From contig OZ286461.1 in NCBI GenBank assembly GCA_965644265.1, forward strand, positions 95,542,001 through 95,606,000: a stretch of 64,000 nt of DNA. The letters run 5' to 3'. This stretch comes from Glycera tridactyla (lineage: Eukaryota). The number at the start of each line of letters is the position of its first letter. Positions within the stretch are counted from its first letter, which is position 1. The position numbers and the translations under genes are program-made. The notes beneath the pieces were generated by a model. It did not search any database. It was not told where the DNA came from and saw only the letters and a list, made by a program, of their open reading frames with translations. This document shows positions 1 through 64,000 of the stretch, one piece after another.

Positions 1-199
1 CATCAAAAATATTGCTTAGGAAAAAGTCTTCTGGATAAATTATGGGTGGAAAGAGGAGGACAATGCAATATGACCTACAACTTTTTTATATGAGCACCCC
101 ATGAGGCAAATAATAGTGATCACCATATATTGGCATATATACGCCCATACCCAATTAGATGCACACCCAATACTTTAACTGGATAACACATATCAAAGC

Positions 200-430
200 T
201 GAATAATTGTGTATTCCGTGAAAAATTGAAAGGCCAGCATCTTTAATAGCGATTTGGGTGCCATTGTTATTCCTAGTCACGAGTCCGAAGTACCCAGATG
301 AGCCGCAATTTTTTTCATTGTTGGTTCTCCTCGTGATTTGAAGGAGCCCAAGATGGTGAAAACCTTTTGAATGTTTATACCTTTCAGGTGTTTTCATCCC
401 ATTTATGGTTGAGATGTCATTATTTTCCAA
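200..430 (+). mobile_element. Old interspersed repeat, copy 1 (other copies ~5430-5880 + and ~51520-51680 -)
   Basis: Shared blocks gcatcttta.tagc.atttggg.gccattg, ttgttggttct, gcccaagatgg and gtgttttcatc in the same order in copies 1 and 2; reverse-complement match at 51.5-51.7 kb. Confidence 0.7.
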
Positions 431-1063
431 AAGGATGGCTGGGATATGACATGCCTTGTTGTAGTACATATGGCATGATCGATTTTCCTCAGATTCAGTT
501 CCAAACAGACGCACACAGTACTTGACTATGCCTTCGCACAATGCGCATATATCCAGCAATATACAGTATAGAATGGGCTTATTGCTGTCACTCTTAGACC
601 ATGAATAATCTCGCCAAATGAAATAGCAAACCTGCATGGTATCAAGTACCAGTTGACATTCGCAAACATATCATAACCAAAATGGTGATTTCGATTCCCC
701 TTGACAGACTTGGTATAAACAACACATGGTAGGGAATTTGGTCAATATTCTCCTTACTTACAAAGCCGAGCAACCTCCTCAGTATTGGATAGGACAAACT
801 CAACAAAAGCATGAAAATAATACCTACAATTTTCTCCTTCCATTCTCAAGGCCCTGCATATCAGCTCAGACTAGCAGCATATGTGCATTTCGCAATGTGA
901 GCACAGGAACAACACAACTTCATCTTGGGCATGCTATGCACATCAATTTGATTCCAGGTTGATGGATATATGAACCTCATGAGTTTACCTAAATGATGTA
1001 AGCTTATACAATGGCTGACTCTCACCAATCGCATGAGCAGGAAACAAATAGCAGATATCAGAC

Positions 1064-1104
1064 TGCCTGATGAAGACTGCATAGAAGGCTGAAAGCTGCT
1101 CGCA
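1064..1104 (+). ncRNA. Candidate minimal type I hammerhead ribozyme (Penelope-like), possibly degenerate
   Basis: TGC-CTGATGA-AGAC..GGCT-GAAA-GCTGCT-C-GCA: both core boxes, short stem II with one mismatch, self-complementary stem III, 3-bp stem I. Confidence 0.45.
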
Positions 1105-1230
1105 TCAAAATAACAATTATTGATTTGTCCAACAATCAAATGTGTGAAATATGGAGGGGAAGTCATAGACAGATGATTTCTGCTCGTTGGATGGTGTAAA
1201 TTATGCATGCCCCTCTCCTTGAATACTCAC

Positions 1231-1371
1231 CCGGTATTGTGTGGTCCTATCAAGGTCATTTGTGAGTGGCTGGATGATTGACAGGTTGCCTTGGTTGATG
1301 TTTATGCCGAAGAAGCTGTTTGCAATGCTGTTCTCAGGATCAATGGCATATGTGATCATGCTGTTAGGTGT
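1231..1371 (-). CDS. cadherin exon e57 (type A, long); gene continues beyond position 1
   Basis: 141 nt, cag|...|gtgag; TPNSMITYAIDPENSIANSFFGININQG...TTQYR. Confidence 0.9.
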
Positions 1372-4300
1372 CTGAAAAGAAGAAAGCATACAAATGATCA
1401 AGATTGACCTTTGAGAGATAAGAATATTCATGTATTTCTTCGTGATATTTACCAGTTCACCAGTCCTAAAATATTGTGTTGACTGACCTCCAAACATCCA
1501 AATTCAGTACCACTGCAAATATTGATGGTATCAATACTTCATAATTCATATAGGTTTCTCACAGAGGTCACCTGCCTATGAGTGTAATTTTTTGTATGAA
1601 CAACAGTGTTATTTGAAGGCAGGTCTAACTGTATCAGGAATTATACTAGTGATTCAATGCGGATGATATTCATGATCACAAGTACTTCACCGCAATTGAA
1701 TGGCAACATGACGGCAACTTCTACGAAGCCCACAACACCAAGCTGCATATTGGCGTTTTATATACTCAGAATCAAAATGGAAATGGTTCTGCCCGAATCA
1801 TTACTGGTGTGACATGGTAATTTGCGGACAATAGTTGTCTCCGGCACTCATTGTCCGTGTATATAATTCACTGGACAGAAGAGCTGATGAAAGCATTTGC
1901 CTGGGAAATCAAGTAGTGGTGTAACGATGTACTGAAACTACTGTGGTCAGTGGGACAGAAGCCCAGACAACTCTTACATCATTTGTATCACAACATTATC
2001 ACATGCATGGTATGTTACAGCAGAACCTATGGCAAGAGACCCTCAGAAGAGAGACCAGCTCCAATGAGAGACCACTTTTCCATGGCATCTACCCTATTCA
2101 TCATAGTCTCTAATCAGATGTCTATTTGAAATTTTGAAATAGACCTCTCAGGAGCGAACCCCTTTTTCGAGAGACCACAATTTGGTGACATTTAAGGTGG
2201 CCTCTTATCAGAATTCATTATAAAGCAAGATAGTTTTACAATGGTTCCACAACACAATCACCATGTCCCACTTGATTGTCATATTATTTGAGTTCTTGAA
2301 GTTATGCTATTCAAATGTCATTCAACACAATTGAGTATGGTTCTGAAAACCACTAATTCTCACCTTTATACTTCAAATAAACCACCTAAACTAGGGCTCA
2401 CATTTTTCTTGGGCTATACAAATTGACAACAAATTGTTGATGATCATTCAAACATAACACTGATACATACATTAGGTTGTGTGGTGAAGTCACTGTCTGT
2501 TGCGGAGATATTGAAGACAACGGTGCCATATGGGGTAGTTTCATTTATCGTTATCATGTAGACCTCATTAGCAAAGACAGGTGGTTCGTTATTTCTCAAG
2601 ACAGAAATTTGGACATCAACTACAGCACTCTGCGGTGGAATTCCCATGTCTGTGGCAGTCACTCGCATCTGAAAAATGAAATTAATTGATAACTGCATTC
2701 CCTCATAAGTTGACTAAACTGCAGACTCCAAACTTTCAACATTGAGATATGATAAGCATAGGATAATTGTTGAAGAAAAAAGCACTATTCCCATGGAAAT
2801 TCCTCTAATCTTCCTGAAATCACATGATTGACCAGTTGAAAAAAGTGGGACTACTATTTTTTAGGTCAGATTTCATATACCCTTCCCCCTTCATCTCTTG
2901 AACTGTGGTTTACTGTCTGGGTTTTTTATACATTCATCAGACATAAACAAAGACAGTCTTCCAGACCTGGATAATATATAGTCCAGATCAAAGATTCATG
3001 TGTATGAACTGAACATTTTCCAGTTGCTATACCTCTACATAATTTAGTACCCATGCGAGTAAGCCATACGTAATTCTCAATCTCACCGACTGACACTGAC
3101 NNNNNNNNNNNNNNNNNNNNNNNNNNNNNNNNNNNNNNNNNNNNNNNNNNNNNNNNNNNNNNNNNNNNNNNNNNNNNNNNNNNNNNNNNNNNNNNNNNNN
3201 NNNNNNNNNNNNNNNNNNNNNNNNNNNNNNNNNNNNNNNNNNNNNNNNNNNNNNNNNNNNNATCTCACCTTGTATGTTTTGATGGGTGGCATTGGGTTGG
3301 GATCTGAAGAGAGGGAACCAGCAACAGAAATCCATCCATTTGTTGGACTAATCACAAAATAGGAGGTAGCATCCATCGTCGGTAGAACTCCTTCCATCTT
3401 GTATGTGATGACTCCACTTCCACTCTGCAATGGAAATAATGTTACATACTGTGTCAGATTGAAGTGTAGAGAAAAGCAATATCTTCACACTGACATCAAA
3501 ATAGTTCCAACCAGAATGGCAGGGATGATTTGGGTAGGGATTTCAGAAATATTAAATACATGTCTTGACATATCATTTTGATGTAGATAGCAACGCTTGA
3601 TGCACATATTGATGCACCAATTCATGCATCAGAGGGTCATGGTAATCATGCTAAAATTTTCACTGAAGTTCATTCAACAATTTCAAGAAGTCATCGGTGT
3701 ATACCATGTAACAAAAGAAGACACTTTGGACAAAATGGATCAACAGTTTTTAACTCCACAGAGCTGTCATCAATTCAGAGGCCATAGGTGCAAAATCAAC
3801 TAAGCAGTCTGATATGTTTATATAAAAAAGCTGTATAAATCAGGGAGTAAATTGAACACATTTATGAGATGCATCACAAGTAATATGACACACTACATAC
3901 CGTGCTAGGATCTTGATCAGATGCCAGAACATGCAGGACTGGGTACTGTATAGGTGTATACTCTCCAATGGTGACATTGTAGTAGTTCTGTCCAAAGACT
4001 GGACCATATGCATTGCGGATCACAGTGATCTTCAATTGACATAATGCTTTCTGCTGGGGATTACCATTGTCAGCAGCTTCTATTGTTAACTGAAAAAGAA
4101 ACAAAATATAAATAAAACATCTTGTTTTTCAGTGCATAAGGTTTAAGAAACAACATTATTTGCATTTATTTGCACATATTTGAGGACTAAAATATCATTG
4201 TTCTAAACAGTGAGCATGGTTTTTCATCAGGTGGGTGACCAACACGGACAACATTCAATATTTAATACCAGACTTGCAGCATCAATTCACGGCTACTACT

Positions 4301-6272
4301 CCAAAACATTGGTACTCCACCACTCTACTTCATCTTGGTGTGATTGGGTACTTGGCTTTGGGCAGTGATGGTGATTGTGGAGTACATGGCCCATGTAGTC
4401 AATGTTGTGTTCGTGCTTGTATACTCCCTAGGGGGATGAGAAAAGTTTGAGCTGAACAGGGCTGCTGTGGAACGTCAGGTGAGTTTTTCAAGGATGACAA
4501 TGACAATGACAATGTCAACTTCGACAATACCATGCATTGTAGCACTACATTTTTATATCTCTCAATTATGAAGTTTCTATCTTTCACTCAAACTAAGGCA
4601 TGTGATGCTCAGGTAGATATCCAGCATATACTCAAACTCAATCGCAAGATAACTCATATTGCACAGTGCTAAAAATGCTTCACACAGGATCATTTATGAC
4701 AACAAGACAACTCATCTCGACAGGATTGTGATATTGCTCTCAGATAAATACAAAAAGAGGATGGAGTGGGCAGGTGTAGAAATCAATGTGGGAGATAATT
4801 AGGAAGCAAGGAGAGAAGGATATTGTATCACTGAGATGAAATAATTTCAAACATGCCCCAACTATCCCCCATCCTGCAAAGGTCCAGGATATGACAGTGA
4901 CTATCGGCACCAGAAAGCACAGATTTGAATGGCTTCCAACAGGTATGAGGCAACCTCACCATTATCATTATACAAAATTCAGAACATATATTACTCATTT
5001 GAATGAAATGTATGATAAGGGACTGTCATAAAATTCACCAACAAGTGTTCTCCCCCGAGGAGACATCTCTCATAAAAGGTGTATTTTACCATGTCAAACA
5101 GCTTTCTTTAGTGATTGGGCATGCACTGGATCTTGTTCGGTTACTTGGGGACTACTGTATATACTCGCCTATAAGCCAAACCTGCGTATAAGCTGACCCC
5201 TTGATTTTGCCTCCAAAAGTTGGAATTTAGTCGATATCTCGCATATGAGTCGACCCCATAACTTTGCTGACTGAACATGGTGAATTGCAAATACCACCAT
5301 AATATATCAAAGAAAAGCCACCTTCCAACCATGGAGAGAAGCTGATCCTTCATAGCTCGAAACTTCAATGATTCATGGGATCAATTCATGAGGTGGTTCC
5401 CGCAAACAAAATTCATGTGTCAAAGGCAAATAATCCTGTATTTTGTGAAGAAAACGAAAAGCTGGCATCTTTAGTAGCAATTTGGGCGCCATTGCTGTGT
5501 CTTGTCATGAGGCGGGCATCCTGAGATGTACCACATACAGTCCAACCCATCCTAAGCAGCCACTATACTAAGCAGCCATTATACTAAGCAGCCACTATAC
5601 TAAGCAGCTACTATACTAAGCAGCCACCTGCCCTCGGCAGCCACTTTTGAATTTCCCACCGGCGGTTTTTGCACAATAATTCACCTGCCCCAGGCAGCCA
5701 CTTTTTGGCTTCCCGAACGGTGGATGCTTAGGACAGGTTTGACTGTATATAATGCTAATTGGTATTCTTGTTGTTGGTTCTTATCTGATTCTCCTTGAGG
5801 TCTGGTGGGGCCCAAGATGGCAGCACTCTCTTGGATGGTTATACCTGCTAAGTGTTTTCATCATGCCATGCTTTTCTCCAAAATGATCATCAGACACGCA
5901 AGTAGAATCACCATTTGTGCATTTGGTACTATTTATTGACATCTGGATGCATTCTGGCCAATTCAAGCTAGATTGGGAGTTTTGAAGAACATTGTTGTCA
6001 GCATCTGCCTTGATAATCCAGAAGCATGTCTCACGTGTAAGCTAACCCTCTTCGTTATGTCACAGAACTGGGCAGAAACTAAAAGAACTACAGAGACTCC
6101 TAATGTGATGATAGATGCATCCTGTCTGCTCCAATTTTAGACATAGCCCTCTACAATCATCAGCTGAGTATGGGCTTCCACGAAGAGAAGCTCGACAAGA
6201 AGAGGTTGTTTTTGTGGTAGTGATATTGTCAATCCGGCTCTCTCTCTCTCTCTCTCTCTCCCTCCCTCCCTC

Positions 6273-6308
<36 letters not shown>

Positions 6309-9300
6309 CGATAGTATCCAATAGCAAATGACCTGTACATTAATGACCTGCCTATGAAGGCCACTTTTTGATCCAAATTAAGATGGTCTTCAGCTTCAGA
6401 TTGCTGGTGGGCCCAGGCCCGTGGCCCACATTTTTGCTTTTTGGGCCCACTGATTTCAGCTTTTTTGTCCCTTCAGATCATTGATAAATAGTAAATGGCC
6501 CATCATTTTGAATTATGGCCCATGGTATTTCAATCTCAAGCTCTGATCTTCATAAGTAGGTTTTACTGTACACACATCCTTTTCTCAATTAATTCATGTA
6601 ATTGACAGAATATACAGGTAACAAGACCATGAAATATGCGCACACGCATACACTAACACAAATCTAGACGTGCATACACACACCCATCACCCCAACACAC
6701 GCATACTAATGCACACATATTCAAGCAAATCCTCACCTCATACTGAGTCTCAGTTCCTTGAGTAAGTTCATGAGCAATCGTCACACGTCCACTGCTGATG
6801 TCGACAGCAAAGTAGTAAACAGCTGTGACTGTTCCGACGACTTGATAGTACACCGAATCCTGAAATGTGAAATGTTGCCATGTTTCAACAAGAGCGCAAA
6901 GCTGCGCTGAGTGATCTCCGGTGAGAATTGGGGAATAGTAACAAGCCCTCCTTCTGGAAATGGCACCTTGAGTGTCTGTAAATTTCATAAATTTTCACCT
7001 TCCGTTTGAGACCCAGAAGGTGGAGGCTTGGAAGATCCCACCCATGCCAATTGCATGGGCATCACAATATAGCCCAGATGGTGCTGACATGATGTTAAAC
7101 CAGAATCAACCACAACCAACCACCTCTGGAATTTGGGGTAGCGATTCTCCTGGTGTGAGTTATGAGCGAGCCACCTTTGGATTTGTCTTATGGCCATGTT
7201 CCATCACAAACTGAAGCGTTCTTCGAATCGACGTCATTGGTGCGAGTGCTGATCTCTGATTGGCTGGTTTTACACACGCTATCTACAACTTCATTCATGA
7301 ATCGGCGCATTGATCTATGAAACCTGGTAATGAGGTGCGAAGAAGAAGCACTATTTCACTATCATATCAACCAAAACATGGATTTTTCTAGATTTATACA
7401 TGGAGGTAAGACAAATGGATGTCATGGAATGAAGAGACAGACAGAAAGACAGACAGAGCTACTTTCTATTCGCTTCATTCACATGACACGATTTGGCAAA
7501 AGTAGTCCCGGTTCCGAACATAATAGACATGTCAACATCGAAGTGGGCGTGGCCAAAGAGCTTGATTGACAGGCATTTACTACTTGTGCGTAGCCATACA
7601 TCTCTGAGCGATCGTACCTGTGTACTTCGGTGATCGGCCACAAAAACGAGTGTTGAGAGAATTTTGTATTGCGTAATCGGTACATTTCTTCGAATTGTCG
7701 TTCATCAGATCAATAAATCATCTTAAAATTGTGTTAGATTAGATCATTCGATCCTTTTACACAGATCCAATCAAGATTCGTTTGATTATATCAGCCTCGA
7801 GAGACAGGATCGGCGAAGTTAGAAAGTATTTCGAGCAGAGAGGTGGCAGCATAATGATCTCCAACGGAGATCACAAAAACAAATCGAGAATCGAGGTAAA
7901 TATCCGCTATGACCAAAATTCGCCTTCTTCTCGATCACCTCTCCCTCTCCAGCCCCATTCATACTAGTATTGATGAGAAAATCAGCCTACCGATTTAAGT
8001 ACAGTTGAGCCTACTCAAAGAGGCCAGATCCATACAAAGACCAACTGTCCACAAATGCCCCCCTGAGCTAACAGCAAGTGTATTTCCTACAGTGAATGAC
8101 CTCTCTCCAAAGACCACTTATTAATGCAACCAAGGGTGGACTTTGTGGACAGGTTGGACTTCACATATTTTGCCATTGGTTCAGTTGCCTGATCCCCTGC
8201 TATTCATCCATGTGAGGGATCATCTTGATGGGCAACAGATGCGTGATGAATGTTGGGGCAAATACATTGCATCCCAATAGACAAGAATGCACTATAATAG
8301 CATACTCACCCCATCACCATCTGAAGCTCTAACAGTCGCGATTTCTGATCCAAGTGGCTGATTCTCAGTGATAGTCAATGAGATCAGGTTCTCCTCAAAG
8401 ATAGGTGCATTCAGGTTTCGTCGCACTGTTACTCGGACTGTGGCCTGGTCATCAAGTGGTGGGTATCCTTTATCCTGAACGATAACCGATATCTAGAGAA
8501 AAGAAAATCCATAGAAATCAAGTCAAACTCTTACAAATGAGGTGATGAAACCATATCTTTCTGCCTATGACTTATATTACACCTTAATCAAAAGGAAAAA
8601 AACACATACAAATCATTCATTCCCTAGAAGACAAATATATATAAAGTCATACTTACGATGTATTCTGTTGCCTTGTCTGGATCATCACGGAGATTGGAAA
8701 CAACAGAGATGGCACCAGTGGTAGGCATAATGAAGAACCACATTCCAACGTCAGCGGGCACGGAGTCTGATGGGCTGATGGAGTACTGTAAGGTCCCACT
8801 CACACCCTGCACAACAGAACCATAACAATATATTGTGAGTGATGATTGAGGAAGAAAGTTTACTCAATGAATGCATTGGTTTCATAAATATTCTGAAACC
8901 CCTGGAAATGACGGGAAGTGGAGTGTATATTGGGAGCTGTCCTACTAGTTCACCCATCTTCAAGCAGCCCTGCTGGATGTTGGGTAACATTGCTCCTCAA
9001 TGTAAAACCGGACTGAATACATATATAACTCATCCGTCAACAGATGATCAGAGGACTTCCCTACCCTGCTTTATCATTCATTCCCTAGATCTGATTAGAC
9101 AATTAGCTTTTGGTATTGAGCATTTGTGGCTGTGACCGATTTTGTTGTTATTGGGAAGAGGCAGACTTGCACTTGGCCAAATGAAAGAAGTGTTGGGAGA
9201 AGGGGGTGGGTGGGCATATGAGCAAGAGTGAAGATGACACTGAGATCTTATGCAGAATTGCCAGAGTTGAACACATCATCCCTTATCTTTATCTCGGAGC

Positions 9301-9798
9301 TTAGTAAATATTGGCATGATTGGACTGATTTACCTGGTCTGCATCTGTAGCCACAACACGGATGATTTCTTGTCCCAAAGGTTGGGTTTCATCAATGGTG
9401 ATGGCATACTCTGACCTCTCAAACACCGGCTGGTTCTCATTTCTCACCACCGTCACTCGTACAAATGCAACCGTCTTCTGAATCGGATTGCATGAGTCGT
9501 ATGCAACTACGCGAATCTACAATGTCAAAGATCTCATTGAAAATACAGGGGTGTCAACTGATACATGAAGTATGTGAAATTTGAGCCGACTAGTGCATGG
9601 TAATATTACTTCACAGTGCATCAATCAATCAAGTCAACTATGCTGAAATGGCCATATCTATATCCAAATGTTTCATGAACTAAACATGCAAACAGCACAA
9701 TGAGACAACTAGCATTTGCAAAATGTTCCCAACTTTGTATGACAGGTACTACAGAAAAATACAAGAGGAGAGTTGGATGTTGTGGCAATATTCAGGAG

Positions 9799-9838
<40 letters not shown>

Positions 9839-12800
9839 GGTGTGTGTGTGTGTGAGTGTCTGATTTTGCTTGATCAGCATCATTGCAAGGGTGCCAAAAA
9901 CAATGCGGCAGAAGACTTTTGCAACTGAATCACCTAAGCTCAGATTAACATCAGAACACTCAAAGACATACTAATGACTGTATAATTGTAACCAGTCATC
10001 AGTTGATTTAACTCAATAGATAAGCAATCACAAGAATGCAGCTGATTCACAACGTCCCTTCCTTTTACTCACCACATACAAGGTTCCAATATCAACAGTA
10101 AACAGCTGAGCAAGGGTGATACGTCCATTGTTTTCATCCACCTCAAAGAGTGTTGTGGACAGTCCATCACCTGTGATATCATACTTGATGTCACACTGAA
10201 AAAAAGATAGAAAGGTGTTGGATGAGGACAGATTCATCTTGATATATCTCAAGTAGGTATCTCTGCACTTTAATGCAACATGACACTAACCACCATGTAC
10301 AGATGTGAACATGCATGGACACATGCCTGCACAAGTAGACAGTGTGAAAATAATATAATTCATACAATCCAAAATAACATCAAATACAACTAATCCTGAG
10401 GAATTGCTATCTTGATGCACAGTATATTTGATGATTGGGGAATCTAAAGCTTATTTCCCTCTCACTGGACACCAAGTCGGTGCAGACAGGATTGTTAATT
10501 TTGAAATGATACAACTGTGATTAGAAAGACTTCCCACATAATCCGTATATTACTGCTGGTGTATGGATGTGAAATTGACATGAGGAAATCATAAAGCATG
10601 ATAAAGATGTCATAATTGCAATCAATAAATTTGAAACAATTCATGAGCACATTTCTAGCTGCCAGAGACATTCAATTCAATTCAATTCGAATAACTTTAT
10701 TTATCCTCATAACAAAACCGCAATTAGCTCGCCGGGCTTTTTCTGGTGGCTACATGTTAGTACCATCCTTGAGTAACATGGTATTAGTATACAGTCAATT
10801 ATGATATAGTACAAAGTGTATTTGTTTATTCACAGTATACAATAAGACAATACAAAGAAATATTAAATTGGAAAAGATAATAGATTACTCACATTTATAC
10901 AAAACCACTCATTTGATGAGATGGTGGACATAAATGACAAAATATTCCTTAGTATTATGGAATGATATTGAACATCAACAAAGTCTAAAGAACTTCATGA
11001 CACTAAGGAGAAGTGTACACATCATGTTTGCACTTCAATACTAGTGAAACAAGACGGGAGTTATGCTCAGATTCTACTCACATCTGTTTCTCCAGCAAAG
11101 GTAGCCTGAACGGTGGAGATCAATGAGTTCACTGGTGTATTCTCCGCAAACTGAACATCATACTCTGACTGTTCAAATATGGGATAGTTCTGATCCGTCG
11201 TCACAACGATGGAAGCCATAGCTTGGCTGGTCTTTGGTGGGATGCCTTGATCACTTGCTTGGATCACCAGCTACAAAAATATAAAACAAAAAATAGAAAT
11301 ATAATTCTTGCTCACACATGAATCCTGGACAGAATTCCTTGTTATCACAGACTGACAGTCATATCTTTATGTTTATGGTGATGGTGGTCACTAATCATTC
11401 ACCCCTAAAGGAATATGTACCACCAACATATTCTTACATTATGTAGATCATGAAAGAAGAGGGACTGGAGTAAGTGCGGGCCAATTTAATGAGGTACCTC
11501 CTGGGGTGATCTGAGAGATGCCGTAGTGAGATGGTCATCCTTTGAGACCATGATGAATGCCGGCAGGGGAGAAATCAGGTCACTGCAAGCAGCCAGGCAT
11601 CTGGCAATAACATCCTCCCCGTGATAGTCCAGGAAGTGATCTTAATTTCCATGGGAGCTCCGCAACCTACTGTTTTTGACAGGAAGTTAGTTTCCAGTTA
11701 TTCACCTTATAGTCAACATGTGTAGGTTGAATTTGATGCAATCCCCTTGAAAATCGGACCAGTAGGACTTGAGTTATACAGATTCCAAGAGGAAATTTGA
11801 GGTAGCAACCAGTGAAAAGGGTGAAGAAAAATCTTGTTTTCAATTTGCTAGAACTGTATGATGGGCATATTTGTGGTAATTTATATTGAGATATGGTGTA
11901 GAGAATATTCTTATCAATTCCATAGTATTTCTCTCATTAAAATCAAAAGAAATCGAAACCATGTTTTTGGGAGGAATCAACCTGTAGATTTTAGGTCATA
12001 TATGACATGGCTAAAGAGTGGGAGTATGGATAATGCTGGGAGTGGGGTGCTTCAGCTGACCACATGGAGGGTGAGTATCAGCGGATGACCTCCCGTGGAG
12101 AGGTGTCAGTTACAATGTAAGCTGGTCCTCTCTCATCTGAGCGGGCACTCATTCCAGTCCCCTCTTCTTTCATGTGTAGATTCATCCTGTTGCCAGTGTT
12201 GTGGTTGTCATAGCCCTGTGTGACAGCTATTCTGACCACAGTTTTAGAAACTTGTGAGTTTCCCTGCTGTGCAACATACCCACTAATAGATATGTCCCTT
12301 TGGATTAATCTCCTGACTTGCAACTATACTGATTATCCTCTATGAATATATCACCTTCGTGTCACATGACAAATGAATCTAATCATTGTGACATCACAAC
12401 TGCTTTCTATGGTCAGATGTCATATCACTTATCTCCACCCCTTTCCTAAAGAAGAAACATGCATTTGATGCATGCAACAATGTGAGAGAATCTATATTGC
12501 AAGTTGTCATTCAATCGATCGATCCATGAATTGATTGGCCATCAGAGGTACTATTTGATCCCATGAATGTTCTCTCTAGATGCCTAGCTTTGCCTAACCA
12601 TGGAATCCCTAGATCTAACTTGAGTTATCTGTAGTGTATGGCAAAAGAAAGAGAGAATCCAGTGGTGTTCATCCCTTTTTCTTCCACTCAGATGCATCTC
12701 TTATAACATAACATTATAATAGTAATAATGATATCAAAAACAAGAAATAGTAATGATGACGATGGGAATGATAATAATGATAACATTTATAAAGAAAATA

Positions 12801-12882
12801 ATGCTCACAAACCATGACCAAATGATTATTACTGTAACATGAAAAAATCTGCAAAATATGGACAATATTCTGCATCTCAACT

Positions 12883-12956
<74 letters not shown>

Positions 12957-13271
12957 AGCGCACACATGAAATTAGCAGGTTCACATCTGCACACGATTAC
13001 TGAAACATGAAGGTGCTTCCAGATAAAGTGCATTCATCAGGCACCCATACAAGTTCTCTGTTTTGTGCCAGTGACAACCACCAGGTGGCATGAGATATGG
13101 ACACTGACTATTTGATCCTGCTTGGACCACACAGACAGACATGCAAACCCACAGACAAACACACAAACACTCTGTCCGTCTGTCTGTCTGTGTCCACTTG
13201 TCTGTTTTATTCCATCCATTTGTCTGTCTGTGTGTGTAGGTATGTTCCAATGTCGGTTGGTCGGTCGGTCG

Positions 13272-13333
<62 letters not shown>

Positions 13334-16300
13334 TTACTGTCTGTCTGTCTGTTCGTCTGTCTGTCTGTCTGTCTGTCCCTCCGTCTGTCTGTCTGTCCCT
13401 CTGTCCGTCTGTCTGTCTCTCTCTCTCTCTCTTCTGTAATTGGAATTTCAAACTCACCAATCAAGAGAAAGGAATCTCAAAGTACCATAGGCATGCTGTG
13501 AGATCTGCTGTAGTGTGAAATGAATGTGCACCTTGGAGAATGGAAGTACCGCCACAAACATTGCACACTGTACAAAGCATCGAGTGAAAAACAAAAACAA
13601 AATGGGCAGCGCACCAATGGTGAGAATACTCCCAGAAACCATGTACCTCTGTTAAAAAAGACCCAATGCGAAACCTTTTCAAAAAACGTGAATGGGATTG
13701 AAATTAATCAATTACTTCTTTCGGCATGCAATGAAGGTATATTAACTTCCACCTGTGTGATCTAAACTATTTGGCTTTATGCTGATAACTTGGTTCTCGT
13801 TGAATCATGATAAACAATGAGAGTGTTTAATGAGGGAATTACTACAGTCATATCATTTTTTGTATGAGATTTTGATAATATCCTGTCCTAATACGTATCA
13901 TATTGTCAAAATAAGCATGCTTCATTGAAAAAGGGGCAGCTGGCTCCAAACTTACAGAAGAGTAAATCTAGTAGCAACAGGTAGCAACATAGAACCTAAC
14001 GTGCATTTTGTGCTGTGCCCCAGATTTCTGGATGGCCAGTTGCCCATTGTGGATGAAAAGTGGATTGGGAGAAATAATCGCCCTTCATTTGCATACCGTG
14101 ATGTCAGATATATCACAAAGGGCATCTTTTGCCAGAATATTTGTCGGAGTATAGTATAAGAGCCGAATGAGCAAATTGATTAAAGGCTGTTGATAGGCCT
14201 GAATCAAGTTGCACATTTGATCCAGAATGCAGAATTCATCATATTCAAACCTACTTCCACTAAATCCAAACACAAGTCCAAAATGTTGAGCACCTGTGCC
14301 CAATCTCAAGTTTTCAGGCTTCCCAGCTAGTTCCCCCATAGGCTACTGGCTCTTTCCAAAAAATTGGATACACTGCACCTAAAGAAGTGCTGATCAAGCA
14401 CGGTATGAAATATGCAATTTTTTTTTATTTATCTATTTTTTTTTGGGGGGGGGGGGGTTATGAAGGATCACGTTCTGACATGAGCTCAATTGCTTTTGGG
14501 CCTAAGTACTATCTCCTATACTTCTGCACTGGGATCCGACATTCGCTTGGAATGAAATGAAAGACAACGCCATGGCGCTCTGCGGTCATATATCACGCAA
14601 AGTTGATAATGTGCATATATACCATATGCTGCGCATGTGCACAGTGCATCGTGCATATTGTTGCATGTAGAATATGCATCATATGCATGCACTGCTGACA
14701 AGCAACACACAAGCTCAGCAAGCACTCCACAAAATCGTCCAGCATTCGCAACTAAAATCTGATTATTCTCCAGAGAAATGTATTTCATGCCATATCAACC
14801 ATATATGATTCATATCAAAACTCAATAGTGTGACTGACTTCTACAGGAACTATCGAACCTGGCCTGCCATGATTTGTTCATGTTGAGCCAGATTTCACCA
14901 GATGAGCTGATTCGTTGATGTAGAACAAAAATGTTAGGGTTGAATCTTGTACTTTAGAAAACCCTAAATGTCACTGATAGGAACACTTGAATACTATGGA
15001 TTGAATGTGTGACTGTGATGTTTCAAATACAGTGTATATAAATAAATGACTGGTTTGCAAGATGGTTTGTTTGTTGAATGGCTTGGATTTACAGTCCCTT
15101 TAAGCAATAGCTGGATGAGCAACTGTGGTCTCCACGTTCAACTCCAGACTTCTCTCTCTGTCTCATGTTTATAACAAATGGCACAAAACAAAATGCAAAT
15201 TCTCATCATCATTGATATGTCGATATTGACATGAATGTGGATGCGGTGATTGAGAGTGGTCAGTCTATAAATGCAGCAAAGACTCGAAAACATCTGAAAG
15301 AGCAATGATTCATCTTGAAACACCATTCAGACAGTACAGTGCAGTGATTTTGTCCAGACATATTCAAACTCCCTGACAAGAATTCCCAAGAGAATCCTAC
15401 CCTAGTGCTATAGAAGAGGGAAGCTAAGAATTCTACATGAATTATCAAGAGACAATCTTGTTATTCATCCAAAGGGCCTCAGTTCATAGGAGTCCAAAGA
15501 ACGAGAAGAGTTATACTAGTAGTGGGAGATCCAGACTATTGATTGAGGGCACTAGACACTATCTCCTTGGCTTTGGATACTAATCCTAGTGCATCAATGA
15601 GGATCAAAAAGTATGATGAATACATATCAACTTATTATTGAACCAAAAATTGTTGAGATGATCCGAATATTTCAACAGATGTTCTAGCAAACCTGATCAC
15701 ATGATGGAGTAACAATTGTCCACTATCCAGCAGCAGTGGGTGCTTTTTCCTTTGGTCAGCAGTACATTGGCTATATCAAGACACACATGTAAAAAGTGAG
15801 TATGGGGTCATTCATGGTTTCTCCACCTTATTGCTACATTGAGACCCCCATGCAATAAGCATGGCTGAGTTCATTCATGGTTGCCCCTGATCCCTTCCAT
15901 CACATGATTCTGAGTAATTGACAGCTTCTGTTCCATCATGTGACTGAAGTATTACAGTTGTTTGCTGTTTTTTGTGACACCTGTTTTTCTCAATTCATTC
16001 TCCAGAACCAACAATGCTGATTGTTTTTTTTCAAAAGACGTATTGTAAAGTTGTTATCGTTCCAGATAGAATTCGATGAAAATGAATAATTTTGCAAATA
16101 GAAATGGTTGGATTCAGCGTGAATAATATATCACTTTATACTTTGATATGACATGCCATTCTATTATACTATCAAGAGCAGGAGATAGCTGTCAACAATC
16201 ATCAATCCAAAGAAGACCTATATGTATTCATCATAAAACATCTCTCAGAGAAGAAACCACTCTATAGTCTACAGAATCAGAATATGTCAAGGAACAGAGT

Positions 16301-19300
16301 GAGACCTCACTACATCTACACTGTCCTTTCGTCCAGAATCTAATTTTATCCAGTGCTATATTGTCATACTATATCACACAGGGCAAAATGTTATGTGACA
16401 TATAATCATACTGTTATCTGTTTCTTCGGTCCAAATATTAGAGGTTACCCCTGAGTTTGATGATACAACCTGAAATCACGGTACTACTAGGGAAAGACAA
16501 GACTTATCTTAATTTCATTGTGCTCAGCTTTACTGCATGGCTGGCAACTGGTCTACAGGATATAGCATCTACATAAGCAAGTATTTATTGCCAACTATTT
16601 AGCAACTGTTAATGAGGGGGAAATTAGAGGGGAAGGCTTATATCTTATCATTTTGCAAGAATTTATGTTTTTCGAAGATTTCAGTATCTAATAATCTGGT
16701 CAACTATTCATGAGATGAGGGTTGCTCTGCATCTTTTGCGAATCATACATTCTGGGGACTCAGGATGACACTCTATTAGAGCAGTGGGTCCATATCAGAC
16801 AATTTTTTTTCGAAATAGAAAGCACATGTAATTTTCATCGGATACTTGAAAATTGTGAGTGAAATAAAAAGTCAGTTCGAGGATTCCAGTCTGTGAAAAT
16901 GTGAACAAAAAATTATTCGCTTTCTCAAACTACAAAAACGTAAGTGTGAGATAAAAAAGTGAAAAAGAAGAGGCCCATTCAGTAAGTTGTGCTGGTGCTG
17001 TCAAATTAAAACCATGGTAAACCTCTGACAGGGTTCACGATCATTCACTTACCGTAATGCCCTATATTCATTCAAAATAAGAAATTGTGGACCAGGTTAT
17101 TTCAAAATTCAAGCAAAGTTACCATATCTGGTAAAAAAAAAGACTAATAGAACCAAATGCATGTTATCATGAAAGATCACATTTCTTGAGTCAGTACTGT
17201 GTGAGTTACAGTCTCATCTGAGGATCTGAACATAAAAATCTGACAATTCTGAATTTTGTGGAATATTAGGTCCAAATAGTTGTCAATATTATATAAACAA
17301 TACTCGTTCTTGATTGTGGAGTGTGCAATATGATATCATTCCCATACTGCACATCCCAATGAAAACGGGATACTGTGTTCTCATTTCTGTCTCATCCAAT
17401 GAAGGGTATCTGCAAACCAACTGTTTCAATGTGCACAACATAAAAAAAAACAAATTCTTCAATATACTCAATGTAGAAAAACCAGATTCTTCAATGGGCT
17501 CAAAGTAGAAAGAACAAGTTTTTCAATGTCCAAAATGGAGAAAAATCAATTCTTTCAATGCTCACACTGTAGAATAAAATCTTTCAATATTCTCAATACA
17601 GAAAAATCAAATCTTCGAAAATGCACATCTTCCAATGTGTACTAATCTTCCAATGTCCACTGAGTCGAAATATCAAATCTTCCTACATGTACATTGTTGA
17701 AGGCTCTGGGTGAGATGCATTTAGATATGATCCGATTAACAACATCTGATAGTTGGGCAGTCCAAGCTTATTTTCTGTAATATCATGCAAATATCTACTC
17801 CGTAATAACGCCAACGATGCTGCTATCCATATGAAACTTGAAACTACATTGTATTCACATTCAGGACAAGTTGCCATGCACTCATCAGATCTGGATGCCT
17901 CTAGAGCTGTTCTACATAGCATTTATAAGAGCAGACATCAGCTCATGATATGGTTTCCTCTCAGCCTTTCCAGGTGCCAAGCTGAACTGATATCTTCAGA
18001 TCACCTCAAAAACCAAACTGCAATTTGAATGTGCCCACTTCAAGGAGTCATTGTGACTCACTCAGCACATCTGTATCTCAATATATTATTGTGACTTGTT
18101 ATTTCTGCTCAGACAGAAAATTGGTATGACACCATGTGATATCAAATTTCATTAATCTAAGGCATGGCTTTTTTGAGGAACAATGACCAAACTATCATAA
18201 ATAGTACTGGATGTACAGATACAAAACAGATAATGATAAAATAATGGGGAAGATATGTTAATTGTATGGCAGATGCTGACATGTAAATATGGAATTCATT
18301 TCATGATGATTTGTGGTGACTATGTAAACAGGAAAAAGTAAACATGATTTCAAGAAAACACCACTGACTGCATCTCTATATATCAATTTTGATGTTAAAG
18401 TGTTGGATTTTGAATCAATATCTCCCAGAAGTAACCTACTTGCAAGTATGCAAATGATTACCTGATATCTTGACAATCGCTTACCATGACATCAGATCTG
18501 ATCTGAAGTTCGAAGGCTGTAATCTGGTGGATGTAAATTCCAAGCATCATGTGTGGAAAAATGAATTATAATTTTCCGAAAGCAGCAGGGTGCTCAGATT
18601 TTCAAAAAATGAAATTATTTGCCAGATCTTAACCAAGTATTTAAAAAGGGATACAAAATCAATTTCCCTCACCATTATGAAAAGTTAGTGGACATAGGCA
18701 AACATAAGCTGAAACTGGACACCCTGCTGGCCTATCCTGGTTGTGGAGGTCATTTGAGAGGGATGAAATACCCCTCGCAAATTCTAGGAGCATCGATATG
18801 GTGGCAGGTATACTCACGCCATATGTTTGAGAGGCAGTTCCAACCAGTGATGTCTTGAGACTGATAACTCCAGTCCATGGGTCGATGCTGAATAGATTCA
18901 GAGCAAGATCTTCCCCAATCAATGTGTAGTTCACCAGACTGTTCAGTCCCTATCATGAGAAAAAACACACCAAGATGCATTACACAGCAGGAAAAAAGAT
19001 GATCAACATGTCAGAAAAGAACAAGATCTATCGTGAAATTATTCGCTCAGAAACCACTCATAATGAACCACATGGTTTTTAAGCATGTGAATAACCAATG
19101 TACTGATGTATCATGACAAAGTAAAGTGAAACCTGCACTAAGAGGCTACCCTAGATGTCACTGAAAAAGTGGTCCTACAAGACAGGCAATCCTTCATATG
19201 AAGTATATTTGACAATCTCATACGGAAAATGGAGTCTCTCAAAGGCTGGATTTCATGCATTGATAGTGGAGGGTCAGAATAAGTGGACTGCATGTATGTG

Positions 19301-22300
19301 GAGGCTATGGAAGAGGCCAACCAAATATGGTGAAGAAGTGGAGAAATAGACTGAATTCAGATTTTGATTGTGCTTGGTGGACGGAGATTATGACCATTCA
19401 AGTCAAACCTCTGTTAACGTAGCACTGTGAAGATCAGAGCTCTTAAGGCTGTGACAGAGTCACTGGGCTGAAGAGAGAGTGATAATGCACAATACTTTTA
19501 TGACTGTGAATAAAAGTCGAGCACATTTCTTGCTATATTAGCAATTTTTCTTGAGAGGAAAATCCCATACATACCGGTGGATCCTGGTCTTCAGCAGTGA
19601 TGGTCATCACTGACAAGCTCGGCGTATAGGTGTCAGCAATAGTAGCAACATAGGTATCCTCATTCTGGAAGACTGGCGCATACGTATTGCGTTGTACAGA
19701 AACTGTCACAGTGGCGGTGCCTGTCTGCTGTGGTGTACCTTGGTCTCTTGCCAAAATTCGCAGCTACAGAACAGAAATGCAAACAGTCATTGAAGTAATC
19801 AAAATTAAATTGTCTTCTTTCAGCAAATATAAAATGTATTAAAGTGCTGTTGGTTGATAGTTTTGGGTTCCCAAAAAAGAAGTAACAGGCATGTGTTGAA
19901 ATATCCCACACATGTACCACCATATATAGCTGAACTTGTCCTAAGCAAGAACTTGTCCTAAGCAACAGGATTCTGTTCATCCCACCTGAGTATTTCCCAC
20001 TATATCTGACCTGTACTACACATGAGCTTGCTCTAAGCACACACATTTTTCATGTCCTACTGCTTCATGCTAAGAACAAGTTTGATTGTGCATGTACATT
20101 ATCCCCCCCCCCCCCCCCAACACACACACAACACAAACACACCCACAGAAACACAAACACACACACACACACACCAAATTTAACTCACCTGATACTGCTG
20201 GGTGAATTCAGTATCACTTGTGAGGGCTTTTGCAATGAATATATCACCATTACTGGGGTGGATAAAGAAGTAGTTAGGTGCAGATGCATCTCCCGCAATG
20301 TCATATGTGATCTGACTCTTGGGACCCTGTGAAACAAAAGAACATATCGAAAATCCCTCAGTAACCAAACAACCAAATAGAGGCAAGATCAACCTATAAA
20401 ATTAAATCAACTTTATTCATATATCCACTGGCTTGAGAATTTCAATGATTTACTTTCTCAAAGTTTTATCATTACTCCTACTTGACTTCGATCTACAAAA
20501 TTGACAGCTTGGTTCTCATGAGCTATGATTTGCTGCCTGAAAATTGTTGTCAATCTGATGATCTGACATAGGCTTCTTGGAGTTGACAGCCAAATAACTT
20601 CATATAAAACTGTCCATCGGTTCTATCTCAAGTTTTCACTAAATTCTGAGACACTTGCCACAAATAATCCTTGTTTGATATAAGGCAAATCATGCTGGTT
20701 TTCACTTCACAATCTTCAGTGTTGCATACAAGAAAAACACTCACTGGTAAGTCATTATCAGTGGCAGTGACGCGGGTGATGTTAGAACCAACAGCTTGGT
20801 GTTCCGACACAGATGCACTGTACGTTGTTGGGAAGAATGTCGGCACATACTCGTTACGTCTCACATCAATTGAAACCAGTGTGGATACCTCCATTTCTGG
20901 ATTACCAGTGTCCCACACCACAACCAACAGCTGCAAAGAATAAGAATGATTTCAACAATCAATATAAGCTGTACCTAAAATAGTGTGCACTAACTTTTTC
21001 CATACTAAACTCCTATGATGACCGGCAAATATTTAAAAGGAACTGCAAGTAGATTACCTTGAATATGACTTCAAACAAATACACTTTATTGTCAGAACAT
21101 GTTCTTCATATCACACTTTTGGGAAATTTCTTATTACTTCTGAAGCATGATACAAGAATTTTAGAAATAATTATAACAGATGAACTGAGTGTATATATGC
21201 TGATGTAATCAGACTTATCCCACTGATGATGATATGAGACTAAAAAGCACCTCCATCCCCAGATTCAGAAGTATTCTCAGACTTGAAGCAAATTGATTAC
21301 TGATGATATATCTGAAAATTTCTTGGAATCGTAAAGAATATTGGCTAAAGCAAAGGGCACTGCTGTTGAGGGACTTTCTTTATCCCTCATGAAATAAGGT
21401 GGACCTTACGCGAGCACATGGCAAAGACGAACCCGCATGACTGAACTTAGATAATCTAGTCTATACTACATAATCAATATTACAAAAAGGAAACCTTTCA
21501 GAAAAGTATAATCTCCTCAACAAACCCATAAATTTAAGGATGTGGAGTGATTGACTCCCAGACTTACAGTGTATGTGGTATCAGTGGTGGTGTCCAGTGG
21601 CTGTTTGACATACAAATATCCCGTGTCGCCATCAATGTAGAAGTAATTAGACCCAGGTGCCACACCACGAATCTCATACATGAGTGATCCCTGAAATAGA
21701 AATTATATAAATCACATATATATGTATTACATACACAGCAGTTGATATAAAAAAGTTATAAAATTATATTAGTTATGAATAATTGAAATTTCTATGGTTT
21801 TTGGCAAGATACCATCCAACACCTGGAATAATCATCAACTTTGCAAACACATCGATATTCCATTCCTGATCATAATACCATTTCCTATGTTTGCCAATCG
21901 GAATAGCCTACTGGACTCAAAGTTACTGGCAATGCCTCTCATCATGGCATAAATTTAAATGAGCTCAAAATAATATTGAAGCAAACAATGTTAATCAATC
22001 GAGGGTCATGATTAAAATGAGCAGGGAATAGATATTGACCATGCTTCTCTTGAAATTCTGAATATATCTCTTGAAACCATGATTTTTTCCTTCATGACAT
22101 AGGGGCAGCACAAATTTCTGCACGATTTGTCTTGATTCGCTCGAAATTAATGAAACTATGGAAGTACAATCACTAGGTAAAAATTAGTAGGAAGATAACC
22201 GCATCACAAACCTGCATATCTGGATCTGTAGCAATGATCTGGGTGACGGTGGCATTCGGTTCCATGTTTTCGGAGACAACGACAGAGTATGGTGCACCAG

Positions 22301-25300
22301 TGAACATGGGCGGCTGTTGGTCCCGACTCACATGGACTGTAACGGTTGCATCCGAACTTCGCGAGTTGTTACCATGGTTATCGGTTGCCACGACTCCGAA
22401 CTAGAGAAGAAAACGATGTTAAGATCATCTAGTGTTTGGAACTTCACTGACAGACAAACAGCAGAAGACAAGGGTAGTGTATTGAACCAAGTTCTTGTAG
22501 TTTGATTCCAGAACAGCTTATCTACCTGGCTTTTATCCTTGATTCAGCTTAAATTTCCTTTCTTCCAATAACATCAGGTGCACATCACAGCTTCCAACTG
22601 TCCGACATTGTTACTGAGATAAATCTGAACCTTCATCACAAAATCACCTTTTCTCAAGTCGGTGATGTGACGTACCTAAATTTATCTTTCTTCTGAATAG
22701 TTGGAAAATCGCCATCTCTGTTATAATCAGACTGGTGGATGGTGGATACTCTTACCATGAACAATTCCAAGCTACAAAACAGCAATTAGACAGTAGCTAA
22801 TTCAATTTTGAATATTGATAGGCATGAAACAGAAAGTAATGGAGCATTATTCAGTCAAATAGAACAGCAAATTGATGGTTTGAACAACAAATCATGGTAA
22901 ATCAGGATAGGATCCTGTATTTTGCCAATTATGAGATAGGGAGTATCTTTAATTATACATAGACTCCACTAATATCGACCTTCAATGTCTGCATCAACAT
23001 TTGACATCTCGCATTCAGGCACTGATACTATCCATACCTGAGAGTCGAGGAAATGAATCAATACATAATGTACTCACTGTGTACATGGGGAGAGATGAGT
23101 CTTCAAGAGAACGTCTGAGTGCAACAATTCCATCATCAGGGTTGAGGTAGAAGAATTCAGTGATCTCGTTCACTTCAATAAAGTCATACCTGACAATATC
23201 CTGCAATCAAACAGTCCAAACATATGTCTTACACAAAGTTTACAATAGACTCCCGAATACATTTCTGAAGTGTTTCACTAGAAATCTATCCGGCAATACT
23301 GCCAATGGAGGAGATATTCCAGATTGATTGATACTTATCAAGAATTCCCCGAGTGCCTCGTATGTTGCGAGCGTACATGGTGAGTAGCGATCCCCGGGGA
23401 AGCTCGAGTGGCCGTAGGCCACGAGTGCTTTCCCGCGGATCAGTATGAGGCATGTACGCTCTCAATGTGCCAGGCACGAGGGGATTCTGATCTTATCATC
23501 CAATGAATTCGATTCTAATGCAGTTTATCAATATCAGTGAGTGAATTTACACACTGCGTTACTCACGGCAGTGAATAGTAAGGTTTGTTTAATGCCGTGA
23601 TGCGACAATCGAACATGCGTCACTGCCAGTTGACCTTTGAACTTGATTGTTATACAACCAATCAGCGCTGGTGCACAAACATCATGTGATCTAAGCGCAA
23701 AAAATGAAAATACCAGCTGGGAGCTGGTACGCTCAAGGATAACTGCCAAGCGCCGAGGTGCATGGGAAGACGACGCATGCCAACATGCTAGACTTGACAT
23801 CGGATGATAAAGGACATTTATGCTGTATACATCGATTGTTCATTCCGATAGGCAATGTTTAGAAGAAGTCAAGAGCAGGCTGAAATAAACCAGTTTATCT
23901 TCATTGCTTCAGCCTATTTTTAAACAATTTGATCCAGAAATACATAATTGTTTGCCTTCGTCAGCAGCTTGTAAATACATACAATATCTTTCAGATATAT
24001 CATCCAAAGACGGTATCGTGGATGGCAACACTTTTATGTTGAGATTTTGCAGCTGTTTGAAATAATGCATCACAAGAGTTTTGATCTAAACTCATTCATT
24101 CAGAAGCACTGGTCAACATTTGTATAGACAATTTTCCAAAGTATTCATGGTCAATCATTGGTCAGTTCTATCTAATGATTGATCAATCATACAGTAATCA
24201 CAAATCCCAGATATTCGAGACAACCTTGATTAGCCTAAGGAAATGCAAAAAAATTCTAAATTCAAAGATAAAATCCCCAGATGTGACATTAGTTCACCAA
24301 GGTATGAGATAACTGAAAAGTTTCCAGGCAGTTATGTCAAAATAGTACCTTGTACCAATTTGACAACGATTATGTTACTTACCCCATCATCATCCTCTGC
24401 TTCCACTTGTACAAGTGTATCACCCGGAGGATATGTGGAACTGATACTGACATCATAGTTGGTCTCAGTGAACTGTGGAGCATTAGGATTCCTGATCACA
24501 TTCATGTTGATATCTTCTGTTGCCTGATTGTTTGGGAACAATGAATCATAGGCCTGCACCCGAACCTGGAACAAGGTGGTTATATACCAAGAGTTAGTCA
24601 TTCAACCTGATGATTGCTCATATGAACATGATCCAGAAGAAACCTATCATCAAAAAAATTGACAAAATTTAAGGAGATTGCCAAATAATCTGTGTTAATG
24701 TCTTTCAAGAGATGATTTTCAAATAGCACTTGGTCATTTTGAATCTGACTGGAGCAAAATCAAAATGAAGCGAGAGAGTTCAAAAATCAACATTTATCAT
24801 GATATTTAGGTCATCAATTTCAGGTTAAACCTTCACTGTCACTACATCAGCAAACAGGTGCTTGCTGCTTTTCTGAAAAGAATGGAGTTTTTCTTGAAAC
24901 TAGCTGATCAGAATGTTCAGAGGAAGACACTCACTGTGTATTGTGTGCTGGCAAGGCTGTCAGATCGCAGGCTGTTGCGAATATAGATGGTGCCAGTTGT
25001 ACTGTTGACATAGAAGAAACTCTCAGCTGGATACATACCAACGATGCTGTACATCATTACACCCTGCACAAAGAAACAGATTTTCTTATTCCAGCATGCA
25101 AAGACATGCAAAGGTAGAAGTCTAAAAAAATCAAGATAAAATCACTCTGCCCCTTTAGGGTTGAAATTAGTGGGGCACAAAAATCCAATATGACTTACTG
25201 ATAGGTCCACGTCAGTAGCACGCACAGTGATGACCGATGAGTCGACAGGCTGCGTCTCCATCAGGTTGACATTGTAAGGACCTTGGAAGATGGGTGGATT

Positions 25301-28300
25301 TTCATCTCGGGCAATGTTTACAATCACATTCACCGTTCCAAATTGGGCATCCTCTTCCAAACTGTCAGATGCTTTGACCAATATCTTCAACAGAAAAAGA
25401 AAGTTTTGCGATCAGCCAAAGTTTCACTTAAATCAGACTGACTGATGAAGAACTAAGATAGTACATGTACTTTGACTTTATCGAGCATTGTTATGGTGCA
25501 ATAATATGACATGTAGTATGAGAAGTGAGTAGCTTCATCAGATTTGCACTGAAGTTCTAGCAATGTAGTAGCAATGTTGATGTTGGTATGATAACCTGTT
25601 TGTAATTGTTTATTTCACTTGAGGATTTGCGTTATTCCAAAACTGTCTGCCATGCGTCTAAAAGATTGCAGTGTGCGAACTCCTATTGAAAGTTGCTCAC
25701 TATTGCCACATTTGTTTGTCTCAAAATTAAGCATGAATTGTAATACAGTAACACCTGTCTATAGTGAGAAGTCACGGGCCAGATTTTTCTTTTCACTGTA
25801 GACAGGATTTCACTATATACAGGTCAATTATAGGGGGAAAAAAACGTTCGGCCAGATTTTTCTTTTCACTGGACAGGATTACCCAGTAGCAGGTTTTACT
25901 GTACATTAACTTTCACTCAGAGTAATGATCATGTTAACAGTTTCTGAATATGTAGCACGGCCATTTCAAAAAACTGAAAACTTCCTGGAGTATACAGTGG
26001 CTTTCAGAATCTTGAAAGTGATGAGAATTTAATGACTATGCTTTCGCTTGTGAAAAAAAGACAATGTAGGTGACCGGAACTTACAGAATACTGAGTGTTG
26101 GTGTCATCTTGGACGGTCCTCTTCAGTGATAGGGCACCAGTTGTTGGGTTGATGTAGAAGTAGGTCATGGCAGTCTCTCCACCAATAATCTCGTAGTAAA
26201 TCGTGTCCTGGTAAATATGAAACCATTCAACTCAATAAACATCAATCTATTCGGCCATTGTGTATCTCAAGTAACAATTATGTGAAATACTAAAGGAAAA
26301 TGAAATAATTGAAACTGAATCAAGACCATCCCAAGAGCTGGGTTTGACGGCCTTGGAATTGTTGACTACATTTTGTATTTGTCGATCCCTTAGAGTATCC
26401 AGTTGCAGCTAACAATAGTTAAGCTATCGGATACGGAAACCCATTTTTTTGTCACTTGAGTAGAATATTTGATAGAGAATTTGGCAAATGTTTTCTCTGT
26501 TTGCTCAACTGAACAGCCTGCAGCATATGCATCAAGGGGCTATCAGCCTATCAGCAGCATGTGAAATTATTGGATTTTTTTTTCGCGAATTAGGATAGCA
26601 TCCCCTTCAGCAATCTGAGATAGTGAGATCAGAATGACGTCAACAGACTAAGATGAGCTCCTGTGGTTGTCCGGATATCGTCAATACTTTGACATTGTCA
26701 ACAACTGGCAAACATTTGAACTTGGCCTCAAAGAGATAGCTGACTACAGTCAAACCTGTCTATAAAGACCGCCTTCGGTCACATCAAAAAGTGGTCTTTA
26801 TGGGCAGGTGGTCTTTATAGAGAGGTCATTTACTGTTGAAAATACTACCACGGTTGCAGCTCAGGTGGTCATTATAGAGAGGTGGTCTCTATAGAGTGGT
26901 GGTCTTTAGAGCCGGTTCGACTGTACTTTGTCAATTCTAAAAATTGTGAACATCTTTTCAAATCAGATGATCCACATTTCATTATAACACATATTGGCAG
27001 GAGGTATCTATCATTTGATATCAGTCTATCCAACAGCCCTTATGAGATGAGAAATGGTCCAAGTGATATAATACATACCTCATCAGCATCAGTTGCTGAA
27101 AGATCAATGATGGTTTCACCAAGTGGTTGTGTTGGTGCGATGTTAGCGGCATAACCTGTCTGTGTGAAGATTGGTCGGTTAGCGTTGCGTGCAACTGTCA
27201 CCACCACTGCTGCAGTACCAATCACACCAGGTGTTGCAGAGTCATAGGCTTGCAGGTTGATCTGTAACCAAATGTAGGATGGAGATAAATAAATAATACA
27301 AGCAACGAATACACAGCAGGCACACAATCAAAATATTGGCAATAAGGTTATCAAGAAAATGAATCCAATCATGTTCCTGGATCCACAATTGATGGTGGTT
27401 TCAAAGAAATTTGCTCAGAAACTGATTTTATTCATGAAAATGACTTTTGATTCTGATAATGGACGTTACTTTGTCAGAAACAATTTCATTGTTTCCCATC
27501 CTCATCATGACATATCTCATTGATGGTATTTTTCAAGAACAAACAAGCTATGGTCATCATTTCCCTTAAATATACCTGTCTATCTTCCACTTTCCAGCAT
27601 TTTATGACTTTTCATAGATGAACTTTTGCCTTCTCACTTTTGAAGTCATGTCAGTCACCATCCTCCACACACCAAATCTCACTTCTTTGAATGTTGATAA
27701 AAAATTGATTATAATCAATAAATCAATCAGAATATATCTTGAATAGTTGATTTCCAAAACAGGCACTGATTCCTAGCACTAGTCTGTAGCACCGTGATCA
27801 CTTTACTGGGTGAGTGAGTGAACGAGTGAATGAGTGAATGTATGAGTGAGTGAGTGAATGAGTGAATGAGTGAGTCGGGGAGTGAATGAGTTGTTGGCTG
27901 GGTGAGTGAGTCAGTTGGTTAGTTAGTGAATGAGTGAGTGATTGAATGGATGAGTGAGTGACTAAGTGAGTGAAAGAGTTGGTGACTAAGTGAGTGAGTC
28001 AGTTGGTGAGTGAGTGAGTGAGTGAGTGAGTGAGTGAGTGAGTGAGTGAGTCAGTGAGTGAGTGAGTGAGTGAGAGTTAATAATAATCACATACCGTGTA
28101 AGCGCCCAGTTGTAGACTGTCAAGTTGCAAGTCCCTCATGATGGTGATGACACCGGACTCTGAACCAATCGCGAAGAAGTCAGGAGCTGGGTACTGACCC
28201 ACAATCTTGTACGTCAATTGTCCCTACAAAATAGATCAAGATAGTTTCAGGGGCAGTAAGGAAGGACATGTGTAATACAGCCAAATCTGCTCTTTCGGAT

Positions 28301-31300
28301 CAACCTCTACAAGCAAATCCAAAATTGAATTTCAATCTAATCCCAACTTTCATACAAAGTCGTCCTCGGGCCATTTCTGAATGCACTGATTGAGGTTTTT
28401 CGAGCAATTTGAGGGAGAGTTTTAGTGACCAGAGTACTACTTACCACCACAACAGGGAGTGTAGCTTCCACCGTGGCAATCACTGTGCCCACTTCATCTG
28501 TTTCACCAGCCTGTGTGGTGTAGACTGGCTGACGGAACTGTGGTAACTGTATGTCACGCTGTACCGTAATCTCCACCTTTGCGGTATCAAATCTCTCCTC
28601 AGGATATCCATCATCTCCTGCTTGTACAGTGCACTAAAATTGAAAAATTCACAAAGATGAATTAATTTACATCAAGTTAAAACTACTCATCATTGAAAGT
28701 CATTTGAATCTACATGACCTCATATTGCAGACCCAAGCAATGGAATAGAAATTAGCATTGTCAAGTTGCAGTTGATGTTTCTTTATCTTTGCTATCTTTT
28801 TGTGATGGAAACGGAGTTCTTTATAATTTTGGTCACACTTTACAGAAAGAATATGTGGTAGGCGCTCGGTGAATGTTCTCTCTGTTCCTTGAGTTGAATA
28901 TTCAGTAGATGAGACTTTTGTTAAATGTTTGATTATTTTCCACATTGAGATCATACGACTCCTACAAGCATTAACTGCACACATGCTGAATAGACCAAAT
29001 CAAATTTCAGCTCGCCAAGGAAAGGACTTCTGCAATGGAGCAAATAAAGTGAGAAATATTTACAGTCTATTTCATATCACATGAATACATAAGGCAGGAG
29101 AACTGCATGCCTTCATTCAAAGTCACCTTAGAGATTAGAAAAAAAGAGTGAATTTAGCAGTCAGGGGAAATTCTTATCAGCTTGGTTTCTATGCAGCAGA
29201 TATGGCAATGGGAATGACAACAGACATTTGTGAAACACTCAAACCAACATGCATGCAAACAAATACTCATTTACCCAAATTTGTGCATGCCAAGTCACAG
29301 GTGCATACACACATGCACATGCATGACACACTTGCACAAACACACACTCACAAACACAGAAATTCATAAGCTACCCACCTGGAAGAATGTGATGGATGTA
29401 TCCGAGAGCAGTTTTTTGAGTGAGATGCCACCAGACTGTGGATTCATATAGAAGTATTCCTGACAGGCCTCGTCCTCAATCAACTCATATTGCAACTCAT
29501 CCTGATGACAAAAAAAAACAATTTTTTAAAAATTTGCAGAAGATTTTCCATCATCGTCCTATACGAAACAAGACCACTCTACCGACACAAAATAGGCTCA
29601 TGCTTGGAGGTCGAATGATCACTATAGGAAATAGTCCCATATCATGGCAATTTTTTCCTATTGGAACAGGGCCACTACTTTTTGCAAAACAGGATGATGG
29701 ATGGAGGAAGTCATCAAGCTTGATTCACGATGCCGCCATTAAGTGTGCACAAAGTAATTTGAGCTGCATGGAAATTATTAGAAATCTGTTGATCCTACAC
29801 ATGTGCTGCCTCAAGCTGAACACATGTTTGTGAAATTGTAGATGAGTTTTCAATCAAGAAATTAGGCCCATTGCTGATCTAAGAAAGCATCAATGATGAT
29901 CAAAGATGAGCTGTGGGGTATGTCTGTAGCTTGACAATTTGTCAACAAGGTCAACATCTGAATCTACGCTCATTGAGACTTGCTGGTCACCCAAATTTGT
30001 CCATATATGGTCAGCTCATATTGCTTATTATATGACCACAAGAGCCTATATTACATATTCTCAAGCCAAGGATCCTTGTATAAACTGGGCCAACTTTGGC
30101 ACATGATTCCTTTTCTCCTTCAGGTATATTAGTGCATTTAATGTTATGAAACCTTTTCCATCTCCCATTGAAGCATCATGAGGATGGATTTGAATTAGCA
30201 TATTTATCTCAATATACCCCAGATGGTGCTGACATCATAATAAAAACCAAACAAACCTGGTCTTGATCAGTTGCTGAGACCATTTGGAGTACAGTTCCCA
30301 GGTCAACATTTGCCAATACTGTCTTTGTGTAGGTGTCCTCCGTGAACATCGGGCTGAACTCATTCCGGTTGACTGATATCACCATGTCAGTATAGACTCT
30401 CTGCTCGGGACTGCTGCTGTCATATAGACCGATGCGTAGCTAGAAAATAAATACAAGATTATATTTTCCCACAGCTATTAAATACTGGTTGCCCGTAATA
30501 TTATGAACTCCATGATTCTCAAATATAATTAGCAAGGAGGAAAAATGGTTAGCTCAAAGAATATCATTTTCAAAGATAATAATACAATCATACTCACAGT
30601 GTAGGTCAAAGTACGGTCATCCTTCAAGTTCTTGATTACCCACACTGTGCCCTCTGTTGGATGAATTGCAAAGTATTCTGGGGCTGGAGCAATCCCTTCA
30701 ACCTCAAATGTTAATGTTCCCTGAAAGAAAGGTAAAAGTGATAGAATGAATATGTATACAGTAGCAATTGCTGAGCATTACCATACATGAATAACAATAA
30801 TGTCATTGAAAAACCCTTGGTCCTGCAGGTAATCCAGGTTTACCTACAGAAAAAATATGATCAATGCCCCCCCCCCCCTCAATACATACAAACAAACACA
30901 TATTGACACACACAAACACACTCACACCCACACACAAGAAGAGAGGCAACATCCTTCAGGTAATATTACCTCAAAGGCAGTCACATGTACTAATATCACT
31001 CTCCTGATATGTATACATTGTGTCTACAGATACCAACTTTCAAATCATTTACAGCCCTTTATCTGTCTGTCAGTCCGCCCTCCCATCCGTCCATCTGTCT
31101 GTGTGTCTGTCTGTCTATCTGCCTCTCATCACTTACCTGTAGGTCCTGATCAGAAGCCTGGATGGTATAGATACCAGTGCCATTCCTGATGTTCTCTGAG
31201 ATTGTCAGCTGATAGATCTCATTGGAGAACTGTGGTGGGAACTCATTCCTTTGTACTGTCACAAACACCTGGGCAGTCGCTGACTTGACTGGATTACCAT

Positions 31301-34300
31301 GGTCGTAAGCTTTCACACTCATCTGAAATCAGAATCAACAGTCAGATTGCATCCCCAATGTAAGATGTTACCACTAAGATGACTAGAATGGATAAATATT
31401 TTGAAGCTCCTGGACAGTTTTATTACCGCTGCTTGTGAGACTTATTCACAAGGCATATTATCTGATGGCAAAATCAACATGTGGCAAAAACTCACCGGAG
31501 AAATTAAATTATATATTACATAGTCAAATCGGCTTGTATGATCCGGGACTGTGTGTGCTTGGAATGGCAAGTTGGTTAGGTGAGATCTCAACTGCATTTG
31601 CATAGTGTCAATATAGGCTGTTGAGAAGGCAACCCTCTTGTCAAACCAACTGTCATGAAGCTCATTTCAAATGTATCCAATGATACTCTGGTATCATGTT
31701 ATTCATGTTATCATCTATGGGCAGAGATGTGTCTGAAGTGACAGCTACATCCCTGTTTGCCATTATCTGTATTCAAGATGTGAGTGGTTGAAGCCTGCAG
31801 ATTTTTGATTTGATTTTAACACATACCTGATATGCTGTTCCGGCTCCTTCTGTCAAACTTCGTTTCAGCATGATACTGCCTACATCCTCATCAATGAAGA
31901 AGAACTCCAAACTACCGGAATCTGCCGCATCAAACAACTCGTATCTCATCTGGTCCTACAATATAAACCACAAAACATCATCATTTATATGACTTTCATG
32001 GATAGTGATATGAAACATTGTTGATTCAGATAAATTAATGGGTCATCACACTGTTTAATGAGATGGAACCAATAGTTGCTTGATACTACTTCAACAAAAA
32101 GATGATTCAAAAGATGATCCTATTGAAGAATGTTGATTCCAGGATGATGCCTCATGTTCCTCCTGATGATAATGCTTGAGAATTCTATCAAAATGTCAGG
32201 ATATCATGACTGCAATATCTCATTGAATATGAAAGTGATTCACAAAGTCTTGAACAATTCACATGTCTCATATTCTGAAAACAAATTGGTTTTAAGTGGA
32301 TAATGCTCGCAAGGGAGACGGTATGTAGCTACCCAAGATATCTAACACATGACATATGCAATGGACTTCACAGTGATCATACAAAGGCCTGAAATCCATG
32401 TGTTATCACCCAAATACAACTACAGATCCACACAGATGGGGAAGAGGCATGAAAGAGGCATGAATTTTAATCACATAAACCAATAATTTTTCTCAGGTAC
32501 TCACACAATCCATTATTTTTCACAGGTACTCACCCCATCATTGTCGGCAGCATAAACTGTGACTACATCTGTGACCAGGGGATAGACATCTGAGACAATC
32601 TTGGTGTAGGAAACAGGATTAAAGGTGGGTGCATAGGCATTGCGGTTCACAGAGAGTTCAACAAATTCTGTTTGACGGTTGTTTGGATATGCAGTATCGT
32701 ATACCTCCACTTGAAGCTGAAACATGAAATGGAAATATTTCCCTCATTTTGGTCGAATAGATCGATAGATAGAGAAAAAAGATATGTATCTTCCATTATC
32801 TTTCACTTGAGATGAAATTTCACTGTCAGCTTGATCACCTGCAGTGTGTCCACTTTGGTGAACAGTATAATCTATTTTTACAAATCTCTAAGAAGTATTC
32901 TTCATGTGAAGTGTTGAAAATGATTGGAAAAAAGATTGGAAATTCCACTCAGACTTCAAAAAGTTAGAAAAAATTAGCTGCAAACTAGACACACTAAAAT
33001 TCAGGCTTCATATCTCTGTCAGAAATATCTTAAATCAATTCAGCTGAAAATTGCAGAGAGAGTAAGTGATAAAAAGACGTTACTTACAGTGTATGTGAGA
33101 GACTGTAGGGAGTCCTCAGCAAGAGACTGTTGAAGGTAGACAACACCAGTCCGGTTATCGATGCGGAAGAATGTCTCAGCTGGATAAATACCAGTCAGTT
33201 TGAAGATGAGAGAACCCTGCAATAAAATCAGAAGAAATCACATATTGACGGAATGATGCATGAATGATGAGTGTTATCACATGGATGTGCCAGTTTCAGT
33301 GAAGTATCAGGTGTTGAGTATTGCGTGTGATACTCCACAGCTGGATGAGGACTACTTTTAGATATTTCTCCCCTGATCCATGTTATAAAAGCAAGACTAT
33401 ATGACCATGAGGTGAAAATGTAATACCAAACTCCGTATGAATTTCTCCGGATGTCACTCGGCCTACGGCCTCGTGACAACTGGTGAAATTCACACCTCGT
33501 TTGGTATAGCATTTTTACTTCACAGCCATATAGTCGTGCTATAACAACAGGTGAAACTGAATACTTCTAATACTCACATGTCACATAAGATACAATACAC
33601 AAAAGGCAAAAAATGTTGTCCTTGATTGACTGAAGCTGATTCTCAATGAAGCTATGTATTAGTGATATCTCATTCATTGTTGACCAGTAGAGCACCTGGA
33701 AATGACAGCCAAACTAGCCTCTGGACTGATCTGATGGTCAGCAATCTTGATTGACAAATTCTTCACAAATTCACAGGACAATATTCAACTGGTTACTCAA
33801 CATGCACATGATTGACATGCAACTGACAGACATTGAAAATCTTACCGTCTGGTCACTATCCACGGCGAAGATGGTCATGACAGCATTACCGACCTCCAGG
33901 TTAACGTTGACCTCAACTCCAACAGGTGGCAGTGTGATTTCTGGCAGATACTGATCACGCTGTACTGTGATGATCACAGTGGCATCTGAAGTTTGCTCAG
34001 GTTCAGACTGATCACTCACACGAACTTGGACCTGAGAACAAGATGTACACATATGTCAAATAAACGAAGGACTGTACTGAGCAGTCACTTTTCAAGTCAA
34101 GTTCTTTCACTTTACTTAACCTGTCCTGAACAGATTTGAATTCACTTGTGTCTGCAAGATTCATACATATTTTCATGACATGATTGTAAATCTAACTGAT
34201 GTTGGAGAGATTAATGATTTGTTTGTAATAAAATGAATAATATCTTAATTTCTTGATGTTCACAAATGAAAATCAAGCAGACTATCGTTTGTAGTGTCTA

Positions 34301-37300
34301 GAAATTCAGTTGAATTGATAAAATCACTTCTTGACCCATTATGAAATGACAGTGGTGAGTATATCTTTGAGAATAAAACATCCTTCAAAAAACATTTCCT
34401 GGCCCAGGGTGGACACATAAATTAGGAGATCCAGCAGTTCAATTTCCTCTATCATTCTTGAATATTGGCTCATCTCTTTGGAGCGACTAATAGCATTCAG
34501 GCAAACATCAGCAAATGTATTTCAAAACTAATCCTGTTGATGATGTGTGATGTGAAAATCATGGCTTGATCAAGGGGTCTTTTAGATTTGCAGTTGTCAG
34601 CAACATTCACTCATGTTCTCTATCTTTTCCTGAAGGAAATGGAAATACATTTCATTGCAACAAACTCAACATATAAAATTTTTGGTGGAGATTTGGTAAT
34701 TTCTCGGTCTGCCAAATGAAGAACATGCGATATTGAGCTATGAAGGATTTAACAGATCCCTCATCTGATATTTCTGTAAAGGGCAAGATTATGACATGAT
34801 CCTACCGTGTACTGGGTTTGTGAGTCAGTGGTCAGCAGCTGTTTCAATGTTATCACTCCACTGAGAGGATTCATGTAGAAGAACTGCTTGGCGATGTCGT
34901 CTCCAATGATCTGATACCTCAGTTGATCCTGCAAGTAACAACAGAAATAAAGGATATTTATTCCATGGGTGTATCATAGTGGGTGGAATAAAGGGGTGTG
35001 GGAGAGGGCTCAGCACATTCACTGGTCTATTGATGCCTTCTCACTTTGCATATTAGCTGTACATGCATGTGTCATGATTTCTCGTGCAGCGAACGGCCAA
35101 GTACATGCTAATGCAGCTATATGTATTTTGTATCTGAGTAAGTTTCATCAATGCATGCCTTATGAAATTCTATAGACTGCTAATAACTCAATTTGAGAAT
35201 TGAATTCTGACCTCTCGAAATAACTACCAATGCACAGTTGTGAATATAAAGATATATACATTCAGATGCATGAATCCTCACAGATCAGTGCAATAAAAAG
35301 TAAGCACACCAATGACTGAAATCACTAATTTTCTGACACTTTCTTCTGGTGAAAGGCGTCAATCCTAGCCGGAATTTCACAGAAGATTAGTTTTTGAATT
35401 GTGAAGATGATGACTCTTTTGTTTGGAGTTGAATCATTTGAATTCTGAGAGAATATGATTGATATAATGATTAACTCACCCCATCAGCATCAGATGCACT
35501 GATAGTACTGAGTACAGATCCAAGTGCTAACGTTTCACTGGCAGTCACGGTGTATGAGAGCTGGCTGAACACTGGGGCATTCTCATTCCTCAACACGCTG
35601 ATCATCACTGTCGCTGTCGCCTGCTGGTTTGGATTAGAGCTGTCATACGCCACAATACGCAGCTGAAACATAAAATCATTGACTATTATTTCTAGCAATA
35701 ATGACTCTATAAAGTGGAGCAGTCCAATCATCTTTCAAATAATCATAATAAAATGTTGAGGATTCACATACGAAAAGTTTGAGTGAATCTGAAGTTAGTG
35801 TGATCAAAGTGACTTCTATGAACATAGCATTGGGTCAACTTACATTAGGACTGAACTGAATGGTGTTGAGAATAAAGTAGTTAACAAACACTGGTCACTC
35901 ACAAAATACAAGATAAGGGTCAATAAAAAGTAACGTATGCATGTAAATTGAGTCTCCTCACATGAATAGTAGATGCTTTTGAGGTGGATTTCTTAATATG
36001 CAAAATGATGCATTCACTCTGCAGTCTAACCATATGGCTGAATGTTCTTTCTCTTACCGTGTATGTGAACTCATTGTCTGCCTTGAGATCACTGTTTACA
36101 TATAAACGTCCTGTTGCCTCATTGATGCCAAATAAGGTTGGTGCCGGCATGTCTCCAATGACACCGTATGTCATTGTACCCTGAAAATATGAATGAAAAC
36201 TTTCATTATAGAATGAAAAGCATATTTTTAATTCATTCAGCTATTGATAATATGAATATGATGAAATAAGAAAAAGATAAAGAAACTGCAGAGGAAGAAT
36301 GTGAAGGGAACTATGTCCATGCTTGGCATCTTATAAAATGTCCAGGGTATCATTTTGTATTCTCTATTAATTTTTCACAGCAAATTGTATGATGAAAAAG
36401 AGATGAGGTTCTCCTACAATATGACTTTAATCAGTAGTAAGACATATCTTGGCTGGGCCACCAGGTCTCCCTTCTTCAGGGGTATGGAATTAAAAAGCCC
36501 GAAACCCCGACCTGGTATTTCACTGATGACCTGTCCGACTCTGTCTCAGCTGTTCATGGTGTTGCTGTGTCAGTCATGAGTGGGATGTGTTGGCGACATT
36601 TTCTTAATTGATATCAGTAAAGACATGATCACATGTACCATACACAATGTCACATATATTTGCATATACTCGAATAAATAATGAGTCTCATCAAGATACT
36701 AAATGAGTTATGATTGGGTGCATACATCAATATATAAAGCTACTTCTGCACAAAGTTAAAGAATTTTGACAGCTTGTGTATAATTATTATTTGCCATGAT
36801 TCTAGTTTGAACAATTGACTAGTTGTGACACTGAATGCTGACATACCTGTATATCCTGATCATAAGCCATGATATTGGTGTAGAATTCGTAGCCAATCTC
36901 TGCATTCTCAGATACAGAAGCACCCTCGTATGGTGTTCCAGAGAATGCTGGAGCTGACTCATCACGCGTGATCGACACTGTCACTGTCACATTGCTCGTT
37001 CTCTCAGGTTCCCGGTTGTCAGATGCTTGCACCAGTAACTGAAAAAGGAGATGTGAATATAACAATGGTATTAGATATAATTGAGTCATCCTTGCACTCA
37101 AAATCTTTGGCCTCATGCATACGTCTATTGTTCATCAATCATCTTCCTGCTGCCATCATTTCTCTGGTCACTGGCTAGCTCATTTTGATCAATTTAACAA
37201 ATAATGATAATCATAATCATAAATAAAATGACTATAATATGAATGTGAACCATGATGTGAATGAAAGTTTTTGAATTTGAATATCATTATCATCAATTAT

Positions 37301-40300
37301 TATTATGATTACTATTATCATCATTATTACAATTATCCTCATCATTGATTATAATATCATTACTATGATTATGATCATCGATAATATAATTACTATGATA
37401 TTTATCATTGATTACTATCAAGGTGTGCATTTAGTAGAACCAACCTGATATTCAGCTTCTGTGGACTGAGTAAGTGGACTGGTGACAGAGAGCTGACCAT
37501 TTAATGGATTGATGTAAAAGAATGTCATCGCATCATCAGGACCCAGGAGCCTGTAGTTAACTTGATCCTAAAATGAGTGGTAGGTAGAAATGCATGTAAT
37601 AATGAATAGTCAGTCTTGCAATGGTATGAAGTCACAGTTATTGATAACATATTATCAAATACTCTGGATATCCATCGTATAAATATCACAACCAAAGGTT
37701 ATGGTTATTCAACCTGTTCTCAATTACTGAGATGACATATCTTTTGTTGAGGGAAAAGTCAGCTTAGGCAACACACTGTCACTCCGACAGATACCAAATA
37801 TTTGTTCCACCTATATTTTATTCTCTCCAAATTCAAATATATACACCAAGAGTCTGGTATGACCACAATATATGAGCAGATAATTACATTCAAAATAATC
37901 TGACCAAAGTACATAATGCTATGAAGAATGTACATGACAGAAGACGCATTTCTCTTATGATACTGAAATCAGCAGCTATTGGGAGCAAATCATTGCTTTC
38001 AGTAGGTGATACAGACATGTCATATCCTATTGAGATAATTGCAACTCCTCTTTCAATAGTACATGTAAACCTCAGAGATGCAGCCTGTACATACAGTGTA
38101 TATACAGTAGATATAGAGGCAGTTCTCTCTCAATGTCAACCGGCAGGTTATCTTGAGTACACAACTATGTGTAACAGAACTAGATATGGAAGGAAGACTT
38201 ACCCCATCAAGATCAATGGCTGAGACAGTGATGACACTGAATCCAATAGGGTAGTTCTCGACAACGTTGGCTCTGTATGCTGACTGCAGGAACTGGGGTC
38301 CATTCACATTACGTTGTACCAGGATATTCACCACTGTCTCTGCACGCTGGTTTGGATTGGCGCTGTCATAGACTTGGACACGCAGTACATAGAATGTCTC
38401 GATATCATTCTGGAGTGAGCTACGGATGCGCACATTACCAGATCCATCAACATAGAAATAACTTGGTGCCGCAAGGTCACCAACCACTTCATACGTCAGT
38501 ACACCCTATGAAACAGAGAAGTGAACCAATGATCCTCAAAATACAGGTCAATCCATGATTACTTTCAATGACATGCAGTGCAGGTACTTCAGGCATTACC
38601 TGGTATCATTTACTTATCAATTTTGGGAGTACCAGCCCCAATCTTTGAGATGTGGCACACTCATCTTGACCGCAAGCATTTCACTAATGCAAAGTGATCA
38701 TGCCTGCAGCTACAGTCAAACCTCTCTATAAAAACCGCCTTCGGTCACATCAAAAAGTGGTCTTTATAGGCAGGTGGTCTTTATAGAGAGGTCATTTACT
38801 GTTGAAATACTTCCACAGTCTCAGCTCAGGGTGGTCTTTATAGAGAGGTGGTCTCTACAGAAAGGTGGTCTTTAGAGCAGGTTCGACTGTACTTCTATAA
38901 GACTTAAGTTGCTGATTCATGCAACCACACAGGTTCGACTGTAGCCTCTTTGAGAATCCCTTGGGATGATATGTTCATCTGACTGTATTTGTTCATTCAA
39001 ACAGGCAGAAATGATTAGTCAGGCATTCACCGAGCAAGCATACTATAACTACAGTGATGACACATTTTGTCACCACTGTCTTGATCAGTAGTGGTACTGT
39101 AGTTTCTGTACTTGCAACATTATAATGATTGATATTTCAATTCACAAAACAAGAGTCAGAGCATGTATTTGTAGATATCAGTGGGAGGTGCTGTTTATTG
39201 AAATCCTGACATCTTCATTCCTGAAAACAATTGCTGACATGTGTCTGATTGCTGACATGTGTCTAATTGCTGACATTTGTCTAATTGCTGACATGTGTCT
39301 AATTGCTGACATGTGTCTAATTGCTGACATGTGTCTAATTGCTGACATGTGTCTAATCGCTGACATGTGTCTAATCGCTGACATGTGTCTAATTGCTGAC
39401 ATGTGTCTAATTGCTGACATGTGTCTAATTGATGCCAGGTACTCGTTGTCCTGATGCCTTTGAATCACTCATGGTTGGAAATTCTCATTACTGATCGAAA
39501 ATACCCATTAACTCTTGTATGAAGAATGGGCAGGATCCTAACTCATTATGGGAGACAAAGTGATCTGAATAACACACCTTCACTCAAGAAAGTATCAGAT
39601 GCAATTACAATATATCAACAACTCATGAGGCCCTGCTGTGAGGACTTTGCATTCTTACCTTGAGATCCTGATCACTAGCAATGATCCTGATGAGCGAGGT
39701 TTCTTCTGGAACCTCATTCTCAGTGGTGGTCACATCATAAGAAGGATAGTCTATGGTCGGAGGATATTGATCCCGAACTAAGACTAGCTCAACTGATGTT
39801 GTGGACACCTTCTCTGGGTCAGACTGGTCACGTGCACGAACGGTGAACTGTTGAAAAAGAGAGAACATCATTTTGTGATAAATATAATGCCGAAAGCCTG
39901 CCAGATGTGCCGTCCACCAAACGTGGAAAACATTCCCTAAATCTTGAGGGTATCATAAAAATCAGGAATTCCAGTTCCATTACAAAAACTCAGTGAACAT
40001 AAACTGAAATGGAACAGCCGGCTGGGCTGAGTTCATGTGATAGTCTTTTATCGTCAAAAGTTGCAAGACCTTCACTTTCATATTAATTTCTATTTCTGTC
40101 CTTCTCAACATTCAGGGTCTATGAGCATGAAATGTTAAGTGACCCCAAAACATCTTTCAGGGAGTTCTCAAGGAAGAAAGTGTATCTTTTCAGGATGAAT
40201 AGCAGAATCTGATCAACTGAAGGTTGTTGGAGAATGTCATTTTTCTTGCAATAAATTTGACAAATGACCTAAACTCAAAAGTTTGTTAGATGTGGTGTAC

Positions 40301-43300
40301 ATGGAGCCATCTTCATCTCCAGTAAGGATGCTGATCTTAACCAAGACAGAGACTAGCACATCCTCTCATCAATCCATCTAAAATTACTATCGAGACTCTG
40401 CTGACAGATTCCGACCAAAATCTGGCAAGTCCACTTCTGGGACTGAACACCATGAGCTGAAATTCTGTCAGGTTAACACTCACCATGAAGCGACTTTCTG
40501 GGGATTCTGTGAGTACACGACTGGCGACAAGAACACCGGTGGTAGGATTCAACCAGAAGTAGTACATGGATGAATCACCCGTCTCTTCAGCCACAATCTC
40601 ATACAATAAAGTGTCATTCTGAAATGAAGAGCAGAAATGATATCAAGACACTGAATTGATATGATTGAGATTGAGAAACATGTTTTCCCGATAACAGACA
40701 AGAATTCATGATAACAGATATTATCATGCCTAGAATTCAATGAATTGAATCTTCAGGATCAAATCTTCATGGAAATGTATAAGATGCCATGACAGATAGC
40801 AATTCAATTGAAATAGATGTTCATGTGACTGCCTCGAACACACAATGAATTCACAGGTTTCAGATCTTGAAGGATTACATCTTGGTTTCGAACCAGCAAT
40901 GCTAAAGAGGATATTACCATTCAAAAGTTGGGCATCTATATAAACTCAGTCAGATATGGTTTTTAGAGGGTTACTATGGGGACCTGGAGCCGTAACCCCA
41001 GGCAAAGCATTTAACACAGTTCTTCTCAAGTATAACTCACCACATCCCTGTCTGTTGCCATGACTTGTAGGATGGCATCACCTGGTGGGAAATTCTCTGA
41101 GATCTCCATCTGATAAAGCTCCCGCTCAAACACAGGACCATACTCGTTACGGCTGATAGGGAATATCAGCTCCGTATAGATCTGTTGAGCTGGATTGGCA
41201 CTGTCATAGGCCGCTACCCGTAACTGGAACAAAGAAGAATCTTGCATGATTAAAAATACAAATCCAGTTTCACTTCTGGGCCACACTCCTACTATTTTGA
41301 CCTTATGAAATTCTAAAAGATTGATCTTGGGTGTAGCATATCTATCAGGTCATGCTATACATTCGTGGACTCTACTATATCACCATCTCATGCAATTACC
41401 CATTCGTTTACCACATTGAAAAACAATGCATCTCAATCTACCACAAAAAGTGAATCAAATAATCAATAAGTCCAGGTCCTTTTTGAGTATAAATATATGC
41501 CTGGAGCAATCCAAGTATGTCAAACTGCCATTCGTGAAGAGATACCATTAGGTACATTATCCAATACATTTTCAGATTATCCCGAATTCCCCTTATTTCA
41601 TGCATTACCTATGGCTGGGACAACAAGAGCTCTTCATGGGTAGGTGGGATAGAGCCTTGCAAGAGTGTGGCACTTATGATACGTGTATTGGTGAAGAATC
41701 AGTGAGAAATACTGAAACATGCTGAGTTGGGTCATCCAAGTGTATGAATGTTGATTGATGTACCATCTCATTATGGATGGAAGAAGAATTGGAGCGACAG
41801 CATCAGCTGATGCTATAATGATCCAGGTACAGGACTCACCGTGTAACTTGGTAACCGCAGCGGGTCGTTCTTGATTGTTCCATTGATGCGCACGATTCCA
41901 CTATTTCTCTCAACAGCAAAGAAATTCTGGGCCGGATAGAGACCAATTGCTTCATACTGAATCTCTCCCTGATGTAAAATAGGACAGAATCATCATCAAC
42001 AGTAAAAGATAACAATTGTGATCAGTGATAAACTATATAATGAAATCCAACATTGAAATACCTGGCTATTAAACTGACGAAAATGACAGAATACTTCTGC
42101 AATAACTGATGCACTACATTCATTATTCTGAGATTTTCAGACTCTTAGTGAGGTAAATGCTCACTCAAGTGTGCACACATTTGTTTGTCCCCTGCAGTTC
42201 ATCAGATTCAGCTGATTAACAAACATACAGCTTCAGGTGACGAATCTGCATCTAGTCAGGATATATGTATAACAGGTTTGACTGCTCGACCCACAAAGTG
42301 AGCAGAGAGAGCCGAAAATACAAAGAATGATACAATCTGAATATCATTCATGATATATGATCATTACACTGGGAATCAACAAATGATAAATTCAGAGGCA
42401 TGAAACCTTAATGTATGGCTCACAAATGGAACTCATTCTGAGATGGAGCCTGAACATCCTCATCTCCTAACAATCAGTGAAATTGACATATCACAGCTTT
42501 TTACTAGAAGATCATACTAAAAACCAACCAGAGTAAAACCCTGCCCAGTGAACTTACCCTGAGGTCGGGATCAATGGCTGTGACTGTGTATACACCACTG
42601 TTGTTTGGTGCATTTTCTGAGACTTGGCCTGGAATGTACGGGGCACCCTTCCAGAATGGTGGCTGCTCATCCAATGTGACATCTACACCAAGGGTTGCAT
42701 TTGCAGTCCGACCACGTCCATCGGATGCCATGATAGTCAGCTGCAAGTCAGATAGCAATAATTCAGTGAGGACATTGAGAATGAATTATGAATGAAGTTC
42801 AGTAGGGATCCATGGCTCCGTGAATGGTTTCATCAGATTGGAAATTGAACGATGATTAGCATAGATATTTTGTCACAGCCAAGGTGATTTGGCTTATCAT
42901 TTGCTGAAACATCAATAGATGGTAGGCCAAATTACCTTGGTTTTGAGGAGATATCTACCTGAGCAATCCATGGCTGCTGTGGATTGAAGAGAGGTGAAAC
43001 TCTATTCAATTGATAAACTCTCATTTTTGTTGTAGACCTTGATAGGTCTAAACTGCGAAAAAATAATAAGTCAATTTGAAAGAAATAACTCATGATGAAA
43101 ATCTTTCCCAAATAACATTTCCCTATCAAGAAATCCCATATCAAACAAGACCAAATCCCTCTGGTCAATGCTTGGCCTTGCAGAACGGTATGTCAGTGGG
43201 ACATTTTCGGATGAAGATCATGCATAATATTATTCACAGTATCGACCTCTAGAATATATGCCACCTTTTTCAAATTGCTCATTTGATGTGATCACCGAGG

Positions 43301-46300
43301 GGTGAACGCCTAATGATACTGACCAGGTACTCCTGTGACGTTCCAGAAGTCAGTGGCTTGATGAGTCGGACGTTTCCAGTCACCTCCTCCAAGAGGAAGA
43401 ACAAGTTGCCCTGATTGGTCGCATTCACCATACTGTAACGGATCTCATCCTGCAAATGACAGCAATGATGACAATGATGATAAACTTTGATAATGGCAAG
43501 CCTCGACATCTATAATAGATATGTTGTAGAATGTGGCATGAAATGATAAATGTTCAGACTATAGGTTGGATATACAGCCGCAGCCAGTCATTATCAATGT
43601 TGGGCTGTGTTTGGATTCTTTCCTTGGTGGTTTTGCATCCCGTGGGAACAAATCATGAACTATTACTAACAGTTTGGCATTTGAATGATGACTTCTCCAA
43701 AATCTCATCGAATTCTTGACAAGGTCATCAACAACATTGATATTCTCCTTGAAGTTCCAAAATGTTTGCCTGACCATCTTCTAGAATTCATTTGAAAGTG
43801 AAAGTTCACTATCTGACATGATCGGGTTTGCTGAGAGTACTTGTTGGGAATGTCGGTTGTGATTCCTTTATATTGCACATCAGGCAGTAGAAATGCATGC
43901 TACCTGGCTGATATGTTAGGGTAAGTAAAGAACTAGGATCAGGAATGATGAGTGGACATGAACAGGCAGTTCTAGAATGGGAATGAAGGGGTCATTGTGA
44001 TCACTTGAATACCATCTGAATGTGGTCCTGGATTATCCTCAGTGTACAATTTCGATTGACTGATCTATGAGCATTATCAAAAATAGTTCAATCTCAATTC
44101 AATGTCAAGAGGAAATGACAAGAGTTGTAACTGAAGCATCATTCACAATAAAGGTGTAAAATTCTCACCTGTGCATCGGAGTCAGTTGCAGTCACCTGCT
44201 GGACCACACTGCCAACCTCAAAACTGTCGACCAGCGTCTTGTGATAGGTGGCAACCGGCAGGAAGATTGGCCCGTGTATGTTACGTGCAACACTGATGAT
44301 CACACTCGCTGATGTCTGCACCTCGGGATATGCACTGTCATAGGCGATCAATGTCAACTGGAAATGAACAAGAAAACCATGTTGTGCAATGTCTCACATG
44401 CCAATCACACTCACTCGACAGAAATAGATTCAATCAATCAATCAAGCCTTCAATCAATTGATAATTGATGCATGTAAAAGTGACACATGTGAAAAAGTCC
44501 AATGAGAGGTCAACTTTCAACACAGACGTTCATGATTTCTAAATGTCACTACAATCAATTTTGGTGTGTGTTTGTGTAAGTGTATACATGTTTATGTGTC
44601 TGTGTGTGTGTGTGAGTGTGTGTGTGTGTGTGTGCATGTGTGAGTGCTTGCGTTCGTGTCCATGAATATGTGTGTATGGCTCCTTTTTAAAGACAAGGCT
44701 TGTTTGCTCAATTGCCTCCAATACAACCACTCCAAACATTGCCTCCAAGAACCCAACTGACCTCATAGCTGCCAAGTTGTAGACTATCAAGGGTCAGATC
44801 TCGAACCACCTTGATATCGGCTCTTGTGCTTCTCGTCTCCAAACCAAAGAAGCTCTGCGATGGGTACACCCCAATGATTGAGTAAACAATTTCACCCTGG
44901 AAATAAATGCATTTCATGTCAAATCAATCGTGAATAGATTGTGCAATACAGCAAAAATGAGACAACTTATATAACAGAGAGTAAAACGTGCATAGTTATT
45001 TCACGAAGTCAAAAGCAGATCAGCACTCAACGAAATCACTGAAGGCTGTATAACAGGCATGATTTTGTACTTGTCTGGTAATATCCATCAAGTGATCAAT
45101 AAATCACATCCAGTTGTGAGATACAAAATGCAAGAAAAATACAAAATATAATATGCATATTCCTACATTAAATTACTACATCATTCTTTCATTCCAGATG
45201 ACAATCAATCATCACTGTGATAAACATCACAGTTACCTCGAAATCTGGTCCCTCAAGACACATGCCAACTGATCAAAGGTACAATTTCAATTGAAACAGC
45301 TAGTTCTTTGCAGGTCATTGCCCTCCACAGACCTGCTAATTACAGGTTCCACAACATTTATAGAAAATATATATGACTTAGGTCCGTCATGAAATATTTT
45401 GAACATACCATCATATGCATTTTCACAGCAATGTCACAGGATATACATTGTTGAATTAACAAGTCCCTGAATGATTGGCACCTTTCATGATACTGGCATG
45501 TCATGTCACTAGTCTGTTGAGCACCTATATACATGCTCACTGAATGATCAATAAATGTTCGAATCATTTAAAAGATGGTAGAACATGCATTAAGCAACTA
45601 AGCTTGGGAGGTCAGATGACTGCTTAATACTGACGAGTTATTGTGGAAATAGTCTTGCAGGACATCAGGAAGTAGGTGCTTGAGATAGATGGTTGCTGAA
45701 ATCAGTAGTTGCTCAATACAGTTTCCACACTACCCCCAAATTGGTATTACAATCCTGGCTGATTCCCCTTCTGCCTCAAAATCAGGCTTTCACATTACAA
45801 GGTGCTCTCAGCTCTCAGTTACATGTACCCCACAGAGAGGGCGAAATCCAGAGTTGCCACCTTATTTTCAGTGTTTTGCCAGATCTTAGAAAAGAGAACC
45901 CTTTGTCAATGACACAATGTTAATGAAGGGATGACACCAAGAATGTGGGTAGACAATAGACAATTAACTCATTTGACTGGTCGATTTCCATTGAGTCCTT
46001 TCAGGCCCCACTCGCCAGCGCAGATGATGAAACGTGCTCAACGCAAAAGTACCAGCCGAATAGAAAACGATGATAATCGCCTTTTTTTATAATTTCATAT
46101 GGTGCCACCAATAAGCATGAAACACATTGTTGGAATAGTTTTATCTACAAGTCTAATCCTTTACTTGAAGTTCATCACTACTGTTGGAGAATTTTGACAA
46201 TGAGAGATCAATGCAATGAACATCATGCATTTTTCATTTGCTTTCATAAATGTCATCATGTCCTCAAATGGGACTTTTCATACTCTGCCAAACCTTGATT

Positions 46301-49300
46301 CAATGAAGGTATTAGCCATCCTATTTGGAACAGAGGCCACCTGGTGGATTGTATGAACAATTAAGTTCTACTTTCATTGTTGCGGCCTTATCCAGCAGGT
46401 GGCAGAAGTTTATAAGAAAATGCAATTGATATCGTCAGGAAGTTTGAAGAAATTGACTGAATTAGAGGAACCTTCCAGGATGACATAACAGATGGATTGC
46501 TCAATTTGGTAAGTGATGAAAAACAAGTAGTGATTCTTTTTGCTGAGTGACATCATAACATAACCTTGCAGTGGTTTCCCAATTCTGGAAAAAAAATCAG
46601 CCCACTGAGAAGCATGGGGATCCATTCACTAAATTTTAGGGATATCACAAGTTTATTGTCTGCTTCCAGGCAATCCTAAATTCCAGTGAAGAAATCCCCA
46701 GGTGATAGCAAGGTAGACTCCAAAAGGCAAAGCGAAACTTATTCAAAAATACTATCACTATCACTAAATGGGATACTACTGAAATAATTGTCCTAGATGG
46801 AGGATGGGGAACTGGTAAGGTATACATACTTTCTTAGGTAAAATCTATCAATCTTCAGATACTGAGATATAAAACATTGCTCATCAATGTCTTGTATTCT
46901 TGCATATATTCATATCAACTCAGCCCACCACTTTTCCATCAAATAAGTGTACTACAGGATCATGTATTATTTTATTATCATTATTGAAATCCATGTCAAC
47001 TCAATTTCATCTGACATGCTGGTTGAATATTGATTTTCACAACCATATCTTTGCATGAGTCTGAGCACAATGCCCTCAGAACATGAATCTATCAGCAAGC
47101 TGCTGAAATACAGAGAGAAAACAGCCTTGAGTTTCTATATTTTATACTTCAGTATCTATAGTTCCCTACTTGTGTTGGGGAAATAGCATTTATCGATATG
47201 AATGCATCGCGGGGAATGACCTTTCACCTGCCAAGGTGTTATACATCCCTGAAAACATTTGCTCTGGCTCAGAACCACATCTGATGATGAAAATCATAAT
47301 TTTGTGAGATACTTTTACTTATATAAATAAAGATACATTATGAAAACAACTTCCAATTGTTGATATATCTGAAATATTGCAAAGAGGGCTGCCATGACAT
47401 AAAGGCACACAGAGCAACAACATCCAAATTTCCATGAATGATAGAGCTATATTTTGCTGCTTTGAGAGCACATAGAATCCATTCACATTCCTTTCGCAGG
47501 CCTTCAACGTGTATCATATACCCAATGCATACTACAGCACAATGAGAACTGCTTTTTCATTGGCAGTTCAAAAACCAGTTCAAATATCAGATTGTCCAAT
47601 AAAGACACAAAATCAGAATCTCTTTTTCATTGGCTGATATTCAGTACAATATCCAATCAATCAATCAGATTATCCAAAAATGAAACACAATAAATCTGCA
47701 CTTTGTCATAGTCAGAACAATAACCAATTCAATAATTCAATGATATTCAGTTAGATGATCAGTACGATAATCAGTGTACAAGAACACAAAATGAGAACTG
47801 CTTTGTCATTGGCTGATATTCAGTTAGATGATCAGTCCAATAATCATAGTGTCCAAGAACAGCAATGAGAAATGCTTTGTCATTGGCTGATGGTATAATA
47901 CACAGATCAAGTTTTAGATTGAGAATCTAATGGGTAAATGTATTGAGAACTGTATTGCCATGGACTTATATCCCATTCATAAAGCGCTCCTGTGGCCATA
48001 GTGACAATCTGATGATGCAGCATATGAATTACTTCTTTCCTATTGGCTGATAATCATAAAGGTATTTTGGCAGGCAAAATGTGAAGCTAGCAGGTGACGG
48101 AAAAGGGAGGGAAAAGCATGTCAAGGATAACAATATCATACCACAACTTGCTCCACCTGCTTGACAATATGGACAACATAGACAACATATAAAGCTTTGT
48201 ATAAAAGCAATGTATTACATAAAAATGCTGTAGCATGAAGCAAAAATCCACATTAGCCAGACAATAGTCCTCTGGCCCTGTGGTAACATTTTGTAAACAT
48301 TTACTTCAACAATTATATTAGGGGCTGCTCCAAACACCATGTAGGGGGAATAATCAAGGTAAAATCCAACCACCATTTTATGCCACAGATTCATCACGGA
48401 ATGACAGGTTCATTATTGAAGCATTAAACTGCCATTTATATCACGACTATGGAAGAGTTTTCCATTCATATCTGTGGCATAAATATAGGAAACTATGCCT
48501 GTGAGAGAAACAAATTGCATCTGATATGGCGGGCTTCATGTGGGATTTGACAGCCCATGTCACCCTTGGAGTGACTTCATCTTGTGAGGATACAAATTGT
48601 TTCTTTTATCGACATAGTCTCTTATTCTAAGTGACCATAGGCACTTACAGGACTGTTAAAAGAGTGTTTTGGTAGAGGGCATTCATTTTCATTAATTGTT
48701 TTGCTGATCATAACATCTGCCTCAACATTGTTCTCTGTTGGTTAATAGCATTCATGTAACTGAGGTCAACACTTATAATAGGACTAGCCCATACTTTTAT
48801 TGAAACATAACTTCATGTTATCACTTTTGATTAAGCCGAAATTTTAAATGTTATTATACTGTATAGGAGAAAAAAATAAACCATGATTGTCTATGCAGCG
48901 AATGTATACCACGACTCTAGAACTATTTCAAGACAACTAAGTGCATTACTACATTCAAAGTGCATATCAATACTACCAATTCTCCTGAATGAACAGGTTC
49001 ATTTCAGAAATCAAAATACTGAATTCATCTATGACCTATATAATAACTCCTAAAATATATCAAATGACTTACTGAGCTGGTGGAAGCATCATCTGTGTTC
49101 AAGACTGACCCTACACCTCATTAATGCCATTCATTGGTAGACCTCATAGAACAAATGCTACCAAATATTGAATTGCCTCCCAGAGATTTGGAGGTATTCA
49201 ACTGATTCCCATCAATGATTTGTATCCATGTTATAAAACCAAGAATATTTATCCATGAGGTTAATATGCAATACCAAATGAGGTCTAAATCTCGCTGGAT

Positions 49301-52300
49301 GTCACTTGGCAAAATTAACACCTTGCTTCTATTTCTCACTGTTATCATGCACTAATGTCAGAATGACAAATTTGAATTCATCGGTATTTAGATGGGCCTG
49401 CATCAGCAGATGCTTGCTCGTAACTTCCAGAGCACTCACACTGATGTATATGAACTTGGGAGAAATTCTCCTCGATATAGTTTCAACATTCAAAATTCTT
49501 ATTGATATATAGCTAAAGTAGTTCACATACTGATCTCATATAATGACACCAGCTTGATTTGTTGGTCCACATGTGGTGTTCTCGTTTGCATAAGTTCCTC
49601 AGATGACACTTGTAAGCATGCACCAACAATATATCTATTCAAATATTTTTGAATCATGTGTATCTTATGCAAAGATGATTCTTAATTCAATATAATTTCA
49701 ATATGCTATCAAGTTGAATAAAGGGACTGTTCCCATTTTCCCTACATCATAGTGAAACAACTTCCCCCAACTCAGCTGTCATTTGACGAGTCAGATTGGT
49801 TTCTGTTACAAGCATAACACAATATACACCTCAGTTGCTCAGTGATTACAATGAATTCAAAGCCAGGATATCTTCAAAAACAACTTATTAGTCAGTAACA
49901 GCTGGTATAACTAATAGACGAAAAATCAACCCTATGTGATAAGAAACAAGGGTGAATGGTCAAAGATGAAATACAATTCATGCGAATGGCAGCATTGTAT
50001 TTTTTAGGTCATCATAGATAACTGTCCAGGATCATGGTACATGTACTGTTCAAGACTCCTTTGCACCTCTACCTGTCATGTCTGACGTACGCAAGGAGTG
50101 ACTGCCAAAGTGTGACTTTGGAAATGAGTCAATTGTCCTGGGGATTTGTACTGAGTAACACAGTGTAGGGTTGAGGCCTGGTGGGACCTCCTCAACATGT
50201 ACCACAAGCTGAACACTCCCTAAAGATGACTAATTCTATTATTTGGATCGAAGTACGAAGACCAACACTGTCATGATTCATCATCATACTGAGCACGTTT
50301 TATATATTGCAGCTGCGATAAGTTCACCAGCTTCAGGGATGCTCAAGCAAGTAAAAATTGGTCAAGCTTTTCAGCAAATGTAAATTAATATCAAACAATA
50401 GTATGGATAGAAAAGGATGTTTAATCATAGACTTACCACGCGGCTGTCATCTACTGCTTTTACATCGAGGATCGAGGTTCCTACTGCAGCTGATTCTTCA
50501 ATCTCGGCAGTGTAGAGCGTTCGCTCAAACTCGGGTGGAGTGCTGTCTCTCGGTACTGTGATAATCACCTGTACTGTTGTTGTTCGCTCGTTGGGCAGGG
50601 CCTGATCACTAGCCTCAACTGTCAACTACAAAAGTAAGAATACAGCCATCTGACAAGGTGTAATCAACATCAGAGAAGGAGCTGATGCCAATAAAAGATA
50701 TGCTGGATTCAATATTACTTAGGGTTCAGCATCAATGTGTATTGAAGATTATGGAAGAGAGCAAAACTGACAATCGATATGCTGTGTTGAATACCACACC
50801 GGAATTTGCATCGGAACCTGCCAGTAGGGAGGGGCAGAATAAGGCTAACAAAAGGATTTCCAATCTCTGTATGACATCATAGAGGTAACAAGTGACACTC
50901 ATTTGCGACATCATTGCTCATATCACTTGCAGGGTTTCATACACATTAAAACATACTCACTTCATAAAGTTACTCAGCACTTACTGATGATGTGAATGAT
51001 ATCTTGCTGCTATGCCAAATGAATAGTTTACTGGGACTCTCATCATCCATACTTAGTAATTGCAAGCAAGACCCTGTATGACTATTCTTAAATTCAATGA
51101 AACGTGAAGACAATAGAATCATGGCATGAGTAATTCTTATGTTGATAGTAGATGCTTATGAGAACAGAGTATGACTCACACTATGATATGTAGTGAATAA
51201 CAATTCTACTGGATATAGATTTCAAGCCATTATATGCCATTCTTTGAAAGGTCCATGAATATCACTAGTAACAATATATGCAAAGTTGATAGTGGAATAT
51301 TTTCTTCTTGAGAGTTACCATATATTGCGGAATATATGCGCAGTGTGCAAAGGCATAGTTGAGTTGTGCGCATCTATTTGGAACCAAATCTCAGGAAAAT
51401 CTCAAGACAACCATGGTGAAATTTCAGGGTCATCCTCACACACCATAAACTTGATGAGAAGTGACTGAATACTGCTAAACACATGTAAATCCACTGTATT
51501 CACATGTTTGATGATTTTTCTTCATGAGAATGATGAGAACACTTCTGCCATCTTTGGCCTCTTCAGACCTTGAGAACAAAAAGATAAGAAATCCGGGAAT
51601 TTTTGACTCATGACTATACACAACAATGGCGCCAAATCACTGAAAGAAGATGTCAGCTTTTCATTTTCATATTACAAGGCATGGGCAAATATACTGCAAT
51701 ATACGTTATACTTACAGTGTAGGTTGGATCGGATCCCTCAGTAAGCAGCTTCTTCAATGATATCTGTCCAGTAGTTGGGTTGATGTAGAAGAACTCCAGA
51801 GCCACGTCGTCCCCCAACAGTGAATACTTGATTGTATCCTACAATAACGAAAATAGTATGTTGCAAATATGTTGTTCTTGGTTCCAAGATGATCCATGAT
51901 GAACGTAAAGTTAACCTACTTTGGATCAGTTGTTGAGCAAGACTGCTAGCAGAGTGGTCAAAACGTTATAACACGCTTCAACAACTGTTCCAAAGTAGGT
52001 TAATGTTCATCATGAAAATAGTATGCTTTACACATGAACTATATCATATCACAAAGGAAAACCTCAGTTGGCAGTTGACATTCATTTGGTTAAACGTCTT
52101 TTCCCAGAAATCAAGCAAATTATATTTCTCACTGTCAAATAGTTGTGTCATTGTTGAATCTGCATATGGATTGCCTTCAAAATGGCAGAATCCAGAATAA
52201 TAGTAATAGTGATAGTTAGCAACCTATTTGCACAATCAATGGAGATTTCCATTCATTCACACAGTTTGTGAGATCAGAAACATGCTCATCTTACTACAAG

Positions 52301-55300
52301 TCACAATCATCTTTCTTATATTTTATAGAAACTTACATCATTACCTCTATGCACAAATTGGCCATTGTTTATTGCGGCATATCAAATGAACAGGATTGGT
52401 GAAAAAAATCAATATAGTGAAACCTGGGATGAGAGACCCTCCCCTTCTCCCCTTGACCACTCATAATGGAAAATCCCCAAATATACCTCCGATAAGGGAC
52501 CACCTCTTCTGGGACCAATTCTCTCATCACAGGTTTCACTGTAGATGTTTTCATCTCACATCAAATTTAGATATACATTTCCTAGAAGATGAATATGATT
52601 ATCCCTGAAGAACTTACTCTACCCTATTGATTTAGATATTTCTACTTTTGGCATGAATTGAAACGGAAACTATAGAAATACTAGTCATAACATCATCAGG
52701 GATTGAGTTGTGTGTACACCGTTCAATTCAAAGTACAGATACATCTCTTCATGTTAATAAAAAGGTATTTTCAATTGAAGGTATATCAGAATCGTTACAC
52801 ATGTGTCAAACATGTTTTGTTTTGACCAATTTGTTTTTTTCCTCAATTTCCTATCCATCTTAGTCTACCAAAATCATTTTGTCCTCCAAAATTAGTAGCT
52901 CAATTTCATACAGAATGACAGAAATTTAGCATACATCCATAATAGCCTACAGATACAATAACTGTATCTTTCTTGACATGTCTGCCAACTGGAATGAAGT
53001 TTTATTCATTACTAATGACTTCTTGATTTTATATCACAAGTATATCATCTTAAAATCGGGAATGGGTTGCATCCAGGATTCACACCAAAACAGAATATCC
53101 CATAATTCTCATATGGGGATTTTGTACATTGAAAATGATAGAATTTGAAAAAGACATAAGCATTATATAAGCCACATCACCTTAAGGAATACAGAAAGTT
53201 TTCTTAACTCTGTGGGTCACAGACAGACAATAGATTTTCACTAACTTTGAATATCAATATCAATACTTCACAATACATTGCCACTTGCCAAATAGCATAT
53301 GAATAAAGTTTGGTCGTCAGTGTGTGAAGTCCCGATCTGATATCGAAAGTCACTGAAAATCTGTTGTGAATTCAGTATGCACACACACACATGAAATCAT
53401 ATCTCAACAGAATGTTGACATCAGTAACTAACGACATTATATGACAAACCAGTGGACCACAGACTGATGAAATGTGTTGAAGGAAATAATTCGAAAGATT
53501 CGAGCCACAAGATGGCCAGAGATTATCAAGAGGACCACAAGAGATGGGAAACACCTGCACATATGCAATACACAACCCGTCCTGGGATATCTGATAGATG
53601 GCCTGATCCATGTGAATGAGAGGGGCTAGCCATACTTCATGGTCACGATATGTCATCAGACAAACACTGGGATGCCCTCCTACATTATATCAACCAGGTT
53701 TTATCACATGAAATACAGAAAGAAGATAACCTTTGATATCAACATGCTTAGAAATGTTGGGATGTTTCCGCATGCCAAATATCTGACTTGAGTTGAGCAC
53801 ACGATACATGTATTGATGTTACTGATGGGCATCAAATGTGAAGTGCACCAGCTCATGTAGATATAGTGGTTCACAGTTTTAACTGGAGGACATCATAAAG
53901 CCCTTCAGTTTCACCATCACAACCCATAGCCAATTAAAGTGGAGTCTGCAATGGAACCACCTCCCCTTCCACCGATGAGAAACCAACAACAACAACAAAA
54001 AATACTTCTGATGGGAGACCACTTTCTCAGGGCAGCTATGTTATTTGACATAGTCAGATACATCTCAAACATGAGACCACCTCTTTCAAGCGACAGATTT
54101 TTTGTGACTAAGCAAACCTTGCTCTGCATCGCCAAGCAAAAGATCGCGAAGTTCTCTTCAAATGAACAGAATGCCATCAAGAATAAAAAAGAGTGCCAAC
54201 AGGACAATTTTCTGTATAGACTATACACCACTTGTACAGACAATGTGCTTGGCATGCACAGGCCAAGCCTGGGAATATTTCTGTATCAATGGAGACTTAG
54301 AAGTTTCGGAAGTACCATGATGATTGACCCTCATAACAACTACAGGAGAACATAGATGTGCTCAACCGGAGATAACCATGAAAGCATTTCACTAAGGTCA
54401 GATGCAACAGCAAGACACTAGCATGGCTGACTGGGAATCAAATCAACAGAGAAACTGTAGCCATCTTCTGATGTCAGAAAGGGCACCACAAGACAATGAT
54501 GGCATCGGAAAGGATCTCTAATCCAGTACAACAAGGCATTGATAGTGTTTGCCTATGATTCAGAATGTTGTCGCAGTAATATGAAATTATATGATAGAAA
54601 AAATGCAGAATCTTCTGCGCAAATGCAAAAAAATTGTCTGACAGCAAAAAGAATCATATGAGCTTTGATAAATACCATAGTCACCATACTCCTTATAATG
54701 AACATGTCTAGTTTATTTATGTTGACAGTATCTTAATATTATATCAGATACCAATTAAGATTGCACTGAAGCTGAATCTGGTACTAACAAAAGAAAATAT
54801 CATGGTCATACATGAATTCTGTTAACATTCTGGAGTGCCAAATCAATTTAGCCTCAATGAAATTTCATATCCAGACTCTCATAAGAATCAATTCATGAAT
54901 AAGATGAGTGATTTTACAAACTGAGTTCTCAGAAAATCTCAGGAGTTCTGATTTACTGCCAAATAAGGAGCTTACTCTAATAATAAACACTAAAAGAATG
55001 ACCGTTGCTTCAGGAATTTATTTTGAAAAAAAAATTCATGGCTCTCCGGATTTTTGTATTTGTATTTCTGGTTGAATGATTGTTCTTTGGTGTCATGACT
55101 GTCATATATTTTGAGATACATCTCTGTAGGATTAATACACACTTTCTGCCGAAGATCACCTCACAGACCTTGAGCAGTGATTGTTGGAAACTGGCATAAG
55201 ATTTCAACTTATACCAATCCATGATAGATCAAATTGAATAATCACTTGGAGGGGATCACTAATGTTATAACTGGCTTGATCTATGATGCAATCCTTTTCT

Positions 55301-58300
55301 GGTTTCAAGAACATGTTCATTGGAAAAAGTATGATAATATTGGGGATACATGTATCAGTAGAAGCTCTGTGGCTTTGGCCACCTGTCAAAGACATGAGAG
55401 CATAATCAGCCATTTTATGAATATCACATAGTACAGTATGAATATGAATACACCTGACTGCTTGGAATATATGCCTGGTCTCAAGTGCTGACTGACCACA
55501 GATGTCATGAATACTGCTACCAAGGTTGATTGGTTTGTTGATTGTGAATGCTATTTGGGCCTTATTAAGATGCCGATGCAATGGACATGCCACCATAAAT
55601 TATAACTTCACCTATGAGTTGTATATAATAGCACAAATCTATGCTTATTGAAGTTGGAGGAACATACACTAAGAAGACAAGCAACATGATTTTCTCCTTC
55701 ACATGACAATGAAGGTCATTCTACACTTTTCCAGAATAGCATGAGATAGTAATCAACAAACAGTCAAACCTGTCTGTAAAAGTCCTCTCCGGTCACATAA
55801 GAAAGTGACCTTCAGATGGTCTTCATAGATAGCTCAGGGTGGCCTTCATAGGCAGGTGGTCTTTATAGCGAGGTGGCCTATAGAGCAGGTTCGACTATAT
55901 TTCGTAGGTTCATATATGACAGTGTGTTGGAACATTTGATATACAGAATCTGGAACTACTTTCTCCTTACATACTCATTGCATAGATTCTGTAAACAACA
56001 TCTCAGTAAACCACCTAGTCAATACTTGGATTTGCATGCTTGGATAATTCAAGCGATTGGATTCACATCCAAATTGATTATCAAGATGATTGTTTGCTGC
56101 AGTGGTCTGTGGTCAGAGCACAAAAACATTTGGCATATATTTCAAGCAAAATGTGAGAATTTTATATCACAAACACACAAAACAAGGATCCAGGCCGCCA
56201 GTCTATGCTGCCCTATACTTGACCTATTTTGGATCTGTGATATAAAAGTCTCCGAAATGTAACTTTTAAACAGATACCATGATCAGCGTGCTGTTCCTAT
56301 CGCCATCATCATATACAGCCTTCAAGAGTAAACAGTCATTGAAGGAAGAGAGTGGAAATTGGGCCAGGTCAGGGAGAGAAGGGAGAGCTTGTCAGGAAGA
56401 GAAAGAAGGAGAAAAAAGCAGAGGAGAGAAGATTAGATGAGTGTGGAAGAGAGAGAGAGAAAGAGAGAGGGAGAGGAGAAGAAGAAGGAGGAGAAGAAGA
56501 AGAAGAACCAGAAGAAGAAAATCTCTCATAATTTGGGATGGACATCAGTTATCCACACATAACCACACATTTTTGCGTCCATTTGACAGGGAATGGGAGT
56601 TCACACTTTTACAAACTGAATTGAAGAGATTACTGCAAACATCGGGCTTATTGTTCACAATATCACATAGCTTCCTTCTCAGATCAGTGTTAACTGTGCC
56701 ATATCAATATACTGTGCAAAATATCCAGATGTGATGAACGAGAACTGGGATTACTTTACCTTTTCATAGAGTCATAACATATTTGATGTGCGAATGCCAG
56801 AAACCATATTAACTGGAATATCTCACTATCTGGTTCAAGTATTCAATACCACAAAGGCTGATATGGTTCATGAAACAAAAACCACACAGTGGGACATTGT
56901 GATTCAGTCACAAAATTATGGTTTCTTTGTTGTCGAAGCAGAAAAATCTGAATATATCTTAAAGCAAGATGAGAATCTTATATCACAGACACACTGAAAG
57001 GACCACTTCACAAATCTAGGGTCATATCTCATACTTTTCCACAAATGGAATTTTCTGGATCTGTGATATAAATATCTCTGGAATGTAATATTGATAGATA
57101 CCATGATCATCGTGAAGTTTCCATCTTCCTCAGTGTATTGAGCCTTCAAGAATAAACAGTTAGTGACATCTCATGAATGATTTGATGTTCAGAGACTTCT
57201 TGCACTTCTTCATGGGAAGACTAGCATGATATGCAACACATTAGATCAATATATGATTATATAAATCAGCCAAATTCACTCAGACAGGATTTGTCGGAAT
57301 GACTGAATGTAATTTGATCTCTTGTCCCTCATGTCCCATATTCACCTGATTGTATATGGAGCTAAGGCAGAGCAGTGATTGCCTACCTCATGTCAGGCTG
57401 CATAGATAATCTAGCAGCCTACAATTACAAATCGGTATGTTGTTTGTATGACCATATGCTACCTGATGTAGCCAATAATGTTCCTCTTTTTTTCAGCTGC
57501 ATAGTGATGGTCATTTGGTTGATTGCCTGGTTGTTCCACATCCCATAAGCACCATCTGGGTTATATTGAGAATTCCATACAATGGGCACAGATGGGGTCA
57601 TTCAAGAATGCTCCTGGCACCCCAACAGAAGTCAAATAATTATGAAATTCATGGAGAAAATAAAACTGACAAAGGATAAGAGAGAGATACATGTTGATTT
57701 GTTCACATATTTCTCATCCTCTTCAGAAACTTATGAGTAAATGAATTAATCACTATACTAAACTATTCTATCCTACTATACATTATGACATTGTACAAAT
57801 TCAAACAAAGGTACTTACCCCATCTCCATCCGTAGCTGTCACTTGAATGACAGGTTCGCCCAGAATTGCGCGGTCTGATACAGTCACTTGGTACGTACTC
57901 TCTGAGAATTGAGGTGCGTTTGCATTGCGCTGGACCAGAATGGTGACGTCTGATGTGGCCACTCTCCCAGGCTCAGCATCATCCACTGCGGTCACTCTCA
58001 ACTGTGAAAAAAATTGAAAGATTCAGTTGATTTGGACTCAAATGTCATCATTGCTAAATCAGTATTACTGAAACCAAATGATATGATTTTATCGCATGGG
58101 ATCTAAAAATACTATCATGTTTTCCTAGGTATACATTCGAAGCAAGTAGCAAGTCCCAAAATTGTAGGCTTCACTTATAATTTTGGTCAAACTCGCAATA
58201 CAGTGAAACCTGTCGGAGGGGGTCTCTCGTCACAGGTTTCACTGTAATCATTTTGCTGGTTGGTTGATTGATTCACATCTTGGGAGCAGCACCTGAGCTG

Positions 58301-61300
58301 TATTGAGACACCCATGAGACAGGAATGCATGCTCTCATTCAAGACTCCTCCTCCTCCTCCATCTCAGGTGAAATGATATGAAAATATTAGAAACTCAAAC
58401 TGCCTGTCCCAGGGTGGTCGAGTCCATCTAGTATTCAGGTTTTGTAGCTCAAGCTAGATATGGAACTATCATGGTGAAGTTTGTCCTTGGATGCTTACAG
58501 TGTAGACAGTCCTCCTGTCCTGCCTGAGGTCTCGGATCAAGGTGATTTCACCGGTAGATGAGTCTAATCCAAAGTAGGTTGGAGCTGGCACTAATCCAGA
58601 TGTCCCGTATACAACTCGTCCAGATAAATCTTCATCCTCCGCCGACACCTGCGAGTGATAGACAACCAAATATTCAGAAATATGTATCATGCAATTAAAT
58701 TTATTCTGAAATATAATGATAATAAGAAAAATACTAATCATAATCATGAGAGTGATGATAGTAACAACAGAATTAATAGAAATCCAGTTCTAAAATGAGA
58801 GCACAAATGAATACAAATGCCATGATTCGAAGATTGAACCTCCATGACGCCAAGTGACTCCCTTCTGCCCAGAAAATTATCAGTTGTGATAACACATCTG
58901 AATGGAACATTTAAAAGAAAAACTACATAGAAATTCATTATACGTCATTCAAATCAATGCTAAATGCATACACCCAGAAGAAAACCCATGACACCCCAGA
59001 CTCAAAAAGGACCTACCTGGTAGATGGAGCTTCCAACTGGTCTGAACTCCGAGATAGAGACTCCGTATGGCACATCGACAAATACTGGTGGGAAGTTCTC
59101 ACGGATGACCTCGACATAGGCCACCGCTGTATCACACTTCTGAGGTATGTTGTCATCACAAGCATCAACATTCAGCTGGAAACGAGCACACAAATATCAT
59201 GAATGTCATCATCTCCATGGCAGTATTGATGGATGGTAACAGCATAAACTTCTGCACAACGAAACATGTGAGTAACAACAAGATGTGTGTGTGGCTTGAA
59301 TTGTATGTGATATGCACTACTGACAGCAGTATGTTATCACATTCAAATCAAACAAATAACAACTCTTGCCAACAAGTTGGAATGAGAAGTTAAAGTGATT
59401 GATTTTTCGATGAATTTCGGTAATTTTATTTGGATTATACAAAATGTGTTAGAATGCCAACAAGCTTCCCGATATGAAATATCAAGAATGTATCATGAGG
59501 ACAATTTTTAGATGTCATCTGCTGAATAATGTCATTTTTTTTATTTGTTCATATATCATACAACATCCTCAGAATCCACTCTCATGTCATTTCCTCTTGT
59601 CAGGGTATAATGATTATCGATCACGTGAACTTACCGTGAATGTGTCATCGACAGTCTCCGAGAGAGGTTTCTTGAGGGAGACCAGACCATTATCAGGATT
59701 GACGTAGAAGACCTGCAGTGCACTGACACTACCGATCAACTCGTACATTACAGCATCCTGCAGAGCAAACAACAAATATTTAAGTCAACAATTCATCAAG
59801 ATATTGTGGTTTCCGCGACATTACTTGGCAATCAAAACATACGTGATGAGAGAAACAGGAGTGTGAAATATCCATCAGAGCTCAAAATGTGTCAATAGTA
59901 GTCATGTGTGAGTTGTTGTTTTATTTACAAAATAATAGACTTTGGCGAACACAACATAAATGTCCAGAAACAGGTAACACATATTAAAACATGTATGGAT
60001 ATGGGATTTCATTCAGTCAATCAGTACAGAACAGATCTGAGTGAAGTTGAAATCTTTGCATTGAACTATTGATAGTATATCATACGAAAAAAAATTGAAT
60101 ACATATTATAAACTGTATTACGATGTCATTCATTCAGATGATGATTGAATGGTGGGGAAATCTTTTGAATTCTGATTTTAGAAATGGAGGCAATTCCAAA
60201 TTCAATTTTTTGTGAGCATTGAACTCAAATATCATTGCGACTACCCATAAATCAAGTGTATTGTTGAGAAAATGGATGCATGTTAGACAAGCATTCACAG
60301 ATGGTAGAGCAGGAAACAAGCATGCCTTCCAGCCAGAAACTTGGCAAAGCACCACCAGAAGCATTCTTACCTCATCTTCATCAGTGGCTGTCAACTGCAG
60401 GACACTGGTTCCAAGTCGATGATTCTCAGTGATGGAGACTGTGTATTCTGGCTGGGAGAAGACTGGGGCCCATTGATTACGGATCACCATGATTGGTACT
60501 GTGGCTGTCGAGACTTGATCCAGGTAGGCCGTATCATACGCAATTATTCGTATCTGTCAACAGGAAGCAAGCTCTTCAAAAACACGATCAGGTAAATATC
60601 TCCAGACTCTCGAGAAGATTCACTTCACTCAGACGAGAGGAACAAATATCAACCCTGTCTACAAGACCCACGGCTGGTCACATTATAAAGTGGTCTTTGT
60701 TGGCAGGTGATCTTGGTTGAGATTACGTGGTGTCGAAAATACATTCACCATTCCAGGTGGTTTCTGTAGGCTGGTAGCTATTGAATAGAGGTGGTATTTG
60801 ACTCTACGTGCTCAGTCAGGACAAGCAAATGAGGGGTAGTTATTGTGTGGAAACATGACTTCACCAATGTTTCAGTAGAGCTGTATTATACCACCATATA
60901 TGGCATTGGTCAGTGAATGATCTTCCTCCCGCAGTCTCTGATTAGTGGAGATTTCTACCCATTTAACACATTTCTGTGGATTTTATCTAACTCACCGTGT
61001 AAAATGATGATTTGAGGTTGTCTGTTTTGAGGTCAGTCATGACACTAATGGCTCCGGATGTCTCGTGAATAGAGAAGAAACTCGGGGACGGATAGTCTCC
61101 AGTAATTTCGAACTTCAGCTCTTCCATCAGATCAGGGTCATGGGCTCGGACCTCAAATATTTCAGAACCAACTGGCAGTGTTTCTGAAATTCGCTGAACA
61201 TTGTATGGTTCACCATCGAAGCGTGGTGCCCGGGTGCTTCTCTCTACTGTGATGTAGATGGTCATCATTGCTACACGTTCTGGAGTTCCCTCGTCACTTG

Positions 61301-63750
61301 CTTCCATCTCCAGCTGAAACAGAGAGGAAATTGTTGAGTGATTGAGTGGGGCTTCGACATTTCTTCAACCAAGCCAAAATTATTTGAGGCTGAACTCATG
61401 GTCGGCTCTAAAATATTTGGCATATACATATAATTGACTGAAATGGAAGTAGGAAGTTTTTTGGGTACTTTTTTTTTCTCAATTTTTCTGCATGGGAACA
61501 ACTATTGGCTCACTCCTGCCAGGCAAGAGCAGCAGGGAGTTCAGGTCAATGTACAAAGAAAGGTTTCATAAAATCCCGCCCACGTAGCCTTCATGTCAAG
61601 TGTATCAAATATTATCAGGAATTGCATTTCACAAAACGGTAATGATCATAAGCAAACATTAAGGTGAAATAACAGAGTAGAATGAGGTCTCAATATCAAC
61701 AGAAATAGGTAGAAAAGATTCCTTTCAATCGAGATTATCATGAGCAACTTGAACTATTGGAAGGATACAGACAAATGTCTATGGGTAGACCTTCTGTGTG
61801 TATTGATTCCACCGAAACAAACACTAATGTTTGCCTAATTTGAATCGTCATGGAAAAAAACTGACATTTTCCATATTTGACACATTGCAAATTCACACTC
61901 TTCAAACATGAAAAGCACTTTCATTCCAATTGTACCAAATATGAAACTGGCAACTATATGCTGGATATGTTATCAATGCCTCGATTGTTGCCATCTACCG
62001 CAGTTACACTATGTTTATGTTTTTTGGGGATCGACGATTCTAAAAAAGTAGGACACTCACAGTGTATTCAAGTGTTGTTCCTGGATACAGCATCTTCTTG
62101 ACTGTGACTGTACCAGTATCAGGATCGACGTTGAAGAATTCCATTGCTATAGTGTCCCCAATGGCTCGATATATGACACGATCCTACAAACAATATCACA
62201 CCATGCATTCAATCAACTTGGCAGAGACCACCTCACCAGCCAGTAAAACCTCACATGGTCACCATGGTGGGCCAGGAGGCCTATTGCTAAAACATAGATG
62301 CATCAGACATCTTGCTGCTGAACTCAATTTTCCTCGCACCATTTTGAGTCACATGATGAAGCTCCAAAATTTCAGGAAACAAATATCACCTTTCAAAAAT
62401 CATCTCATTTGGAAATCTTTGAATTCAAATTCTTCAACTTTTCTTTGAAATAAATTTGGCGAAAGTGTGTAAATTCACAATTACTTTCACCATGACAGTT
62501 GAACTTCCTAGAGGAATGTCTCTATGCAAAGCCCACCAGTCTATAATAGCCATCCATGTGGCAAAAGCAATAGTAGATGCATTTTTGCTGTGACTGTCAC
62601 CTTCACAAAGGTCTTCCTGTATATCCAACACACACCATGATGAGGGGTGTTACCGGAAATCCAACCAATGCCTCTCCACCAATCAAATATTCACCAACGT
62701 CCATCTTATGATGCCTGAACTTGTTTTCTCTAAATAGATAGATTTGTAACATTCTTAAATCACTCTCACATTCAATGAATATAAGCAGTCATCCTGATAT
62801 GATGTGAAGATTATTAATTCTGTCAGAGTTCTTTCAGAGGATTTGAGATGAAATTTGGGACTGTAGCTCAAACTCACCCCATCTGCGTCAGTGGCTCGTG
62901 GTTCGTCGGTGACAATATGACCGAGTGGTACGGTCTCCTTGATGGTGACACGCAGGGGTCCTTCATTGGCCCAGACTGGTCTGTTCTCATTCCTCTGCAT
63001 CTGGACCTCCACGGTAGCTGTGGCTGTCTGCTCAGGATAGATGTCATCGTAGGCAAGTACCCTTATCTGGATGAAATAAAGTACATTGTGAGGAACATTG
63101 ACCAGAAGGATGAAGAGGTTAGAGAGTGTCACTTGATGGTGCATGAGTCAAACACCATAGATTCAATCACTATCACGCTTACTCTTGCTATATTTCAATG
63201 GGGCATTTATTTGTCATACATAGACCGAATATCCATTGGAAAATCAAGAAAAAGAATGGATGTTTAAATCACATAAGATGAGTTTCAGATATTTTTGCAA
63301 AGTAGAATCTTAAGGCTGGATATTGAATGTAAACAGAGTAGTAGTTCTGTAGACATCTGACAGAAACTGACTCCACCATTTAAGAAATTACGGCACAATC
63401 ATTCCATCAGAATCGAAAATCAGAAGTTTATAGCAATCATGATATTTCAAGATGTCAGACCATTGGCAGTATATTTATTTTTAAAAATGTAGATAATGAT
63501 TAAATTTCTGAAAAGAATCTTTCAATTTGAGGTATAATGAAAATGAATTTGAAATATGTTCCTACAGCATGCTAGTAGAAGTTAGCAGCTAACAAGCCAC
63601 TTGCTGATGATGTTTGCTGGTACTTACCATGTAGGAGAAGGCATGGTCGGTCTTCAGATCATTCTGGACGGTGATGAGACCACTCATGTCATCAACATGG
63701 AAGAAGTACGGAGATGGGAAGTCCCCGATCAGCTGATACTTGATGGTACC
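1231..63750 (-). CDS. Giant atypical cadherin-repeat protein, internal part only (57 exons, 3086 aa, ~29.5 repeats); both ends outside window
   Basis: 57 GT-AG exons, all phase 0, give one open frame. Recurrent cadherin-fold motifs: PxF...Y.v.i.E, A.DxD, Y.i.G..F.i...G.i, Y.l.v.A.D.g.P. No signal peptide, TM, EGF/LamG or cytoplasmic domain visible, so orthology is not assigned. Confidence 0.95.
1550..1631. mobile_element. Partial CAGT-TIR MITE
   Basis: Ends caggtctaactg+TA; internal aggtcacctgcctat as in full copies. Confidence 0.5.
2018..2200. mobile_element. Partial CAGT-TIR-type MITE
   Basis: TA+cagcagaacct start, repeated gagacc subterminal motifs; other TIR not seen. Confidence 0.5.
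2471..2668 (-). CDS. cadherin exon e56 (type B)
   Basis: 198 nt, cag|...|gtatg; MRVTATDMGIPP...LRNNEPP...ATDSDFTTQPN. Confidence 0.92.
3101..3261. other. Assembly gap (161 N) in intron e55-e56
   Basis: Run of N ending 7 nt from the e55 donor. Confidence 1.
3269..3424 (-). CDS. cadherin exon e55 (type A, long)
   Basis: 156 nt, cag|...|gtgag; SGSGVITYKMEGVLPTMDATSYFVISPTNG...KTYK. Confidence 0.9.
3901..4089 (-). CDS. cadherin exon e54 (type B)
   Basis: 189 nt, cag|...|gtatg; LTIEAADNGNPQQ...IRNAYGP...ASDQDPST. Confidence 0.93.
5155..5257 (+). mobile_element. Tc2/pogo-type TIR end fragment
   Basis: TA+ctgtatatactcgcctataagcc...gtataagctgacccc resembles the CCGTATATACTCG..TATAAG terminus of Tc2/pogo non-autonomous elements (from memory); no partner TIR seen. 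Confidence 0.5.
5538..5745. mobile_element. CAGT-TIR MITE with internal 16-bp tandem repeat, nested in an older repeat
   Basis: TA|cagtccaaccc...caggtttgactg|TA; about 5 copies of ctaagcagccactata. Confidence 0.8.
6238..6306. repeat. (TC)n microsatellite
   Basis: Direct reading. Confidence 0.97.
6320..6568. mobile_element. Partial CAGT-TIR MITE interrupted by a ggccc-rich ~150-bp insert (6391-6545)
   Basis: Ends taggttttactg+TA; insert has imperfect inverted ends agctt.agatt / aatctcaagct. Confidence 0.45.
6737..6859 (-). CDS. cadherin exon e53 (type A)
   Basis: 123 nt, cag|...|gtgag; DSVYYQVVGTVTAVYYFAVDISSGRVTIAHELTQGTETQYE. Confidence 0.92.
7030..7124 (+). mobile_element. SINE-like 3' fragment with (AACC)n-type tail; copies at 30210-30256 (+), 57514-57600 (-), 58256-58316 (-)
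   Basis: Core caatata.cccagatggtgct is shared by three copies and more degenerate in the fourth, each followed by an aacc-rich tail; SINE identity is inferred. Confidence 0.65.
8002..8160. mobile_element. CAGT-TIR MITE, opposite orientation to the 26747 and 38713 copies
   Basis: TA|cagttgagcct...caggttggact; internal cctgagct..cagtgaatgacctctc is the reverse complement of gagaggtcatttactg..agctcagg. Confidence 0.7.
8310..8492 (-). CDS. cadherin exon e52 (type B)
   Basis: 183 nt, tag|...|gtgag; ISVIVQDKGYPP...RRNLNAP...ASDGDG; not in ORF track. Confidence 0.92.
8657..8806 (-). CDS. cadherin exon e51 (type A, long)
   Basis: 150 nt, cag|...|gtaag; GVSGTLQYSISPSDSVPADVGMWFFIMPTTG...TEYI. Confidence 0.92.
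9334..9516 (-). CDS. cadherin exon e50 (type B)
   Basis: 183 nt, tag|...|gtaaa; IRVVAYDSCNPIQ...VRNENQP...ATDADQ; not in ORF track. Confidence 0.92.
9798..9859. repeat. (GT)n microsatellite
   Basis: Direct reading. Confidence 0.97.
10073..10195 (-). CDS. cadherin exon e49 (type A)
   Basis: 123 nt, cag|...|gtgag; CDIKYDITGDGLSTTLFEVDENNGRITLAQLFTVDIGTLYV. Confidence 0.92.
11082..11270 (-). CDS. cadherin exon e48 (type B)
   Basis: 189 nt, tag|...|gtgag; LVIQASDQGIPPK...TTDQNYP...QATFAGETD. Confidence 0.91.
12885..12955. repeat. (CA)n microsatellite
   Basis: Direct reading. Confidence 0.98.
13130..13432. repeat. Compound (CTGT)n/(CT)n microsatellite
   Basis: Direct reading; source of several spurious ORFs. 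Confidence 0.95.
17445..17620. repeat. Degenerate ~32-bp tandem repeat (5-6 units)
   Basis: Recurrent ttc/tttcaat....caatgtagaaaaa unit. Confidence 0.65.
18818..18949 (-). CDS. cadherin exon e47 (type A, long)
   Basis: 132 nt, tag|...|gtgag; GLNSLVNYTLIGEDLALNLFSIDPWTG...SQTYG; acceptor chosen because it keeps frame. Confidence 0.87.
19575..19763 (-). CDS. cadherin exon e46 (type B)
   Basis: 189 nt, tag|...|gtatg; LRILARDQGTPQQ...QRNTYAP...AEDQDPP. Confidence 0.93.
20189..20326 (-). CDS. cadherin exon e45 (type A, long)
   Basis: 138 nt, cag|...|gtgag; GPKSQITYDIAGDASAPNYFFIHPSNG...TQQYQ. Confidence 0.93.
20745..20930 (-). CDS. cadherin exon e44 (type B)
   Basis: 186 nt, cag|...|gtgag; LLVVVWDTGNPEM...RRNEYVP...ATDNDLP. 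Confidence 0.93.
21568..21690 (-). CDS. cadherin exon e43 (type A)
   Basis: 123 nt, cag|...|gtaag; GSLMYEIRGVAPGSNYFYIDGDTGYLYVKQPLDTTTDTTYT. Confidence 0.92.
22212..22400 (-). CDS. cadherin exon e42 (type B)
   Basis: 189 nt, tag|...|gtttg; FGVVATDNHGNNSR...SRDQQPP...ATDPDMQ. Confidence 0.91.
23078..23200 (-). CDS. cadherin exon e41 (type A)
   Basis: 123 nt, cag|...|gtgag; DIVRYDFIEVNEITEFFYLNPDDGIVALRRSLEDSSLPMYT. Confidence 0.93.
23329..23498. mobile_element. ~170-bp imperfect palindrome centred on GGCC-GTA-GGCC
   Basis: Left arm tgata..atcaagaattccccgagtgcc..gagcgtacatg pairs with right arm catgtacgctc..ggcacgaggggattctgat..tatca. Confidence 0.8.
24383..24565 (-). CDS. cadherin exon e40 (type B)
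   Basis: 183 nt, cag|...|gtaag; VRVQAYDSLFPNN...IRNPNAP...EAEDDDG. Confidence 0.93.
24935..25063 (-). CDS. cadherin exon e39 (type A)
   Basis: 129 nt, cag|...|gtgag; GVMMYSIVGMYPAESFFYVNSTTG...DSLASTQYT. Confidence 0.93.
25199..25384 (-). CDS. cadherin exon e38 (type B)
   Basis: 186 nt, aag|...|gtaag; ILVKASDSLEED...ARDENPP...ATDVDLS. Confidence 0.9.
25746..25901. mobile_element. CAGT-TIR MITE
   Basis: TA|cagtaacacctg...caggttttactg|TA; internal direct repeat ggccagattttt..cttttcactg. Confidence 0.75.
26085..26207 (-). CDS. cadherin exon e37 (type A)
   Basis: 123 nt, cag|...|gtaag; DTIYYEIIGGETAMTYFYINPTTGALSLKRTVQDDTNTQYS. Confidence 0.92.
26747..26923. mobile_element. CAGT-TIR MITE (Tc1/mariner-pogo type), near-identical to 38713-38889
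   Basis: TA|cagtcaaacctg...ccggttcgactg|TA; repeated ggtggtc..tatag subterminal motifs. Confidence 0.88.
27079..27261 (-). CDS. cadherin exon e36 (type B)
   Basis: 183 nt, cag|...|gtatg; INLQAYDSATPGV...ARNANRP...ATDADE. Confidence 0.93.
27810..28077. repeat. (GAGT)n microsatellite tract ending 17 nt from the e35 donor
   Basis: Direct reading. Confidence 0.95.
28095..28223 (-). CDS. cadherin exon e35 (type A)
   Basis: 129 nt, tag|...|gtatg; GQLTYKIVGQYPAPDFF...RDLQLDSLQLGAYT. Confidence 0.92.
28445..28633 (-). CDS. cadherin exon e34 (type B)
   Basis: 189 nt, tag|...|gtaag; CTVQAGDDGYPEER...QRDIQLP...EATLPVVV. Confidence 0.91.
29379..29501 (-). CDS. cadherin exon e33 (type A)
   Basis: 123 nt, cag|...|gtggg; DELQYELIEDEACQEYFYMNPQSGGISLKKLLSDTSITFFQ. 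Confidence 0.92.
30257..30439 (-). CDS. cadherin exon e32 (type B)
   Basis: 183 nt, tag|...|gtttg (weak donor); LRIGLYDSSSPEQ...NRNEFSP...ATDQDQ. Confidence 0.9.
30598..30720 (-). CDS. cadherin exon e31 (type A)
   Basis: 123 nt, cag|...|gtgag; GTLTFEVEGIAPAPEYFAIHPTEGTVWVIKNLKDDRTLTYT. Confidence 0.92.
31137..31322 (-). CDS. cadherin exon e30 (type B)
   Basis: 186 nt, cag|...|gtaag; MSVKAYDHGNPVK...QRNEFPP...ASDQDLQ. Confidence 0.93.
31827..31955 (-). CDS. cadherin exon e29 (type A)
   Basis: 129 nt, tag|...|gtatg; DQMRYELFDAADSGSLEFFFIDEDVGSIMLKRSLTEGAGTAYQ. Confidence 0.92.
32534..32716 (-). CDS. cadherin exon e28 (type B)
   Basis: 183 nt, cag|...|gtgag; LQVEVYDTAYPNN...NRNAYAP...AADNDG. 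Confidence 0.93.
33088..33216 (-). CDS. cadherin exon e27 (type A)
   Basis: 129 nt, cag|...|gtaag; GSLIFKLTGIYPAETFFRIDNRTG...DSLQSLTYT. Confidence 0.93.
33382..33545. mobile_element. ~164-bp imperfect palindrome centred on GGCC-TAC-GGCC
   Basis: Left arm gttata..agca.gactatatg..ataccaaac..tgaatttc..gtcac pairs with the right arm ending catatagtcgtgctataac. Confidence 0.85.
33846..34031 (-). CDS. cadherin exon e26 (type B)
   Basis: 186 nt, cag|...|gtaag; VQVRVSDQSEPEQ...QRDQYLP...AVDSDQT. Confidence 0.93.
34806..34928 (-). CDS. cadherin exon e25 (type A)
   Basis: 123 nt, cag|...|gtagg; DQLRYQIIGDDIAKQFFYMNPLSGVITLKQLLTTDSQTQYT. Confidence 0.92.
35480..35662 (-). CDS. cadherin exon e24 (type B)
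   Basis: 183 nt, cag|...|gtgag; LRIVAYDSSNPNQ...LRNENAP...ASDADG. Confidence 0.93.
36058..36180 (-). CDS. cadherin exon e23 (type A)
   Basis: 123 nt, cag|...|gtaag; GTMTYGVIGDMPAPTLFGINEATGRLYVNSDLKADNEFTYT. Confidence 0.93.
36847..37038 (-). CDS. cadherin exon e22 (type B)
   Basis: 192 nt, cag|...|gtatg; LLVQASDNREPER...TRDESAP...AYDQDIQ. Confidence 0.93.
37201..37420. repeat. (ATC/ATT)n low-complexity tract
   Basis: Direct reading. Confidence 0.85.
37445..37567 (-). CDS. cadherin exon e21 (type A)
   Basis: 123 nt, tag|...|gttgg; DQVNYRLLGPDDAMTFFYINPLNGQLSVTSPLTQSTEAEYQ. Confidence 0.9.
38203..38505 (-). CDS. cadherin exon e20 (fused A+B)
   Basis: 303 nt, tag|...|gtaag; GVLTYEVVGD...ETFYV-LRVQVYDSANP...QRNVNGP...AIDLDG. 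Confidence 0.93.
38713..38889. mobile_element. CAGT-TIR MITE
   Basis: TA|cagtcaaacct...caggttcgactg|TA; extra TIR end caggttcgactgta at ~38930-38943. Confidence 0.88.
39229..39431. repeat. 18-bp minisatellite, 11 full copies (aattgctgacatgtgtct)
   Basis: Units start every 18 nt from 39229; only single-base variants. Confidence 0.97.
39659..39847 (-). CDS. cadherin exon e19 (type B)
   Basis: 189 nt, cag|...|gtaag; FTVRARDQSDPEK...VRDQYPP...ASDQDLK. Confidence 0.93.
40484..40618 (-). CDS. cadherin exon e18 (type A)
   Basis: 135 nt, cag|...|gtgag; NDTLLYEIVAEETGDSSMYYFWLNPTTG...ESRFM. Confidence 0.9.
41041..41223 (-). CDS. cadherin exon e17 (type B)
   Basis: 183 nt, cag|...|gtgag; LRVAAYDSANPAQ...SRNEYGP...ATDRDV. 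Confidence 0.93.
41840..41968 (-). CDS. cadherin exon e16 (type A)
   Basis: 129 nt, cag|...|gtgag; GEIQYEAIGLYPAQNFFAVERNSGIVRINGTIKNDPLRLPSYT. Confidence 0.92.
42558..42740 (-). CDS. cadherin exon e15 (type B)
   Basis: 183 nt, cag|...|gtaag; LTIMASDGRGR...TLDEQPP...AIDPDLR. Confidence 0.93.
43324..43449 (-). CDS. cadherin exon e14 (type A)
   Basis: 126 nt, cag|...|gtcag; DEIRYSMVNATNQGNLFFLLEEVTGNVRLIKPLTSGTSQEYL. Confidence 0.92.
44169..44357 (-). CDS. cadherin exon e13 (type B)
   Basis: 189 nt, cag|...|gtgag; LTLIAYDSAYPEV...ARNIHGP...ATDSDAQ. Confidence 0.93.
44581..44665. repeat. (GT)n degenerate microsatellite
   Basis: Direct reading. Confidence 0.9.
44762..44896 (-). CDS. cadherin exon e12 (type A)
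   Basis: 135 nt, cag|...|gtcag; GEIVYSIIGVYPSQSFF...RDLTLDSLQLGSYE. Confidence 0.92.
47535..47895. repeat. Degenerate 70-100-bp tandem repeat containing CCAAT boxes
   Basis: aatgagaactgcttt.tcattggctgatattcagt recurs; ATTGG at ~47559, 47629, 47808, 47882. Confidence 0.75.
50437..50625 (-). CDS. cadherin exon e11 (type B)
   Basis: 189 nt, tag|...|gtaag; LTVEASDQALPNER...PRDSTPP...AVDDSRV. Confidence 0.93.
51716..51838 (-). CDS. cadherin exon e10 (type A)
   Basis: 123 nt, tag|...|gtaag; DTIKYSLLGDDVALEFFYINPTTGQISLKKLLTEGSDPTYT. Confidence 0.92.
52415..52541. mobile_element. CAGT-TIR-type MITE
   Basis: TA|tagtgaaacctg...caggtttcactg|TA. Confidence 0.75.
54200..54420 (+). pseudogene. Possible highly decayed LINE reverse-transcriptase fragment
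   Basis: Across stops and frameshifts: NFLYR...LG.FL/INGDL...KYHDD...QLQENIDVLNR..F..VRC, loosely like FL..R / LF..YINDL / FADD / LQ.D.D.L..W / F...KC. Confidence 0.3.
55761..55897. mobile_element. CAGT-TIR MITE, internally deleted
   Basis: cagtcaaacctgtc...gagcaggttcgact; same family as 26747 and 38713. Confidence 0.8.
56134..57166. repeat. Two diverged ~210-bp direct repeats (56134-56342, 56951-57166), each with a hairpin, flanking an AG-rich tract (56361-56520)
   Basis: gagaat.ttatatcaca...tgtgatataaa..tctc inverted ends in both; shared flank agataccatgatca.cgtg...agccttcaaga.taaacagt. Confidence 0.75.
57819..58001 (-). CDS. cadherin exon e9 (type B)
   Basis: 183 nt, cag|...|gtaag; LRVTAVDDAEPGR...QRNANAP...ATDGDG. 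Confidence 0.93.
58201..58244. mobile_element. 44-bp minimal CAGT-TIR element
   Basis: TA|cagtgaaacctgt-18 nt-acaggtttcactg|TA; perfect 13-bp TIR. Confidence 0.85.
58499..58648 (-). CDS. cadherin exon e8 (extended type A)
   Basis: 150 nt, cag|...|gtaag; VSAEDEDLS-GRVVYGTSGLVPAPTYFGLDSSTG...RTVYT. Confidence 0.92.
59017..59175 (-). CDS. cadherin exon e7 (shortened type B)
   Basis: 159 nt, cag|...|gtagg; LNVDACDDNIPQKCDTAV...IRENFPP...SSIYQ; ends 9 codons early. Confidence 0.92.
59635..59757 (-). CDS. cadherin exon e6 (type A)
   Basis: 123 nt, cag|...|gtaag; DAVMYELIGSVSALQVFYVNPDNGLVSLKKPLSETVDDTFT. Confidence 0.92.
60371..60553 (-). CDS. cadherin exon e5 (type B)
   Basis: 183 nt, cag|...|gtaag; IRIIAYDTAYLDQ...IRNQWAP...ATDEDE. 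Confidence 0.93.
60650..60805. mobile_element. Degenerate CAGT-TIR MITE
   Basis: aaccctgtctacaagacc..ggtcacat..aaagtggtcttt..ggcaggtg matches the 26747 copy. Confidence 0.6.
60996..61313 (-). CDS. cadherin exon e4 (fused B+A)
   Basis: 318 nt, cag|...|gtgag; LEMEASDEGTPER...HDPDLM-EELKFEITGDYPSPSFF...SFYT. Confidence 0.93.
62061..62183 (-). CDS. cadherin exon e3 (type A, D-class)
   Basis: 123 nt, tag|...|gtgag; DRVIYRAIGDTIAMEFFNVDPDTGTVTVKKMLYPGTTLEYT; not in ORF track. Confidence 0.92.
62878..63066 (-). CDS. cadherin exon e2 (type B, AYD-class)
   Basis: 189 nt, cag|...|gtgag; IRVLAYDDIYPEQ...QRNENRP...ATDADG. Confidence 0.93.
63628..63750 (-). CDS. cadherin exon e1 (type A, G-class)
   Basis: 123 nt, cag|...|gtaag; GTIKYQLIGDFPSPYFFHVDDMSGLITVQNDLKTDHAFSYM. 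Confidence 0.93.
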
Positions 63751-64000
63751 CTGAAGAATGAACACACCGAAAATGTCGACATAAATGAGGTGAGTCAAAA
63801 TGACAAGGTTCACTACCCTCAGAAATCCATCGTCACCACATTCTTTCCGGTCCAACTCTCTAAACACTATCTGGGATTCAAAGTGATGAAGCCAGTTGAC
63901 TAGTGATTCATCTTACAATTCACAAAACTGAAAGCATGTCGATATGCAATCAATTGCAGCTCTGTCCATACCATATGCAATCAGATCCACTTAAAATGAG

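What the first reader, a model, noticed from the sequence alone, without database searches (positions are those of the whole stretch)
2471..63066. Every inter-domain linker lacks the canonical Ca2+ motif; a conserved Arg replaces it
Seen: the 29 linkers read e.g. QRNENRP, PRDSTPP, SRNEYGP, QRDIQLP, IRNAYGP. None has Asp at position 1 or 4 of DxNDNxP, 27 have Arg at position 2, and no A exon contains LDRE/LDYE. Position-3 N/D, DxD and the AxD Asp are mostly kept. Established: in E-cadherin EC1-2, Ca sites 1 and 2 need DRE and the two linker Asp residues, while site 3 uses the linker Asn, DxD and AxD. Inference: this is a one-Ca (site 3 only) or Arg-stabilised cadherin rod whose mechanics differ from classical, Fat or Dachsous cadherins.
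Basis: partly seen in the sequence, partly recalled or inferred. Interest (0 to 1): 0.75.

Follow-up and report, generated by a model that had tools for sequence, protein, structure and literature searches.

The report
Giant cadherin with arginine linkers
This stretch is the middle of a transcribed gene for a giant cell-surface cadherin, of a family seen in molluscs, a brachiopod and a ribbon worm, in which almost every joint between repeats has lost the residues for two of the three usual calcium sites and carries a conserved arginine instead; I found no description of this way to build a long cadherin rod.

Summary
The minus strand carries 57 phase-0 exons (3,086 codons) of one cadherin gene that runs off both window ends. 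Spliced transcript contigs and a 59%-identical orthologue confirm the exon model. The N gap lies in an intron.

Of the 29 linkers, 27 read xR[N/D/S/E]xxxP. None has Asp at position 1 or 4, and there is no D[RYF]E motif. The site-3 ligands are kept: N/D 27/29, DxD 26/29, XDX Asp 29/29.

New here:
- The Arg is conserved 27/27 in the orthologue.
- It defines a family of 32 giant cadherins, auto-named "Fat 4-like". Arg occupies about 90% of 862 stalk linkers, against 1.5% in canonical motifs.
- The family linker is one residue shorter, which puts Arg in the strand register of the first Asp.
- Arg co-varies with the XEX Glu and the DRE-position acid, but not with site-3 ligands.
- Relatives have a canonical N-terminal tip, then the Arg-type stalk, then a CDH23/PCDH15-type MAD domain, a membrane helix and a short tail. 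They have no EGF or LamG domains, so they are not Fat cadherins.

The reading "one Ca2+ plus an Arg salt bridge" is plausible but unproven, because no model coordinates were available. The scan noted the same motif in the adjacent upstream window of this gene (s1-340422).

The parts
1231..63750 (-). Part of one giant cadherin gene: 57 phase-0 exons, 3,086 codons, about 29 EC repeats. It runs off both window ends.
   Evidence: splice sites; spliced transcript contigs; colinear orthologue P0158
63628..63750 (-). B exon (middle of an EC)
62878..63066 (-). A exon, linker 1 QRNENRP
62061..62183 (-). B exon
60996..61313 (-). Fused A+B exon, linker 2 ERSTRAP
60371..60553 (-). A exon, linker 3 IRNQWAP
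59635..59757 (-). B exon
59017..59175 (-). A exon, linker 4 IRENFPP; it ends before the DxD, which sits in the next exon
58499..58648 (-). B exon that starts with the DxD (AEDED)
57819..58001 (-). A exon, linker 5 QRNANAP
51716..51838 (-). B exon, after a 6-kb intron
   Evidence: colinear with P0158
50437..50625 (-). A exon, linker 6 PRDSTPP; donor moved 3 nt after comparison with the orthologue
44762..44896 (-). B exon, after a 5.5-kb intron
44169..44357 (-). A exon, linker 7 ARNIHGP
43324..43449 (-). B exon
42558..42740 (-). A exon, linker 8 TLDEQPP with no Arg; the orthologue has TRDEQPP
41840..41968 (-). B exon
41041..41223 (-). A exon, linker 9 SRNEYGP; donor moved 3 nt
40484..40618 (-). 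B exon
39659..39847 (-). A exon, linker 10 VRDQYPP
38203..38505 (-). Fused B+A exon, linker 11 QRNVNGP; Pfam Cadherin hit
37445..37567 (-). B exon
36847..37038 (-). A exon, linker 12 TRDESAP
36058..36180 (-). B exon
35480..35662 (-). A exon, linker 13 LRNENAP
34806..34928 (-). B exon
33846..34031 (-). A exon, linker 14 QRDQYLP
   Evidence: in transcript contigs
33088..33216 (-). B exon
32534..32716 (-). A exon, linker 15 NRNAYAP
31827..31955 (-). B exon
31137..31322 (-). A exon, linker 16 QRNEFPP
30598..30720 (-). B exon
30257..30439 (-). A exon, linker 17 NRNEFSP
29379..29501 (-). B exon
28445..28633 (-). A exon, linker 18 QRDIQLP. The next EC has no DxD (ATLPVVV) and the previous EC has Ala at XEX, so this joint probably binds no Ca2+. 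The exon end was set by the transcript contigs.
28095..28223 (-). B exon
27079..27261 (-). A exon, linker 19 ARNANRP
26085..26207 (-). B exon
25199..25384 (-). A exon, linker 20 ARDENPP; AAG acceptor
24935..25063 (-). B exon
24383..24565 (-). A exon, linker 21 IRNPNAP
23078..23200 (-). B exon
22212..22400 (-). A exon, linker 22 SRDQQPP
21568..21690 (-). B exon
20745..20930 (-). A exon, linker 23 RRNEYVP
20189..20326 (-). B exon
19575..19763 (-). A exon, linker 24 QRNTYAP
18818..18949 (-). B exon
11082..11270 (-). A exon after a 7.5-kb intron, linker 25 TTDQNYP with no Arg (orthologue TTDQNFP); the next EC has no DxD (ATFAGETD)
10073..10195 (-). B exon; donor moved 3 nt
9334..9516 (-). A exon, linker 26 VRNENQP
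8657..8806 (-). B exon
8310..8492 (-). A exon, linker 27 RRNLNAP
6737..6859 (-). B exon
3901..4089 (-). A exon, linker 28 IRNAYGP
3269..3424 (-). B exon; its donor gtgagat (3268-3262) abuts the N run
3101..3261 (.). Assembly gap inside the intron between exons 3424-3269 and 2668-2471
   Evidence: orthologue contiguous across the junction
2471..2668 (-). A exon, linker 29 LRNNEPP
1231..1371 (-). B exon; the gene continues beyond the window start

Best explanation
The window encodes about 29 repeats of the stalk of a very long type-I membrane cadherin. It belongs to a previously uncharacterised family found in Mollusca, Brachiopoda and Nemertea.

In the stalk, the canonical joint V-x-D-x-N-D-N-x-P is replaced by a joint one residue shorter, V-x-R-[N/D]-x-x-x-P, and DRE is reduced to x-x-D.

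Shown: the gene is real, spliced and transcribed. The Arg, the Asn/Asp and the Pro are under strong purifying selection. All side-chain ligands of Ca2+ site 3 are kept. Three of the five acidic side chains that make sites 1 and 2 are gone.

Inferred: each joint binds one Ca2+, at site 3. The Arg guanidinium follows strand G in the register of the lost first Asp. It points into the former site-1/2 pocket and pairs with the retained XEX Glu and the DRE-position Asp. A built-in positive charge would then stand in for two Ca2+ ions and hold the joint together.

The result would be a rod of 60 or more repeats whose stiffness depends on far less bound calcium. By analogy with relatives, it would carry a canonical Ca2+-binding tip at its far end and a MAD domain at the membrane.
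For: Gene and expression:
- 57 exons, all phase 0 with AG/GT splice sites.
- Transcript contigs from four runs of one study, the longest 22,735 nt, join ten exons at the predicted sites.
- Orthologue P0158 is 59.4% identical and colinear over 3,070 residues.

Cadherin fold:
- Pfam PF00028 hits.
- PDB matches to CELSR1, CDH23 and protocadherins, with alignments that map R-N onto x-N of DxNDN and x-x-D onto D-R-E.
- AlphaFold model of three Patella repeats: pLDDT 94.6, pTM 0.75.

Conservation:
- Identity to the orthologue per heptad position is 13, 28, 28, 18, 20, 18 and 29 of 29. Arg is conserved in 27/27 linkers.
- In 32 family members, position 2 is Arg in 772 of 862 stalk linkers; K or H accounts for 37 of the other 90.
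- Position 2 is Arg in 1.5% of 2,667 canonical motifs.
- The Arg fraction per protein is bimodal: 0.49-1.0 in the family, at most 0.19 in all other giant cadherins retrieved.

Shorter linker: the spacing from the last core Val to the Pro is 6 residues in 81% of family linkers and 7 in 82% of canonical linkers.

Coupling:
- With Arg present, XEX is Glu in 66% of linkers; without it, 34% (p = 1.5e-8).
- The DRE-position acid is present in 63% against 30% (p = 3e-9).
- XDX Asp (92% against 94%) and DxD (95% against 92%) do not depend on Arg.
- XEX is itself Arg or Lys more often when position 2 is not basic: 7/71 against 17/772 (p = 0.002).

Precedent for a site-3-only joint: PCDH15 EC5-6 (PMC7547225).
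Against: - No coordinates, ion-binding data or mutants are available. The Arg side chain may point to solvent, as the residue at position 2 of DxNDN does in classical cadherins (my own knowledge of E-cadherin structures).
- The covariation counts treat duplicated repeats as independent, so the p-values are inflated. The per-protein sign test is only 20 to 8 (p = 0.036).
- Glu sits at position 4 in 10 of 29 linkers here and in many of the orthologue's. Together with XEX Glu and the second DxD Asp it could keep a second Ca2+ site.
- The only solved site-3-only linker, PCDH15 EC5-6, is flexible rather than stiff (PMC7547225).
- AlphaFold's confident inter-domain geometry may simply copy canonical cadherins. 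The global Foldseek TM-scores of 0.45-0.54 say nothing about bending.
Confidence: 0.55

Rival explanations
1. Two-calcium joints. Sites 2 and 3 are both occupied. Site 2 is built from the XEX Glu, the DRE-position Asp, the second DxD Asp, a backbone carbonyl and, where present, Glu at position 4. The Arg only balances charge at the rim or stabilises the shortened loop.
For: - XEX Glu/Asp is kept in 25/29 domains and the DRE-position Asp in about half.
- Glu sits at position 4 in 10/29 linkers.
- PCDH15 EC2-3 and EC3-4, which have altered DRE/DXNDN motifs, still bind two Ca2+ at sites 2 and 3 (PMC7547225).
- Rough charge count: about 5 acids against 2 Ca2+ plus 1 Arg (inference).
Against: - Both linker Asps that coordinate site 2 in canonical cadherins are missing everywhere.
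- Across the family, position 4 is acidic in only about 11% of linkers.
- A positive side chain beside a Ca2+ site would lower its affinity.
- The Arg tracks the presence of the acids, as expected of a partner rather than a bystander.
Confidence: 0.2
2. Flexible, largely calcium-independent hinges. The joints are loose, as in PCDH15 EC5-6 or Ca2+-free linkers. The Arg is conserved for another reason, such as cis or trans contacts between rods, binding of an anionic partner (for example sulfated glycans), or folding of the shortened loop.
For: - The one solved site-3-only linker adopts several orientations (PMC7547225).
- Arg is surface-prone.
- The family is a long repetitive stalk where lateral packing could matter (inference).
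- Two joints in this window also lack DxD.
Against: - The site-3 ligands are as conserved as in canonical cadherins, 92-97%.
- Arg co-varies with two buried-pocket acids of the same joint and not with other positions.
- AlphaFold gives pTM 0.75 for a three-repeat piece, though this is weak evidence.
Confidence: 0.2
3. Not a functional gene: a decayed cadherin array whose calcium motifs have drifted.
For: Loss of canonical motifs and a very large repetitive locus.
Against: - 3,086 codons without a stop, and 57 good splice-site pairs.
- Spliced transcripts.
- Colinear orthologue with selective conservation of R, N/D and P.
- The same motif in three phyla.
Confidence: 0.01

Closest known systems
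Protocadherin-15 EC5-6 linker (site-3-only, 'partial calcium-free' linkers of PCDH15)
   Same: DRE is absent and both linker Asps are absent (PPNNQ), while DXD and XDX are kept. One Ca2+ is seen, at site 3 (PMC7547225).
   Different: In PCDH15 this is a single joint in an otherwise canonical protein. Its XEX is degraded too, it has no conserved Arg, and the joint is flexible. Here the pattern is the rule for dozens of joints, with a fixed motif, a one-residue deletion and a retained XEX Glu.
Cadherin-23 / protocadherin-15 / CDHR2 (long cadherins with a membrane-adjacent domain)
   Same: The layout of relatives and of the orthologue is a long EC array, then a ferredoxin-like MAD directly before the membrane helix, then a short tail. 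The top nine PDB fold matches of the juxtamembrane domain are CDH23 MAD28 and PCDH15 MAD12 (TMq 0.61-0.71). MADs are described in 10.1101/460097.
   Different: CDH23 and PCDH15 have mostly canonical three-Ca2+ linkers and 27 or 11 repeats. This family has up to about 58 repeats with Arg-type joints. Its tail shows no Pfam or PDB match. Molluscs also have a separate 'cadherin-23-like' protein with no elevated Arg fraction (P0217).
Fat / Fat4 / Dachsous atypical cadherins (the automatic name of all family members)
   Same: Very many EC repeats, and some linkers without calcium motifs.
   Different: Fat proteins carry EGF and laminin-G domains after the EC array; their precomputed Pfam lists include PF00008, PF02210 and PF00054. 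Family members have none. Arg at the linker is at most 0.19 per protein in the Fat-like hits. Their linker spacing is 7 residues, not 6.
Ca2+-free linkers of Drosophila N-cadherin EC2-3 and PCDH15 EC9-10
   Same: Non-canonical joints inside a cadherin ectodomain.
   Different: Those joints lack all motifs, are bent, and are said to share no common sequence motif (PMC5120219). The joints here keep the site-3 ligands and share a strict motif.

Membership tests
Cadherin superfamily (EC repeat, PF00028) | Sequence match to the EC repeat profile | tested here: met
   Window exon 38505-38203 scores 30.2 bits against PF00028 (cut-off 28.8). Phmmer to PDB gives CELSR1 at 2.6e-47, plus CDH23 and protocadherins. 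Relatives score 943-955 bits.
Cadherin superfamily (EC repeat, PF00028) | Seven-strand beta-sandwich fold in tandem | tested here: met
   AlphaFold of three repeats of relative P0007 gives pLDDT 94.6. All top Foldseek PDB matches are multi-EC cadherin fragments, E down to 9e-24. This was tested on a relative, not on the window protein.
Canonical three-Ca2+ EC linker | DXNDN linker with Asp at positions 1 and 4 | tested here: not met
   0 of 29 linkers; there is no D.ND[NH].P in the model.
Canonical three-Ca2+ EC linker | D(R/Y)(D/E) motif | tested here: not met
   No D[RYF]E anywhere in the model. The first Asp is present in 1 of 30 domains. The last position is Asp in 18 of 30.
Canonical three-Ca2+ EC linker | XEX, DXD and XDX motifs | tested here: met
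   XEX is E/D in 25/29 domains, DxD is intact in 26/29 and the XDX Asp is present in 29/29.
Canonical three-Ca2+ EC linker | Three bound Ca2+ ions | not testable with these tools
   Needs a structure or calorimetry.
Fat / Fat-like cadherins | EGF and laminin-G domains between the EC array and the membrane | tested here: not met
   Absent from P0007 and P0020 and from the precomputed Pfam lists of all family members, but present in true Fat proteins. The window itself does not reach the C-terminus.
CDH23/PCDH15-type (MAD-bearing) cadherins | Ferredoxin-like membrane-adjacent domain directly before the membrane helix | tested here: met
   Juxtamembrane region of orthologue P0158: pLDDT 82.7. The best nine PDB matches are CDH23 MAD28 and PCDH15 MAD12. 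A hydrophobic membrane helix follows. Tested in the orthologue; this part lies outside the window.
CDH23/PCDH15-type (MAD-bearing) cadherins | Orthology to CDH23 or PCDH15 (tip sequence, tail motifs, handshake partner) | not tested
   The tail has no Pfam or PDB match. Language-model neighbours are Cad87A, Cad89D, PCDH15 and CDHR2 clusters, which is only a lead.

The most novel reading that the evidence does not exclude
A whole cadherin family has swapped metal for side chain. In each of 30 to 60 or more joints, an arginine that entered through a one-residue deletion sits where Ca2+ ions 1 and 2 sit in all studied cadherins. It is clamped by the old calcium ligands (XEX Glu and the DRE-position Asp), and only site 3 still binds Ca2+. 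This would be a new, genetically encoded way to stiffen a cadherin rod about 300 nm long, independent of most of the calcium, conserved since before molluscs, brachiopods and nemerteans split.
Probability: 0.45. Interest if true: 0.75.

Novelty: new variant of a known kind. Interest (0 to 1): 0.6.

Why it matters
Cadherin mechanics are thought to rest on three Ca2+ ions per joint. Non-canonical joints are known only as isolated exceptions, and they are said to share no common motif (PMC5120219).

Here there is a conserved motif, used for nearly every stalk joint in proteins of up to about 58 repeats, across three phyla. It comes with a plausible built-in substitute for two of the ions.

If the Arg does fill the pocket, three things follow:
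- It gives a natural test of how much of a cadherin's stiffness and strength comes from sites 1 and 2.
- It gives a template for designing calcium-independent cadherin rods.
- It marks a family that current genome annotation wrongly calls 'Fat 4-like'.

Tried and rejected
- Word-index protein search with a single fused exon found only two fragments, because of its length filter.
- The same tool with the C-terminal part of the Lingula protein found only two further proteins.
- Pfam and PDB sequence searches of the juxtamembrane and tail region gave nothing. Only the fold search identified the MAD.
- Global Foldseek scores of the three-repeat model (TM 0.45-0.54, rmsd 7-9 A) cannot tell straight joints from bent ones.
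- No tool returns model coordinates, so I could not measure Arg-Glu distances.
- Literature searches for an Arg- or Lys-substituted cadherin calcium site, and for lophotrochozoan giant cadherins, found nothing relevant. Two key papers, Jin 2012 and Jaiganesh 2018, are not held.
- I considered a non-cadherin 'cadherin-like' family (CSPG, bacterial Cadherin_4) and rejected it: the best matches are PF00028 and animal cadherins.
- I considered a pseudogene and rejected it.
- I considered membership of Fat and rejected it.
- I cannot claim that the family is absent outside Lophotrochozoa. Only the best 150 and 120 hits were visible.
Full report
**1. What is in the window**

The window has one run of N, at 3101-3261. 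Six-frame reading shows open pieces with cadherin-like motifs only on the minus strand, about every 1-1.5 kb. A small profile of the mid-domain pieces found the remaining exons.

All pieces can be bounded by in-frame AG acceptors and GT donors. The result is 57 phase-0 exons from 63750 down to 1231, 3,086 codons without a stop.

Exons alternate between two kinds:
- 'A' exons hold the end of one EC repeat, the linker, and the start of the next repeat up to the DxD.
- 'B' exons hold the middle of a repeat.

Two introns are missing, giving fused exons at 61313-60996 and 38505-38203. These fused exons confirm how A and B parts join.

**2. Is the model real?**

Four runs of one study hold spliced contigs, the longest 22,735 nt. 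They join the ten exons between 28095 and 34032 at my predicted sites. The skipped parts end CT..AC on the plus strand, which is GT..AG on the gene's strand. The contigs corrected one donor, from 28454 to 28445.

A protein from a JGI contig, P0158, has 4,813 residues on a 14.5-kb contig and so looks transcript-like. It is 59.4% identical and colinear with the model over 3,070 residues. The largest indel is 5 residues. It also corrected three donors by one codon each. The long introns therefore hide no exons.

The gene runs off both ends of the window. The transcript contig extends about 12 kb upstream of exon 34031 and 9 kb downstream of exon 28095. This implies a protein of well over 6,000 residues if most of the contig is coding (inference).

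**3. The assembly gap**

The B exon ends at 3269. Its donor gtgagat occupies 3268-3262, the N run follows, and the next A exon is 2668-2471. P0158 residues 4125 and 4126 align to the two sides of this junction without a break. The gap is therefore intronic, and both flanking exons are phase 0. I filled in nothing.

**4. The observation**

The 29 linkers are listed and aligned.
- Arg is at heptad position 2 in 27 linkers. The exceptions are TLDEQPP and TTDQNYP.
- Asp at position 1 or 4 occurs in none.
- Position 3 is N in 18, D in 9, S in 1 and E in 1.
- Pro at position 7 occurs in 29.

In the alignment, the XDX Asp and the linker Pro are the only invariant columns. Arg is among the two nearly invariant columns.

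DxD is intact in 26 of 29 repeats, and XEX is Glu in 21 and Asp in 4. No D[RYF]E and no D.ND[NH].P occurs anywhere.

HMMER alignments to CELSR1 repeats map q-R-N-v-N-g-P onto s-D-T-N-D-H-s-P, and l-q-n-D onto L-D-R-E. So the first DRE Asp is lost and the Glu has become Asp, in about every second repeat.

- The DRE position is in the B exons, not the A exons.
- Ten linkers have Glu at position 4.
- The XEX Glu is retained.
- The linker is shorter than canonical (section 6).

**5. A family, not a single oddity**

I searched a profile of the 29 A exons against 1.84 billion representative proteins. The best 150 hits are giant cadherins. I counted linker residues in them.
- Ten proteins have Arg at position 2 in 49-93% of linkers and almost no DRE.
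- The other 140 have at most 19% and have canonical DRE.
- In those 140, position 2 of 2,667 DxND[NH]xP motifs is Arg in 41, or 1.5%.

The ten come from Haliotis, Patella, Potamilus, Lingula and Tubulanus, plus two unnamed entries. All named entries but the Potamilus one (a 'hypothetical protein') are called 'protocadherin Fat 1/4-like'.

A word-index search with the Patella protein added 22 more members. They come from Gigantopelta, Saccostrea, Elysia, Babylonia, Batillaria, Tegillarca, Aplysia, Sinanodonta, Solemya, Mytilus, Littorina, Biomphalaria, Mya, further Haliotis species and a second Lingula entry. Their Arg fraction is 0.51-1.0. The 94 other proteins in that list have at most 0.12.

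The family is thus sharply delimited and spans Mollusca, Brachiopoda and Nemertea. I cannot say that it is absent elsewhere.

**6. A shorter linker**

The spacing from the last core Val of strand G to the linker Pro is:
- 6 residues in 173 of 213 family linkers (81%);
- 7 residues in 2,561 of 3,127 canonical linkers (82%).

The XDX Asp to Pro spacing differs in the same way, 22 against 23 residues.

HMMER places the extra canonical residue at the first Asp. Written from the strand, the change is V-x-D-x-N-D-N-x-P to V-x-R-N-x-x-x-P.

Counted forward from the strand, it stands in the register of the first Asp, whose carboxylate points into the calcium pocket in classical cadherins (my own knowledge of E-cadherin structures).

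It remains an inference.

**7. Selection on the Arg**

Against orthologue P0158, where overall identity is 59%, the seven linker positions are identical in 13, 28, 28, 18, 20, 18 and 29 of 29 linkers.
- Arg is kept in 27 of 27.
- TLDEQPP is TRDEQPP in the orthologue.
- TTDQNYP lacks Arg in both.

**8. Coupling**

I analysed 862 stalk linkers from 32 proteins. Position 2 is R in 772, K in 19 and H in 18.

| Feature | Arg present | Arg absent | p |
|---|---|---|---|
| XEX is Glu | 66% | 34% | 1.5e-8 |
| Acid at last DRE position | 63% | 30% | 3e-9 |
| XDX Asp | 92% | 94% | not significant |
| DxD of the next repeat | 95% | 92% | not significant |

When position 2 is not basic, XEX itself is Arg or Lys in 7 of 71 linkers. 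When position 2 is Arg, it is so in 17 of 772 (p = 0.002).

Repeats are related by duplication, so these p-values overstate the case. The per-protein sign test is 20 to 8, p = 0.036.

The direction is what one expects if the Arg pairs with the two old site-1/2 ligands and site 3 works on its own.

**9. How it probably works**

In PCDH15 EC5-6, DRE is IVG and the linker is PPNNQ, while DXD and XDX are kept. That joint binds one Ca2+, at site 3, and adopts several orientations (PMC7547225).

The joints here have the same losses. In addition they have a conserved basic residue, a retained XEX Glu and a one-residue deletion.

My best reading (confidence 0.55) is one Ca2+ at site 3 plus an Arg-carboxylate clamp in place of sites 1 and 2.

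The main rivals are:
- two Ca2+, at sites 2 and 3, helped by Glu at position 4 in a third of the linkers here;
- loose hinges in which the Arg serves another purpose.

AlphaFold folds three Patella repeats with pLDDT 94.6 and pTM 0.75. It models no ions, and I had no coordinates. The PDB comparison confirms only the fold.

**10. Architecture of the family**

Full-length relatives with signal peptides (Solemya, Tegillarca, Potamilus; the Aplysia entry is partial and lacks one) begin with several repeats that carry canonical DxNDNxP linkers (2-4 per protein) and LD[RYF]E motifs. The Arg-type joints start only after residue 400-1,150.

After the last repeat comes a conserved region of about 130 residues, then a hydrophobic helix, then a short tail with conserved motifs.

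[quoted passage not shown] Its nine best PDB matches are CDH23 MAD28 and PCDH15 MAD12, with TMq 0.61-0.71 and E from 4e-7 to 7e-4. MADs are described in 10.1101/460097.

No EGF or laminin-G domains occur. The family is therefore not Fat-like. Its layout is that of CDH23, PCDH15 and CDHR2: a canonical tip, a long stalk, a MAD, a membrane helix and a tail. Language-model neighbours agree (Cad87A, Cad89D, PCDH15 and CDHR2 clusters), but that is only a lead.

The window shows only stalk.

**11. Novelty and verdict**

I found no paper that describes this family or an Arg-type cadherin joint. The library is incomplete, and two relevant papers were not held.

I class the finding as a new variant of a known kind. 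It is a real, expressed cadherin, but with a family-wide alternative joint.

Its interpretation is partly supported. The mechanics remain to be measured.

The scan noted the same motif in the adjacent upstream window of this gene (s1-340422), so the two findings are one.

Noticed in passing
window 63750-1231, whole array: Two repeat types alternate. One ends A-Y-D-S-x-x-P and is followed by an R-N linker, with D at the DRE position. The other ends A-S-D-x-G-x-P and is followed by an R-D linker. Together they form a 2-repeat, 4-exon super-unit. The same Y/T-S alternation is seen in the Patella, Lingula and Haliotis relatives.
   Followed up: partly
window 28633-28445 and 11270-11082: Two joints lack even the site-3 DxD of the following repeat (ATLPVVV and ATFAGETD). 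The first also has Ala at XEX in the preceding repeat, and the second has no Arg. These may be truly calcium-free hinges, seven repeats apart.
   Followed up: partly
window 33250-33650: An intronic stretch is covered at about 9,000-fold summed contig depth in the RNA runs, with many loose ends. It is probably an abundant expressed repeat or mobile element.
   Followed up: no
window 12700-13500 and 9750-9950, 44560-44790: Microsatellites in introns: (CA)n runs and an (ACAG)n-type array that reads as long TDRQ-repeat open frames on the minus strand. Their long ORFs in the mechanical ORF list look like repeat artefacts rather than genes.
   Followed up: no
window 57819-51838, 50437-44896, 18818-11270: Three introns of 5.5-7.5 kb stand among introns of about 0.2-2.6 kb. 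The orthologue shows that no exon is missing in them.
   Followed up: yes
relatives P0158, P0020, P0015, P0091, P0007 (C-termini): A conserved cytoplasmic tail (E-x-Q-S-L-x-M-F/Y-V-P-P-D-E ... L-G-E-V-N-L ... I-N-P-x-Y) has no Pfam or PDB match. It may be a docking motif.
   Followed up: partly
relatives P0004-P0174: Nearly every named member of this family is called 'protocadherin Fat 1/3/4(-like)' in public records (the others are hypothetical proteins), yet none has EGF or laminin-G domains. The names are misleading.
   Followed up: yes
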